Assembly (NCBI RefSeq): GCF_031769215.1
Contig: NW_026782025.1
Span: 868,001 to 932,000, forward strand
DNA: 64,000 nt
Reading direction: 5' to 3'
Origin: Ylistrum balloti
Taxonomy: Eukaryota
Shown: in pieces, positions 1-64,000 of the stretch
How positions within the stretch are numbered: position 1 is the stretch's first letter
Layout of the letters: the number at the start of each line of letters is the position of its first letter
Program-made: the position numbers and the translations under genes
Notes under the pieces: generated by a model
Database searches by the model: none
Told to the model about the DNA's origin: nothing
What the model saw: only the letters and a program-made list of their open reading frames with translations

Positions 1-759
1 TTCTCAACCTCCTACCCTCAACGTAAATCTCTCAGTCTTTGACCCTCAGGATCAATATCTTAGTTTCTGACCCCCAGTATAAATCTCAAGGGTTGACCTT
101 GGTAGGAATCTATCAGTACATGCCCTTCAATATCAATCTCTCAATCTTCGACCCCAGATAGAAATATCTCAATTCTTAATGTTTTAATTGTCAATCATGT
201 AATTACCAAGACAACTAACTATAGATCATTTCATACTTTAATAGAACATCGCTTAAATTTTCTAAATTATTGGTAACTGGTAATCACATTACATGTTTTC
301 ACTTTTCAACAAATACAAACTTATACTAAGAAGTTATGGTCATTTTACATAATCCTGACCCTTTGGGTTTGCTTTGACTACTTATTACATGCAGTAGCAC
401 ATCCTCCATGGTGTAGGGTCATCTGCTGGATGATTTAGCTTCTCTGAATAAATCTTGGATCTTGAGAGGAGGTTGAGGGATGTGTGTGTTATATAGTACC
501 ATTAATGTAAATCACTTAGTGCATGTCTGTGATAACCATGAATATGTATAAGATATCTAATGAACCACTGGACAGATTTAAATCACATTCTCACCATGGT
601 ATCACCTTTCCAAGGTGTACACCTGATTGACCGATAACCACCAAACCATAAAGGTTAAAAAGGTGTACAACATATCTCATGAACTTCTCCCCAGTATATT
701 TTATATATCCACAATATAGCTTCACCTTACCAAAGTCATGGCTTCTGGTTTGAGGCCTA

Positions 760-840
760 TGGAGGGTGTTAGCCAGGTACTTGATACAGGTTGGTGGTTT
801 TACTGTGGGAACTTTCCTCCACCAGCCAAATGGTCACCCT
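760..840 (+). mobile_element. Degenerate tRNA-SINE core fragment
   Basis: ACTTGATACAGGTTGGTGGTTTT...TTTCCTCCACC resembles the central box I recall from common bivalve SINEs (ACTTGCGACAGGTCGGTGGTTTT...TTTCCTCCACC). The match is short and degraded. Confidence 0.3.
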
Positions 841-869
841 CAGTTTCTTTTGAATTAAAAATCTTGTAC

Positions 870-1521
870 ACAAGATCTCATGAACCCCTTTCAGGTTTAG
901 TTCAAATTCACAGGATATTATCATTAAACCAAAGTTACACCTTTGTAGATTTTGGTGGTAATTGGTTTAGGTTGAAGGGTCAAACGTCAATCATGGTTAC
1001 TTTTGAAATGAAAAATAGTTCAAATTGGTCAAAAGCATCTTTGGGGGAAGAAAAACAAATGTTACATAAATGGTAGGTCTCAGCTCCCAGAGGCCTGAGA
1101 GATGGGACCAGAAGGAAAATTTGTAAATCCGATTCCTCCTGCACTAATGATTAGATTTTACCCAAATTTGGTCTGTAGCATTCTTAAGTGAAGGGAAATT
1201 AATTTTATATAAACAGGGGTCACAGTGCCCTTGCACAGAAGGGACAGGCTCAGTAGGAAAATACAGCAATTTCTTTTAAAGTCCTGCTTCTCCTTTAGGA
1301 ATAATTGGATTTTTCCCAAATTTGGTCCGAAGCAATTTTGGGTGAAGAGGGTCATGGTCCTCTGGGGCGGGGCTCAAGAGGGAAAACAGATTAGATTCTT
1401 TAAAATCTTACTCCTCCTATAGGAATGATTAGGTTCTTACAATATTTGGTCTAACGCATTGTTGAATGAAGAGCAATTGTTTTTGCCAGGCAAGCAGTAC
1501 AGGCCTCATTGGCCTCTTTTT
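870..1521 (+). mobile_element. Non-autonomous Helentron-type element (HINE) with ~140-155 bp internal satellite-like units, in a NAMPT intron
   Basis: Four degenerate units with AAATTTGGTC..AGCA..TTGGGTGAAG at ~1024, 1164, 1318 and 1442. Ends in a hairpin AGGCC-TCATT-GGCCT (1501-1515) followed by a T-run, the typical Helentron/HINE 3' end. The 5' boundary is uncertain. Confidence 0.55.
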
Positions 1522-3346
1522 ATTGTGTAATATTTGTATAGTCTTCATTTCTATATACATTCTAATGTAATTTAGGCTGTATACTCCATTATAAAGACAG
1601 GGCAAATCTGAAGCAGAGAAGCTGTATCTATCTCTTACTTCTTTTGATCTTTAGTTTGCCCATTATCAACACTTTAATAACTATATCTGTGCCATCACCA
1701 AAGTCACATTAGTTACTGATTGTGACCAGTGAATAACACCTACTGTTGATAGCAACCAATGACCAAATTTTATCATTATGTTGTTGAAGGGAAGTGACAA
1801 ATGCCTGATACTGGTGCTGATCTATATATATGGCTGTTGCATCCTATCAGGGAGTGTCTAGAGGCTCAGTAGTACTTTGAAACTCATGGAGAGGCTTTGT
1901 AGCATGTTAATACACACCCTTTGATCCTGAGCTTTTAAGGAAACCAACAGTTCTGGTGGAACTGTGTAGTTCACATTGTAGTATTGATCTACATTCACAG
2001 CTCGAAAGAGCTTCATTTTCTGTTTTCATTAAGTATTACTAAAATAGCCAGAGCATTTAATTGTAAAACCACCTTACTGTGATATTGAGGGATTTACTAA
2101 TAATGAAAGTCTTGTCTGGGTTGGTATTAAAACTGTCTACTTACAGTTGAGCACACACATGTAAATAATTAATTACACAGACATACGGATGTACAAAACT
2201 TACAGGTGTGTTCAAGATAATATAAAAATATAATAGAAAAATAAAGGTGTGCAGACAAAGGTTTCTAATAGTCTACTGATGTGCTTCAGTTCTTTGACTA
2301 AAGCACAGGACTATGAAACACAGCCAAGTGAAGTCAGGGCAAAACTGAGATTGTAATAAATTTAACCCAATATATAGAATAAATAAGTTAGAAATATGAT
2401 TAAAAAAAACTGTGACGTTTATCATGAATTGTGATATTACATGAAATTTTGTTATCAGAAGCTGGTTGCGACACAAATGAGTTTGGTAACTTGAACATGT
2501 GCAAGGTGAAAAAACACACTCCTGACTAATAATATACTGAAAACATGAACCCTTCAGATCACCAGGCAGCTCCATGTACAGGTGAGGCAGAAGCCTCAAG
2601 TGGAAAACAAATTTGTTCACTCAGGCAGATCAGATGTTTACCAATCAAACGATACATTATTGATAAACACATCATATATCTAACAGAGTGAAACATTAAA
2701 TTGTCGTTAATGTAAACATTACTGAAATCAGAATGATCAAAAGATAAAGTTATGTAGAGGAAAATTACTTAATAAAATGAGTAAAATAATTAAACTGGAT
2801 ATTTCGTTTGAACCATGCCGGAATTTTTTTTTGACGGAGATAGTCATATCATATGAGTATTGTGTAGAAAGTCCGGGAGATAGTGACACAAACAAGAAGG
2901 ACACTAACCAATTTATTTATAGCAGTGAAATTGTCCATAGGAATGAAAGATCATCCCCCTTATTCTTAAAAAAATGTGTTTTATAGAAAACCTATTTTGG
3001 GTATTTTGACATACTGTAGAAACATTGATTTTTATATGAAATTGGTTTTTACAGATTTGATTTGACACATTCTTTTGTTCACATCTGTTAAAATTAGTAC
3101 AAGTAGATTTATTGGGCATATTCAAGTGAACAAGAAATGGTATATTTTGGAAAACCATGAGAATTGAGACTCACAATTATAGATAATTTTATAGTATAAT
3201 TGGTGTTGATGTGTTGCGGTAGCTGTCAAGACTGGGTTTTTTTTTTGTTACTATGTGCTGGTTAGATTGGTCAGATTTATGAAGTACCAAGGTACACACA
3301 CATTTCAGTAGAGATTATCTTCATATAGATGTCCTCTCATTTATAG

Positions 3347-8016
<4,670 letters not shown>

Positions 8017-9730
8017 AGGAAGGATGGTTGAAAATCTGACATGGTGAAACCTGGTGTAGATCATACGGCAGTTTCTGTAGCAGAATGTCATCACTTTCCT
8101 CAACCTTGTCCACCACAGAGGAAATGTTATTCACAAAATTTCATTTTATTACCTAAAATGAATGAATGATATAAAGCGACTGTGTAGAACTCTTTTTTCA
8201 GACATGGAAAATAGGAATGTTATAGAGGATAACATACACTAAATAATGATATTTTTATTATTATAACTTGATATGTTATTTTCCATTTATGTTTTGTTTT
8301 TGCCTAACACTTCTTTCTGTCTGATAGTTAAAATGATATTTTTAGACCATGTGATTTATAATAAATCAAATAATATAATTATATCATGTGATTTTGCAGT
8401 ATATCTTGTGATATATGATCATTTTTCGTTTTATAACTTTCTTATCACAAAAAAAACATGTTTAAATGGGAAGAAAAATCTTGTCAGAATTAAATTGATG
8501 AAATTTTCTCAGGAAATGATCCACATGGTCCATTTTTGTTCAGAGTTAATGTATACAGACAAAAAACATCATGATTTGAAAGTGTGAGATCAGTTTGTGA
8601 TAATGGACAAGAATCACTGGAAGTGATGATGAAAAATAACTTATTAGATTTCCCACTGATGATGCTGGCTATTTATATATTTTAAATGTTTATTTATGTA
8701 TATTGTGTTCTTCAGTGGTTTACGTTTGCAGAAACATACAGTTTCTCTAAATTTTCTCTTATGCTTTATATAAATTTTCTGTTATTGTCACATTTTCCTT
8801 TATGTCATATTTTACTTAATGTCCAATACATTTTAACCCACAAATTAATCATTAACAGTAATGCACTGTATGATATGCCTGAAATACGATATTAATACCC
8901 ATATTAAAACAGAAATGAGTCTTGCATCAAGCATACCAACTCCTCAGTAGTATCCTTATTGTCTTTGTTATCACTCTACTGCGGATGATAAATAAAATGT
9001 CTTCACTTTGTCCTCTGCTATGAAATTTTTATTTATGAAAGAGTTTATCCTTCCAAATGCATGTTCTAACATTCATTCCATATTGCTGTATTGAGCTATT
9101 TATAAAAGGGTTAAAACTTGTGTTTGGTGTAAATGCTTTCAAGAGCAATGTCTTTCTTCACTCACCTTTAGGACACAATCCCTTTTTCCTCACTGTATAT
9201 AATCATCTTACTGTTATTTTGACGGTTATCATTATGTGTTATTAGTGCGGAATTTATGTTATTTTTAATAAATTAACGGTATTTGTATCATTTTTTTTAT
9301 TTAATATCCTTTAAGTACAGATATGACATTAAGATTAATTTCCGTTTACCAGGCTTACTTTGTATTTGTGTGGTTATTTTGACTGAGAGGAGTTGAGTAT
9401 GATTTCCTCCGACCTTTCATGTAACTGGTAAATTCCAGTGGCAAATTAGACTTTCTGTTCAACCTCATCCCCAACCTTCACTAACCACTCCCACCCACCA
9501 TCACCCCAAATCCAATAAAGACAGGGATATCCAGTGTATCACCAGAGACAGGACTCTCTTTTAATCGAGCTCCTCGATATAAATTGACATAATTCACTCA
9601 CTACATCAAAACAAATTAACATATATCCTAATAATTCTCTTGCATTCTGAAAAATTATCAGTTAATGTTATTCTAATTCATGGTATCATATAATATATGA
9701 TATATATCTCTAGAGGAAAGCATGCTTTTC

Positions 9731-10036
9731 TTGTAATGTTAGTAGGGACTACATGGTATACGTGGAAGCTATCAGATGTTGTAGTAGTGAAGAGGTTAAG
9801 TTGCTAGGAGACCTCTGCCAGATACTTGTAATGTTAGTAGGGACTACATGGTATACGTGGAAGCTATCAGATATTGTAGTAGTGAAGAGGTTAAGTTGCT
9901 AGGAGACCTCTGCCAGATACTTGTAATGTTAGTAGGGACTACATTATATACGTGGAAGCTATCAGATGTTGTAGTAGTGAAGAGGTTAAGTTGCTAGGAG
10001 ACCTCTGCCAGATACTTGTAATGTTAGCGGGGACTA
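9731..10036 (+). repeat. 95-bp tandem repeat, ~3.2 copies
   Basis: TTGTAATGTTAG at 9731, 9826, 9921 and 10016. Confidence 0.95.
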
Positions 10037-13000
10037 CAAGCATATAGGCGTAACAGCACTAGAGAAGAGATTTGGTAATATTCACATATACTTAGATATA
10101 GATACAAGTCCATGCTATTAATTTTAGTATACTTATTTAGTAGTTTGACAACTGTTAGACCTATTAGGTGCCTAGACAAAATTGGTACTTTAACCAAACA
10201 AAAAATGGTGTTTCTGAGTCTCTATAGAATTCAAAGCTCTCCACCCTCTCTTGTCTTGAGATTAAATGCTATGTCTACCTCACTGATGAAGAGAGAACTT
10301 ACCTTTAAACCGTCCATTATGACGAAGCACATTAAGAAACATTGGACTTTGTCCCACTATTTGTCAACTTTTATCTAACTGTCTGTTTTCTAGTGACTAC
10401 ATTCTGGAAGATAGCATGTTTACAAGATAAACAGATATGTTGATTGTAATCATGTCTACAGATTGACTGGACAAGAGTTTTGAGAATTCTGTCCTATTCG
10501 TGGGACCCCTCCACCTGTACAGTTGATAAACAAATCATGCCCATTATGATGAGTTGTGAAACACTGGACTTTTGTTCCTAGTTTGCCCAGTGTTAACATA
10601 TATAGGTAGACTATATTCACAAAATAATCTCAATCAACTAACATCTCTGTCTTTATTCTGTTTGTCATTATGTATATAAGCATGATGTTTTCTGTGTTAC
10701 AAATATACCATATGAGGTTTGGTTAAAGACTTTCATAATGTGTGCTTCTGTCAAAAAAGGTTAATGAAAATAGTCCTATAATTATGCAAATTTTGATTGG
10801 TTTATGGTGTTTTATCCTTTTGATCTTTTCCAAGTTTTAATTTTTTTCGTATACACTGTATTTCTTGATCCCTTCACCAATGTAAATTTACAGGTAATTA
10901 CGTTGATATCTAAACGTCTACAAAAGTATTTTTTAATTTCTTTTTCCTCATTAGTCAACAGATGTGTCACGAGTCATTACTAACCTCTTTTCCTGATTGA
11001 ATTCTTTATCATTTTGATTTTCAACAACTTCCTTTTTAATAATCATTTATTGTTTCAAGTATGTTTGTTTCTATCCAATTCTTGATAACTAAAAGCACGT
11101 AGTTCCATATAGACTGTCCATGCTACGAGCATTATACCATGTCGTTGAAACTTACCATAATGGCATATTCTAAATTATTGTTCACCAGTCTTTTGTATAA
11201 CCTTTCAGCTGATGTAGTGCCCATGATTTGAGAGGTGGCACATAGCACTTGAAAGAGTGGTTTCATTTGGATAACATTAATTGTTCCTGCCTGTGTTCTT
11301 TCTACTGGCGTTATTGCTCGTGGCTAAAGTGCCAAGATATAAAAATCTAGTTACCACAAAATTTCATATCATTTGTTAATAGAGTTGTTGCATCAAAAAT
11401 TAAAAAAAAAAAAAAAGATTAACAAACCTAGGGCTGTATTGAGAAAATCATGCGACATTGATGACCCGTGTCGAATCATACACGTCACCAAATATTCCAC
11501 AAAGCCAAGGATATGCATTGCTTTGGAGTCCATGTGACGACTTTGACATTATATCACAATATTACTCCTCTTTCTTCCTTTCATTGTACATTGTTCCTGG
11601 CGCCTTGCCTTGCCCAGTTAAAGCCTTCCAACTACTGACAGCAAGCGACCTTTCTCAGAATATCACCATATAGCCTACTTGATAAATTTATGCTGTTGTG
11701 TCTTTTTTGAATATCTAATGATAAAAACGCTGTACACTGACAAACATTGTATTGCCTCAAATATATTGATATTTAGATAACAAATGAGTGATTGTTTAGA
11801 CTGTAATATACAATTCTTCTATTTTCTGTTTTTGATGGTTCAACTTTATATCTTCTTTTCATGACCATTATAACAGTTCAAGTCCTCATTAATGTTTATT
11901 ATTCCAACAACTACACATAAATTACAACTGCTCTCGTGTGTCGGTAACAACTGTAGTTTAAATTTTGCAGTAAGTCATCAAATAAAAAAACAATGTGTAT
12001 CACGGTTGATACTTGTCCACTCTCTTTAGGTCATGTTGTGGAGTTGACATATAGGATGAGAAACCAAGTTAAGAAGTCATATTAATGCCTTTTCCAAGCG
12101 TTTGACCACCAATATTGTTAATCAGTGAGTTGCAAAACATTGGGTCTGATTAAATAAATCTATCAGTAAGTGTCTTACACATTGCATTATGTAGAGGAAC
12201 AGGTTTGTTTTAATTAGTTCTCAACTCTGACATGTCTGCAATAAATATACTTTGAACATTACATGTATTTAGAATTTAATATGAAATTAGAAATTCATCA
12301 TATGCTCCGTAAAATATATTTCAACAAATTAGAAATTCAGTTAAGAAATGTAACTAATTAACATAAATTTCAATGGAATTTAGAATCTCACGTGAATGAT
12401 TGTTGTCCATGAAATGGCTTCAAGATGAGTATAATCTTTGTGATGTAATATATCGGCCACTCTCTCTGTCAGGTGTAGCCGGAATCTTCGTCATAGATAG
12501 TCTGTGGGGATGTATAATAATTATCAAAGTTATGTCGTTTATTGTCAAAAACATAATTATTAAATTTAAGATATCTAATATTTTGTGAATCATTATTTAC
12601 ATAAATATATATATATCAATTATTGAAAATGCAAAAAAATCATCACTTTTTTATTTATGATGGAAGTGAAGGAATAGTTTTCCTAAATTTTCATAAATAT
12701 GTTAAGATATAGGTAACAGTAATTGACGTAAAAAGGTACACGTAGTTTTAAAACACATTTGTACTTGAAAGGAAGAACACGTTGTTTGATCAGATCCGAG
12801 ACTGCGACAATATGTAGTCCTTTATCAGTTTGATTGCACCACATAAGTATATATATTGACACGTTTGTATGTATAAGGTTGATGTGCTCTAGTGTATCCT
12901 TTGTATGTCTGGGCAGACAATATGGATAAATAAACATGATGATGACTTCAGTTAATGCTATGGTATTTGTGTTTATGTACGACGTGACAAAAACTGAGGA

Positions 13001-13079
13001 CTTCCCACACAGGATACTGTTTGTCTTGCTCTGCCTTGGATTTCAGCGTCAAGAAGCAATGTTTAAGCAACAATGTGGA

Positions 13080-13260
13080 GCGAGTATGAAAGACACAAGT
13101 GAATAGCATCCTTAATACAGAGTTCGATACAGTCGAGCCAAACAATGAATAAAATCGCATCATACAGCCGTTTCGTCCCTCTAAAACTCGTCTGTGATGC
13201 TAAGGGCCTAAATTTTGAAGCCCTGGAGGTGACTGAGGAAAATCCAAAATGATAGAAAGG
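13080..13260 (+). mobile_element. Degenerate Penelope-like retroelement fragment
   Basis: Shares GACACAAGTGAA.AGC and ACTCGTC.GTGATGCTA.GGGCCTAAA with the remnant at 37800-38320. The latter stretch encodes a GPKY-like motif recalled from molluscan Penelope-like RTs. Confidence 0.35.
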
Positions 13261-15420
13261 AAATCTAGATGGGAATATGCAACACGCCTTGTATCTGAAA
13301 AGGATCACTCAACTAAGTCTCATTTTTGTTGAAGGTGACTTAGCCTAACCCATGTCTTAATCCTACGTATGATCTGCTTCTATGATAACCTACCATTATA
13401 TCGATAAATATGATGTTCCTTCATAATGTATAATGTATAAACTAAACTATGACGACCCATGACATGTTACCGGACAGGCATCTATGGAGTAACTTCACAG
13501 ACTGATCCTTCTTCCTGACATTAACATCTCAATGTTGTTCTAAATTTAAAAAAAATTACTTGTGATAAGCATATCAGTCATTTCTGGGTATCTTGGTTAA
13601 ACGAACCTTATTGGACTGCGTTGAGTATCATATGCCTATATATCAGATCGGCAAACCCCACCCCAGCTTTATTCTAACGTAACAATCATAATAATTCTTT
13701 CTTACGTCTTTTATTCTTGACAAATTTTCGATCTGACAAAGCAACATACTTGGTCGCACGCAAAAAAAAAGAGTCCTTTACTGTGTTCTACACCTCGTCA
13801 ACCGACATCAATAGTCACTCAAGTTATTTACTCGCCTGTATTTGGCAAGACTCATTTACTACTAAATGATTCCAGAATTCATTATATATATTGCCATAAG
13901 TTGAACACATATTCAACAAAAGTAAAGAAAAAACAAAAGTCGAGCAAGACCAGGTGTACTGAAAAATCTAGCGTTTTCTACTTCTTCGACACCGCCTAGG
14001 TTATAAAATGTCTAAGTCAATTCCAAGACGTTCTCAAATTGTAAGCATTTTCAATCTCAAATTGTTGACACCATCTGCACTTAGGGCCCCATTATGTAAT
14101 TTTGAGATCATTAAGGTCATAATCTGGCACTATCATATTCGCCTGCCGAACGCATTATAATTTACAGTAAGATTTTCCTTCCGCCTGCCATATCAATGAC
14201 GGCAATCACGATATCTAGAATACGTCTTCTTATCGAAGAAACTTTGGCAATTTAATGCTTTTAATTCAAAGATGAAAAATATTACTACCAAGAAAACGAA
14301 AATTCACGGTAGGAAAACCAAAACTGCCACTTTTACTTTGTAGCGTGGTTGTTACGTGTTAAGAATGTGACTTACGCCGAGATGTGATAACAACTGTGGG
14401 AAGGTGAGGCAATCCTAGTCAATGAGTTCATTTAAGATGATTGAAATCCAGACAGATGTTTCGAATTTCGAATGCTGTCATGATATACCTATAGTCTTGC
14501 AAAATAGTCTGTGAAGCATACTGATACGTCATAGTCATCAATAAACATCCATATGTCACAGAAATACGTGTGACCTAGTTAAGTTTACAACTATTTTTGT
14601 CAATAGCAAGCACTAGCATTAGAATTCGTCACTGATATTTTCGATATACTATTTTTGACGCATCGCCGATTTCATAACTCAGTACAAATACATTAATGTC
14701 AGTGGATCGTTTCTCATGCCTACATCCCTTATATTAATATACAAGGCTTTGGGTCTGCGGAGCAGCACTTGTACGTCCTTCACTCTAGATATCTAAACGA
14801 ACACGCGGATTTAATGACCGTTATAAATTTTAATTGTTCTTGAGCCGAAAAGTAAAAGTATTTCAAGATATTTTTTTCTATAATTCCATAATTCCCCAAG
14901 TCTTATTTTCTATCTCCATGTGTGCCTCGTATACGTCGACCATAATTACATTTCAGAATTACAATTAGGATGCAATGGTAAATATGAAAATAACAGGTAG
15001 GTTCAAAGTTTGAAAAAGTGCTGTTAACTTGCGCGGACAAAATACTTTTGTGGAATCTATATTTGTTTCAGAGTGGAAATAAAATCATTGCATCATCTTT
15101 TGTTATCAATACCATGGCCATCATATAGTTCTTTTTTTCCAACATGAAACATATTAATTAATCATGAACGTATTTACTTTCTTAATCTGCCGTCGATGCT
15201 ACACCACTTTGAACAAGTAGAGTGAATGTGTCAGAAATGTGATATATTACGGAGCTGTCATCTCTCGATTTACCTGTCCTATGTAAATTACTTCTATAAC
15301 CAACCAGTCAGATCACGTTAAGTGTGTGATGTAAGAAAATTGTTAGACCTAGCTGTTCATCGCCTCTACACTTTCGTCGCACTTGCTTTTGGGTTAAGAC
15401 GTCGGTCGTCGCCAGGAGAT

Positions 15421-18400
15421 ATGTACACTAAAGTCCTCCTCATTTTTATTCTTCTCTGCGTTGGATATGCGAACTCAAATTTTGCCACCCGTCGCAGAAG
15501 GCCACAAAGGCATCACAGGACACATATACCAAATACTCGACCAGCTCCACCACCTGTCACGCGCAAAGTCACGAACCTGTGTGAGAAAGTAGTCGGACAT
15601 GATTTCCTCGCCAACCCTGACGATTGTTCCAGGTACATATTGTGTATTGGTACAACGCTTCACGATCTTAGCTGTGGAAATCAGGTCTGGGACGACCAGG
15701 ACCGCAAATGTGTTGAGAAAGGCACGACCATAGGTCCCGACCCATGTCAAAAGCGTAAGTATTTAATATATTGCCAAATCCATAGGAATACTCCCATTCT
15801 GAAGGTCGACATTTCATTCTTTTGTTAAGTGAAAATATATCAAGTGCAATTATATTTTCAAACATTTAGAAAATATGTGCTTGAGGTAAAATTACAAGAA
15901 ATTTTGTCCTTGTCACCCCCATGTACCAGTTGAACTTCAAATCAGTAATACTATAGACTATTTTTCACCAGCCAATAAATTTTCAGACAATGTGGCCGAG
16001 TTTGGCAGCTTATCACTAAAGATTATAGTCTGAGCATTTACTATGACGGAGAGACCTACAGGGATTCTGGAGATGCATTTTGTTGTAGATACAGTCGCTA
16101 TCATTGTCTCCTTGTGAATTATTGTATTCCTTTTTCTGATGTGGCGTTCAATAGATTTGATCCTCAATAACGGTAAGGCTTCTGCCACGTGGTTACGTTA
16201 TTTCCACCCCGATTCTTGCTTTGAGAACCAGGCATTTAAAAGTTGACCCTAATAAAACCAAAGCGCAAGCGATGAAACAAAAGATGCCTACCTTTACAAA
16301 AATAACATGGTTTTATATTCTTGGTAATGAAGTTTGGTTACTTTTTCAATCTTTGTAGATATTCTGTCCTGGTATTATTGTTTTGAATTGTAGATCTTTC
16401 CTCGTTAATGGAAATATGGATGCAAACACTTTGAAATCTAAACCCAAATATTTTCTGGGTATATTCACTCATAAGAAGACGATGAAAGAAATGATGTGAT
16501 AAGACTTGCTAAGATCATCACTGTGGTTCAGATATCATTTTGAATGTGTTTTCATTATCCTTTGTCTATCTTTACAAAAATAATAAGCAAGATCATTTTT
16601 CGTGATATTCACGGGAGTATTTAAATGTTTGAAAGTGCTTCAAAGCAACCCCGCGTTTTAATATTCAGGACATTCCACAAGGCTATGTGAAGATTTCATG
16701 TAAGATTTTGTCTAAAAATATAAGATTATAAAAAACAAAGATAAGATGGATACAGAATCATGGAAGTTGCTTCATCAATTGTATCCACCATGTAAAACTA
16801 TGTCATTCCAACAAATATCACGTTTTCTTAACGAGAACCGTGTCAAAATCAACATATTTAGTTTCGAAAAAAAATTCCCGTGATTATAATATCACCGTGG
16901 TAATCCTAATTTTCTCATAGTCTTCATCAACTTACGTTCCCAATATCCTTTGTTTTTATCACTCATATATTATAACATCTATCATAGAAGTCCTGTCATT
17001 AGGTGAAAGCAGGTCCCTATAATAATCATAATTAAGATTGTATGCCTTTCATATCAAAATGGATTAGATCTCTCATCAAGCCGCTAATGTTGTTTATCAT
17101 TATGTGTTCAAAAACTCATCATAGTACTTTATTAATTAATTAAAGCCTTTTAACCACCATTTATCTAATTCTTTTCTGGTGTGGCTGACGTGGATAGCGC
17201 TATGATCTTCTCGTAACGTCTCCGACAAGGACTTAAATGTAAATGTATTGTAATGACGTGTATTTCCTTGTGTATCTAATTATCAACCATGGTCTGTAAA
17301 ACGCTAATTAGTCAGCATGTCAATCAAAACACTGGCTATATATACTGACTACCAACATATCCTAAACACTGGCTATATATACTGACTAACAACATATCCT
17401 AAACACTGGCTATATATACTGACTACCAACATATCCTAAACACTGGCTATATATACTGACTACCAACATATCCTAAACACTGGCTGTATATACTGACTAC
17501 CAACATATCCTAAACACTGGCTATATATACTGACTACCAACATATCCTAAACACTGGCTATATATACTGACTACCAACATATCCTAAACACTGGTTATAT
17601 ATACTGACTACCAACATATCCTAAACACTGGCTATATATACTGACTACCAACATATCCTAAAAAAACTGGCTATATATACTGACTACCCACATATCCTAA
17701 AACACTGGCTATATATACTGACTACATATCCTAAACACTGGCTATAGATACTGACTACCAACATATCCTACACACTGGCTATATGTACTGACTACATATC
17801 CTAAAAGACTGGTTATATATACTGACTACCAACATATCCTAAACACTGGCTATATATACTGACTACATATCCTAAAGCACTGGCTATATATACTGACTAC
17901 ATATCCTAAAGCACTGGCTATATATACTGACTACCAACATATCCTAAACCCTGGCTATAGATACTGACTCCCAATATATCCTAAAACACTGGTTATATAT
18001 ACTGACTACATATCATAAACACTGGCTATATATACTGACTACCAACATATCCTAAAACACTGGTTATATATACTGACTACCAACATATCCTAAACACTGG
18101 CTATATATACTGACTACATATCCTAAAGCACTGGCTATATATACTGACTAACAACATATCCTAAACACTGGCTATAGATACTGACTCCCAACATATCCTA
18201 AAACACTGGTTATATATACTGACTACCAACATATCCTAAACACTGGCTATATATACTGACTACATATCCTAAAGCACTGGCTATATATACTGACTACCAA
18301 CATATCCTAAACACTGGTTATATATACTGACTACCAACATATCCTAAACACTGGCCTGAACATATCCTAAAGCACTGGCTATATATACTGACTACCAACA

Positions 18401-21400
18401 TATCCTAAACACTGGCTATAGATACTGACTCCCAACATATCCTAAAACACTGGTTATATATACTGACTACATATCATAAACACTGGCTATATATACTGAC
18501 TACCAACATATCCTAAAACACTGGCTATATATACTGACTACCAACATATCCTAAAACACTGGTTATATATACTGACTACCAACATATCCTAAAACACTGG
18601 TTATGAATACTGACTACCAACATATCCTAAAACACTGGTTATAAATACTGACTACCAACATATCCTAAAACACTGGCTATATATACTGACTACATATCCT
18701 AAAGCACTGGTTATATATACTGACTACCAACATATCCTAAACACTGGTTATATATACTGACTACCAACATATCCTACACACTGGCTATATGTACTGACTA
18801 CATATCCTAAAAGACTGGTTATATATACTGACTACCAGCATATCCTAAACACTGGCTATATATACTGACTACATATCCTAAAGCACTGGCTATATATACT
18901 GACTACATATCCTAAAGCACTGGCTATATATACTGACTACCAACATATCCTAAACCCTGGCTATAGATACTGACTCCCAATATGTCCTAAAACACTGGTT
19001 ATATATACTGACTACATATCATAAACACTGGCTATATATACTGACTACCAACATATCCTAAAACACTGGTTATATATACTGACTACCAACATATCCTAAA
19101 CACTGGCTATATATACTGACTACATATCCTAAAGCACTGGCTATAGATACTGACTCCCAACATATCCTAAAACACTGGTTATATATACTGACTACCAACA
19201 TATCCTAAACACTGGCTATAGATACTGACTCCCAACATATCCTAAAGCACTGGCTATATATACTGACTACCAACATATCCTAAACACTGGCTATAGATAC
19301 TGACTCCCAACATATCCTAAAACAATGGTTATATATACTGACTACATATCATAAACACTGGCTATATATACTGACTACCAACATATCCTAAAACACTGGC
19401 TATATATACTGACTACCAACATATCCTAAAACACTGGTTATAAATACTGACTACCAACATATCCTAAAACACTGGTTATAAATACTGACTACCAACATAT
19501 CCTAAAACACTGGTTATAAATACTGTTATAAATACTGACTACCAACATATCCTAAAACACTGGTTATATATACTGACTACCAACATATCCTAAAACACTG
19601 GTTATAAATACTGACTACCAACATATCCTAAAACACTGGTTATAAATACTGACTACCAATATATCCTAAAACACTGGTTATAAATACTGACTACCAACAT
19701 ATCCTACTGACTACCAACATATCCTAAACACTGGTTATATATACTGACTACCAACATATCCTAAAACACTGGCTATATATACTGTCTACCAATATATCCT
19801 AAAACACTGGCTAAACATACTGATTACATATCCTAAACACTGGTTATATATACTGACTACATATCCTAAAACACTGGCTATATATACTGACTACCAACAT
19901 ATCCTAAAACACTGGTTATATATACTGACTACCAACATATCCTAAAATACTGGCTATATACACTGACTGCCAATATATCCTAAAACGCTGGTTACCTATT
20001 GTGTTTACAAACATATCCTAAAAATACTCATAAACACTGATTAATGTAGTTTTTATATGTGGCCAGTGCTTTAAGTTCTGTTAGTAGCACAAAGAAATCA
20101 TAAGACACTAGATTCATACAGTTAGTACAAAAAGGCCCTATACCACATACAACAGTATAAACAGGTCCTAAAAGACTTGGTACATATAGTGAGTTTAAAC
20201 AGTCCTAAAAGACTTGGTACATATAGTGAATATAAACAGTCAGGGTACATATAGTGAGTATAAACAGTCCTAAAAGACTGGGTACATATAGTGAATATAA
20301 ACAGTCAGGGTACATATAGTGAGTATAAACAGTCCTAAAAGACTGGGTACATATAGTGAGTATAAACAGTTCTAAAACACTATGTATATATAGTGTGAGT
20401 ATAAACAGTTCTAAAAGACTTGGTACATATAGTGAGTATAAACAGTCCTAAAAGACTGGGTACATATAGTGAATAACAACAGTCAGGGTACATATAGTGA
20501 GTATAAACAGTCCTAAAAGACTGGGTACATAAAGTGAATATAAACAGTCAGGGTACATATAGTGAGTATAAACAGTCCTAAAACAACAGTCAGGGTACAT
20601 ATAGTGAGTATAAACAGTCCTAAAAGACTGGGTACATATAGTGAGTATAAACAGTCCTAAAAGACTGGGTACATATAGTGAATAACAACAGTCAGGGTAC
20701 ATATAGTGAGTATAAACAGTCCTAAAAGACTGGGTACATATAGAATATAAACAGTGGGTACATATAGTAAAAGAGTACATATATAGTAACTAAAAGACTG
20801 GGTACATATAGTGAATATAAAACACATATGTATATATAGTACATATGTGAGTATAAACAGTTCTAAAAGACTTGGTACATATAGTGAGTATAAACAGTTC
20901 TAAAAGACTGGGTTCATATAGTGAGTATAAACAGTCCTAAAAGACTGGGTTCATATAGTGAGTATAAACAGCCCTAAAATACTGGGTTCATATAGTGAGT
21001 ATAAACAGTCCTAAAAGACTGGGTACATATAGTGAGCATAAACAGTCCTAAAAGACTGGGTTCATATAGTGAGTATAAACAGTCCTAAAAGACTGGGTTC
21101 ATATAGTGAGTATAAACATAAAAGACTGGGTTCATATAGTGAGTATAAACAGTCCTAAAAGACTGGGTTCATATAGTGAGTATAAACAGTCCTAAAAGAC
21201 TGGGTTCATATAGTGAGTATAAACAGTCCTAAAAGACTGGGTTCATATAGTGAGTATAAACAGTCCTAAAAGACTGGGTTCATATAGTGAGTATAAACAG
21301 CCCTAAAAGACTGGGTTCATATAGTGAGTATAAACAGTCCTAAAAGACTGGGTTCATATAGTGAGTATAAACAGTCCTAAATACGATGTTTATAAAATGA

Positions 21401-24400
21401 GTACAACATATTCTAAAACACGAGCTATAGGTAATGACTACAGTCGTAACTCTAAAACATATTCTGAAACAAAAGGATGACAAATGAAGCCGTCTTTTCA
21501 GCCGTTCATTTGATCAGTGACAAGGCGACCATTATTCATGTCCAGTTCCGGACAGTAATCATTGTTGCTCAAAATTACCAGAACGTATTTTAACTAAATA
21601 CGATACAATTAACAATATTTAAATAAACAAAATAATACAAACTATAGGGTAACATTTTAATGGTGATTAAATTGTCTATACATACTTATGAAGGTCTGAA
21701 AATATCTTTGATCCCGTATTACTATTGATGTAAGTGGTAGATTCTAATATTCTGTCTAATATACGTTTCCTATCTTTAATCTATGATATGTTCCCCTTGG
21801 TGTTGTTGTGGTTATGAATTACTTCAGATATAAACTGTCATACAATTTAATTGTTGCTTTGTGTTTAAGTTACTTGAGATATACATTGTAACGATGTTTA
21901 AGTCTTTAATTCGCCTGAAAGGTAATCTGTTTAAATCTCTATCCAATTTCTTGTGAAGCAACCTATTCTTATATCCACAGCTAAGAGATGGGGTCCACCT
22001 CAGGTATATGCGTCCCCTCCACGTAAGGTACCTGGAGGACGTAACGCTAAATGGAGGTTTGCCAAGCCCGTGTGTACTGCTGGATCGACCCGAAGGATCG
22101 CCCATCCGAGTAAATGTGCGCAATATTACGACTGTGGTTCGAACCCTCAGGAGGACTGGTGGGGAACCAACCTCAGGGAATGCCCCTATCCTCTTCTCTT
22201 TAATGTTCGTTTCGCCCAGTGTGATCATTACTCCAACGTTAGGTGTGGACGCAGGACTGTACCCCTCGATCCCTGTAAGTATGGTCTCTCACAGCAATCG
22301 TTATGTAAACTGTAAGCATGATTCCTCTCTACCAATAATAGAATAATTTTCCACACCCCTTATAACTATAATCTATCTCGACCACAGCAGGTACAGTAGC
22401 TTTCTATCCATGCAAGTGAAACCATCTCGACAACTGCAATTACAATTAGTTTGTATCCTTATTAAGTACTTTTTCCTCTCGATCCCTGTACGAATCGTCC
22501 TTCTATCAGGAAAATCCCTGTCGACATCTGTCAGTACCACTACAGAAATGAAGCAATAGGAAAAATGTTATTCAATTAGAAAATTATTTCTAAAAACACA
22601 TCATGATACATTTAGTAACAACTTCAGTTGATGCATACATGTGCCTGACCTTTCGAGACTTGCTCGAATACTTCATAATATTATTAATGTTTTGGCACAA
22701 ATAAGAACAATTGGATCTATCGTAATAGATATCAAAGGCATTCCATTGTACATGCAACACAGAAATATTCCTGTCGCTTCTAGTCTTGTAGCTTTGGAGA
22801 TAAAAAAAACAAAACAAAAAAAAAGACAGATGATTTTTAATGTCTGAAGAACATTCCCTTCTATAGTAACCTCTTGTTTACATATTTCAATTTCTTATGT
22901 ACGAAACCCCTTTCATTTGTTGGAGTTATATGTCAGATTATGGCTCATTGCTTGTGAATTTGACCACCTCCCCCTAAAATGGTATTTTCTAATGATTTTT
23001 TCTATATTGATATACAGGTGGAGTGTGTCTCATTGCTTACATAAAATGTTTAAAACGGTTCAACATTGCATGTAACTCAGTTTTGATTTTTCTCATAAAA
23101 GCGATGAAACACTATATATATATATATATATATCTGTGTGTGTGTTTGCTGATGTATGTAATATACAACCTGCCACACTAATTGGATATTCATAACGCGT
23201 TTTTTGGAGCCATTGTTTCCTCATTACTTATGATAATACATTTAATATATTCTATAACAACTATACAAGTCACCTAAGCCATGTAGAGAGGGACAAGTCA
23301 TTTCTAGTGGAGTTTCATTTAATTGGTTTTCAATTTGATTATGTTGTAGTCTCATTATTAATACGTAATTGTATAAATGTATGTTAAGCTTGAAATATCT
23401 TTATACGACTGTCAGGTTTGTGATTAATATGAGCAATGCTTATAAAACTTTCATGTCTGAAATTTCATTATCTGTTTGAACTTTTTAATACAATATTTCA
23501 ATTTTGACAAAATATACACTTGTCTGATTAAAGATAAACTTTAAATTAACACAAAAAGAACAATAAAACTAGTACATTGTTTATAACTGTATGAACATAA
23601 CACAAGAGTTAAACAGACTCGTCCACCTTTATAAAATGTATTACTTATGACAATGCAATCATACAAATACATACATATGGGTATGTAATATTTTGATTTA
23701 AAAATAACAACTGAGTTCTTTGTAATATGGCGGTAACATTTACACATATTTATATGCTAAAAAAATTAACAGATGATAATATGAATGTTTTCAATATATG
23801 TAACCAGACAATCAGAAAGATATTTTCCATGTGTCTATTTAATTACATGAGATGTATTTAAATAAAGAATATTTCATGTAACTTTATGATAATAATATGT
23901 CTTTAGCTGTCTAGTATATGTAAACGTGTTATATATTTGACCGTGTAACACATATAGTAGTATATATATATACTTTTAACATAACTCATAAGTAATATTG
24001 TAGTTGTAATGTTTCAAATGTGCAAATTGATAATATGTGAATATCAATTAGTTAATATAGGGAATAGAGATGATAAGTGACTGGAAAAAAACAAATAAAC
24101 AAACAAACAAGGATTTCAATTTAACCGGTCACAACTAATACTGGAATGAAAATTCTACAGGTTCACTTTAGTCTGATAACGGACTGTGACCTGGTATCAT
24201 CTTCAACGAACAGTCCAATTTCGGGCATTAATTGTTCATGAGCTGCAAGCGTAATTCTGAACTTGGAGACTGATACTTCAGAAGGAAAAACGTTACAAAA
24301 GATAGTCAATCGCATTGTTAACTACCATGTCGAATATCACAATGAGGTGAAAACACCTATTTGAAATTCCTTAACTTTATGCGAAAAGTAGAGGTAAACA

Positions 24401-26363
24401 TTTATCGCATCATATTGCCATTCCCACTAAGCTGGCATTCATGTGTAAAATTAACTTCCACACTCTCGTTTGGCAAGCGGATTCTTTCTTTTCATTTACC
24501 TGAAATTGACCGCTCCGAAAGGTCAAATGTCTGTAAATGTCATATAGAACAGCTTTGAAGTACTTAACTTTTATTTATCCCTCATAATGGTTTTATAACT
24601 TTTAATTCGCAGTAGTATTAACAATGCATTTACTCATAAAGGTCATTCTAGCTTCTAATGTATTCCAATATAATGACGTATCAATGCGAACTATGAATCT
24701 CCTGTGTTCAGGTAGAGATTAATTAATATCCCGCATGTGCCTGTCACGTGAGTCATCATATGTTAGCTCGCACACTTAATTGGCGTCAATTAAAAGTATT
24801 AGAATTAAGCGTCGTCCTGGGCTTAAACTGTTTCTGTCAAGTTCTGTATATCTCTTCACTGATGGCAGACAGTTTGATATATAGCTGACGGTGTGACACG
24901 ATGTTCGGAATATACTTGTACATTATAGAATAATATATCTACTTGAAAACAACATTACTTTCCACTTTATATGCAACTACAAACGTAAGTGTAGAACAAT
25001 GTTCAGTGGACCTAGCCTCGAAATATATCTATATGTGTATTCACTTATAAAAAATAGGGGGAAAAACAGTATTAAATACAAATAGTTGAGACAATGTCTA
25101 CAATATAAGTGTTTTCCTGTTCGCCGGGGCCCTATGTCAGTATGATTGATAGAATGAATCTTATAAACACGTCAACTACATTGCTTTGTTCCAAACAAGA
25201 GCCGTCAAATTACAATTGGAAATATCTAATTTGATGACAAAACAGTTCGATTTTCTAATAAAGATCAGCCACCAGAGAAGAGAAGCTGTCGTATGATTGA
25301 TGTGAATTCTTATGAATCCATGTTAATAAAATTATTTGATTATAAATCAATTACCCTCAAGCTATCAGTCTGCTAGAATGCAATTTAGATATGAAGAATG
25401 CGTTATATGTTAAATAAATCATATTTGCACATTTTCAGTAAGTCTGTTATGCAAACTGGAATTAATGGGAGTCAACTGCGTGACACGTTCAATTGATTAA
25501 GTTCTATGATATAATCTGTACGCTGTTAAAGTTAAGAGATTTTATCTTTTAACTATAGATGACCTTTCTGTCGCCAGATTCATTTCTTATATCTATCCCT
25601 CTGCTACATTCGAAAAGCCAAATGGAAACAAAACCCATTTATTGTGCACCAGTTCAAACCATTAAGCTATTGTTTAATGTCATTACTTTAAAAGCTGCTA
25701 ATATTTTTTCTCCATATTTTTATAAGTTTCCTCTTCAGAGACTGAAGAAACGCCCAGAAATTTACAACACTCTGGAATCTGGGGCGTTAAGTTTAAGGTC
25801 ATTTCCGGATAACAATCCGAAAAATAATTCACATTACTAACCTACAGAATCAATCCACATACTGTTTTAAAGTGAAATAGCCATATTTCACCTGCTCTCA
25901 CTTCATCTGTATAAGAAAATTCACTTCTTATAATAAACATATATCTTAATGTCTTTTTTCTCCTCGTATCTAACCTGTCCATTACCTATGGACCGCCTTT
26001 ACAGTTTTATGTTTGGGAATAATTATAGTATGTTATAACGTTTGTGGAGTTGAGTCTATCTTGTTTAATTTTGTTATTAGATGTGTATATTTTCTTCTCT
26101 CTTCGACAGGTGACTACATTGCCAATCAATGTAGAACGATCTCTTGTCCTCCGTGTATCATGCGTTACGGAACATGCAAAGGCCTTCCGAATGGACTTCA
26201 TCCATGGAAGAACAGGGAACAAACACCACACTTTTTGGTTTGCAAAGATCAACGCGTTGTGTTCCATGGAAAATGTATGTCCCCGACCCCAGGGTACAAA
26301 TTTGTGTTCGATCCAGTCATCCACACCTGTCTCCAGCCCAAGGATGGTTACAAATTCCCTTAA
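15421..26363 (+). CDS. Gene A: secreted triple chitin-binding type-2 (CBM14/peritrophin-A-like) protein, 293 aa, with Arg/His/Pro-rich extension
   Basis: Exons 15421-15754, 21981-22274 and 26110-26363 with phase-1 GT-AG introns, 882 nt in frame. Signal peptide MYTKVLLIFILLCVGYANS; domains C..PDDCSRYILC..C..WD..C, HPSKCAQYYDC..ECPYPLLFN..C..C and CKGLPNG..PHFLVC..C..FDPVIHTC. AATAAA at 26494. Confidence 0.9.
17327..19992 (+). repeat. 37-bp minisatellite array 1 (AAACACTGGCTATATATACTGACTACCAACATATCCT), ~72 copies, gene A intron 1
   Basis: Period 37 with 33- and 38-bp variants; no unique spacers. Confidence 0.97.
20155..21381 (+). repeat. 37-bp minisatellite array 2 (AAACAGTCCTAAAAGACTGGGTACATATAGTGAGTAT), ~34 copies, gene A intron 1
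   Basis: Period 37 (GACTGGG at 21124, 21161 and onward), with a ~28-bp deletion variant alternating in the 5' part. Confidence 0.97.
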
Positions 26364-26493
26364 CTCTCTCAAAGGACCTCTCAATCAAAATAAGGTGTTA
26401 CAAAAGGCATTAAATTATATTTTTCATAATTGGACTGGAGTTGTTTCGTATGTCCTTTGTACCAATTAACATCAAAAGCAGTATTTGGTTGAT

Positions 26494-26499
26494 AATAAA
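26494..26499 (+). terminator. Putative polyadenylation signal of gene A
   Basis: AATAAA 131 nt after the stop codon. Confidence 0.5.
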
Positions 26500-28578
26500 T
26501 AATGGTTTTCAATGGTATTGTTGAGTATGTGATATCTTATACTAAATACCAATAAAGTAATAACACAAGGACTTGTCCGTGATATGTACGTCAATAAAAT
26601 CACAGCGTCAGCAAATTTATTTTTACATGATCGGAAATAAATACACGCTACAATCATTGTTTAGATAGAGCATGTAAGTACTTGGATTTTCCTAGGTTTT
26701 CATTTCAAGTGAAATTGTAGGCACTTATCGTTCCGGTACAATAGTACTGATAGTCCTATATGTATCTCGTTTGTCAATGTTCCTGGCAGTTTCCGTGATT
26801 TATAGAATTATGATTACACATAGGCGATCACATGATTTTCAACGTTGTAAAATTTTAGTCACATTTCGATATTGGATAGCTACTAAAATCCGATCGCCAT
26901 AACGACAATATAACATAGGAGAACGTTAATGATACTTAACTCTTCACTCTGTTTACTACCGTGATAAATACTAAAGATTATTTCTTATTTGTGAAAAATT
27001 ACAGATGAAATATACGTCGTGTTAATACTTAAATTTCTATCTGACAATAAAAATACATCAATTTAGTATTTTGAGGAAATATTGCCAGACCTGTCTTCGT
27101 TTATACAAAGTTTTTTTTTTATAGAATTGGTACTAAATAGGATGCAAAGAGCTTTAAAAGTCCTTCAATTTCACATTTTAAATTTTGAAAACAATTGTAT
27201 TGATTGTGCTTATTGAAATGTAGTAACATAACATGACACTGCACATTTTTCTGCTTAATACACGGCCTTTCTAGCCATATCTCGCGGCACTTTGATTCAG
27301 CCATACTATCTATTTATCAAAAGTGTCTTCATGTAAATATTAGATTGGTCAAACGCGATAATAACTAGCTTGCTTACATTATTCTCTAGTTAGTTTTTTT
27401 TATACAGAATTCGAATCCTCAAAGAGTGTTAAAGCTATTACTTAATTTTATGTAACTAATGTAAAAATATATAGAACAGGTCTAACGTCACGAGGTATAA
27501 CAAAGATATGCATTAAGGAGCGCTAGGTTTGAAGTTTTGGTGAGGAAGGTGTTATTACTTGGTTACACTAGACAGGACATATGTCATATACAAGTAACAC
27601 GACATGAATAAAATAGTGGGATGTTTTCATTAACTGTTGTATTCTAACGCCTTTGTAGCCTGTTTAGAATACATATACATTTTAATTAAACACCATTACC
27701 TAACACTATCCTGACCTGAATTATATTTATGTAAACGTGATGTTACATCACTATTAAACACGGATATTGTCGACGTTTCCAATAACCCGTACGACATTGG
27801 TGTAATCATATGCAAATTCGTTTCAAGGTCAAGTAATTAATACTGGTAATTACTAATATGAAGTTGAGTCGTTCACTTTCCAACACGAAGCTGAATCCAA
27901 TAATGAGATTTTTCCAAAATGCATTTGTTACCTATGTATGTGATTAAAATCATAACTGCTTGTTTATTGACACGTATACTTTTGTCAAGTGACTATTGAG
28001 GATTTTCTAACGGTATATGACGGTAATGAATAAAATGTAGATCACAGCAAATTGTATGTCAGTCAGAAAAGTGACTTAAACAAATGTGTTTGTTAGTTAC
28101 AGGTCTTCCGTCTCCATAATTCAATCTATAGCTAGCCATTGTCTCATTACGAACGTGTATGATAAGGCAAACAAATGCTTTATGATGATTCATGATGGAT
28201 CAGATGATATGGTCAATCACCAGCTGTCTAAAAACAACAGGAAAATTCCAACACGCCAATAGAATCTTATTTCAAACGCAATGAAACTATGTGAACAAAA
28301 GAAAAATATACATAGACACCAGAAAAGAAGCATGTAAAATATGAACCAATTTAACAGGTGTTTGTAATGTAAAATTAATTTTTGTTACTGATCGTTGTTA
28401 AAAAAAAAAACACAAAATATTTTTTCATAATAATAACAATTTATTTAATTATGATTAAGCATTCTAAAAACACAAATGCAAATGCAAACAAAAACAAAGC
28501 TATATCTAGTGCAAACAATCTCATAAAAGCTTAGGAAAAAATTAGACGGAGATAAAATAAAACACGGAAAGATAATAT

Positions 28579-31500
28579 TTACACAATAATAGGACTGAAA
28601 TATACACATTTCTTTAGAACAGGATCAAATAGTTGAGGTTTTGCTCCGGAACATCTTGTCTGCAGGACAACACGATCGTTTTTGCAGACAACGTAATATG
28701 GCGACCTTTCTCTTCCGGACCACACGTTTGGCCCATCCGGATATCCGTCACAACTGGGCATGCGCAGATGACAGGGGATACAGTGAGCTGTCTTACACTT
28801 GTTGGCATCATAGTCACCTGTAACATAACAAACCATGTTTACATACATACGCCTTATTACCCTTTAGAAACAAGTACTAGAATTTAAAGTTAAGACATAT
28901 GACAAAAGGAAAACTTTCAAAAGAATCAGATTTATTGTAAATTATAAATGAACGGCCAGATGCATTGCAACACCAAGCAAAAGAGATATAAATAGTATTT
29001 TAGACACGATAATTCACCCAAGCCGAATTTAACAGATTTGCAATTTTCCTTTGAATGTATCCAACGATCAAAAAGAAGAAAAAAATATGACAAAATTCAA
29101 AATTTCAAAATACAAATATTTAATACAACAGCTGTATAACATTCTAAATGAATAGTGGAGCCAAGCCAGCGCCATGTACTTATGTTTTTTTTCAAGTTTC
29201 CTAAAAACGTAATATTTGTTGTATACGTTATAGTATTGTTATAACCACTAATGCTGTGTTATCGGACTTATAAATCAACTGTTCCATAGTTTCAGTTTCA
29301 GATAGTAACAGAACGAACATCAAAATAGAGGTGATACACAAAACAATCAAGTTGAGTACACATGGTGTTTATTAGACCACCTCCTGTCCTATGGTGTTCA
29401 ATGGCGAGGTAAAAAAGTTTGTAAAAAAATCAATCTCAGCCTTATTGAGAAGTTGGAATGGGCGTGGTCAAATAAACATCGCATGTAATCAGCTAAATTG
29501 TTCTGTTTGTCAAATAAATTTCATGAATATCAATTGGGTGTTTTCATTCGGCATTTTGTGAGACTTCAGAAGTGACATGCTTAAACACGTTAAACCTAAA
29601 AACATTAAAAAAATAAATATAAAAATTAGATTATCACTCAGCTATTTCCAGAAATTTTCACTTAAGTTATGATGAATAATAAATAAATATGCGTCATGCA
29701 TTCATTTCGTCCTCCGTGACACTTTATTTATGAGAGGAGCGACCGAGCATGGTAATTCTGACTGTAAGTAAGGGACATCCCTAAAAGTGTGTGACAATAG
29801 TTAAAGAATTCTAAATACAATGGAAAACATGCCTACGTTTTAATAGAAAACTCTAGCACATGTAAACGACAACTGCTGTTCTAGGTTAGCACATGTAAAC
29901 GACAACTGCTGTTCTAGGTTAGCACATGTAAACGACAACTGCTGTTCTAGGTTAGCACATGTAAACGACAACTGCTGTTCTAGGTTAGCACATGTAAACG
30001 ACAACTGCTGTTCTAGGTTAGCACATAGGTTAGCACATGTAAACGACAACTGCTGTTCTAGATTAGCACATGTAAACGACAACTGCTATTCTAGGTTAAT
30101 ACACAAATACAATCGCAAACACCATCGGTATAGCGATTCGACCAAATTATGGGAAAACTTCGGTTGTCATTAAGCCATTTGCTTCGGTGGACATATGCTG
30201 TTGGAGGTTTCACGGCAAGATATGTAAAGAACCGTATATCAAAGAAAACATAGTATCTGTCGATTAAGATCATGAGCACGAGACATCTTGAACGGCTTAG
30301 GTAGAATGACAAGATTCCCAAAAATGTCTCTTTTCGCTAGGCCGACTGAGGCGGACAATGCCATTGGGAAAAAACACACACGAACGAGAAAACAACATAA
30401 ATCGATGTCATTATGTGATCTGGTTAAGTCGCACTTAAAACATGGAGGTGTTGTCGTTTTTTGTTTTTGTTTTGTTTTTGTTTTTGTTTTTTTTTTTTTT
30501 GTTTTTTGTTTGGGGGGGGGGGGGTGGGCGGGTGAGGGGGTGGGCGGGTGAGGGGGTGGTGGTAAATGAATGCATTGAGAATGAGTGTATTTGCTACACG
30601 ATGTGGAACACTTACACGGTTCCTTGGGCTCCATTCTGTCCCCACACGTGACCTTATCTGGTTGTCTACACCTTCCCATTCCTTCGTCATATAACTGGGG
30701 GTAGGAACACTCCTTCTCCACGATGATCCCGGTCCTACGGGAGGCTGGACAGTCTATGTACTTGGCGCAGGATGTCGCCACAGACAGGTAAGTTTGACCG
30801 CCTTGACAGGTGTCCAGTTCGTGTGTAGCATCTGCAGAAAATACACGGGAATACAACCATAAACTAGACGGCATATACTGAAAATCTCATCGAGAAACCA
30901 AGATATGTTACGTCTGCTAGTATATATTGTAGTTTCCGTTCTGTTGGGGACCCACTTAGACAATTATCTTATATGTATATCAATATAAATTTCCTGTTCA
31001 ATATGATGGTTTTGCTTTCATTGTGCTCTCTCTCAGTTTCATTCTCTCCACAATATAATATTGCTTTCCTTTTATAAAATCCACGATTTTACAGCTTTGT
31101 TTTATAAAACCAACGATTTTACAATTTTGTTTTATAAAACCCATGATTTTACAGCTTTGTTTTATAAAACCAACGATTTTACAATTTTGTTTTATAAAAC
31201 CAACGATTTTACAATTTTACAGATTTTACAATTTTGTTTTATTATTTTAAAATCCACGATTTTACAGCTTTGTTTTATAAAACCCATGATTTTACAATTT
31301 TGTTTTATAAAACCCATGATTTTACAATTTTGTTTTATAAAACCCATGATTTTACAATTTTGTTTTATAAAACCCATGATTTTACAATTTTGTTTTATAA
31401 AACCCACGATTTTACAGCTTTGTTTTATAAAACCCACGATTTTACAATTTTGTTTTATAAAACCCATGATTTTACAATTTTGTTTTATAAAACCCATGAT

Positions 31501-32699
31501 TTTACAATTTTGTTTTATAAAACCCATGATTTTACAATTTTGTTTTATAAAACCCATGATTTTACAATTTTGTTTTATAAAATCCACGATTTTACAGCTT
31601 TGTTTTATAAAATCCACGATTTTACAATTTTGTTTTATAAAACCCACGATTTTACAGTTTTGTTTTATAAAACCCATGATTTTACAGTTTTGTTTTATAA
31701 AATCCACGATTTTACAGCTTTGTTTTATAAAACCCATGATTTTACAATTTTGTCTTATAAAACCCATGATTTTACAATTTTGTTTTATAAAACCCATGAT
31801 TTTACAATTTTGTTTTATAAAACCCATGATTTTACAATTTTGTTTTATAAAATCCACGATTTTACAGCTTTGTCTTATAAAACCCATGATTTTACAATTT
31901 TGTTTTATAAAACCCACGATTTTAGTTTTGATAAGTTTAACGTTACTTCATCAGTAACAGGCGTTTCTTATATTCTACATTAAAATGGTCCCTGTTTACC
32001 TATTATTTGTCTTTTATTAATCTGTCTTGTGCCTTTTTACCGATGGTCAGTCTGGTTTATTTTGTATTGTTACGGTGTTGGTATAAATAAAATGAAAATT
32101 AATATCTAAAAACTTTAAAAATTTGTAAGATTAATGAAGAAATAAAGATGATCGTAAATAATTAAAAAAAAATCCAATTACTTGTTCGATAAATGAACTA
32201 CTGTATACTATATAAAGATCGCCCAGGGTTTAAATATTTATTTTCGTCCGATGTTAATATTCGCGTTGGAAGAATTAAAGCAGCTCTATCTTCAAACATT
32301 TGATGACAAAATGACAAAGTTTGTGGAAGTTAAAATACGACGAAATACTACCGATATTATTAAATAACGAACCCAATCTTCTACTTTATACTTCCTGCTT
32401 ATCATGTCGGAAACATGCCTATAACCAGTAATAATTAATGAAGTAGATGTTGATATAATTACAAACTCACTTGTACACCTGTCTTGGATGGATCCCTCCT
32501 TAACACATCGTTTACTGCTGACGTCTACAACGTTACCCTTAGGACAGCGGAACTGTGACATCACGGTCCCCACACACATGTAGAACACAGAACAGTCTTT
32601 AGGATCCCCTATCCATCGAACACCAACATTCCCGTCACAAATCTCGCGAGATTCTGACAGAACAAACGCTCCGACCACCAAAACAATCAACTTCTCCAT
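28579..32699 (-). CDS. Gene B: secreted triple CBM14-like chitin-binding protein, 227 aa
   Basis: Minus-strand exons 32699-32471, 30831-30616 and 28817-28579 with phase-1 GT-AG introns, 684 nt in frame. Signal MEKLIVLVVGAFVLSES; DPKDCSVFYMC; SCAKYIDC..ECSYPQLYDE; DYDANKC..CIPC..RMPSCDGYPDG..SPYYVVC..LFDPVLKKC. Confidence 0.92.
29852..30097 (+). repeat. 33-bp minisatellite (GGTTAGCACATGTAAACGACAACTGCTGTTCTA), ~7 copies, gene B intron 2
   Basis: Near-identical 33-bp units, one of them truncated. Confidence 0.95.
30460..30562 (+). repeat. Low-complexity (TTTTTG)n / poly-T / poly-G tract
   Basis: Seen directly, about 50 nt inside gene B intron 2 from the donor. Confidence 0.9.
31070..31924 (+). 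repeat. 30-bp minisatellite (TTTATAAAACCCATGATTTTACAATTTTGT), ~28 copies, gene B intron 1
   Basis: Period 30. It produces the stop-free ORFs of 241-298 aa in the track. Confidence 0.97.
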
Positions 32700-32732
32700 A
32701 TCACTTAGATACAACTTCAAAGTGAATCTGTC

Positions 32733-32739
32733 TTTTATA
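32733..32739 (-). promoter_or_regulatory. Putative TATA box of gene B
   Basis: TATAAAA on the minus strand, 34-40 nt upstream of the ATG at 32699. Confidence 0.55.
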
Positions 32740-32910
32740 AAAAGAAATGCCCTTTAATATATCACTATTTTGTGTTAGACTCCTTGTTAATGCACCAAAG
32801 GATGATAGATTCAACTTAACACTGGTATTATGTGGTATGGAGTCGGTTATGTACCTTTTATAGAAACTGACCACTCCTAGGATGACCCCGAAATTCAAAA
32901 AGTACAGGAA

Positions 32911-32918
32911 TGACGTCA
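32911..32918. promoter_or_regulatory. Perfect CRE palindrome TGACGTCA in the divergent B/C promoter interval
   Basis: Consensus CREB/ATF site about 170 bp upstream of the gene B TATA. Function is inferred only. Confidence 0.35.
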
Positions 32919-33829
32919 ATAGATCGTGATGCTGGTATTGCTAGTGGTTATGACACCAGAAACATCCAGAAGCATCTAAATACCCGTATCGGTTAAACAA
33001 AGTGGTGCAAGTTGTACCAATATCATTCATATTTAAAGTTATCCAATCAAGACAGCCCACACTTGGTATAATACGTGATTTAGTGAAGGAAACAGTCGAC
33101 AAACATTCGTAAAGCATTCTGCAATTATTGATATCTTACTGTTATCTATCACGTTGAAACTCTCATTAGAATAAAAAATGAAAAAAGCTTATTTATTTTT
33201 CTACAATTACTTTTTCAAATAATTTATTTTGTTTCTCCCATTCCTTTTCTGTTCACCATTCTTTCTCTCTTTATAACACCGTAAATAAATTTAAAATGAA
33301 AACAGGGCGATGTGCGAAGTTCTAAATATATCTACACGTAAATTTTAACGCCCACGAAATTACGGATACCTGGGTATGCATGACCTACCTACCGACACAA
33401 ACTTGTCACGTATTTGTAACATGGTGCACATGAAATGCTAAACTGCCCAGTAGGTGAACGATATAGTGCCAAGTCAATAGTGGCGGACTCACTCTCACGT
33501 GATATGGGAAGGGGCAGATTTAGGGACCCTCCAAGTCGATATCATATCAAGAAAATATGCTAAGTATGTATGTTGATGAAATGTGTAATTCTATTTCCGG
33601 AGATATCAACTGGAGAGGGGGAGGCGAGGGCGAGTTTGTCAACAACGTGGGATCGAGGCGTTCTACTTCGTCATTTCCTGTGACCTGTAAAGTGATTCTT
33701 ATAGCATCATTGCAATTTTGGGATAGTTCTAAAAAGGTATTTATACTGGAACTATCAGACGATGGAGCATAGACTTAAAATTTCTTTAGTGTTCACTGTT
33801 CTGAGGGAAATTTAACAACAGAAATCATC

Positions 33830-35021
33830 ATGAATGGATTTGTTTTACTATCAACTCTCGCGATGGTATCGGCGTTCGAGATAACCAGAGAATGTGAGAG
33901 TAGCACCGGTGTTCAGTGGAAAAAAGACCAGGACGATTGTTCCGTGTTCTATCTGTGTTACAATGGTCGGAAAACTAGATACTACTGTCCTGAAAACATG
34001 GTGACAGATCCAAACAGCCAGAGTTGCGTTCCAAGAGGGTCGACACTGGATAAATGTAGGTATCTCAAAGTAACGTATTGTCAATGAATTGATCTTGAAA
34101 CAGTTATAATTTGTTTTTTAATGGAGCTACTGTTTAATATTTATTAATAGGTTGATATATGATTTTAATTGTGGTTGAATTTTTACAGGCTCTGGAAAAG
34201 GTAAGCCTGTCCCACAATGCAACGCTGCTTTGAAGGAGTCCTGTGCAAGATATATTGCTTGCCCCGTTCCGAAAGAGACGGGGACACCAGTTATACCAGA
34301 GGTACAAGAGTGTCCCTACCCACTACTGTATGACGAGGAGAGTCAGCGGTGTGCCTACCCAGAAACTGTCAAATGTGGAGACAGGACCGAACCCAAGGAT
34401 CCTTGTAAGTACATACACGCTATAAGAAAAGATAGTTGTTATATTTGTGTTCAGTGTTTGTTATGACGATGTAAGTTTAGTTTTAATACACGTAACATGG
34501 GCTCTGGTAATTTTAAATCATATTTCCGGGCTTGTTCATAGAAATATTATATTTTATACTTTCGGTTGATTATTTATCAAGATGAATGTTTGTTAATTAC
34601 AAAACTCGGTTGTTTTTTATGTGCTGATAATCATTGACACTTTACTGTTACATAAGCAATCGGTAATAGGTTTAAAAGACTAAATATCATCAAATGATAT
34701 GAAAACTGCAATAAAATTATAATATATATATATATATTAAAATGTAATAGTAACATATTTGCTCTCTTTTTCACTTTCTTGCACAATCTTACAGGTGATT
34801 ATAAGGCTAACCAGTGTCAGGGTCCTAATTGTGTGCCGTGTAGTGACCGTCACCCAGGTTGTTCCGGACGACCGGACGGACTAAATGTATGGAGCGGGAG
34901 AGAGAAGACTCCTTATTTTGTTGTTTGTCGAGGCGAACGTGTAGTGTACCAGGGTCTGTGTCCCCAGGGCAATAAAGGACAGATATTTGATCCCGAAATA
35001 AAGGGCTGCGCGGATATATAG
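33830..35021 (+). CDS. Gene C: secreted triple CBM14-like chitin-binding protein, 222 aa
   Basis: Exons 33830-34055, 34189-34404 and 34795-35021 with phase-1 GT-AG introns, 669 nt. Signal MNGFVLLSTLAMVSA; DDCSVFYLCYNG..YCPENMVTDP; SCARYIAC..ECPYPLLYDEE; DYKANQC..CVPC..CSGRPDGLNVW..PYFVVC..IFDPEIKGC. Confidence 0.94.
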
Positions 35022-35201
35022 GGAGACATGGAACGCATCTTTGACCAAAAGTGAACGTGTGGACCTGTAGAGCGAACAATTGTAATGAATACATGTTGAA
35101 GTGTAAATGTATTTCGGCAAACCGATATTATATTGATTCTCCACAATGATATTTCTTTTCTGAGATTAAATGTTACACTGTACATTTTTACAACAGTTTG
35201 T

Positions 35202-35207
35202 AATAAA
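35202..35207 (+). terminator. Putative polyadenylation signal of gene C
   Basis: AATAAA 181 nt after the stop, conserved in the homologous 3' UTR of gene D (39079-39084, minus). Confidence 0.6.
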
Positions 35208-37519
35208 AAATGGACTTTATTTCTTTCTGTATTTGTTTTATTTGAAGTGATAATACAATAATCTGACAAAGTTAATATAACAGTGTTATTAATATGACAT
35301 CTGACTTATCGCTTACAATGTTAGAGTTTATGTTGTTGTTCAATATTATGATCATTTCAAACTTTTTCTATCTGACATCACAGATTACAAATTAACATTA
35401 TCAATTACAAAACAATATGACATGATATTGCTGCATAACGAATAACAACATTCAAATAAATATTAATTCTACATCATTTTGTAATTGCTATATCATATTT
35501 ACATATTTTATTCTGCATGGTGAATCAACATCCAATTCTTACTATCAACTATTCCAGTTTATAATTGGTCATTAGTAAGACATCGTTAATTTTTTTCTCA
35601 TTAATAGATTCTAATGACGACCATAGGAGAAATAAAACGATAAGAGGGAAGTCATCTTAAGAAAGAAGGCGACATCTACCATGTAAATAAAATTCAAAAC
35701 GAAAATATTTCTCACACAGAATCAAACTCTTACGTAAAACAGTCAACAGTAAATACGGTGACTCTTGAAAAATGGAAGAACAAAAGTAGACAATGACACG
35801 ATGTCTAGGTGAGGACCGTGTAACTAACATAAATCACCCATGCATGCTAGAAGAATCTACCGATAGCTTGCGTGATGCAATTATGAATGAATTGATTTAA
35901 TCTAGATTAAAAACTAGATCCAATTGAGGCCAACAATGAATAAAATTGTACCACATAGCTGTGTTTCAATGACTCGTGAGTGATGCTAATAGCCTCACGT
36001 TTACATTCTCGTATTCCATCGGCCTGGCGAAGTGAAACCAATTGCAGTAACTGTGGGAGATCATAATGCACTTTTGATACCTAGGAAGCGACTGAGAAAA
36101 GCCAGACATAATCGAAAAAGATGTAAAAAATTAGGTTTGGAGGTACATTACACAATAAATCAATAAGTTTTGTTTTTTAACCTAAATACTTGTATCTGAT
36201 AATGTCAAAATAATGTGAGATAAATGTATATATGCTAAATCGTGCCACTTTCCTAATGTTACTGCAAATGTTACCAACGAAACACAAATGAATTTTACCC
36301 ACAAGAGAGTAGCACCTCAAGTTTAGAATCAGATACAGTAGAGCCAAGATATAAAGCAATCTAAATGATATTGATGAATCGTCCTTGTAAGACTCAACAG
36401 CTTAAATTGTTGAAATGTTGTAACATAGGACGACACTGAGGAAAATCAATAGACGTGAAATGTTAAAATCTAGGTAGGTAGGTGGAAGGGTGGGTGGCTA
36501 GGTCGGTTCATTATCCCCGTAGTTCAATTTTTAGAACGCCAAATACATGTGTATGTATTCTGACACCTGTCACTATTCTTATGAATTTTGAAAAATTGCA
36601 TGCAGTTTATGGCAGACCGTGAAGACGTAAGTCTACCTGCAAAGTCTCAAAAAGCTAAAAAGATTGTACAAAAATGAAGAACACCTTCCTATACAGAATA
36701 AGATACAAAGGAGGAAAACAAAGCATTCAACTGTGTTATATATCAGATCCTTCTAGGATACATCAGTGATGGCGCCAAGAATATAAAAAAGGCTACAAAG
36801 GAAAATCGAAATTGGCAAAAAGCCAAAGTCAGATATATAGATGGAGATGTCACTGTCCTGTGAAGTCAGTAAACTGCTGAATGGTTTAAAATATCGTGTT
36901 TCCGTGTGAATATTCTATACCATGGCTTATTCAATACAAATGTGGGGTTGGTTTTGCGAAGACTCCGGTAACTGTCCCGATTAGCTCCCTTATAGGCCTT
37001 CTTTAATGCTGTCATCAAACATGGTTGCTGGAGTATATAGCAAACCCTGGTCAATTAATTAATTAAATTCGTGAAACATGCTTTTAACCTAAATCAGTTT
37101 ATGTTGTTGAATGTTTTAACAAAATATGCTTATACTTCAAACCTGTGGTCGTTAACAACTACAACATTACTTAGCATTTACCTAGCATGTCGGTTCATAG
37201 TCTCTACAATACAGATGTAGAATACATTTGCAATTTTAAAAGAAAAAACGAGAAAAGTTAAGAAGGGGGACAACTCCTATTAACTTCTACGAAATTCCAC
37301 ATCTTTCTGTTTAATTTGTCATTTTTATTTCTTTTTAACGAATTTAACATTAAGTAAGCAGCTTATCTTCTACCGGTACTAAAGGGTTTTTTAAAATTTT
37401 TTTTAATGGCATCTTTTGGATGTTTTATTCCTTAATGAAAAACCCACCTCATTTCTACCTAACACTCTTATGGCTAGAGCTAACGGAACAGCAGACCGTA
37501 TCACTGTTTTTTCAGTGAT

Positions 37520-38460
37520 TCAAGTGAAACAGCTTTATGATACCTTTGATTTATCATCTAGTACATACTGTTAAACAACAGTATAAATCAAAGGCATCAT
37601 GAAGGTGTTTTGTCCTTGCATGACCCACAATGAATTATGAACAAAAGTTTGTAATGAAAAACGATCTTGAATTTGTATTTGTCTATTGTATAACGCATTT
37701 GAATATGTTTGAAAAGTTTCATAAACTTGTTCCTCTGACACATTTAAGTTTTAGTGTACGACAAGTGGACACGCTTAACGATAAGTACAATTTGTTCCAC
37801 AAAGAAGACACAAGTGAACAGCGCCTATCTTTCAAATATAGAACTGGATGAAGCATACATATATCTAAATATAGATGAGGATGTATAGTCAGCATATATT
37901 TTTTATGATTCGGATAATTTCATAACGTACATGTCTAAATTCTCTGAACCGCACTATCATTAAAATAAAATCAAACTTCAAGGGCAAAAGCCATACCAGG
38001 AGATTCTATCACCTGCAATCCAAAAGGGCTGTATAAAAGACAAAAGCATGCTTTCCACAAAAATCATATATAGATACAGTAAAGTTAAATAAAAGATTTA
38101 ATCTTCTTTACATATGTACAGCTCTTAGATCGTTTTGCGACTCGGAAGTGAGTTGTTCAAGATCAATATCAAATAGAGACAGGAATATTTCAACCTCAGT
38201 CAATAGGGAAATGAACTGAAACGTAATATGTAACGTGTGAGATAAATTAATCTTTGCACATGTACAGTTGTTAGGTCGTTCTGCGACTCGTCCGTGATGC
38301 TAGGGGCCTAAAATATCAGGAAGCGACTGAGAGCAATCTAAATTGTCCAAGATCAATATCAAAATAGAGACAGGAAGCGCAGGATTTCAAAATAGGAAAA
38401 TTCTAAACTCTGCCACTAGGGAAATGAACTAAAACTTAATATATAAGATGTGAGATAAAT
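37520..38460 (+). mobile_element. Degenerate Penelope-like retroelement remnants (RT fragments plus a partially duplicated segment)
   Basis: Broken frames give TFDLSSST (cf. TFDFSTLYT), YLNIDED..FYDSDNF (cf. YLxIDxxG..LYDKRDDF) and GPK.YQEA (cf. GPKYRE). Segment 38100-38250 is repeated at 38250-38460. Confidence 0.5.
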
Positions 38461-39264
38461 CATGACACATATGATAACATTAAAACAGAAAACGTCGATA
38501 TAGCAACATAATGTAACAAAGCAAAAGCAAAACAGAAACCATAGAAAATGTGACGACACCCGACATGTAAATCTTAGTACCAGGAATGCCCTGATCTCAA
38601 ATGAGTGTTCACTATAACGGGACTAACAGGCCTATCAACGCGCATTAAACAAATAGCGTTAATACCAATGAAATCACTATAACGGCCATAATCTTCTTCA
38701 ACCTTCATCTCTTAGAATACTCTCTTTGAGTTTTGGTTTTTGTTTCTTTTGTCAGCTGTCGATATATTGTCCTGAAACCATGATGCTTAATTGTAACTTT
38801 TGATTGCGAGACCTGTAGCATCATAACATTCATGTCAAATAAGCGCACGCTTCATACCAATAACCAAAACAAAGGGGAATAATTTGAAAAAAAATTTTTA
38901 TTACAAAATATTGTAAAGATGTACAGTGTAATTTAATCTCAGTAAACGGAATATCAAGATGGAGAGAATAAATGTAACATCGAAATAAGTCTATACTGTT
39001 ACACGTATTTTTACAATTCTTCACACAAGTCCAAATATCCCTTTAATTCAGGATCAAAGAAAGAAATAGTGTCCATTTTTTATTACAAAATGTTGTAAAT
39101 GTGTACAGTATAACATTTAATATCAGAAAAGAAATATCATTGTGGAGAATCAATATAATATCAGTTTGCCGAAATACATTTACACTTCAACATGTATTCA
39201 TTACAATTGTTCGCTCTACAGGTCCACACGTTCACTTTTGGTCAAAGATGCGTTCCATGTCTCC

Positions 39265-40749
39265 CTATATATCCGTGCAGCCCTTTATCTCGGGATCAAA
39301 GATCCGTCCCTTATTGCCCTGGGGACACAGACCCTGGTACATTACACGTTCGCCTCGACAAACAACAAAATAAGGAGACTTCTCTCTCCCGCTCCATACA
39401 TTAAGACCGTCCGGTCGTCCGGAACAACTGGGGTGACGGGCGCTGCAGGGCACACAATTAGGACCTTGACACTGGTTAGCCTTATAATCACCTGTAAGAG
39501 AGGGAGAGCACATTTTTTACTATAAGTTATAATATCAGGAGTCATGACGGTACATTTAAAAATATAGATCCTATATTCTGTTTCAATCAGGTCATTTTAC
39601 TTCTCGATTCTAGACTGACTAAAACATTAAGTGATTCATTTCATTGTTTTTCTTACTTTTCAATCAATTGTACATTTCACAGAAATGTAGAAGGTTATCT
39701 TTAATGAGTGCCCAGAAGAAATAAGACAATTCTTACGAATCATAGAGCCTTGTAATCGAACAAAACCAGGAAACATTTAGCTCGACATTATTAATAACAA
39801 TCACTTGTCTAAAATATCACTCATCATTTTTCCAAAAGTAAACACTAAATAGGAGAATCATTTTTGGATATCATCATGAGTGTTAAACATATTAACAAAA
39901 TGATTTAAATATATATTTATATCGTCATAACAAACACCGAACACAAATATAACAACTATATTGTCTTATAGAGTGTGTGTACTTACAAGGATCCTTGGGT
40001 TCGGTCCTGTCTCCACATCTGACAGTTTCTGGGTAGGCACACCGCTGATTCTCCTCGTCATACAGTAGTGGGTAGGGACACTCTTTTACCTCTGGTATAA
40101 CTGGTGTCCCCGTCTCTTTCGGAACGGGGCAGGCAATATATCTGGCACAGGACTCCTTCAAAGCAGCGTTGCATTGTGGGACATGTACTTTTTTGTTTGA
40201 GCCTAGAAAATAATGGAAAATCTTAACTTAACACCCGATCTTATTCTTCTTGCGCTTTTTCAGGTGTCCTCATGTAAATCTTTTATCTTTTTCATATTTT
40301 ACCAAAGTTTTATTGAATTTATATTCTGAATCTGTTCACATACTGGTATTTCCTGATGTTTTTGAAAAGGTATCTGTTAAGACTTTCTTTTCTTTCTAAG
40401 GTATTTGAAAGTAAATAAGATTTGTAAATAATGGATTATGAACTATGAAATGAATTATGTTAATTAGCCAAATCATTGTAGGTTAATGTAAGTTCTGTCC
40501 CAATCTGTATAATATTTACTTACATTTGTCCAGCTTCGAGCCTCTTGGCACACAAGCTTTACTGTCGGGATCTGTAACCATGTTTCCGGGGCACGAGTAT
40601 TGAGTGCGGTGTCCATTGTAACAAAGATAGAACACGGAACAATCTGTCGGGTCTTCTTTCCACTCGACACCGGTATTACTCTGACACTCATTACTGACTT
40701 CCAAAGCCGATACGACTGACAGAACTGATAACAAAAACATCACCTTCAT
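39265..40749 (-). CDS. Gene D: secreted triple CBM14-like chitin-binding protein, 222 aa (closest paralogue of C)
   Basis: Minus-strand exons 40749-40524, 40202-39987 and 39491-39265, the same lengths as gene C (226/216/227). Phase-1 GT-AG introns; signal MKVMFLLSVLSVVSA. TATATATA ~80 nt upstream (40825-40834). Confidence 0.94.
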
Positions 40750-42224
40750 ATTGGCAGATTTTCAAAGGCTTTCCGTCTTGTCGTAGTATTTCTTAGTTTG
40801 GTTAATATTTCTGAGCTTGCTTCCTATATATATATTCTGATCAACCCACGAACGTATCGATGATATCATTTTGAACTATTTTGATGATCCCTCTGCCGCC
40901 CACTCTTGTCTATGTGCCCTGTAGTAGTCAAACACGAGACACACGATGATCATTCTGGTTTTTGTTGGCATTTCAACAATTCTCGTGGTCATCTCAGACT
41001 TTACGTCAAAAGGACAGGCTTTCCTAACAACTTTGTGATCGCAGGTATTTAGACTACTCGTGTCGTAATATCAACATTTTTGTTATATCAATATCTCCTC
41101 CCTTCATGTCCCAAACATGGGTGGTTCTTTTACATATTTTGTTTGCCATAACGCACAAACAATGTCCGTGCCTAATTGTGGGTGGTTGTTATAGTGGACT
41201 TTGAACTCAACATTTACCAGACCATTCCAGAAATTTGACTTAGAGATGTAATGTATAGTATAAGACAGAAACATACTTTCGATGCTGTTTAACAGTTAAC
41301 GACACTTAGATCCTTCGAAAAGTGGACTTTTAATAATCAACTGATCATGCTATCGGGACGATAGCATTACAAAGAAAATACTAGATAGTTTTGAAAACAA
41401 TTAATGACAAACTTTTATAAAATGTTATCTTATTACAGAACATAACATTAAGTTGATCCAAGTTTTTTCTAGTAAATTTGAATATAATCATTAAATGTTT
41501 TTAAGGATTTTAAATCAATGTACTTTCGTTATGATTACGGCTATTCAGAACAATTGTAAGGTTCGTGGCAATCCTTCTTTATTTCCGCAATTGAGCATCA
41601 CGGACTGGTCTTAGCAGGATAATATAGTTCTATACATTCCTGTTTAATACAAATTAAATACTCGCTAAAGGTTGTCTTTCACTTGTGTGTTTTGTACAAC
41701 CCTCTTTAGCTCGGCATCCTGTCCCTACATCATGTCGTTTTAATCTTATATAATTATGCCATCAAGGCACTCGACGGAAGTTTTGACTGAGTGTATATTA
41801 AACTCTCGTCGATCTTAAAATTGTCAAAACATACTCTTAACTTATATCTTGAATGGTTGTTGTCGCTGCTTGCTAAAGCTAAACAGCGTAAAACTGCGTG
41901 TCTTAGCTGGCTGTTTTTCAACATTATATATCAGTAGATAAACTGCATTTAACGATGAAGAATTTCCGTTTTATTTCATTTTTAAGAGGGGAAACAACTT
42001 CTGCTATATTCTGAAGTATTTATATTTTTAGATTCCCAAAAATAATCGGTTTGGAAATTGCCTTCTCCTTTTGTTGTTTAATAAAGATGCAAGGAACAAT
42101 CGCTACATTACCATTGTCTTTTCCCAACATAGACTTACAAGTATTTGCTTCCACAATTAATTTATCTTTACTTGGTAGGCATTCTCACCTAACGATCTAT
42201 ATCCAGGATTGATCAAGATTAAAG

Positions 42225-42545
42225 TGGATCTAGAATAAGTGAGATGTGATTAAACAGGGGAAATAAGGGGGCGTTTGATCTAGAAGTAGTGAGATAAGTT
42301 GTTATACGGGGGAGAAGAGGGGGCATTTGATCTAGAAATAGTGAGATAAGATGTTAAGCATTAGAGATAAGGGGATATTTGATCTAGAAATGATGAGATG
42401 TGTGGATAAAAAGGGGCGATAAGGGAGCATTTGACCTAGATATAGTGATATATGTGGTTATACGGGGGAGATGAGGGTGTTTGTGATCTAGAAATAGCGG
42501 GATATGTCGTTATACAAGGGAGATAAGGGGTATGATCTTGAGACT
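42225..42545 (+). repeat. Old degenerate ~52-bp tandem repeat, ~6 copies
   Basis: Recurrent TTTGATCTAGAA..AGTGAGAT..GGGGAGATAAGGGG at roughly 52-bp spacing. Confidence 0.7.
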
Positions 42546-42630
42546 AGATAATAGATAATCATTATTGTTATTCGGTCTCTGACAATAGAACCTTTCTCAA
42601 AGATCCTTCACCCCTTGCTTCTGCCACCTG

Positions 42631-44352
42631 TATATACAAGTTATTGTGCCCTCGACAATTGCGTTGTCCATAAATACATACGGGATGTAGAAGGGAGGGT
42701 GATGGGTCTTTATACAAGTTATTGTGCCCTCGACAATTGTGTTGTCCATAAACACATACGGGATGTAGAAGGGAGGGTGATGGGTCTTTATACAAGTTAT
42801 TGTGCCCTCGACAATTGTGTTGTCCATAAACACATACGGGATGTAAAAGTAAGGGGTGATGGGTCTTTATACAAGTTATTGTGCCCTCGACAATTGTGTT
42901 GTCCATAAACAACATATGGGATGTAGAAGGGAGGGTGATGGGTCTTTATACAAGTTATTGTGCCCTCGACAATTGTGTTGTCCATAAACACATATGGGAT
43001 GTAGAAGGGAGGGTGATGGGTCTTTATACAAGTTATTGTGCCCTCGACAATTGTGTTGTCCATTAACACATATGGGATGTAGAAGGGAGGGTGATGGGTC
43101 TTTATACAAGTTATTGTGCCCTCGACAATTGTGTTGTCCATAAACACATACGGGATGTAGAAGGGAGGGTGATGGGTCTTTATACAAGTTATTGTGCCCT
43201 CGACAATGGTGTTGTCCATAAATACATACGGGATGTAGAAGGGAGGGTGATGGGTCTTTATACAAGTTATTGTGCCCTCGACAATTGTGTTGTCCATAAA
43301 TACATACGGGATGTAAAAGTAAGGGGTGATGGGTCTTTATACAAGTTATTGTGCCCTCGACAATTGTGTTGTCCATAAATACATACGGGATGTAGAAGTA
43401 CGGGGTGATGGGTCTTTATACAAGTTATTGTGCCCTCGACAATTGTGTTGTCCATAAATACATACGGGATGTAGAAGGGAGGGTGATGGGTCTTTATACA
43501 AGTTATTGTGCCCTCGACAATTGTGTTGTCCATAAACACATATGGGATGTAGAAGGGAGGGTGATGGGTCTTTATACAAGTTAATGTACACTCGACAATT
43601 GTGTTGTCCATAAACACATACGGGATGTAGGGAGGGTGATGGGAGGGTGACAATGGGTCTTTATACAAGTTATTGTGCCCTCGACAATTGTGTTGTCCAT
43701 AAATACATACGGGATGTAGAAGGGAGGGTGATGGGTCTTTATACAAGTTATTGTGCCCTCGACAATTGTGTTGTCCATAAACACATACGGGATGTAGAAG
43801 GGAGGGTGATGGGTCTATATACAAGTTATTGTGCCCTCGACAATTGTGTTGTCCATAAACACATACGGGATGTAGAAGGGAGGGTGATGGGTCTATATAC
43901 AAGTTATTGTGCCCTCGACAATGGTGTTGTCCATAAACACATACGGGATGTAGAATGCAGGGTGATGGGTCTATATACAAGTTATTGTGCCCTCGACAAT
44001 TGTGTTGTCCATAAATACATACGGGATGTAGAAGTAATGGTTGATGGGTCTTTATACAAGTTATTGTGCCCTCGACAATTGTGTTGTCCATAAACACATA
44101 CGGGATGTAGAAGGGAGGGTGATGGGTCTTTATACAAGTTATTGTGCCCTCGACAATTGTGTTGTCCATAAACACATACGGGATGTAAAAGTAAGGGGTG
44201 ATGGGTCTTTATACAAGTTATTGTGCCCTCGACAATTGTGTTGTCCATAAACACATACGGGATGTAGAAGGGAGGGTGATGGGTCTATATACAAGTTACT
44301 GAGTCCCCCGACAATTGTGTTGTCCATAAAAACATATAGGATGTAGAAGGGA
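42631..44352 (+). repeat. 78-bp minisatellite, ~22 copies, in the D/E divergent intergenic region
   Basis: ACAAGTTATTGTGCC at 42636, 42714, 42792 and onward. Each unit contains GACAA-TTGTG-TTGTC. The 26-codon period explains the many ORFs here. Confidence 0.97.
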
Positions 44353-45262
44353 GATGTTGGATCCATATCTCTGTTACTGGGCAGGTGAACAGTTGGAACG
44401 TAAACAAGTGGATGCTGATACAGCACTAAAAACAAGCCAGTGTGACCTTATACCAATGGAGTATTTCACTATAACATGGGTTAAGGTCCGTCTCCCGATA
44501 GGACGCCTTTATACTCCTCTGGTGATGTATTTGTGGGTTTGTAAGCTTATTCCATGATTCTGTGTAAATACATTATTTCAAACTCTTTCATTTTATCTGA
44601 GTTATGTGTACCTGCCCTTATTTTGACACCGATACGATATCAAATAGTTCAGAGTAAAGATTTTTGGAAACATTCTGCCAAATGAGCATCCCCAGTGTTA
44701 AAGAAATAAAGAAAAAAAAACAAAAAAAAAAAAACAAAAACAAAAACAAAACTATATGCTACGTTCACTGAAGTAGGTTGTATTGTAATGCAGTTATTAT
44801 CATATATTATTAGCCACAAATGGTTAAAAATAAGATGAAAATGTTATAACATCAAAATCACGAAACGAGAGCAAAATACATTTACGCAGAGCTCCTATAA
44901 AATACAAGGACTATTTAACCACGTGTACAATCCAAGTAAGTAATGTCACGATCTTCGATCTCAAATCAACACCTAATCTAGCACAAAAATCCTTGAAAAT
45001 CGAACACATCTAACCTCATATTTAACTAGGAGATAAAATATTTTCACTTGTGTTTTGACTGTCAAATGCAGTTGTATTTTACAAGACATGATGCAGGGGT
45101 TGTTATTGTATATGACTTGATAACAGATTTTGGTAAATACTTAGGTGAGGTCGATTTTAAAGAGGGCCTAATAGAGAACTAACATTTTTCATAACAAAAA
45201 AATTAAAGAGAACTGATTTTGATAATCAGAGAGCATTCCATTCTGTAGCTTTCACAAAAGAC

Positions 45263-45504
45263 TTTTACCCCACAGCCCGAAAGGGTGTGGGGTATTGCGA
45301 TCACGCACGGCGTCCGTCCGTCCGTCCACAATTGCATACCGCTTATTATCTCAAAAACTACATAACCGGTCATCACCATTTTCACTGGGGATGTTGGGCC
45401 TATGGACCTACACAACTCATTCTTGAGATAACTTTCCACTCACCCCAACCACACATTTCCAACTTTATAATAAGCCTGTGGGGTATTGCCCGCGTTTGCG
45501 GAGC
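45263..45504 (+). mobile_element. Complete short HINE / DINE-1-like non-autonomous Helentron element
   Basis: 5' TTTTACCCCACAGCCC-GAAA-GGGTGTGGGGTA (subterminal repeat plus inverted copy), (GTCC)n microsatellite, 3' GTGGGGTATT then stem-loop GCCCGC-GTTT-GCGGAGC, ending at a T-run. Confidence 0.8.
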
Positions 45505-46312
45505 TTTTTTTCATATTTCAATATGCGGTTGTCAATCTTTAACAAAGAAACTCTGACTACAAAATAAGAATCAGACACGCAACAAAATTGATAATGATTG
45601 AATTGTCATCACGTGTTATATGTCTTCATGAAATGTTCAATCGTAAAGCCTTTGATAATACAATTAGAGTATAATATCATGTTTAAACTATACACACAAC
45701 AATCAAGAAGACCCTTCACCGACAATCATATTAAAGAGCAAATAACTATGTATGTTTAAGGAATTATATTTCCTATTGGTAGACAAGTTACAGATCTAAT
45801 TATTTCAGCATGGAACGTTCAACGAAAATCACTTCTATGTCTGGTGAAAAAAACGTCATGGATATCTTTCTCGGTGTTCGCTGATGTGAGGTTTCCTAAA
45901 CAGGTGTACATTTATTGCAGAATCACCGATTTCGGATTTTTTAGTCTGTTTGATGAGAGATTAGAATGACGTGCTTTGGGTGTTCTCTGAACCTGTAACG
46001 TCATCTACTTCTCACTACCCGCCGGTAGGATTACTTCCGTTGTGGGTTTGGCAACTGCTCGCTTACCTAACATAAATCAGATGGATCTTACGTGATAAGT
46101 AAAAATGTATTATTTATAATTAAGTAATACATGTGATCGTCTAGGTGAGTTTGTGTGTTTCTAGGCTGTGAAGAAATTTGTGAGTTTACTTTGGAGGAAT
46201 GTTCGTAACTCCTTCTAACTACGCCTAATGCATATCAATTATCGTGTCTGGACCGTGTACATTAGCTGTCGCGCACGTCCTTCCGGTGACGAAAGCAAAA
46301 ATGTATTTTTTG

Positions 46313-46319
46313 TATAAAA
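46313..46319 (+). promoter_or_regulatory. Putative TATA box of gene E
   Basis: TATAAAA about 100 nt upstream of the ATG at 46412. Confidence 0.5.
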
Positions 46320-46411
46320 TACCCGTAACTTAAACCAGAAAACAAAATACTGATTTCACTCGGCCATACACAGGTTTTAACCTCTGAGCGGATATTGCTG
46401 AAAACAACGCC

Positions 46412-48546
46412 ATGGTTTTATCAAGAATTCTAGTTTTGTTTCTCATCCTGTGTTTATCCAAAGCTGATGACATATGTCAAGGAAATACTGGTATCCAATG
46501 GATAGCGGATCCCAATGACTGCTCCGTGTTTTATCTCTGTTTTAACTCGTCGTCGTTCAAATACATGTGTCCCGTCAACTCCGTCCGAGATTTTATCACA
46601 AAAGCCTGTGTTCCAAAAGGATCCAGATACGATACATGTAAGTAAGAAAGTTTCCAGAGGATCCCAAAAGGTGCTTCCGTATAATCTATATATTGTAGTA
46701 TCACTTTGTGTGTTAATTTTCTACCCGGCGCAGCGTATGTAATGTAATGTATGTAAATGTATATTAACATGGTATATTATTCTGGAGACGATGCAGATTT
46801 ATCAAATATATATACCTCCTTGCCAATTTGTATCAATTCCAGGAAAAGATTTGAAGTATTGACAGTTAATACATGACTGGTTTGTAGATAGTAATGGAAA
46901 TCTAATCTGGCCGTTATAGTGTTTAATAAGGAAAAGCGAAAGCCGATGTGTCCATAAGATAAGGATACAAGTTTATTATCAAATGATGTCTTCTCATTGG
47001 AGATTAGATAATGTTCGTTATTATCAGAAGTAATACAAGCTAACCAGTAGGACGTATTTCTATATTTATGTTTTTAAAGTATAATGCATGAAGTCTGCTT
47101 TTTAATTGAATGGAAACCTAGTAGCCTGGACGTTGGGATACAGATACATCAATGATATACATACTGTTAAACGTTAAACACAACTTCTGGTGATACAGGT
47201 TGGAGACAACATTCAGATCAATTACTTGCTTTTGGTTCTAGATTCTATATTGTTCCTCCTACCATCAACAGTTTACATTGTTGACAAAAGAGCCATGCCT
47301 CGGTTCTTTTTGTAACGACAAATCTACGACGACAACGTGTTTTGTTCCGGATTACATAAACAGTTAAATAATCCGATATCCAATTTGCTTCTGAAAGAAA
47401 AATTAGCCGATAAGTTTCTGATATGTTTAAGTAGTGAACCAGGATTCTTTGTTTTGAACTATACATCTACGACCTCGAAAGGTTATCGACGTTATCGACT
47501 GTTTTTCTATTAATTATCCTGTATGAAGCTTGTTATTTAAAGAAAAAGTAGCCGATAAGTTTCAAGTGTGTTAGATAATGAATCATATATTAAAACGTTT
47601 GAATCGTTTAGAAGCTTTGCAATGCTGACTCTTTCAAACGCATATGCGGCAGTGTCAACAAAATGGCGACTGGTCGAGAAGCAAGCGATTGGGGTATAAC
47701 AGCATATATTTCGGGAAGTAAAACTTGTACAATGTCCCTGTTTGGTCTCATCATTTAACTTATTCATTATGCAATCATATAAGTTGTTGTATTGTCGCTA
47801 AGGTCTTTAACATTTGTAAAAATCTTATTTACTTCTTAAATTTGTTTCGGTTTGCCATTTAACTTATTAGTGTAAAAGACGTTGATCCATGCGATGTTTT
47901 AACACATCAGGTACCAAGAAAGAGGAAACAATCTGTTCACCTGATGATATATTAAAACCACATCCGACCGGAAACTGTGCTAAATACATCGATTGTGAGA
48001 TGATGCTGACCAGGTCTGCTGACTTCAGAACCGCAACCAAGGAATGTGACTACCCTCTATTGTTTGATGAAGACTCTGGACGCTGCCAGATTCCGGAAAC
48101 AGCCGAGTGTGGAACTCGCTCCGTCCCTAAAAATCCATGTAAGTAAACGTTTACGAAGATGGGTGTCTCCAATGAATGTGTCTAAAGTAGTATCGCTGTA
48201 TGTGTTTTGTGATTTATCATTGGAAAAATAACAAAACCGTCTTACTCTACAAATACTAGATGTTTAAGGAATTGATCCTAGATTAATACCCAGCGAGTTT
48301 AACACTATCCCTGTTGTAGGTGAATACGAGGCTAACCAATGTCAGCGAGGTCACTGTATCCCTTGTTACATCCGGTTTCCTAGCTGTGACGGACTTCCAG
48401 ATGGTCTGAATGCCTGGAAAGGACGGGAAGATTCGCCCTACTACGTCGTCTGTAAGAAAGAACGTGTAGTGTACCATGGACAATGTTCCAATGAGGAAAA
48501 GACTCAGTTGTTTGACCCGGAGGAACGCGTATGTAAGGCCCAGTAG
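46412..48546 (+). CDS. Gene E: secreted triple CBM14-like chitin-binding protein, 226 aa
   Basis: Exons 46412-46637, 47911-48138 and 48320-48546 with phase-1 GT-AG introns, 681 nt. Exon 3 (EYEANQCQRGHCIPCYIRFPSCDGLPDGLNAWKGREDSPYYVVCKKERVVYHGQCSNEEKTQLFDPEERVCKAQ*) is not in the ORF track. Signal MVLSRILVLFLILCLSKA. Confidence 0.93.
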
Positions 48547-49839
48547 CGTTCATACTTCACTATTCTGTCCTACATTTTGTCATTCTTTGTCATGTTCTTT
48601 TTCGCTTTTATCGAACACATCAATCTATATATTGTCATCGTTATTTTGAAATATATTCATTAAAAATCAGATGTTGTGTTCTTGTTCCAATGATGACAGT
48701 AAAAACCGGTTGAATAAAAAGACAGGTGTATTCCGATCCTGGGGAAGTGTTCCTTGTATACTTTGTGAGGGGATCTCGATTTTGCTACGAAAACCTCTTT
48801 CTTACAGGGGTAGGGACTGCTGGCAAGTGCTATGACTCACTGTAGGTTTATGTTGCATAATCACAGGTGCTAGCCTTTTCTGTCAATACACTCATTGTAG
48901 AAAAATGGAAATGAGAAAATTGAACAACCTAATCAACTCCGAGTATTGGGAAGTTTAGACAATCGAGATCATGTTTACAAAAGCTGAAAGTCATTTCGTT
49001 CTGAGCAATTATGACAGGGAAACGACATGAAACTGATCCTTCTAACACCACAACGAAGCCGAATGACGTACATGTCGCGTCAGGGGCTCGGCGACTTATT
49101 TCAAGGACACCTGTCTGACTAGCTTACATTTGGCGATGCTTGGTGAAGTCTGATTACTTTTTTACGGCATTATGGCATTATTGTGTTCTGTTGATTAAGA
49201 TATCGTGAATCAAGCGAAAGATTCTAGACATCGCGGTCGTTCTGCTAGACTGACGGAGTAACAAACCGTTATCCTACAATGAGTGTGTTGACAAACCTCA
49301 ACGATTTCCGAGCTGTTACGATCTTGTGCTGCTAGCCAAATTTTTACATATGTGTTGAGATATCCTTGTTCTATTAATCTATCTGCTTACCAATGTAAGT
49401 GATTTCTTTGTCCTTCGGGGATATGATCGGAGAGTTCAAGGCCAAAGGTGTAGAAATCCGAAGGTAGTCGGAAAAGATCAAAGAAGACAGAGGAAGATAA
49501 ATTTAAACTGTATTAGAATCAATTTTAAGCATGAGGTTACAGCCAAACAAGGTACCAACGGTCCACATTTAGAATTCCGGAAGTTATTTTCACTCGCGAT
49601 AAACAGTTCAAATATACAACATTTAGAGGTCGACATCAGCAAATAGTTTACAGTTCTTTGCATTAGGTAAAAGGAAATATGCTATTTCAGTATCATAGTT
49701 TACAACCCTATGCATTAGGTAAAAGGAACCACATTAGAGTTCCTTCCACTCAGAAACACAAAGAACATACTAACATATCACATCATAATAACTTAAACTC
49801 AAAGTAAACGTAACCAGAATAAAACAAAAGAAAGACTAA

Positions 49840-50400
49840 CACGGATATTCATGGTTAAGCACAAGGAGAAAAAGATAAGGTGTTCCGGAAGATTGAGCGT
49901 CATCTGTTTCATCAACGACATCCGCCAATAATGTTTGGTAAAAAAAACGAGCTTCAAACACGTCCAGCTTCATATCGCACGATGAAAGAGAATATTGCTC
50001 AACAAGATGAATATGACGACCGCAAAACTTCCTCATAGTTTTTTTTTTATCAACCTGCATTTTTTAAAAGCCTTTGTCACGAGTTTGTAAACCATTTGTT
50101 GCCCGAAAATCGCGACAATGGAACTTAGGCCTTTGAAAATCGGATAAGACGCGATATGTAAACACCATAGGTTGGAGATGCTTCTATCCAGAAATGGCAA
50201 ATTCTAGTGGCAACTGAAATTATCTTGCCTATAATACAGCTTCGTGGAACGATGTCCATGCTGGTTTCGTCATAGGAAATGATTAGCCAACAGAGGAGTA
50301 CAGTTAGTTTCCATAAGTACTCCAAACATCTGTTGGAAGATCTTACCATCAAACTCGACGAAGATGTTGTCAATCAGAATTTCGTTCATTTTTATGATTT
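49840..50400 (-). mobile_element. Penelope-like retroelement 3' remnant
   Basis: Minus frames give ASPTYGVYISRLIRFSKA and MRKFCGRHIHLVEQYSLS, matching the recalled C-terminal part of molluscan Penelope-like RTs (PAYGVYISQLIRY..; KFYGR..DL..Y). These are followed by the GGCGGATG..GACGCT..TCTTCCGGA.CACCT 3' motif. Multiple stops and frameshifts. Confidence 0.7.
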
Positions 50401-50589
50401 CGTCCGCTTCGATTTGGGCGTATTTTTCATGAAATATGCTTCGGAAATGTAGGAAATGATAAATATTGAAACAAAAGGAACAACGTTGTTTATTATTTAA
50501 TTCTCATTTATTATAAAACAATTTTGCACATTAAAGACATTGAAGATACCATCTCGTACCAATCAACAACAAATAAATTAATCCTCTTT

Positions 50590-52906
50590 TTATTTATATA
50601 ACATAGTTACATCCTTTACGTCAACGCATTGTTTCTTGACGGGATCGAACACATAACTCCCAGCACTGCTGGCGTCCAATGTACACTTAGACTGGAAAGT
50701 TAGGCGTTCCTTGTAACATGTGATGAAATATGGTGTCCATTCCCGTCCTTTCCAGGGATTGGGGCCGTCATCTGCACCTTCACAGCTGGGAAATCTAACC
50801 TCACACGGCACACAGTGAGAGGACAAACCACATTGGTAGGCGTCGTAGTCACCTGAAGAGAGTAATATGTGATTTTTTTTATTGGGAGAAAGAGAATATC
50901 AAATTCTGTATAAAAGTCAAGGCCGTTACCTTTACGTCTACGATTTCCACCCGATCTCAATTACTAAATATCACCTGGTGAAAATCTTATATTTTTGTCA
51001 TAGATTCGTCTCTTTAAAAAACCGTTTGATTTCCCCAATGCAATTTTTAAGCCAATAGTTTGGCCTTCTTTACACTCATTGTTTCCTTGCAAACGTAACG
51101 GAACATTTTTCAAATATTTGAAACAGAATTTTGATTTTGCAATACAACTAAACAGGTTATTATTCAAAACGAAAAATTAAAGTATTTCTAAACATCTATG
51201 AAAATGATTTTAAAAGTCAATTTCTTCTATGTCGCTAAGTATGACAATTCAAAAATGAAGTTAATGAAACGATAAAAAAAACGGGAAATGATACCATGCG
51301 ACAACTACAATACACTTATATATCCTTAAAGAAGGGAATGTTTTCTGGAACGAATAACTTGATAGCCAATAGACGGAAATTCTAGAAATGTTTAGAAAAC
51401 GAAACAATAAGACGGGTTGATTTTAAAAACAAGTGAATTAATTAACAAGGCGTTTCATGTATGTATTTAAGACATATCAATTTAAGAAATTGCAAAAATT
51501 ACTCCGTATGTTTATTTTCCTTAAAACGTGTTTCAATTTGTGTAAGGTTAAATATAACTTGTATCGAATACACGCACACGTTTTCACAAGCGATGTAAAA
51601 TAGCGTTTTAAAAAGGTGTCAATCTTCTCTCATTTACTTATCTATCGACATAACGGATCACCTCTCACGAGTCTGTCCTACAGGTATCACATAAAAATAG
51701 TACCTGCTGTCCCAATAGTAATTGTAAGAGATTACTACATTTGGAGTATCTAAATTTCTATTTTCTTAAAGTTTTTCCTCTTTCTTATGCCTCAATTGAC
51801 AATATTCACATTTTGCTACTAAGCTGGGGGTCCTGTGAGGAATACTTTGGGTTCTGTACTCTGGCCGAGACATACCCAGTATTGAGGTAGAGTTATGACT
51901 GATTTAACCGTTGTCGGTATAGTGTGACCGTTTAGGGTGTCCTGCTGGGAACATTTAGTGTGGTAGCAATATTAAGTCGGCTTCTGTTCCGCACTGTCAC
52001 AGGGAAACATTCACGTACATGCCGCAGCCTCCCAAAATCACACGCATGCAATACATTCACTCAACTCCCAGAGAGACCGTCTTTAAACGGCACTGACTGC
52101 TTAAAAGACATCAAAGAATATAAACAAAACAGTCTTTCATCGGACAAGGTAAGAAAGCACTGAATAATCTCCTACAAATGGAGACCTCATTTAAAGTCTT
52201 GTTTCACTTACAGCCAACCCCTTAATTGCATAGCCAGCCCTCATACAAATACCACAGCATTGTCAAGACTTACATGGTGATTTGGGTTCCTTCCTGTTCT
52301 CACACTGGACTTTATCATGGTGCTGGCATTGTTCTGTAGTGACGTCATAGAGCTGAGGATAAGGACATTCATTGACATTTGGGACACCGGAGTGACAGTC
52401 CACGTACTTGGCACAGTTAGAGTGGGGCAGTCTGTCCTTGGGAGTTGACTGGCACACAGTCTGAGTGTGTATTACGGCCAATCCTCCCAGTGGTGGCTTT
52501 CCCTGGTCGACAGTTGGTTTAACTTGGGTCGTGTCGGGTTTCCCTTGGACAGAGTCCGTTTTACCCTGGTCTACAGTTGGCTTTACTTCATCAACATTTA
52601 CTTTTCCTTGATCGACTTCCGGTTTTCCTTTCTTACCTTTATAAGAGAATCAATAGACACATGTTGTGAGTCGTAACTAAAGCAACAAATGTAAAATAAT
52701 ACATGGCCTTCCGCGGATGTAAAGTTTGTCTCTCGGCAAGCGAAATCAAATGTTCGATATGATGATAAAAATAGGAAAACAATGGAATAAAAAAAAGTAA
52801 AAAAAAGATACTTCATATTCAAATAACTGAATTTGATCACCTTTTAGATTGATGATAATTGGTTTGTATTATAGTGTCCCTTAGTTAAAGATGTAACAAA
52901 CCACAA

Positions 52907-52951
<45 letters not shown>

Positions 52952-53415
52952 TATAATAAAGGTTATTGAACAGGTACTTGACACCGGATTACGTTGTCTT
53001 ATAATTAATTGCTTGTGTTATAATGAATATCAAGGCAAAATTATCATATTAATTTTTCATGTTTGTTTATCATTGACTAGTTGCGAATGGTTATACAGGC
53101 AGGGGAATGAATTTCACAAAATTAGACTATGAAATATTACAAAGGGGCGCTAGAGAGTTATATTAAGTGACTGTTAATATCTTTATCATACTTACATGTG
53201 TCAAGTCGGGACCCTTTCGGAACGCACGCGCGGCTCACAACATCTGTCACCGTGTTTGTTGGACAAGTATATTTAAATTCCATTCCATGAAAACAAACGT
53301 AAAAGCTGGAACAATCATTTGGATCTGTTAACCATCTTGACCCCTTCACATCTCTACAGTGATCTTCTGCAAACGCAACGGAGACGCAGATCGCGAACAA
53401 ACTTATAAACAACAT
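50590..53415 (-). CDS. Gene F: secreted triple CBM14-like chitin-binding protein, 281 aa, with a DQGK-repeat linker
   Basis: Minus-strand exons 53415-53196, 52636-52274 and 50852-50590 with phase-1 GT-AG introns, 846 nt. Signal MLFISLFAICVSVAFA; DPNDCSSFYVC; NCAKYVDC..ECPYPQLYD; DYDAYQC..CVPC..RFPSCEGADDG..TPYFITC..VFDPVKKQC. Confidence 0.92.
51825..52130 (+). mobile_element. Degenerate tRNA-derived SINE in gene F intron 2
   Basis: GGCCGAGACATACC, a central AGTGTGGTAGCAATATTAAGTCGGC box and a 3' AAACAAAAC tail resemble recalled bivalve SINE superfamilies. Not verified. Confidence 0.4.
52912..52946. repeat. (TA)n microsatellite in gene F intron 1
   Basis: About 17 TA units seen directly. Confidence 0.95.
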
Positions 53416-53488
53416 ATTTGATGACTTGAATCTTCTGTGTCTGTGGTGTTTTCTGGGGGCTGTTGTGGACACTGAGTCGGGTAGAACG

Positions 53489-53496
53489 TATTTATA
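53489..53496 (-). promoter_or_regulatory. Putative TATA box of gene F
   Basis: TATAAATA on the minus strand ~75 nt upstream of the ATG at 53415, with TCAGT downstream at 53475-53471. Confidence 0.55.
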
Positions 53497-55519
53497 GCGT
53501 CAGACGCCTTTGTTTTGAGAAGCCAAATGAATGTTTATCACAAGAAACACCAAAGGCGTGAGGTGTAAGAGATAATGTCGAGAGAACATTTGGATGCCGC
53601 CGCTCCTGTATGATTAAGTAGACGAGTCAATAAAGACGAAAGGAATTTTTCAGATAGTCCATCCATACCGGACATACCAGGGGTCACTGTAGGGTCATAG
53701 TCACATCCGTACCTCAATAGATCAAGTAATCCATCGTGTATTACTACAGAAAACACACAGGAAAGCCGACTCAGACATACCTTTAAAAACTCGTACAAGT
53801 TGTTTTCCTTGTCGAGCCGTGTCTAAATAGTGATGATAAAGCACATGTCGCGTGCCAGGAATCTGTCGGTAGGGTAGATACCCCTCACGTGCGTGGATAA
53901 CTCGTCTTCATCAGTGTCCATTCCTACAGCAGCAGTAAACAGGATCCGGATGGGCATATTGCTTGTATGATGATAGGAATTAAGATAAATGTAGACATCC
54001 GCGACACATAAACTTATATAACGGTGACATGTTGTGTGTTTAAGTTACGATGCCGAGCGTTGACCCCACGGTACAAACATTTCAATAAAATTATAGGTTT
54101 GAAAAAAAGAAAGAAAGAAGAAAAAAGCATTTGAACAACGTTTTATTTTCCTAAAGCATTTCCATTTCAATTATCAAAGTATTTCATATCTTTATTCTTT
54201 ACAAAACCCATAACACTGGTATGTTAAAACTAGCCACACTTGATAGCTTCTCTGTAACAATAGCTCTACATACATTCTGTTTTCTACATTGTATTCGTCC
54301 GTCACTTTCTGTTACTCCAAATCTTTACTGATTACACTAATACATAGCAATATACACGAAAATCATAAAGAAAAATTAATAGGTCACCGTCAGAAAAATG
54401 CTTTCATTGAAGCAATGATAAAAAGCTAAAACATTCACCGATTAAGGCCAGGATGGAAGCGGGCATTAGAGCATAATGCAAGAGGAAACCGGACTACACA
54501 GGTAAAATTCTAGGCCGGCCAAGATATACTATATTTATACAGACTGGTCAGAAATCTGTCATGCCAAGTTCTATTCTTGAAGGTGTGCTATGAATCCTTT
54601 AACCTTATGCTGTTTTCAAAGGTTTGCAATGTCTGTCCGTCCTGGTAATTGTGTCGCCCTTTTGGTACTAATGTTGTTATGAATATTCGGAGAGCTCAAC
54701 GAGGACCATATGCATCTTATCTGACTAGTATTTTCCAGCATATTCATCACAGGGGAGGGTTGACGGCTGGGGACACTTAATTTAAAACGGATAGAACACG
54801 AAAATTATCATCGCTTGGCAGAACCTTTTGAGCTGTTTAGACTGTTTTTGTTGTATTCTACAGATGTACAAAGGACTCGTTATATCGTTATTTATGAACA
54901 GCGGTCATGAAGTAATGATAGACAAAGCAGATTAGTAAATGTTTCGACAACATTTCACGAAAGAGACAAGATAAGGAGATTTCACCTTCCTAAAACTTTC
55001 GCCATATTGTCGATATCTAGCTGTAAACGGAGTGCTTCAAAGCAATCATGATTGTAAAGCTAGATTTACCTACAACCGAAACCTTTTTCAAAGCCAGACG
55101 CATACGTTTATATTTACGTGAAGCCCGGCATATATTGTGTATTCTTTAGACATTACCATATTTCGAAATTATTCGCATGGGTGATCTCCACGGCTGGTGG
55201 TTTCCTGACACGTGCATCTCCGTAATGCGCACCACCTTTATGATTCAGAAGTGGTCGCTAGAAACATAATTTTCTATTTACCTTGGTATCTTCTTAATGT
55301 TTTCTTCAGATGATTTTGTTTGAGTATTTCAGGTTGTCTTGGAATAAAAAACATGTACACCAATCTTACTTGCTTTGGGTTCCTAAAAATCCCTTTCGAC
55401 TATGTTTATCGCCAGTTTTTTGGTGACTCAAAGAGCAGGAAACCTCGTACTACCGACCGTCTAGTGCATGTCCGAAGTACAGTAAATGAAAAGTTGGTTT
55501 TAGGAATTCTAAAGCGCTT

Positions 55520-55650
55520 TTGATTTACCGGCACCATCGATTCTTAAATAACATGTTAAAACGACATTGTGAGAGTGAATTTCTAGTTGACAATGTGTTT
55601 CAACAGGCTACAAGCGTACCCATGGGAGTAAAGTATTCTTCTTTAGATCT
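55520..55650 (+). mobile_element. Penelope-like RT remnant
   Basis: EFLVDNVFQQATSVPMG resembles the recalled EFLIDN..VFQQ..GIPMG motif, with an internal deletion. Confidence 0.45.
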
Positions 55651-55924
55651 TCTTTGGAAAATGGAATCTTTCCAAAACAGATGGGAAAAAACATTATCCA
55701 TGCCTTTATTTAAAAATGTGGATAAACATGAACTTTCGAATGTGGTATATGTTTTGTTTTCTGTCATATATAAGAAGCCTTCGATTTTGTGTGGCACAAT
55801 TGGTTGAAGTTGAAACCAAGAAATAACGGTATTTCGGGTAAATAATTTGATTGGTTAGATAATTGTATTAGTGCTAGCCAGCATAAGTTGCTGATACTAA
55901 ATCCTTAGTTAAAGCTACCAATGT

Positions 55925-56130
55925 CGGAGTTCTTCAAGGCTCGGTATTAGGGCCTCTATTATTTATACTAATGATATAGCCAATAACTTTGGAGTTTGTC
56001 AAATATTTACAAATGACATTTCTTACATAACTTTGATACCTCTCCTGAAACCATTGAAACAACGATTAATAATGAATTAAGCCTTTAGGTTGATCCTACT
56101 AAAACAGAGGCATTAATTATTTCAAATTCT
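55925..56130 (+). mobile_element. CR1/L2-group LINE reverse-transcriptase remnant
   Basis: GVLQGSVLGPLLF, then after a frameshift TNDIA..IFTNDI (cf. YINDL..LFADDT) and ..TKTEALII. Contains stops and frameshifts. Confidence 0.65.
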
Positions 56131-56699
56131 TAGGTATAATTTTATATAATAGAAATTACATTTACTAATGCAAGGTAAATAAATACATATTTGAATTCAA
56201 AAAGTTTTTATTTAGACTCAAAAGATAATTTTTTGAATTAAAAAAATTATCACTTGATAAAAAAAAAATGATATTTTGACTTCAAATAAGAACATTCAGA
56301 ATTAATGGATATTCTTAATTCAAATGATACTTAATAAATGAAAATCATGCATTTTTTAATCATAATGAAATTAATTCAAAAATATTTTTCGAACTGACTG
56401 ACATTTTCAGCTTTAAATTTTAAATCAGTGCTTTTGGAATTCACCTCATTAGGATAGTATCTGATAAAGTAACGGAAGTGTTCGTAGTGTTATATACCTA
56501 CATGCCAAATATAATCAAAATCCAAGAATATTGAAATTTCCCCACAGTAGTCCCCCTTCAAGAACAGTTCTCTTGTTCAAATGGAAAACGAAATTTAGAT
56601 ATTATCAGATTTTCGTGAACATAGGTATATAGATGTTGTCTGACATGACAAAACACAACGGTCACCTGTAAAACAAAAGTGTACACAACAAGGCATCGA

Positions 56700-57420
56700 G
56701 GAGAAATTATATATCATGTTTCAGAAATAAAGTTCCAGTACTTCACAAGAAATAACCATAACAAACTTCAATTGTCAAAATCCAAGGTGGCCACCTGTCG
56801 GCCACTTTGTTTCACTGATAAGTTATGAAATCGAATAGATACAAATATGGTCACTGGGAAACATACACATTAAGTTCAAGATATATTCCTATAGTACTTC
56901 TCAAGAATTAGGGACAACAATCTTCAACTTTCAAAATCCAAGGTGGCCACCTGTCGGCCATTTTGTTTTACTTATTAGTTACAAAATCGAACAGATACAA
57001 GTATGGTCACTGGGAAACATGCACATTAAATTCAAAATATATTTCCCTAGTACTTCTCAAGAAATAGCGATAACAATATTCAACTGTCAAAATTCAAAAT
57101 GGTCATCTGTCGGCCATTTGGCTTCCCTGATCAATGATGAAAATTAATAGGCACAACTAAAGGCCATGGAAACATACACATGAGATTCTAGAAAAATTCC
57201 TCTGATATTTCTTAAGAAATAGCGATAACAATTTTCTACTTCCAAAATCCATGATAGGTACTTGACGTTAATTTTGTTTCACTTGTGACGCCTGAGAAAT
57301 ATAACTCCAATAGAACAAGGATTGTTTACGGACGAACAGACGACGGATGTACAGACGACAGATAAACGACTGACGAACACCGATTTGAACAGCCCGTCAT
57401 CTGATGATGAAAGGATAAAA
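56700..57420 (-). mobile_element. HINE/pearl(CvA)-like element with ~4 internal 156-bp repeats and a GACG-type microsatellite
   Basis: CAAAATCCAAGGTGGCCACCTGTCGGCCA units at ~56781, 56937, 57093 and 57248 (period 155-156). Degenerate (GACG/GACA)n at 57325-57378 and terminal AGCCCGTCATCTGATGATG. The left boundary is uncertain. Confidence 0.75.
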
Positions 57421-59090
57421 ACGCTATTGTTCACCATATCAGATACAATCCACTATGTTCTCCATACCCATACTTCGAAAATTTAAATATTTAGAATGTT
57501 TTTACCTTCGTGATTTTTCTAAACACTAAATGAGCTACATATCGATATTAAGATGATGTAAAACTTGACAAAGATGTGTCATCTCGGTTTTGTGAGATGC
57601 TGACAAACTACTACTTTTATCATTACAGTATTTTAGAAGAAGATAACAGTCTATAAAGCATGAAACTTACCGCGAAGCGACAGTGTTTTATGTGTGTGTG
57701 TTCCATTACAGTTTTCCTCTGTCCTTTATAAGTAGCATGTTCCCCAATTATTAATGTTAACTTGCATTCTTAAAAAATTGATACACTAGCGAGGAAGAAA
57801 CTCGTTGCATTTTGGGGCTTAGAAAAAACAATGGTATTCCGGACAAGTGCCCGAACTATTATGGCAGGGTGGATCACGCGCTCGCTCTCTTTTATAGATC
57901 TTATTCACTTTTTTTACTTTATTTCTCACATTCTGCTCTAGTGTACATGCTTTGTCAGAGAGCACGACATTCAATCAACTTTTCTAACCCCCATAACCTA
58001 AATGATACAAGTCCGTATACACACGTTGTACATATTTAGAATTTAGATAGGTGTGCCAATAACTTGGGGATAGAGTTGTTTAATGTACAAAGAAACCCCG
58101 TGATCAACAGACGTCTATCAACATACCTGATCGTGACTGGACCACACCCAACATGCTGTCGAAACCAGGTAGTTTGCGGTCACCATTCAACTTGATAACC
58201 TACATTCAAAATTATTTTTGCGATTATCTAATGTAATATATCGATGCTGCTAAATTCTGGCAACTGGAAAATTTTCGCTGAGCATGTCAATAAATTACTC
58301 TGATTATAGTTTACAGTACTCGTAAAAAACAATAACACGGAAAAAACACACACGCACACACCACCATACAAAACACAACAAAGAAGAAACCGATGAAGAA
58401 GAAGACGAAGAAGAAAAACAGCAGGCGGCTGATAGATGTAATTACATTACTTCGTAAAATATTGAGAATGATAGTCTTTTCGCGCAACTGAATATCGAAG
58501 TGGCTATAAAGGATTTCTCCTCACTACGAGACAAATATCGTCTTTTCTACATGTAGGGCAACAAATTTAAGTAACGTAATAACGAAAAGTTAGGACTTGA
58601 AGCTGGCGTGGTCTAAAACTATTCAGTATAACTGCAGGACCCACGGTTCCAATAACTTCAAATTATTTTAGTGAATATGAATATTATCAGGCTGATATTG
58701 AAATTTTATCCATGACGACAGTCGCCGAAAATATGTCCCTTGATCATCGTATGTTTGGTTCTATTTATAGATTCAAAGTTTTCCTTGGTCTTATTTCATA
58801 AAACTTTTATTCTGATCACGTAAGGAGACAATCTTTACATTCCAATGCAACAGAATTAAATCAATATCTCAATAATGTTTAGGACGACATGGCCTCTAAC
58901 TGTCTAATCACATTTCATGAGGTCTTAGAAATGTGGGTATATCAGGTAACGAAAAGGGTGACAGTGTCGCCAAAGCAGATTTTATATCCATATTTTGATA
59001 CTAAACTCAATTTTCAGATTTTGAACTTTTTGACACAATATTTGCTCACAGTTGGAAACCAATTGCAATAAGTGTTTAGAAAACAACTTA

Positions 59091-60743
59091 CAGTCAATCA
59101 AATTCAAATTCATTTATTGACTTTGAGCTTTACAGCTCATCAGTATGTACACAATACATATAAATACAGTGGCAGGCAATGCAATACCGCAGTGGAGAAT
59201 GGACAGAAAATGCATGTAGTTACATATATTTTAACATTATATCATGCTATTCCTCAACTGGGTGGCATCATATATATATTTACTTAACATGGTTAATTCT
59301 TTAAAGTTCGTTGTACTCAATAATTGTATCAGCTTGAAAACTGATGGTTTTTTCCAGTAATACAATTTTATACGTCTCTCTCTTAAAGCTTGATAAAATG
59401 GACAAATAAACAAAAAATGATATTCGTCTTCAATATCTTCAGAATTACAAATTCTGCATATACGTTCATTTCTAACAATGTTTCGGTATCTCCCGGTTTC
59501 ACTATACAGCATATGCGCTGATAAACGTAATCTAGTTAGAGTAATTCTATTTCGCTTTGGTATATATTTACATAAATATTGTTGCAATGTTAAATTATCA
59601 ACTAAATGTCTATACAAAAAACATTTCGAGGAATTCTCTAATATTTCAAACAATTCTTGCCGTGCATTATCAAAGATTCTCTGTTTAACAATTGGCAGGG
59701 CAACAGACGGGTTCACATTGTGTTGATTCTAAGCCAAGACCGAGTAAAAAAAGTTTGTCTTTCACAAAAGTTACCCAATTAAAAACAGTATTTCGCTGTG
59801 GCATATACATGAGTTCATCATAAGCAGTTTTAAGAACACAGTTCTTAGTATTTAAAAGCTTGAACCAGTATTTAATTAAATTATAATGTCTGGTATGTAC
59901 AATTGGAAGTCTACCCAATTCAAAATAGATCATTACATTGCATGTTGACTTCTTAACACATAATATCCTTTTGCAAAATTCCAGGTGAACTTTCTCAATA
60001 TCTATGCCTTTGCACGAGCCCCATACCTCAGATGCGTAACACAGTATACTGTTAACATATGTATCAAAAAGTTTAATCAAGGTATGGCAGTTTAAATTCA
60101 AATTTTTACATTTTGTATATAAGGCAAATATTGACTTTCGACCTTGCCCGGATAATTGCTTTTGTACAACATTAAATTTATTGTTCCATTTAAAAACGAT
60201 ACCTAGATAAGTAAACTGTTCAACGACTTCTAATTTGTTTCCATCGAAGAACCATTCCTCGTTATTACGTAAGCGGCCTCCATTTCTAAAGACAAAAATC
60301 TTAGTTTTTGCCGTGTTAACGGTCAATTTCCATGAATTCGCATATATAGACAAACTAATTAACATATTCTGTAGCTCATTGGCTGATTCTGCAAGTAGCA
60401 CCAAATCATCCGCATACATTAATAAAAAGAGACTGAGTTCTCCAAACTCATACGGCCTAATACCGTTAGCAATAAAGTAATTTTCAAAATCATTTACATA
60501 CATTGAAAACATAATTGGGGATAAAATTTCCCCTTGGGCGAGACCCATATTGTTTACAAAAAAATCGGAACATCTTCCCTTAGATGAGACACATGTCTTA
60601 ACTTTTTTATACATAGCTTTCAAAATTAATAGCAGCCTTCCTCGAACTCCTAATTTTGACAATTTATACCACAATTTACAACGATCGACAGAGTCGAACG
60701 CTTTCGTGTAGTCAACAAAACAGCAGTCAATCGAACTTCAAAT
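59091..60743 (-). mobile_element. 5'-truncated RTE-X-like LINE (RT plus C-terminal Cys/His region), with one frameshift and target-site duplication
   Basis: CCFVDYTKAFDSVDR, GLAQGEILSPIMF, LMYADDLVL and YLGIVF (ORF 59685-60674). After a frameshift near 59730 comes LRLSAH..ETGRY..RICRIC..EDEYHFLFICP (59237-59716). The 3' end has AATAAA plus a (TTTGAA)-like tail, and an imperfect ~19-bp direct repeat flanks both ends. Confidence 0.88.
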
Positions 60744-61766
60744 CAATTAATTGCTTCCAAGCTATTAAGAAAGGCCCCGGGACAGGGTTGTCCCTGCCAG
60801 ACTCTGAATGAGTCATTTACAAAATAATGCATTCCTATTGACCAAAGTGTTGGATTTGTATCGTTTGCAGGGTATACTGTATGAATACATTGTACAAGCA
60901 TGGTTCAGATTATCGAGGATTGAAGAATAAAAATGAAAACGGAAACAATGAATAGTTTTAATTGCTATCCCCTTCGTCCCGAGTAGCCGGTGTAAAATTC
61001 GCCAACCCAATTGTGCCTTAACTTACACAATCAGGGATTTTGTTAAACATTTATTTTCTTGATACCTACGTTCCAAACAGAACACATTCTTCTGTGTTTG
61101 CACAAAAACTTGTGAACCAAAAACAAAAGATATCTGGGTAGCTGTGTAACATTGTGACCTTGGACCGCAGTATACTGGTGTTATGGGTGAAACAGGATTC
61201 GTTTAGCAGCAAGTTCCGTCGTGGCACAATCAACATTCTCAACATGGCGTCTGGTGACCAATCAAGTTCGCCGTCTTTATAACCTTACATATCATGTCGT
61301 TATCTTCGTGTTTTGACCGAGAGTCCGCGGTTTGAGACCGTACCTCATTCTTCAAATCGAAAGTATACGAATTTACACCATATCACATACAACCACATGC
61401 AAATATATGAGTAATAATATACAGGGCAGCAACGTTTCAACAGTTACAAAAACTGTATTTTCAAATAAACACATACAGATATCAATCATAGTTTATGTAC
61501 AAAACTTTATAACCGAGGCGCTCCCTCCCCTCCAAAGCCTCATTGGTGACTCCGGCGTATAGAAATGGGGGTCAGAAAAGACATGAACTCTACAGTCGGC
61601 TGTTTCTAAAACTACCCCATTTAAGGGATTGCGCTTCATAAAGTTTGCCCGTAAAGTGTACGCCTAATTTTAGTTTTTGATTAAATCTGGTTCCTCCTGA
61701 AGGAAGTTGTTTCCCCACCCATAATATTTGAAATAATCACTTTGTTATTCATCCTTGGTGGTTTGT

Positions 61767-61776
61767 TATATAAAAG
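61767..61776 (+). promoter_or_regulatory. Putative TATA box of gene G
   Basis: TATATAAAAG about 90 nt upstream of the ATG at 61858. Confidence 0.6.
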
Positions 61777-61857
61777 AACGACGACTTGTTTCTGCAGCAT
61801 TATATACCTTCCAGGCCACACACTCTTACAGACTACACTCATCAAACGCTGTCCGCC

Positions 61858-64000
61858 ATGCTGACGCTGATCGTCGTCGCCGCTTTCTTCGCGGGGGTAC
61901 GGACAGAGTCACTGTGTCCCCAAACATCCTCCGTCGCCTGGGTGGAGGACAAAACCGATTGTTCTAGTTTCTATATGTGCTACCAAGGACGACATTTTAA
62001 GTACATATGTCCATCAGGTCTCGTTTGGGAACCGGACAGCCGGATGTGCGTCATCAAGGGATCAGCCGAGGATAAATGTACGCATGCTCATTTAGGCAAT
62101 GATAATATGTAAGATCCGGTCTTGGTAGAGCTTTCTAAACAACATTTTCAGATCTTCAGCATGCAATTTAACGAGGATGATCTGAGTTCGAACTGAAACC
62201 ATTATTTTTTTTTCTTAATTACCACTCCTTTGACATCTTCTAGATCACTTAGCCAGAGTTTTAATGATATTTACAAGTGTTCCGTAAACCATCTGTGTGT
62301 AAAGAGTATCCACGGTCCATTAAATTGCGATCTAAATATGACATGTACTTATTTTTCAGGCACGACTCCAGCTAAAGTCCAAAAGCCGTGTGTGTCCGGC
62401 GTCCGTGCACGTGAGTCACATCAGGAGAACTGTGCCAAATATTATGAATGTGGCGTGTCGCGTGTCGCAGGACCCAGTACTCCTACCCTGATGGAATGTC
62501 CATACCCTCTCCTCTTTGATGAACAGAAGGATCGCTGCGAGTTTCCAGAAACTGTGAAATGTGACAACCGGGTGGAACCTACAGATCCATGTAAGTATGG
62601 GCAACTTGTTTAAACCACCAACAATGTTATTTGCAACGATGATTTCTTGAACTTTATATAATTTAGTTCGGACAGTGCTAATTAAACGTAAACCAAGCTA
62701 AAAGTGTGTCCAAGTTTTCCACAGAAACATGAGGTGATCTGACAGACACAATTACTAACACACATATTTATCTTTTTTCAAACTTTTACTAGAATAATTA
62801 CAAAGCAAATATATGAGTGTTGAGACATTTTTATATCTGTAATTGACCGACAATGTCAGTTTCTACAATCGGAACTTTCTGCTCTTATGTTCCATGTTTA
62901 TATCTGTAATTGACCGACAATGTCAGTTTCTACAATCGGAACTTTCTACTCTTATGTTCCATGTTTATATCTGTAATTGACCGACAATGTCAGTTTCTAC
63001 AATCGGAACTTTCTACTCTTATGTTCCATGTTTATATCTGTAATTGACCGACAATGTCAGTTTCTACAATCGGAACTTTCTACTCTTATGTTCCATGTTT
63101 TTATCTGTAATTTGACCGACAATGTCAGTTTCTACAATCGGAACTTTCTACTCTTATGTTCCATGTTTATATCTGTAATTGACCGACAATGTCAGTTTCT
63201 ACAATCGGAACTTTCTACTCTTATGTTCCATGTTTATATCTGTAATTGACCGACAATGTCAGTTTCTACAATCGGAACTTTCTACTCTTATGTTCCATGT
63301 TTATATCTGTAATTGACCGACAATGTCAGTTTCTACAATCGGAACTTTCTACTCTTATGTTCCATGTTTTTATCTGTAATTGACCGGCAATGTCAGTTTC
63401 TACCATCGGAACACTTGCCTCTAAGGAAAATATGAAACAGACCAATTATAATTAGATTTAGGTACATATTATCATTATTATAAACTCCTAGTTTTTCTTA
63501 TCTGTTTTCTTTAACAAGACTTTAAATATTGACTGAGGTAAAAGGTCAACATTGGCTATGATCGGTTATATGTGGAAATTGCTTAGTCTCGATTCAATGA
63601 GGCCAGTCGTTGTTTAGACGTTGGCGGTACCAGAGAGGTTGTGTTATATACATGTTTATCATATATTGTATGAATTTCCAGTTGATATGTGATTCATGGA
63701 ACGAGACTGGAAACATGATTTCAACAAGCTGAGTAGATTGTGGCGAGTTTCATAAATAACGAAAGAAATATAAGTATCATCCTTGTTACGTCACGGTGCA
63801 ATTGAGGAGTATGTGACGTCACATTATCTAAAGCTGACGTCACAATAGGTTGTGGCACATCTGTGAAATTCGGGAAATATTGCATGTGTAAATTCTCTGA
63901 ATAACAAGACAATCATGTGACAAAAGTATATTTCAAAACTGTCTGTCTTATTTTAGGCGAATATGACGTCAACAAGTGTGAAAGTGCAGATTGTCCGCCA
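61858..64000 (+). CDS. Gene G: secreted CBM14-like chitin-binding paralogue (third exon runs off the window)
   Basis: Exons 61858-62077 (donor T|GTACGC), 62360-62590 and 63957->64000 (CEYDVNKCESADCPP..), phase-1. Signal MLTLIVVAAFFAGVRT; DKTDCSSFYMC; NCAKYYEC..ECPYPLLFDE. Confidence 0.9.
62831..63411 (+). repeat. 67-bp minisatellite, ~8.6 copies, gene G intron 2
   Basis: GACCGACAATG at 62845, 62912, 62979 and onward. Confidence 0.97.

What the first reader, a model, noticed from the sequence alone, without database searches (positions are those of the whole stretch)
15421..64000. Seven-gene cluster of secreted triple chitin-binding (CBM14-like) proteins next to NAMPT
Sequence: seven paralogues (A-G) share a signal peptide, three coding exons, phase-1 introns, conserved Cys spacing, TATA-like promoters in most, and intact frames in the six complete genes. 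Knowledge: CBM14/peritrophin-A domains bind chitin. The EPxxPC-(D/E)YxxNxC..CxPCxxRxPSCxG motif is one I recall from molluscan shell-matrix Pif/BMSP-type chitin-binding regions, but these genes lack VWA or acidic domains. Inference: a lineage-expanded, probably co-regulated toolkit for chitin scaffolding (shell/periostracum/gut matrix) or chitin-directed defence, likely annotated only as uncharacterised proteins. The cluster may continue past 64000.
Basis: partly seen in the sequence, partly recalled or inferred. Interest (0 to 1): 0.8.

Follow-up and report, generated by a model that had tools for sequence, protein, structure and literature searches.

The report
Scallop cluster of triple chitin-binding-domain genes
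Seven intact neighbouring scallop genes encode small secreted proteins made of two standard chitin-binding modules plus a modified third one; they belong to an uncharacterised family found in every mollusc class looked up, so this is a real but fairly ordinary gene cluster.

Summary
The window is Ylistrum balloti contig JAUZWB010001367.1. It carries seven three-exon genes (A-G, 15421 to past 64000) in strictly alternating orientation. All introns are GT-AG and phase 1, and most split a Cys codon. Each mature protein has exactly 20 Cys with near-invariant spacing. All seven genes are intact. G's exon 3 starts at 63957 and ends 213 nt beyond the window.

Exons 1 and 2 each encode a Pfam CBM_14 domain. 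Exon 3 encodes an 8-Cys domain that misses Pfam on its own but looks like a derived CBM14 (hhalign 88%; VIA-align Z 5.5 to the human chitotriosidase CBM14).

The cluster is neither lineage-specific nor open-ended. It lies between NAMPT and ITPR, and Pecten maximus has the same genes next to ITPR. Orthologue dN/dS is 0.08-0.14. The three-domain architecture occurs in bivalves, gastropods, Octopus and a chiton, always under names such as "uncharacterized" or "peritrophin-1-like".

The closest known analogues are arthropod Obstructor/CPAP3, Aplysia EHEP (a three-CBM14 protein that does not bind chitin) and the CB + CB-like pair of Pif/BMSP. There is no VWA domain and no acidic region.

Function is inferred, not shown: most likely multivalent organisers of chitinous matrices. 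The scan had separately noted the C/D inverted repeat in this same window.

The parts
3368..8016 (+). 3' coding exons of NAMPT (nicotinamide phosphoribosyltransferase-like); the gene starts upstream of the window
   Evidence: ORF pieces. Pfam NAPRTase hits for 4776-4970 (E 8e-11) and 6175-6450 (E 1e-20). The outer limits were read from ORFs only.
15421..26363 (+). Gene A, 293 aa. Exons 15421-15754, 21981-22274, 26110-26363. It has a basic Pro/Arg-rich N-terminal extension and linker; mature pI 9.4.
   Evidence: Length equals the 293-aa gene called on the record. The Pecten orthologue is 98% identical in exon 3. dN/dS 0.08.
28579..32699 (-). Gene B, 227 aa. Exons 32699-32471, 30831-30616, 28817-28579.
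   Evidence: Identical to P0001 = RefSeq LOC132546535. CBM_14 E 1e-13 with 3 stretches. dN/dS 0.14 against Pecten. A spliced orthologous transcript exists as L003/L004.
33830..35021 (+). Gene C, 222 aa. Exons 33830-34055, 34189-34404, 34795-35021.
   Evidence: CBM_14 E 7e-8 (exon 1) and 1e-7 (exon 2); exon 3 has no Pfam hit. dN/dS 0.10 against Pecten.
39265..40749 (-). Gene D, 222 aa. Exons 40749-40524, 40202-39987, 39491-39265. Inverted copy of C, 82% identical overall.
   Evidence: Exon 1 dS 1.23 against C, exons 2-3 dS 0.165.
46412..48546 (+). Gene E, 226 aa. Exons 46412-46637, 47911-48138, 48320-48546.
50590..53415 (-). Gene F, 281 aa. Exons 53415-53196, 52636-52274, 50852-50590. The D1-D2 linker is long and rich in (V/T)DQGK(P/T)-like repeats.
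   Evidence: Length equals the 281-aa gene called on the record.
61858..64000 (+). Gene G, 235 aa. Exons 61858-62077, 62360-62590, and 63957 to 213 nt past the window end. RefSeq name 'peritrophin-1-like'.
   Evidence: (P0158). dN/dS 0.08 against Pecten.
59237..60674 (-). Reverse-transcriptase remnant of a retroelement in the F-G spacer. It is not part of the gene family.
   Evidence: Pfam RVT_1 E 3e-16 for 59685-60674.

Best explanation
This is an old, conserved seven-gene array, bounded by NAMPT and ITPR. It encodes small secreted, disulfide-rich proteins with a fixed plan: signal peptide, canonical six-Cys CBM14 (D1, exon 1), flexible linker, canonical CBM14 (D2, exon 2), then directly an eight-Cys CBM14-derived domain (D3, exon 3).

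D3 has lost the canonical second Cys, and probably its partner. It has gained an N-terminal C-6-C-4-C-2-C-6-C extension. D2 and D3 appear to form one rigid unit that also occurs on its own and in long (D2-D3)n arrays in other molluscs.

Shown here: the gene structures, intact frames, domain identities, conservation of the cluster in Pecten, strong purifying selection, the pan-molluscan spread of the architecture, and a spliced transcript of a B orthologue.

Inferred: the proteins are secreted by epithelia and bind chitin fibrils through several domains at once. They would then cross-link or organise nascent chitinous matrices such as the shell organic framework, larval shell or gastric shield. 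The seven divergent paralogues (pI 5.1-9.4, different linkers) would serve different tissues or stages, much as Obstructor/CPAP3 proteins do in arthropod cuticle.
For: - Gene models and intact frames. B is identical to the RefSeq product.
- CBM_14 above the gathering score for D1 and D2, with canonical six-Cys spacing.
- D3 is a CBM14 derivative. hhalign D3 against D1 gives 88% probability, E 3e-6, with Ser aligned to the canonical second Cys. Model residues 144-227 align to all 57 residues of the human chitotriosidase CBM14 at Z 5.5, and residues 187-220 to Der f 23 at rmsd 1.1.
- The AlphaFold model has mean pLDDT 85. Residues 121-220, including the D2-D3 junction, score 91-95; the D1-D2 linker scores 69-72.
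- The D2-D3 unit recurs: architecture '123' in 52, '23' in 27 and (23)n in several of 168 relatives.
- Family size: 811 representative clusters at E<=1e-3.
- All 27 D3-bearing clusters whose names were looked up are molluscan, including Octopus, Lottia, Haliotis and a chiton.
- Synteny with Pecten and ITPR.
- dN/dS 0.08-0.14 at dS about 1.
- Intronless 0.9-1.0 kb contigs from two runs carry the B orthologue, spliced exactly at the predicted junctions.
- The Atlas features search places the protein next to mollusc CBM14 clusters and 'protein obstructor-E'.
- CPAP3/Obstructor roles in chitin matrix organisation are described in PMC3504105.
Against: - No chitin-binding assay exists, and no expression data for this species (one search found no RNA run).
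- The best solved relative, Aplysia EHEP (profile E 4e-17), has three CBM14 domains. It is reported not to bind chitin and instead precipitates algal phlorotannins in digestive fluid (PMC10619976).
- The family is present in the shell-less Octopus and in Elysia, which argues against a purely shell-building role.
- The proteins are not markedly acidic.
- None of the accessions was found in any searchable paper.
- The rigid D2-D3 unit rests on one predicted model, whose coordinates could not be inspected.
Confidence: 0.55

Rival explanations
1. These are soluble ligand-binding proteins of digestive fluid or mucus, like Aplysia EHEP. The three domains would form a pocket that sequesters dietary or environmental small molecules (algal polyphenols, toxins) rather than chitin. 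The seven paralogues would give different ligand specificities.
For: EHEP is the top solved match by sequence profile (E 4e-17, co-linear over signal peptide, D1, linker and D2) and by Foldseek (E 3e-8). It is the same size (229 aa) and comes from a mollusc. EHEP and Der p 23 have the CBM14 fold but are reported not to bind chitin (PMC10619976). Scallops filter-feed on microalgae.
Against: EHEP's third domain aligns to the D1 part of the profile, not to D3, and has the canonical six Cys (PMC10619976), so it lacks the family's hallmark. D1 and D2 keep the aromatic residues between the second and third Cys that are typical of CBM14. That residue comparison is by my own reading of the alignments and was not tested. 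The family occurs in carnivorous cephalopods as well.
Confidence: 0.2
2. These are immune or antimicrobial lectins. They would be secreted CBM14 proteins that recognise chitin or related glycans on fungi, parasites or microbes, as tachycitin and shrimp peritrophin-like proteins do. In this reading the gene array would serve to diversify recognition.
For: D1 has the tachycitin/Avr4-type fold (Z 5.4-6.7). The paralogues form a clustered array with divergent sequences and charges.
Against: Purifying selection is strong and one-to-one orthology holds between genera (dN/dS 0.08-0.14). That is the opposite of the rapid turnover usual for recognition families. Copy number and order are conserved in Pecten.
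Confidence: 0.12
3. These are dedicated shell-matrix proteins of the Pif/BMSP system: free-standing versions of the Pif CB + CB-like module that join the chitin framework to mineral-binding partners.
For: Pif/BMSP are described as having a CB domain followed at once by an 8-Cys 'CB-like' domain (PMC3374290, PMC11291548), which matches the D2-D3 layout. The Lottia shell proteome lists secreted proteins with '2-3 peritrophin A domains' as major components (PMC3374290).
Against: There is no VWA, LG or acidic region. Signal peptide plus three domains account for the whole protein. No VWA-bearing protein was found among the 17 longer hits scanned. The family is present in Octopus and Elysia. No alignment to a Pif sequence could be made.
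Confidence: 0.13

Closest known systems
Arthropod Obstructor / CPAP3 ('gasp') family
   Same: Signal peptide followed by three tandem peritrophin-A/ChtBD2 domains with short linkers, no other domain, about 220-290 aa. It is a multigene family with tissue-specific members (PMC3504105, PMC5799365). The Atlas features search lists an 'obstructor-E' cluster at 0.90. Scallop larval transcripts have been auto-annotated 'obstructor-E' (PMC6476759).
   Different: CPAP3 has three six-Cys domains. Here the third domain has eight Cys with a different pattern and fails Pfam CBM_14 alone. Orthology to arthropod genes was not tested. All D3-bearing relatives looked up are molluscan.
Aplysia kurodai EHEP (PDB 8IN3, 25 kDa polyphenol-binding protein)
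   Same: A secreted mollusc protein of 229 aa with three CBM14 domains. It is the best solved match (profile E 4e-17 over signal peptide, D1 and D2; Foldseek E 3e-8).
   Different: Its third domain is a canonical six-Cys CBM14. It binds phlorotannin and is reported not to bind chitin (PMC10619976). Overall TM is only 0.23, so the predicted domain arrangement differs or is not comparable.
CB + 'CB-like' pair of Pif / BMSP shell-matrix proteins
   Same: A canonical CBM14 immediately followed by a weakly matching 8-Cys second domain, as described in PMC3374290 and PMC11291548. This is the same layout as D2-D3.
   Different: Pif/BMSP also carry VWA domains, an LG domain and long acidic/basic mineral-binding regions. 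None of these is present here. The sequence relationship was not tested because no Pif sequence was available through the tools.
Insect peritrophic-matrix mucins and peritrophins
   Same: Repeated CBM14 domains. They appear as multi-D1 or multi-D2 hits (P0012 'mucin-2-like', P0021).
   Different: They have many identical-type repeats with mucin linkers and no D3-type domain.

Membership tests
Pfam CBM_14 (peritrophin-A / ChtBD2) | HMM match above the gathering score (22.1 bits) | tested here: met
   Exon 1 and exon 2 peptides of A, B and C score 23-33 bits each. Whole B scores 51.6 bits with 3 stretches.
Pfam CBM_14 (peritrophin-A / ChtBD2) | Six Cys spaced CX11-24CX5CX9-14CX12-16CX6-9C | tested here: met
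   D1 is C-14-C-5-C-9-C-12-C-9-C and D2 is C-(7-13)-C-5-C-(9-16)-C-12-C-7-C in all seven genes.
Pfam CBM_14, applied to the third domain (D3) | HMM match, six-Cys pattern and CBM14 fold | tested here: inconclusive
   No Pfam hit when scanned alone. It has eight Cys, with Ser at the canonical second-Cys position. hhalign to D1 gives 88% probability, E 3e-6, and to D2 57%. The model aligns to the chitotriosidase CBM14 at Z 5.5 over 57 of 57 residues. The D3 profile finds nothing in the PDB by sequence.
Obstructor / CPAP3 | Signal peptide plus exactly three ChtBD2 domains and no other domain | tested here: inconclusive
   The architecture matches, but the third domain is not a standard six-Cys ChtBD2. 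The signal peptide was judged by eye only.
Obstructor / CPAP3 | Orthology to arthropod obst/CPAP3 genes and expression in cuticle-forming tissue | not tested
   No obstructor sequence was compared directly. All three-domain relatives looked up are molluscan.
Pif / BMSP | One or more VWA domains N-terminal to the chitin-binding domains | tested here: not met
   CBM_14 is the only Pfam family found in B and its orthologues. The 222-293 aa are fully taken up by signal peptide, three domains and linkers.
Pif / BMSP | LG domain and acidic/basic mineral-binding region after the CB domains | tested here: not met
   The proteins end 2-16 residues after the last Cys of D3. pI is 5.1-9.4.
Pif / BMSP | CB domain directly followed by an 8-Cys CB-like domain | tested here: inconclusive
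   The layout matches the published description (PMC3374290, PMC11291548), but no Pif sequence was available for alignment.
EHEP-type polyphenol-binding proteins | Three canonical six-Cys peritrophin-A domains that bind phlorotannin/tannic acid | tested here: inconclusive
   Profile E 4e-17 over signal peptide, D1 and D2. EHEP's third domain aligns to D1, not D3. Ligand binding is not testable here.
Functional chitin-binding proteins | Demonstrated binding to chitin | not testable with these tools
   This needs a pull-down. EHEP and Der p 23 show that the fold alone does not prove it (PMC10619976).

The most novel reading that the evidence does not exclude
The D2-D3 unit (canonical CBM14 fused to an eight-Cys derivative across a split Cys codon) is a distinct, possibly mollusc-specific (no taxon outside Mollusca was looked up) rigid two-domain module that Pfam does not model. 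It would be the common building block of this three-domain family, of giant (D2-D3)n proteins (9 and 21 units at an exact 147-aa period in Sinanodonta) and of the CB + CB-like region of Pif/BMSP. The NAMPT-ITPR array would then be the mollusc counterpart of the arthropod Obstructor/CPAP3 toolkit, acquired independently, with EHEP as a derived offshoot that changed ligand.
Probability: 0.3. Interest if true: 0.5.

Novelty: new member of a known kind. Interest (0 to 1): 0.3.

Why it matters
Chitin is a framework polymer in mollusc shells, larval shells, radulae, beaks and gastric shields. Outside the Pif/BMSP proteins, the proteins that organise it are poorly defined.

This work defines an uncharacterised family seen in all four mollusc classes looked up. 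The family has a fixed one-domain-per-exon structure, a diagnostic third domain, strong purifying selection, and a syntenic seven-gene array that can be followed across scallops. That gives concrete candidates for chitin pull-down, expression and knock-down experiments.

It also links the structurally solved Aplysia EHEP, published as having no homologues, to a large family. That link warns against reading "CBM14" as "binds chitin".

The genes are already predicted in RefSeq and the domain type is well known, so this is incremental rather than surprising.

Tried and rejected
- A mixed alignment of full-length proteins with single-exon fragments (A2) was misaligned because the domains resemble each other. 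It was not used.
- The first structure prediction, from four orthologues, was poor (pLDDT 43). It was replaced by a 41-sequence alignment (pLDDT 85).
- The word-based protein search found only B orthologues. A third search, seeded from a 707-aa Pinctada relative to reach Pif-sized proteins, found only oyster 'extensin-like' relatives and no Pif.
- The supplements of the Pif/BMSP paper hold no sequences. BLAST of that paper's LG-domain peptides against the hits found nothing.
- A strict regular expression for D3 missed true cases. HMMs built from the window's own domains replaced it.
- No RNA run holds this locus; only one DNA run does. Read laying was therefore not used, since it could not show expression.
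- Searches of the literature for orthologue accessions, the Lottia locus tag and the SRA run numbers found nothing.
- Tandem duplication of a two-gene (tail-to-tail) unit was considered as the source of the alternating orientation. Neither the identity matrix nor the tree groups odd-numbered against even-numbered genes, so this is unsupported.
- The deep branching of the tree is unresolved, so the age of the duplications relative to bivalve orders cannot be stated.
Full report
**What is there**

tblastn of exon peptides against the window finds exactly 20 matching exon-sized segments, and they group into seven genes. Splice sites were fixed from the sequence. Every gene has three coding exons, every intron is GT...AG, and every intron is phase 1. 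At the exon 2/3 junction of all seven genes, and at the exon 1/2 junction of C-G, a Cys codon is split T|GT or T|GC.

The coding sequences are intact, giving A 293, B 227, C 222, D 222, E 226 and F 281 aa. G has exons 1 and 2 in the window. Its exon 3 starts at 63957 after a good acceptor and runs 213 nt past the window end. The complete product is the 235-aa RefSeq protein P0158.

The B model is letter-for-letter the RefSeq protein 'uncharacterized protein LOC132546535 [Ylistrum balloti]'. The lengths of A, C, D, F and G equal those of the genes called on contig JAUZWB010001367.1. Window coordinate plus 868000 gives the record coordinate.

Orientation alternates strictly: + - + - + - +. Paralogues are 30-48% identical, except C and D at 82%.

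**Domains**

Exon 1 carries a hydrophobic N-terminus of 15-19 residues (judged by eye as a signal peptide) and a canonical six-Cys CBM14. Exon 2 carries a linker and a second canonical CBM14. Both pass Pfam's gathering score.

Exon 3 has no Pfam hit on its own. Together with the split Cys it forms an eight-Cys domain, C-6-C-4-C-2-C-6-C-21-C-10-C-(14-18)-C, and this pattern is constant across the seven genes.

Profile-profile comparison of 51 D3 sequences gives these results:
- D3 against D1: 88% probability, E 3e-6. The conserved 'SPY(Y/F)VVC' of D3 aligns to 'DCSxFYxC' of D1, so Ser replaces the canonical second Cys.
- D3 against D2: 57% probability.
- D1 against D2: 95% probability.

An AlphaFold model of B from a 41-sequence alignment has mean pLDDT 85. 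Residues 121-220, including the D2-D3 junction, score 91-95. The D1-D2 linker scores only 69-72.

VIA-align matches D1 to Avr4, EHEP, Der p 23 and tachycitin at Z 5.2-6.7. It matches residues 144-227 (D3) to all 57 residues of the human chitotriosidase CBM14 at Z 5.5, and residues 187-220 to Der f 23 at rmsd 1.1. These Z values are modest. Taken together with hhalign, they make D3 most likely a CBM14 derivative with an added N-terminal Cys-rich extension.

**Relatives**

A profile of four B orthologues was run against 1.84 billion representative proteins. It gave 811 clusters at E<=1e-3, 228 at E<=1e-10 and 44 at E<=1e-30.

The 168 proteins in hand were then classified with HMMs built from the window's own D1, D2 and D3:
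- 52 have D1-D2-D3.
- 27 have D2-D3.
- 13 have D3 alone.
- Several have (D2-D3)n, including Sinanodonta proteins with 9 and 21 units at an exact 147-aa period.

Thirty clusters were looked up by name. All D3-bearing ones are molluscan:
- Bivalves: scallops, Pinctada, oysters, Sinanodonta, Potamilus, Tegillarca, Dreissena, Solemya.
- Gastropods: Haliotis, Lottia, Patella, Nucella, Aplysia, Elysia, Physella, Bradybaena.
- Cephalopods: Octopus.
- Polyplacophora: the chiton Liolophura.

Their names are 'uncharacterized', 'hypothetical', 'Chitin-binding type-2 domain-containing' or 'peritrophin-1-like'. The only non-mollusc hits looked up were insect mucin-like proteins made of plain CBM14 repeats. 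Longer D2-D3-bearing proteins carry SEA, Sushi and galectin-like domains, but none of the 17 scanned has VWA.

**Age and constraint**

In Pecten maximus chromosome LR736844.1, the B orthologue is flanked by a C-type 222-aa gene, a D-type gene and an A-type 276-aa gene. The G orthologue lies about 75 kb away on the same chromosome. As in Ylistrum, it is followed by ITPR.

The Mizuhopecten B and G orthologues are probably on the same scaffold: both are listed with a longest contig of 619,187 bp. So the array is bounded by NAMPT upstream and ITPR downstream, and it is at least as old as the split between these scallop genera.

Nei-Gojobori estimates between Ylistrum and Pecten orthologues give dN/dS of 0.08 (A), 0.14 (B), 0.10 (C) and 0.08 (G), at dS about 1.0-1.3. 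In a maximum-likelihood tree the seven genes do not form one clade. They sit in an unresolved group together with Pinctada, Haliotis, Patella, Octopus and chiton sequences.

**Expression**

No RNA run holds this locus. However, the B orthologue P0004 (73% identical) lies on 930- and 1032-nt contigs from two sequencing runs. Its 684-nt reading frame is uninterrupted, and the two Cys codons are rejoined exactly at the predicted junctions. That is what a spliced mRNA would give. Purifying selection gives indirect support for the other genes.

**What it probably does**

The fixed plan of three chitin-binding-type domains behind a signal peptide, with no other domain, matches arthropod Obstructor/CPAP3. 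Those proteins organise chitin in cuticle and trachea (PMC3504105, PMC5799365). Automated annotation of scallop larval transcripts has already used the name 'obstructor-E' (PMC6476759), and the Atlas features search places B near an obstructor-E cluster.

I therefore rate a role as multivalent organisers of chitinous extracellular matrices as most likely, at about 0.55. Presence in Octopus and Elysia argues for chitinous matrices in general rather than shell alone.

The main caution is Aplysia EHEP (PDB 8IN3). It is the best solved relative by sequence profile (E 4e-17, co-linear over signal peptide, D1 and D2) and by Foldseek. It has three CBM14 domains, is reported not to bind chitin, and instead precipitates algal phlorotannin (PMC10619976). 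Its third domain is canonical, not D3-like.

**Pif/BMSP**

The literature describes a second, eight-Cys 'CB-like' domain directly after the CB domain of Pif and BMSP (PMC3374290, PMC11291548). I could not obtain a Pif sequence through the tools, so the relationship is untested. These genes fail Pif/BMSP membership outright: they have no VWA, no LG domain and no acidic region.

**Promoters**

A TATAWA motif lies 40-99 nt upstream of the ATG in B, D, E, F and G, but not in A or C. With about five such motifs per kb per strand in this window, this is weak evidence. Co-regulation was not tested.

**Verdict**

This is a new, well-delimited member group of a known kind of protein, of moderate-to-low interest.

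Noticed in passing
window 33830-35021 and 39265-40749; L001 165-392 and 7589-8833: C and D differ sharply by region: dS 1.23 in exon 1 but 0.165 in exons 2-3, which indicates recent gene conversion over exons 2-3. Pecten maximus has a D-type exon 1 (82% identical to Ylistrum D, 70% to C) on the same strand as its C gene, whereas Ylistrum C and D are inverted. An inversion therefore separates the two genera.
   Followed up: partly
L005 20753-22356; L006 22446-23133: An inositol trisphosphate receptor gene (2752 and 2754 aa) follows gene G in both Ylistrum and Pecten. This fixes the downstream end of the array.
   Followed up: yes
P0005, P0154, P0155 (Sinanodonta woodiana): Giant proteins built of 9, 5 and 21 D2-D3 units at an exact 147-aa period. 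They may be real repeat proteins or fused gene models.
   Followed up: no
PDB 8IN3 against alignment A4: Aplysia EHEP was published as having no homologues in other organisms. It matches the family profile at E 4e-17 co-linearly over signal peptide, D1, linker and D2 (PMC10619976).
   Followed up: partly
window 26110-26363; L001 15879-16127: Gene A's third domain is 98% identical in protein between Ylistrum and Pecten, although exon 1 is only 68% identical. This is unusually strong constraint on D3 of this basic, Pro/Arg-rich paralogue.
   Followed up: no
window 17326-21381, 31070-31924, 42227-44353, 62826-63412, 4950-5920, 7255-7658: Large minisatellite arrays (units of 22-82 nt, up to 65 copies) fill A intron 1, B intron 1, the D-E spacer, G intron 2 and NAMPT introns. 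The 17.3-20.0 kb array coincides with a GC skew of -0.45.
   Followed up: no
window 59237-60674, - strand: A reverse-transcriptase ORF (RVT_1, E 3e-16) from a retroelement remnant lies in the F-G spacer.
   Followed up: no
P0023 cluster (Dreissena polymorpha LOC127844910): One Dreissena locus has six annotated isoforms of 211-250 aa, and alternative gene models of 83-112 aa each carrying a single domain. This hints at alternative exon use or tandem exon copies in that species.
   Followed up: no

Follow-up and report, generated by a model that had tools for sequence, protein, structure and literature searches.

The window analysed here is a stretch of 64,000 nucleotides from Ylistrum balloti (assembly GCF_031769215.1, contig NW_026782025.1, positions 868,001 to 932,000 of the forward strand), and all coordinates given below refer to it. 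It carries two oppositely oriented, convergent neighbours, gene C (33830-35021, + strand) and gene D (40749-39265, - strand), with three phase-1 exons apiece; the first exon of C ends with base 1 of a split Cys codon. After splicing, each model is an intact ORF of 222 aa; the proteins are annotated by NCBI as LOC132546564 and LOC132546562, respectively, and match the Y. balloti proteins P0151 and P0174 residue for residue. The pair sits in a cluster of seven genes for small three-domain proteins that are predicted to be secreted and chitin-binding (Table 1). Database queries were made with single exons or protein identifiers, and the joined 222-aa models were compared locally with the retrieved proteins.

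Table 1. Positions, strands and contents of the features of genes C and D and of the interval between them.
Feature	Position	Strand	Description
C upstream region	32842..33829	+	orthologous to Pecten Pm_1 upstream sequence; not alignable with that of D
C exon 1	33830..34055	+	putative signal peptide and CBM14 domain 1; Pfam CBM_14 E 7e-8
C exon 2	34189..34404	+	divergent 20-nt linker, then CBM14 domain 2; CBM_14 E 1.5e-7
Candidate conversion block 1, C arm	34208..34486		exon 2 core and first 82 nt of intron 2; partner 39905-40183
Candidate conversion block 2, C arm	34787..35228		last 8 nt of intron 2, exon 3, 3' UTR to the poly(A) site; partner 39058-39499
C exon 3, coding part	34795..35021	+	domain 3; without Pfam match; CBM14-like predicted fold
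Youngest candidate tract within block 2	35011..35163		1/153 nt differs, 112-nt perfect run; partner ~39123-39275
C 3' UTR	35022..35228	+	AATAAA 35202-35207; homology to D stops at 35228
Spacer between the convergent genes	35229..38889		non-coding; short dispersed-repeat fragments only
Relic: diverged second 3' UTR copy	38890..39057	-	own AATAAA; directly downstream of the homogenised UTR of D
D 3' UTR	39058..39264	-	homogenised copy
D exon 3, coding part	39265..39491	-	domain 3
D exon 2	39987..40202	-	linker and CBM14 domain 2
D exon 1	40524..40749	-	putative signal peptide and CBM14 domain 1; CBM_14 E 4e-8

Against the Pfam model PF01607 (gathering cut-off 22.1), domains 1 and 2 of C and D reach 30.8-33.6 bits. 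For domain 3, no Pfam match was obtained, and an hhalign comparison with domain 2 returned a probability of 1 %. The top seven PDB matches of its AlphaFold model (mean pLDDT of 80) are all CBM14-type chitin-binding domains, with weak E-values of 0.05-3 (none ≤0.001) and, for the best two, Foldseek probabilities of 1.00 and 0.96. Judging from this model, domain 3 is predicted to have a CBM14-like fold. Altogether, the products of C and D look like secreted, chitin-binding proteins, a putative assignment made from the domains and from a hydrophobic N-terminus judged by eye.

Aligned in inverted orientation, the two genes form a mosaic of similar and dissimilar segments. Three inverted repeats were detected, namely 33830-34062 / 40517-40749 (233 nt, 73 %), 34208-34486 / 39905-40183 (279 nt, 95 %), and 34787-35228 / 39058-39499 (442 nt, 95 %, with a spacer of 3829 nt). 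Exon 1 shares 49 of 75 aa, and 63 of its 226 nt differ (72 % nucleotide identity), while in exon 2 the first 20 nt, that is, the linker, differ at 11 sites and the following core (34209-34404) at 5 of 196 (97.4 % identity). The similarity continues for 82 nt into intron 2 (10 differences, 88 % identity) and is found again in exon 3 (16/227 nt differ, 93 % identity) and in the first 142 nt of the 3' UTR, which hold a single difference (99.3 %) as compared to seven in the following 65 nt. The homology ends at 35228/39058, 21 nt past the AATAAA of C. A preliminary description of the locus had arrived at the same differences by hand and had placed the end of the homology just after the poly(A) signal; its counts for exon 1, exon 2, exon 3, and the UTR were reproduced exactly, and the end point agrees. 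Both flanks (5' and 3'), intron 1, and the middle of intron 2 are no more similar between C and D than shuffled sequences (z -1.9 to 1.7), and the two intron 2 middles (300 and 405 nt) are unalignable although they lie between blocks of 93-95 % identity. The edges at 34208, 34486, 34787, and 35228 are sharp, with random similarity between and outside the blocks. The second, diverged 3' UTR copy behind D is 74 % similar over 153 nt (E 9e-19), an arrangement that is unlike the product of a simple homology-anchored tract and counts against one.

The mosaic also has an age structure: dS between C and D amounts to 1.23 in exon 1, 0.046 in exon 2, and 0.237 in exon 3, a spread of approximately 25-fold. 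In Fisher tests, the numbers of differences were found to be unequal for exon 1 versus exon 3 (p 3e-9), exon 3 versus the start of the UTR (p 0.004), and the exon 2 core versus the start of intron 2 (p 0.0025), p-values that are optimistic because the block boundaries were picked after inspection of the data. The longest identical run, 112 nt within the 442-nt arm, has a permutation p of 0.018. Neutral divergence is about 9 % in block 1 (synonymous and intron sites pooled) and about 15 % in the older part of block 2, two values that are not clearly different, and blocks 1 and 2 could go back to one event that was followed by turnover of the intron 2 middle.

With a dN/dS of 0.18 between C and D, exon 1 is under purifying selection, and as dS is so unequal from exon to exon, selection alone cannot explain the mosaic. 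Silent and non-coding sites have been homogenised as well (dS of exons 2 and 3, start of the UTR, start of intron 2), so that selection at the protein level is not the cause, and purifying selection as the source of the C/D similarity was therefore ruled out. Within the UTR, positions 35138-35208 are conserved also in Pecten 3' UTRs; positions 35022-35137 are not conserved with Pecten, and the identity of C and D in that part is thus not caused by constraint.

Comparison with orthologues from other scallops brought out a conflict between the exons. In the DNA tree of exon 1, Yb_C groups with Pecten Pm_1 (support 96/93), and a (C,D) clade was rejected by the AU test at a moderate p of 0.031 (p 0.084 with the 76 protein columns); the exon 1 protein tree unites Yb_C, Pm_1, and Mizuhopecten P0158 in a C-lineage clade (support 91/85). 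Exons 2 and 3 instead unite Yb_C with Yb_D (94/99 and 100/99, respectively), and here the AU test rejects the orthology of C with Pm_1 (exon 2, p 8e-5) and the orthology grouping (exon 3, p 4e-13). Per-exon trees with orthologues had been proposed beforehand as a check, and the incongruence of exon 1 with exons 2 and 3 is what had been predicted. The promoters are likewise separate: upstream of C, three collinear matches to the Pm_1 upstream region were found (71-74 %), and the flank of D (40750-41150) aligns with sequence upstream of Pecten Pm_2/Pm_3 and Mizuhopecten My_1. Synteny next to genes B and E is common to the compared scallop loci. A profile search brought up the scallop orthologues, and those of the adjacent genes B and G were retrieved in a search of representative proteins. 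Between species, orthologues are uniformly 77-82 % identical (dS 0.7-1.3), whereas exons 2-3 of C-type and D-type genes within a species are 89-95 % identical (dS 0.05-0.3), the values for C versus D in Ylistrum being 93-95 %. For each of the three exons, the closest relative of C within the genome is D and vice versa. Based on the orthologue loci, it can be taken as settled that the C/D duplication preceded the separation of Ylistrum, Pecten, and Mizuhopecten.

The phenomenon recurs in other genera. Pecten carries one C-type copy and five of D type in tandem, with the same three-block mosaic, and homogenisation there is equally strong, which indicates that the inverted layout in Ylistrum is incidental and not the driver. 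In both of these genera, block 2 begins 8 nt upstream of the acceptor and reaches into the 3' UTR; its end in Ylistrum lies just past the poly(A) signal. A mosaic from homogenisation within the species is likewise present in Mizuhopecten. The homogenised exons of Argopecten are 1 and 3, while exon 2 is old (76 %). It is accordingly exon 1 that is old in Ylistrum, Pecten, and Mizuhopecten, and exon 2 in Argopecten. Two Argopecten copies, Ai_Y and Ai_Z, differ in 5' type and have a common 3' flank of about 2 kb from exon 3 onward, which implies that crossover-type exchange near exon 3 does occur in this family over evolutionary time. Copy number varies from two to at least six across the genera, the orientation of the D unit in Pecten differs from that in Ylistrum and Mizuhopecten, and homogenisation was observed in convergent, tandem, and divergent gene layouts.

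We consider it probable (roughly 85 %) that C and D are old paralogues that underwent recurrent interlocus gene conversion in the Ylistrum lineage. The preliminary description had likewise favoured recurrent conversion tracts over one duplication, a view that is strongly supported by the spread in dS and the incongruent exon trees, and further by promoters and first exons that are orthologous to different genes of Pecten and Mizuhopecten. Under conversion, the promoter, exon 1, introns, and flanks of both genes would have diverged to saturation, each set remaining orthologous to a distinct gene elsewhere, while short genomic stretches would have been copied from gene to gene by non-reciprocal recombination in at least two events, probably three. 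One tract would comprise the exon 2 core together with 82 nt of intron 2, another exon 3 with the 3' UTR, and a third, younger one of about 150 nt would run across the stop codon into the start of the UTR. The ends of the tracts were presumably placed by residual homology, i.e., by conserved exon sequence and a conserved poly(A)-proximal UTR element, and the tracts would have halted at the indel-rich linker and the diverged introns. That conversion rather than crossover was at work, as well as the number of events, is what we infer from the sequence pattern; the transfer was most likely non-reciprocal, since reciprocal exchange between inverted copies swaps sequences and does not homogenise them. 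The relic UTR suggests that D was the recipient of the exon 3/UTR tract, and there is a small chance that the span of block 2, taken together with the displaced old UTR of D, reflects a transcript-derived template for this block.

Other histories have to be weighed against gene conversion. Since the arms are inverted, crossovers between them would flip 35229-39057, swap the 3' halves of the genes, and reassort domain 1 with domains 2/3, and the 3.8-kb spacer, or a 5.4-kb segment including both exon 3s, might still be flipping in Y. balloti populations. An invertible, domain-shuffling segment had been raised as a possibility in the preliminary description, but we regard such a live inversion polymorphism as unlikely. 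The geometry would permit it (95 % identical arms, 442 and 279 nt long and 3.8-5.4 kb apart, their similarity maintained by conversion), the changed orientation of the D unit in Pecten and the shared flank of Ai_Y/Ai_Z are in keeping with it, and a comparable case has been described in yeast (PMC9731477). However, the assembly holds a single spacer orientation, with no second haplotig or alternative contig, a longest perfect identity of 112 nt is short for efficient crossover, and what is inverted in Pecten is the whole D unit rather than the spacer between the arms. Moreover, the swappable modules differ by just 3 and 6 residues, so that the functional yield would be small, and the spacer contains neither a recombinase nor any other gene: none was found in 35229-39057, where no ORF exceeds 73 aa. 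Matches of the spacer elsewhere in the genome are short (50-200 nt), and in the cross-species comparison it is not conserved with other genera. A programmed site-specific inversion by an invertase or shufflon was rejected, as there is no recombinase and the arms are ordinary gene sequence. If flipping did occur, it would amount to a small flip/flop polymorphism like that on yeast chromosome XIV, with chimeric C/D alleles segregating.

Dispensing with conversion altogether, one unequal crossover within a tandem array of the ancestor may have created a chimera with a D-type 5' and a C-type 3' part, followed by loss and inversion. The Pecten array, the variable copy number between genera, and the crossover-type chimera in Argopecten all speak for a history of this sort, which we nevertheless deem quite improbable: one crossover should homogenise everything 3' of its breakpoint, yet the intron 2 middles cannot be aligned; block divergences of 0.7 %, 2.6 %, and 7 % are significantly unequal and point to several events; and an exon-limited mosaic arose independently in Pecten. 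A recent inverted duplication, after which exon 1 and the introns diverged rapidly under positive selection or relaxed constraint, would agree with C and D being mutually closest in the genome at each of the three exons. It is, however, already contradicted and scarcely tenable, given an exon 1 dS of 1.23 with a dN/dS indicative of purifying selection, first exons and promoters with different orthologues in other genera, and introns at random similarity that directly adjoin stretches of 88-99 % identity. An assembly collapse or haplotype chimera as the origin of the patchy similarity is equally hard to credit: the arms are not identical, with differences at 5 % of sites, the assembly contains the region once, NCBI annotates both genes, which are intact, and three independent assemblies from other genera display the same type of mosaic.

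Read as recurrent gene conversion, the locus offers a compact mollusc example of exon-by-exon concerted evolution, in which four scallop genera keep the same two old gene lineages while the choice of the homogenised exon varies by genus, whatever the orientation of the genes. Whole-protein trees will mis-date duplications and mis-assign orthologues in this CBM14 cluster, so that one has to rely on exon 1 and the promoter. The cluster belongs to a family counted as biomineralisation-related in scallop genome papers. Moreover, with its variable copy number and orientation, the locus could serve the study of non-allelic recombination in bivalves.

Multi-domain secreted mollusc proteins with CBM14 (peritrophin-A, chitin-binding type 2) domains constitute a biomineralisation-related family in scallops (PMC10225492). 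C and D resemble these proteins in their Pfam CBM_14 domains, the cysteine pattern, and a signal-peptide-like N-terminus, and the family shares the lineage-dependent copy number, the gliding scallop having fewer copies (PMC10225492). They differ from it in domain 3, which is missed by the Pfam model and lacks profile similarity to domain 2.

As to the recombination itself, the inverted-repeat paralogues YNL018C/YNL034W on Saccharomyces chromosome XIV are continually homogenised and undergo recurrent re-inversion (PMC9731477). Both systems have paralogues arranged as an inverted repeat and homogenised within the species, with arms that in principle support inversion (PMC9731477). The yeast arms, however, are almost identical over 4 kb, and both orientations have been seen within and between species (PMC9731477), whereas the scallop arms are 279-442 nt long and 95 % identical, contain no perfect match beyond 112 nt, flank a non-coding spacer of 3.8 kb, and have been seen in one orientation.

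A further parallel is the interlocus (ectopic) gene conversion and concerted evolution of clustered paralogues described in reviews of Drosophila and Caenorhabditis duplicates (PMC3924832, PMC3966223). As in that class, paralogues that predate speciation resemble each other more than they resemble their orthologues in other species, the homogenisation extends to synonymous and non-coding positions, and the tracts, 150-450 nt long in the scallop, are short, sharp-ended, and limited to segments that retain homology. The scallop genes differ in that an exon equals one domain and in that different genera homogenised different exons. The C/D pair is thus a case of ordinary, if very clean, concerted evolution that involves no new mechanism but a known kind of event at a new locus.

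Genes C and D, two convergent CBM14-type genes of Ylistrum balloti with three exons and one protein domain per exon, form an inverted repeat in which nearly identical and strongly diverged segments alternate (see the table). A preliminary description of three inverted-repeat blocks with a 3829-nt spacer proved correct, all its hand counts of C/D differences were reproduced exactly, and these blocks are the sole inverted repeats of at least 120 nt within the window. Homology stops at 35228/39058, 21 nt beyond AATAAA; in intron 1, in the central part of intron 2 (300 nt in C, 405 nt in D) and in the flanks on both the 5' and the 3' side, C and D align no better than shuffled sequence. The uneven divergence is statistically real, with block limits picked after the data were seen; a run-length permutation test that is independent of these limits gave p 0.018.

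Exons of genes C and D (window coordinates) and C/D differences by segment
Segment	Gene C (+)	Gene D (-)	C vs D
Exon 1	33830-34055	40749-40524	63/226 nt different; 49/75 aa identical
Exon 2	34189-34404	40202-39987	
Exon 2, first 20 nt			11 differences
Exon 2, remaining 196 nt			5 differences
Intron 2, first 82 nt			10 differences
Exon 3	34795-35021	39491-39265	16/227 nt different
3' UTR, first 142 nt			1 difference
3' UTR, next 65 nt			7 differences

Spliced, each gene yields an intact ORF of 222 aa; the introns are in phase 1, and every junction splits a Cys codon. The two proteins are identical in every residue to the Ylistrum balloti entries 'uncharacterized protein LOC132546564' (C) and 'uncharacterized protein LOC132546562' (D). 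For domains 1 and 2, the Pfam CBM_14 matches exceed the gathering threshold. Domain 3 has no Pfam match and no similarity to domain 2 in a profile comparison; the seven top PDB matches of its AlphaFold model (mean pLDDT 80), including chitotriosidase CBM14, Der p 23 and tachycitin, are all CBM14-type chitin-binding domains, found by Foldseek with weak scores throughout (E 0.05-3, none ≤ 0.001). Database queries were single exons or database proteins. In a 165-aa relative from the representative library (P0022), domain 1 is fused straight to domain 3 without domain 2, an architecture that would arise by loss or skipping of a symmetric phase-1 exon.

The window covers G000:C168:868001-932000 in an assembly of 648.5 Mb. 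The surrounding cluster comprises seven three-domain paralogues (A+, B-, C+, D-, E+, F-, G+) from 15565 to 64000 and past the window end, where exon 3 of gene G lies just outside (G000:C168:931959-932183); the strict strand alternation gives three convergent pairs, and nucleotide-level repeats among the cluster genes are confined to C/D. Gene A has a strong local GC skew within its long intron region (-0.454; AT skew +0.153; 18001-20000). The interval separating the divergent genes D and E contains two tandem arrays, one with a 52-nt unit (42227-42530, about 6 copies, 73% matches) and one with a 78-nt unit (42633-43500, scanned up to 43500; at least 11 copies, 95% matches, higher-order period 314 nt), in a region of raised local GC (0.407) and GC skew (+0.295).

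Selection alone does not account for the mosaic, given the per-exon synonymous contrast together with purifying selection on exon 1. Nei-Gojobori dS between C and D falls from 1.23 in exon 1 to 0.046 in the core of exon 2 and rises again to 0.237 in exon 3, and the dN/dS of exon 1 is 0.18, which therefore indicates purifying selection; the outcome thus favours conversion over the alternative named in the preliminary description, positive selection on exon 1 with uniform synonymous divergence. Most of the near-identical UTR start (35022-35137) is not conserved with Pecten, so its 99% identity reflects recent copying and not constraint. Conservation with Pecten 3' UTRs (75-89%) is limited to the poly(A)-proximal 70 nt (35138-35208, 39078-39148), which may represent a regulatory or polyadenylation element.

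Orthologues from Pecten maximus (Pm_), Argopecten irradians (Ai_) and Mizuhopecten yessoensis (My_) were found by profile search with exon queries, and their genomic loci were retrieved. Maximum-likelihood trees per exon, which had been suggested as a check, are incongruent: in exon 1, C groups with Pm_1 (96/93), separate from D, whereas C and D fall together in exon 2 (94/99) and exon 3 (100/99). AU tests reject a C+D clade in exon 1 (p 0.031) and C/Pm_1 orthology in exon 2 (p 8e-5) and exon 3 (p 4e-13). An exon 1 protein tree that includes the Mizuhopecten C-type protein recovers a C-lineage clade (91/85; AU test p 0.084, on 76 columns only). Independently of any tree, the upstream kilobase of C is collinear with that of Pm_1, and the upstream 400 nt of D align with those of Pm_2, Pm_3 and My_1. 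Orthologues are evenly similar over all three exons (77-82%, dS 0.7-1.3); within species, C-type and D-type copies share about 74% in exon 1 vs 89-95% in exons 2 and 3.

Comparable patterns recur in the other genera. Pm_1 and Pm_2 show the same three-block mosaic (73.7%, 91.0%, 93.2%) with unalignable introns, and all the Pecten genes are in tandem on one strand; Mizuhopecten C-type and D-type copies are identical at 52/75 aa in exon 1, 63/72 aa in exon 2 and 88.7% of nucleotides in exon 3; and in Argopecten, exon 1 (88.6%) and exon 3 (92.8%) of the two gene types are homogenised and exon 2 is old (76%, dS 1.3). Homogenisation thus acts on exon-sized stretches, is specific to each lineage and does not stem from the inverted layout, and conversion is well supported across four genera. 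The Pecten locus (LR736844.1, ~24.33-24.38 Mb) holds one C-type and five D-type copies that repeat every 7-8 kb along a single strand, one copy being labelled LOW QUALITY by NCBI and another having a split exon 2 match; gene E follows on that strand. The Argopecten copies (CM084275.1) are arranged X-, 154+, Y-, Z-, 156+, and exon 3 of Ai_Y carries a frameshift. In Mizuhopecten (NEDP02005189.1), the 258-aa model KP79_PYT12117 stretches over 22 kb and seems to run together two D-type copies of near-identical sequence, My_1 and My_2 (exon 3 98% identical), between which lies an exon-3-like fragment with stop codons (27399-27616).

The recurrent conversion tracts proposed in the preliminary description are therefore well supported by per-exon dS, tree conflict, promoter homology and recurrence in other genera. 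Presumably, an old duplication gave rise to two lineages, each with its own promoter and first exon, between which non-allelic repair would then have copied genomic DNA; the template was not spliced cDNA, because 82 nt of intron 2 were co-transferred. Tracts would begin and end at residual homology (conserved exon cores, the exon 3 splice acceptor, the conserved poly(A)-proximal element) and come to a halt in diverged introns and in the indel-rich linker with which exon 2 opens. A minimum of two events is required, and three are likely: the two blocks (34208-34486/39905-40183 and 34787-35228/39058-39499) and a younger stretch of ~150 nt (35011-35163). Since reciprocal crossover of inverted copies swaps without homogenising, we infer non-reciprocal transfer. 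A second UTR copy in D, 74% identical and directly downstream of the homogenised UTR (38890-39057), hints that D was the recipient and retained its old UTR; an older tandem UTR duplication accounts for it equally well. Interlocus conversion has long been known to produce concerted evolution, and C/D is a new, clean instance of this; our literature search found no paper reporting gene conversion in this Ylistrum balloti cluster. CBM_14 genes have been treated as a biomineralisation-related family whose copy number is lower in gliding scallops (PMC10225492).

The proposal that the C/D arms flank an invertible segment that shuffles domains is speculative. In its favour, the locus has been structurally restless over evolutionary time: Pecten has the order A+ B- C+, five D-type copies all on +, and E+, compared with C+ D- E+ in Ylistrum and Mizuhopecten, so that the D unit was inverted at least once; orientation is mixed among the five Argopecten copies, of which Ai_Y and Ai_Z combine different 5' halves with a common ~2-kb 3' flank (89% identity) from exon 3 on, a crossover-type chimera. 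None of these events is the predicted flip, which would leave the convergent orientation unchanged. Against the proposal, the assembly contains one orientation of the segment and no alternative contig, the spacer holds no ORF longer than 73 aa, the longest perfect match between the arms is 112 nt, and the modules to be swapped are distinguished by just 3 and 6 residues. Among documented systems, the nearest parallel is the flip/flop region of yeast chromosome XIV, whose 4-kb arms are almost identical and which is seen in both orientations (PMC9731477).
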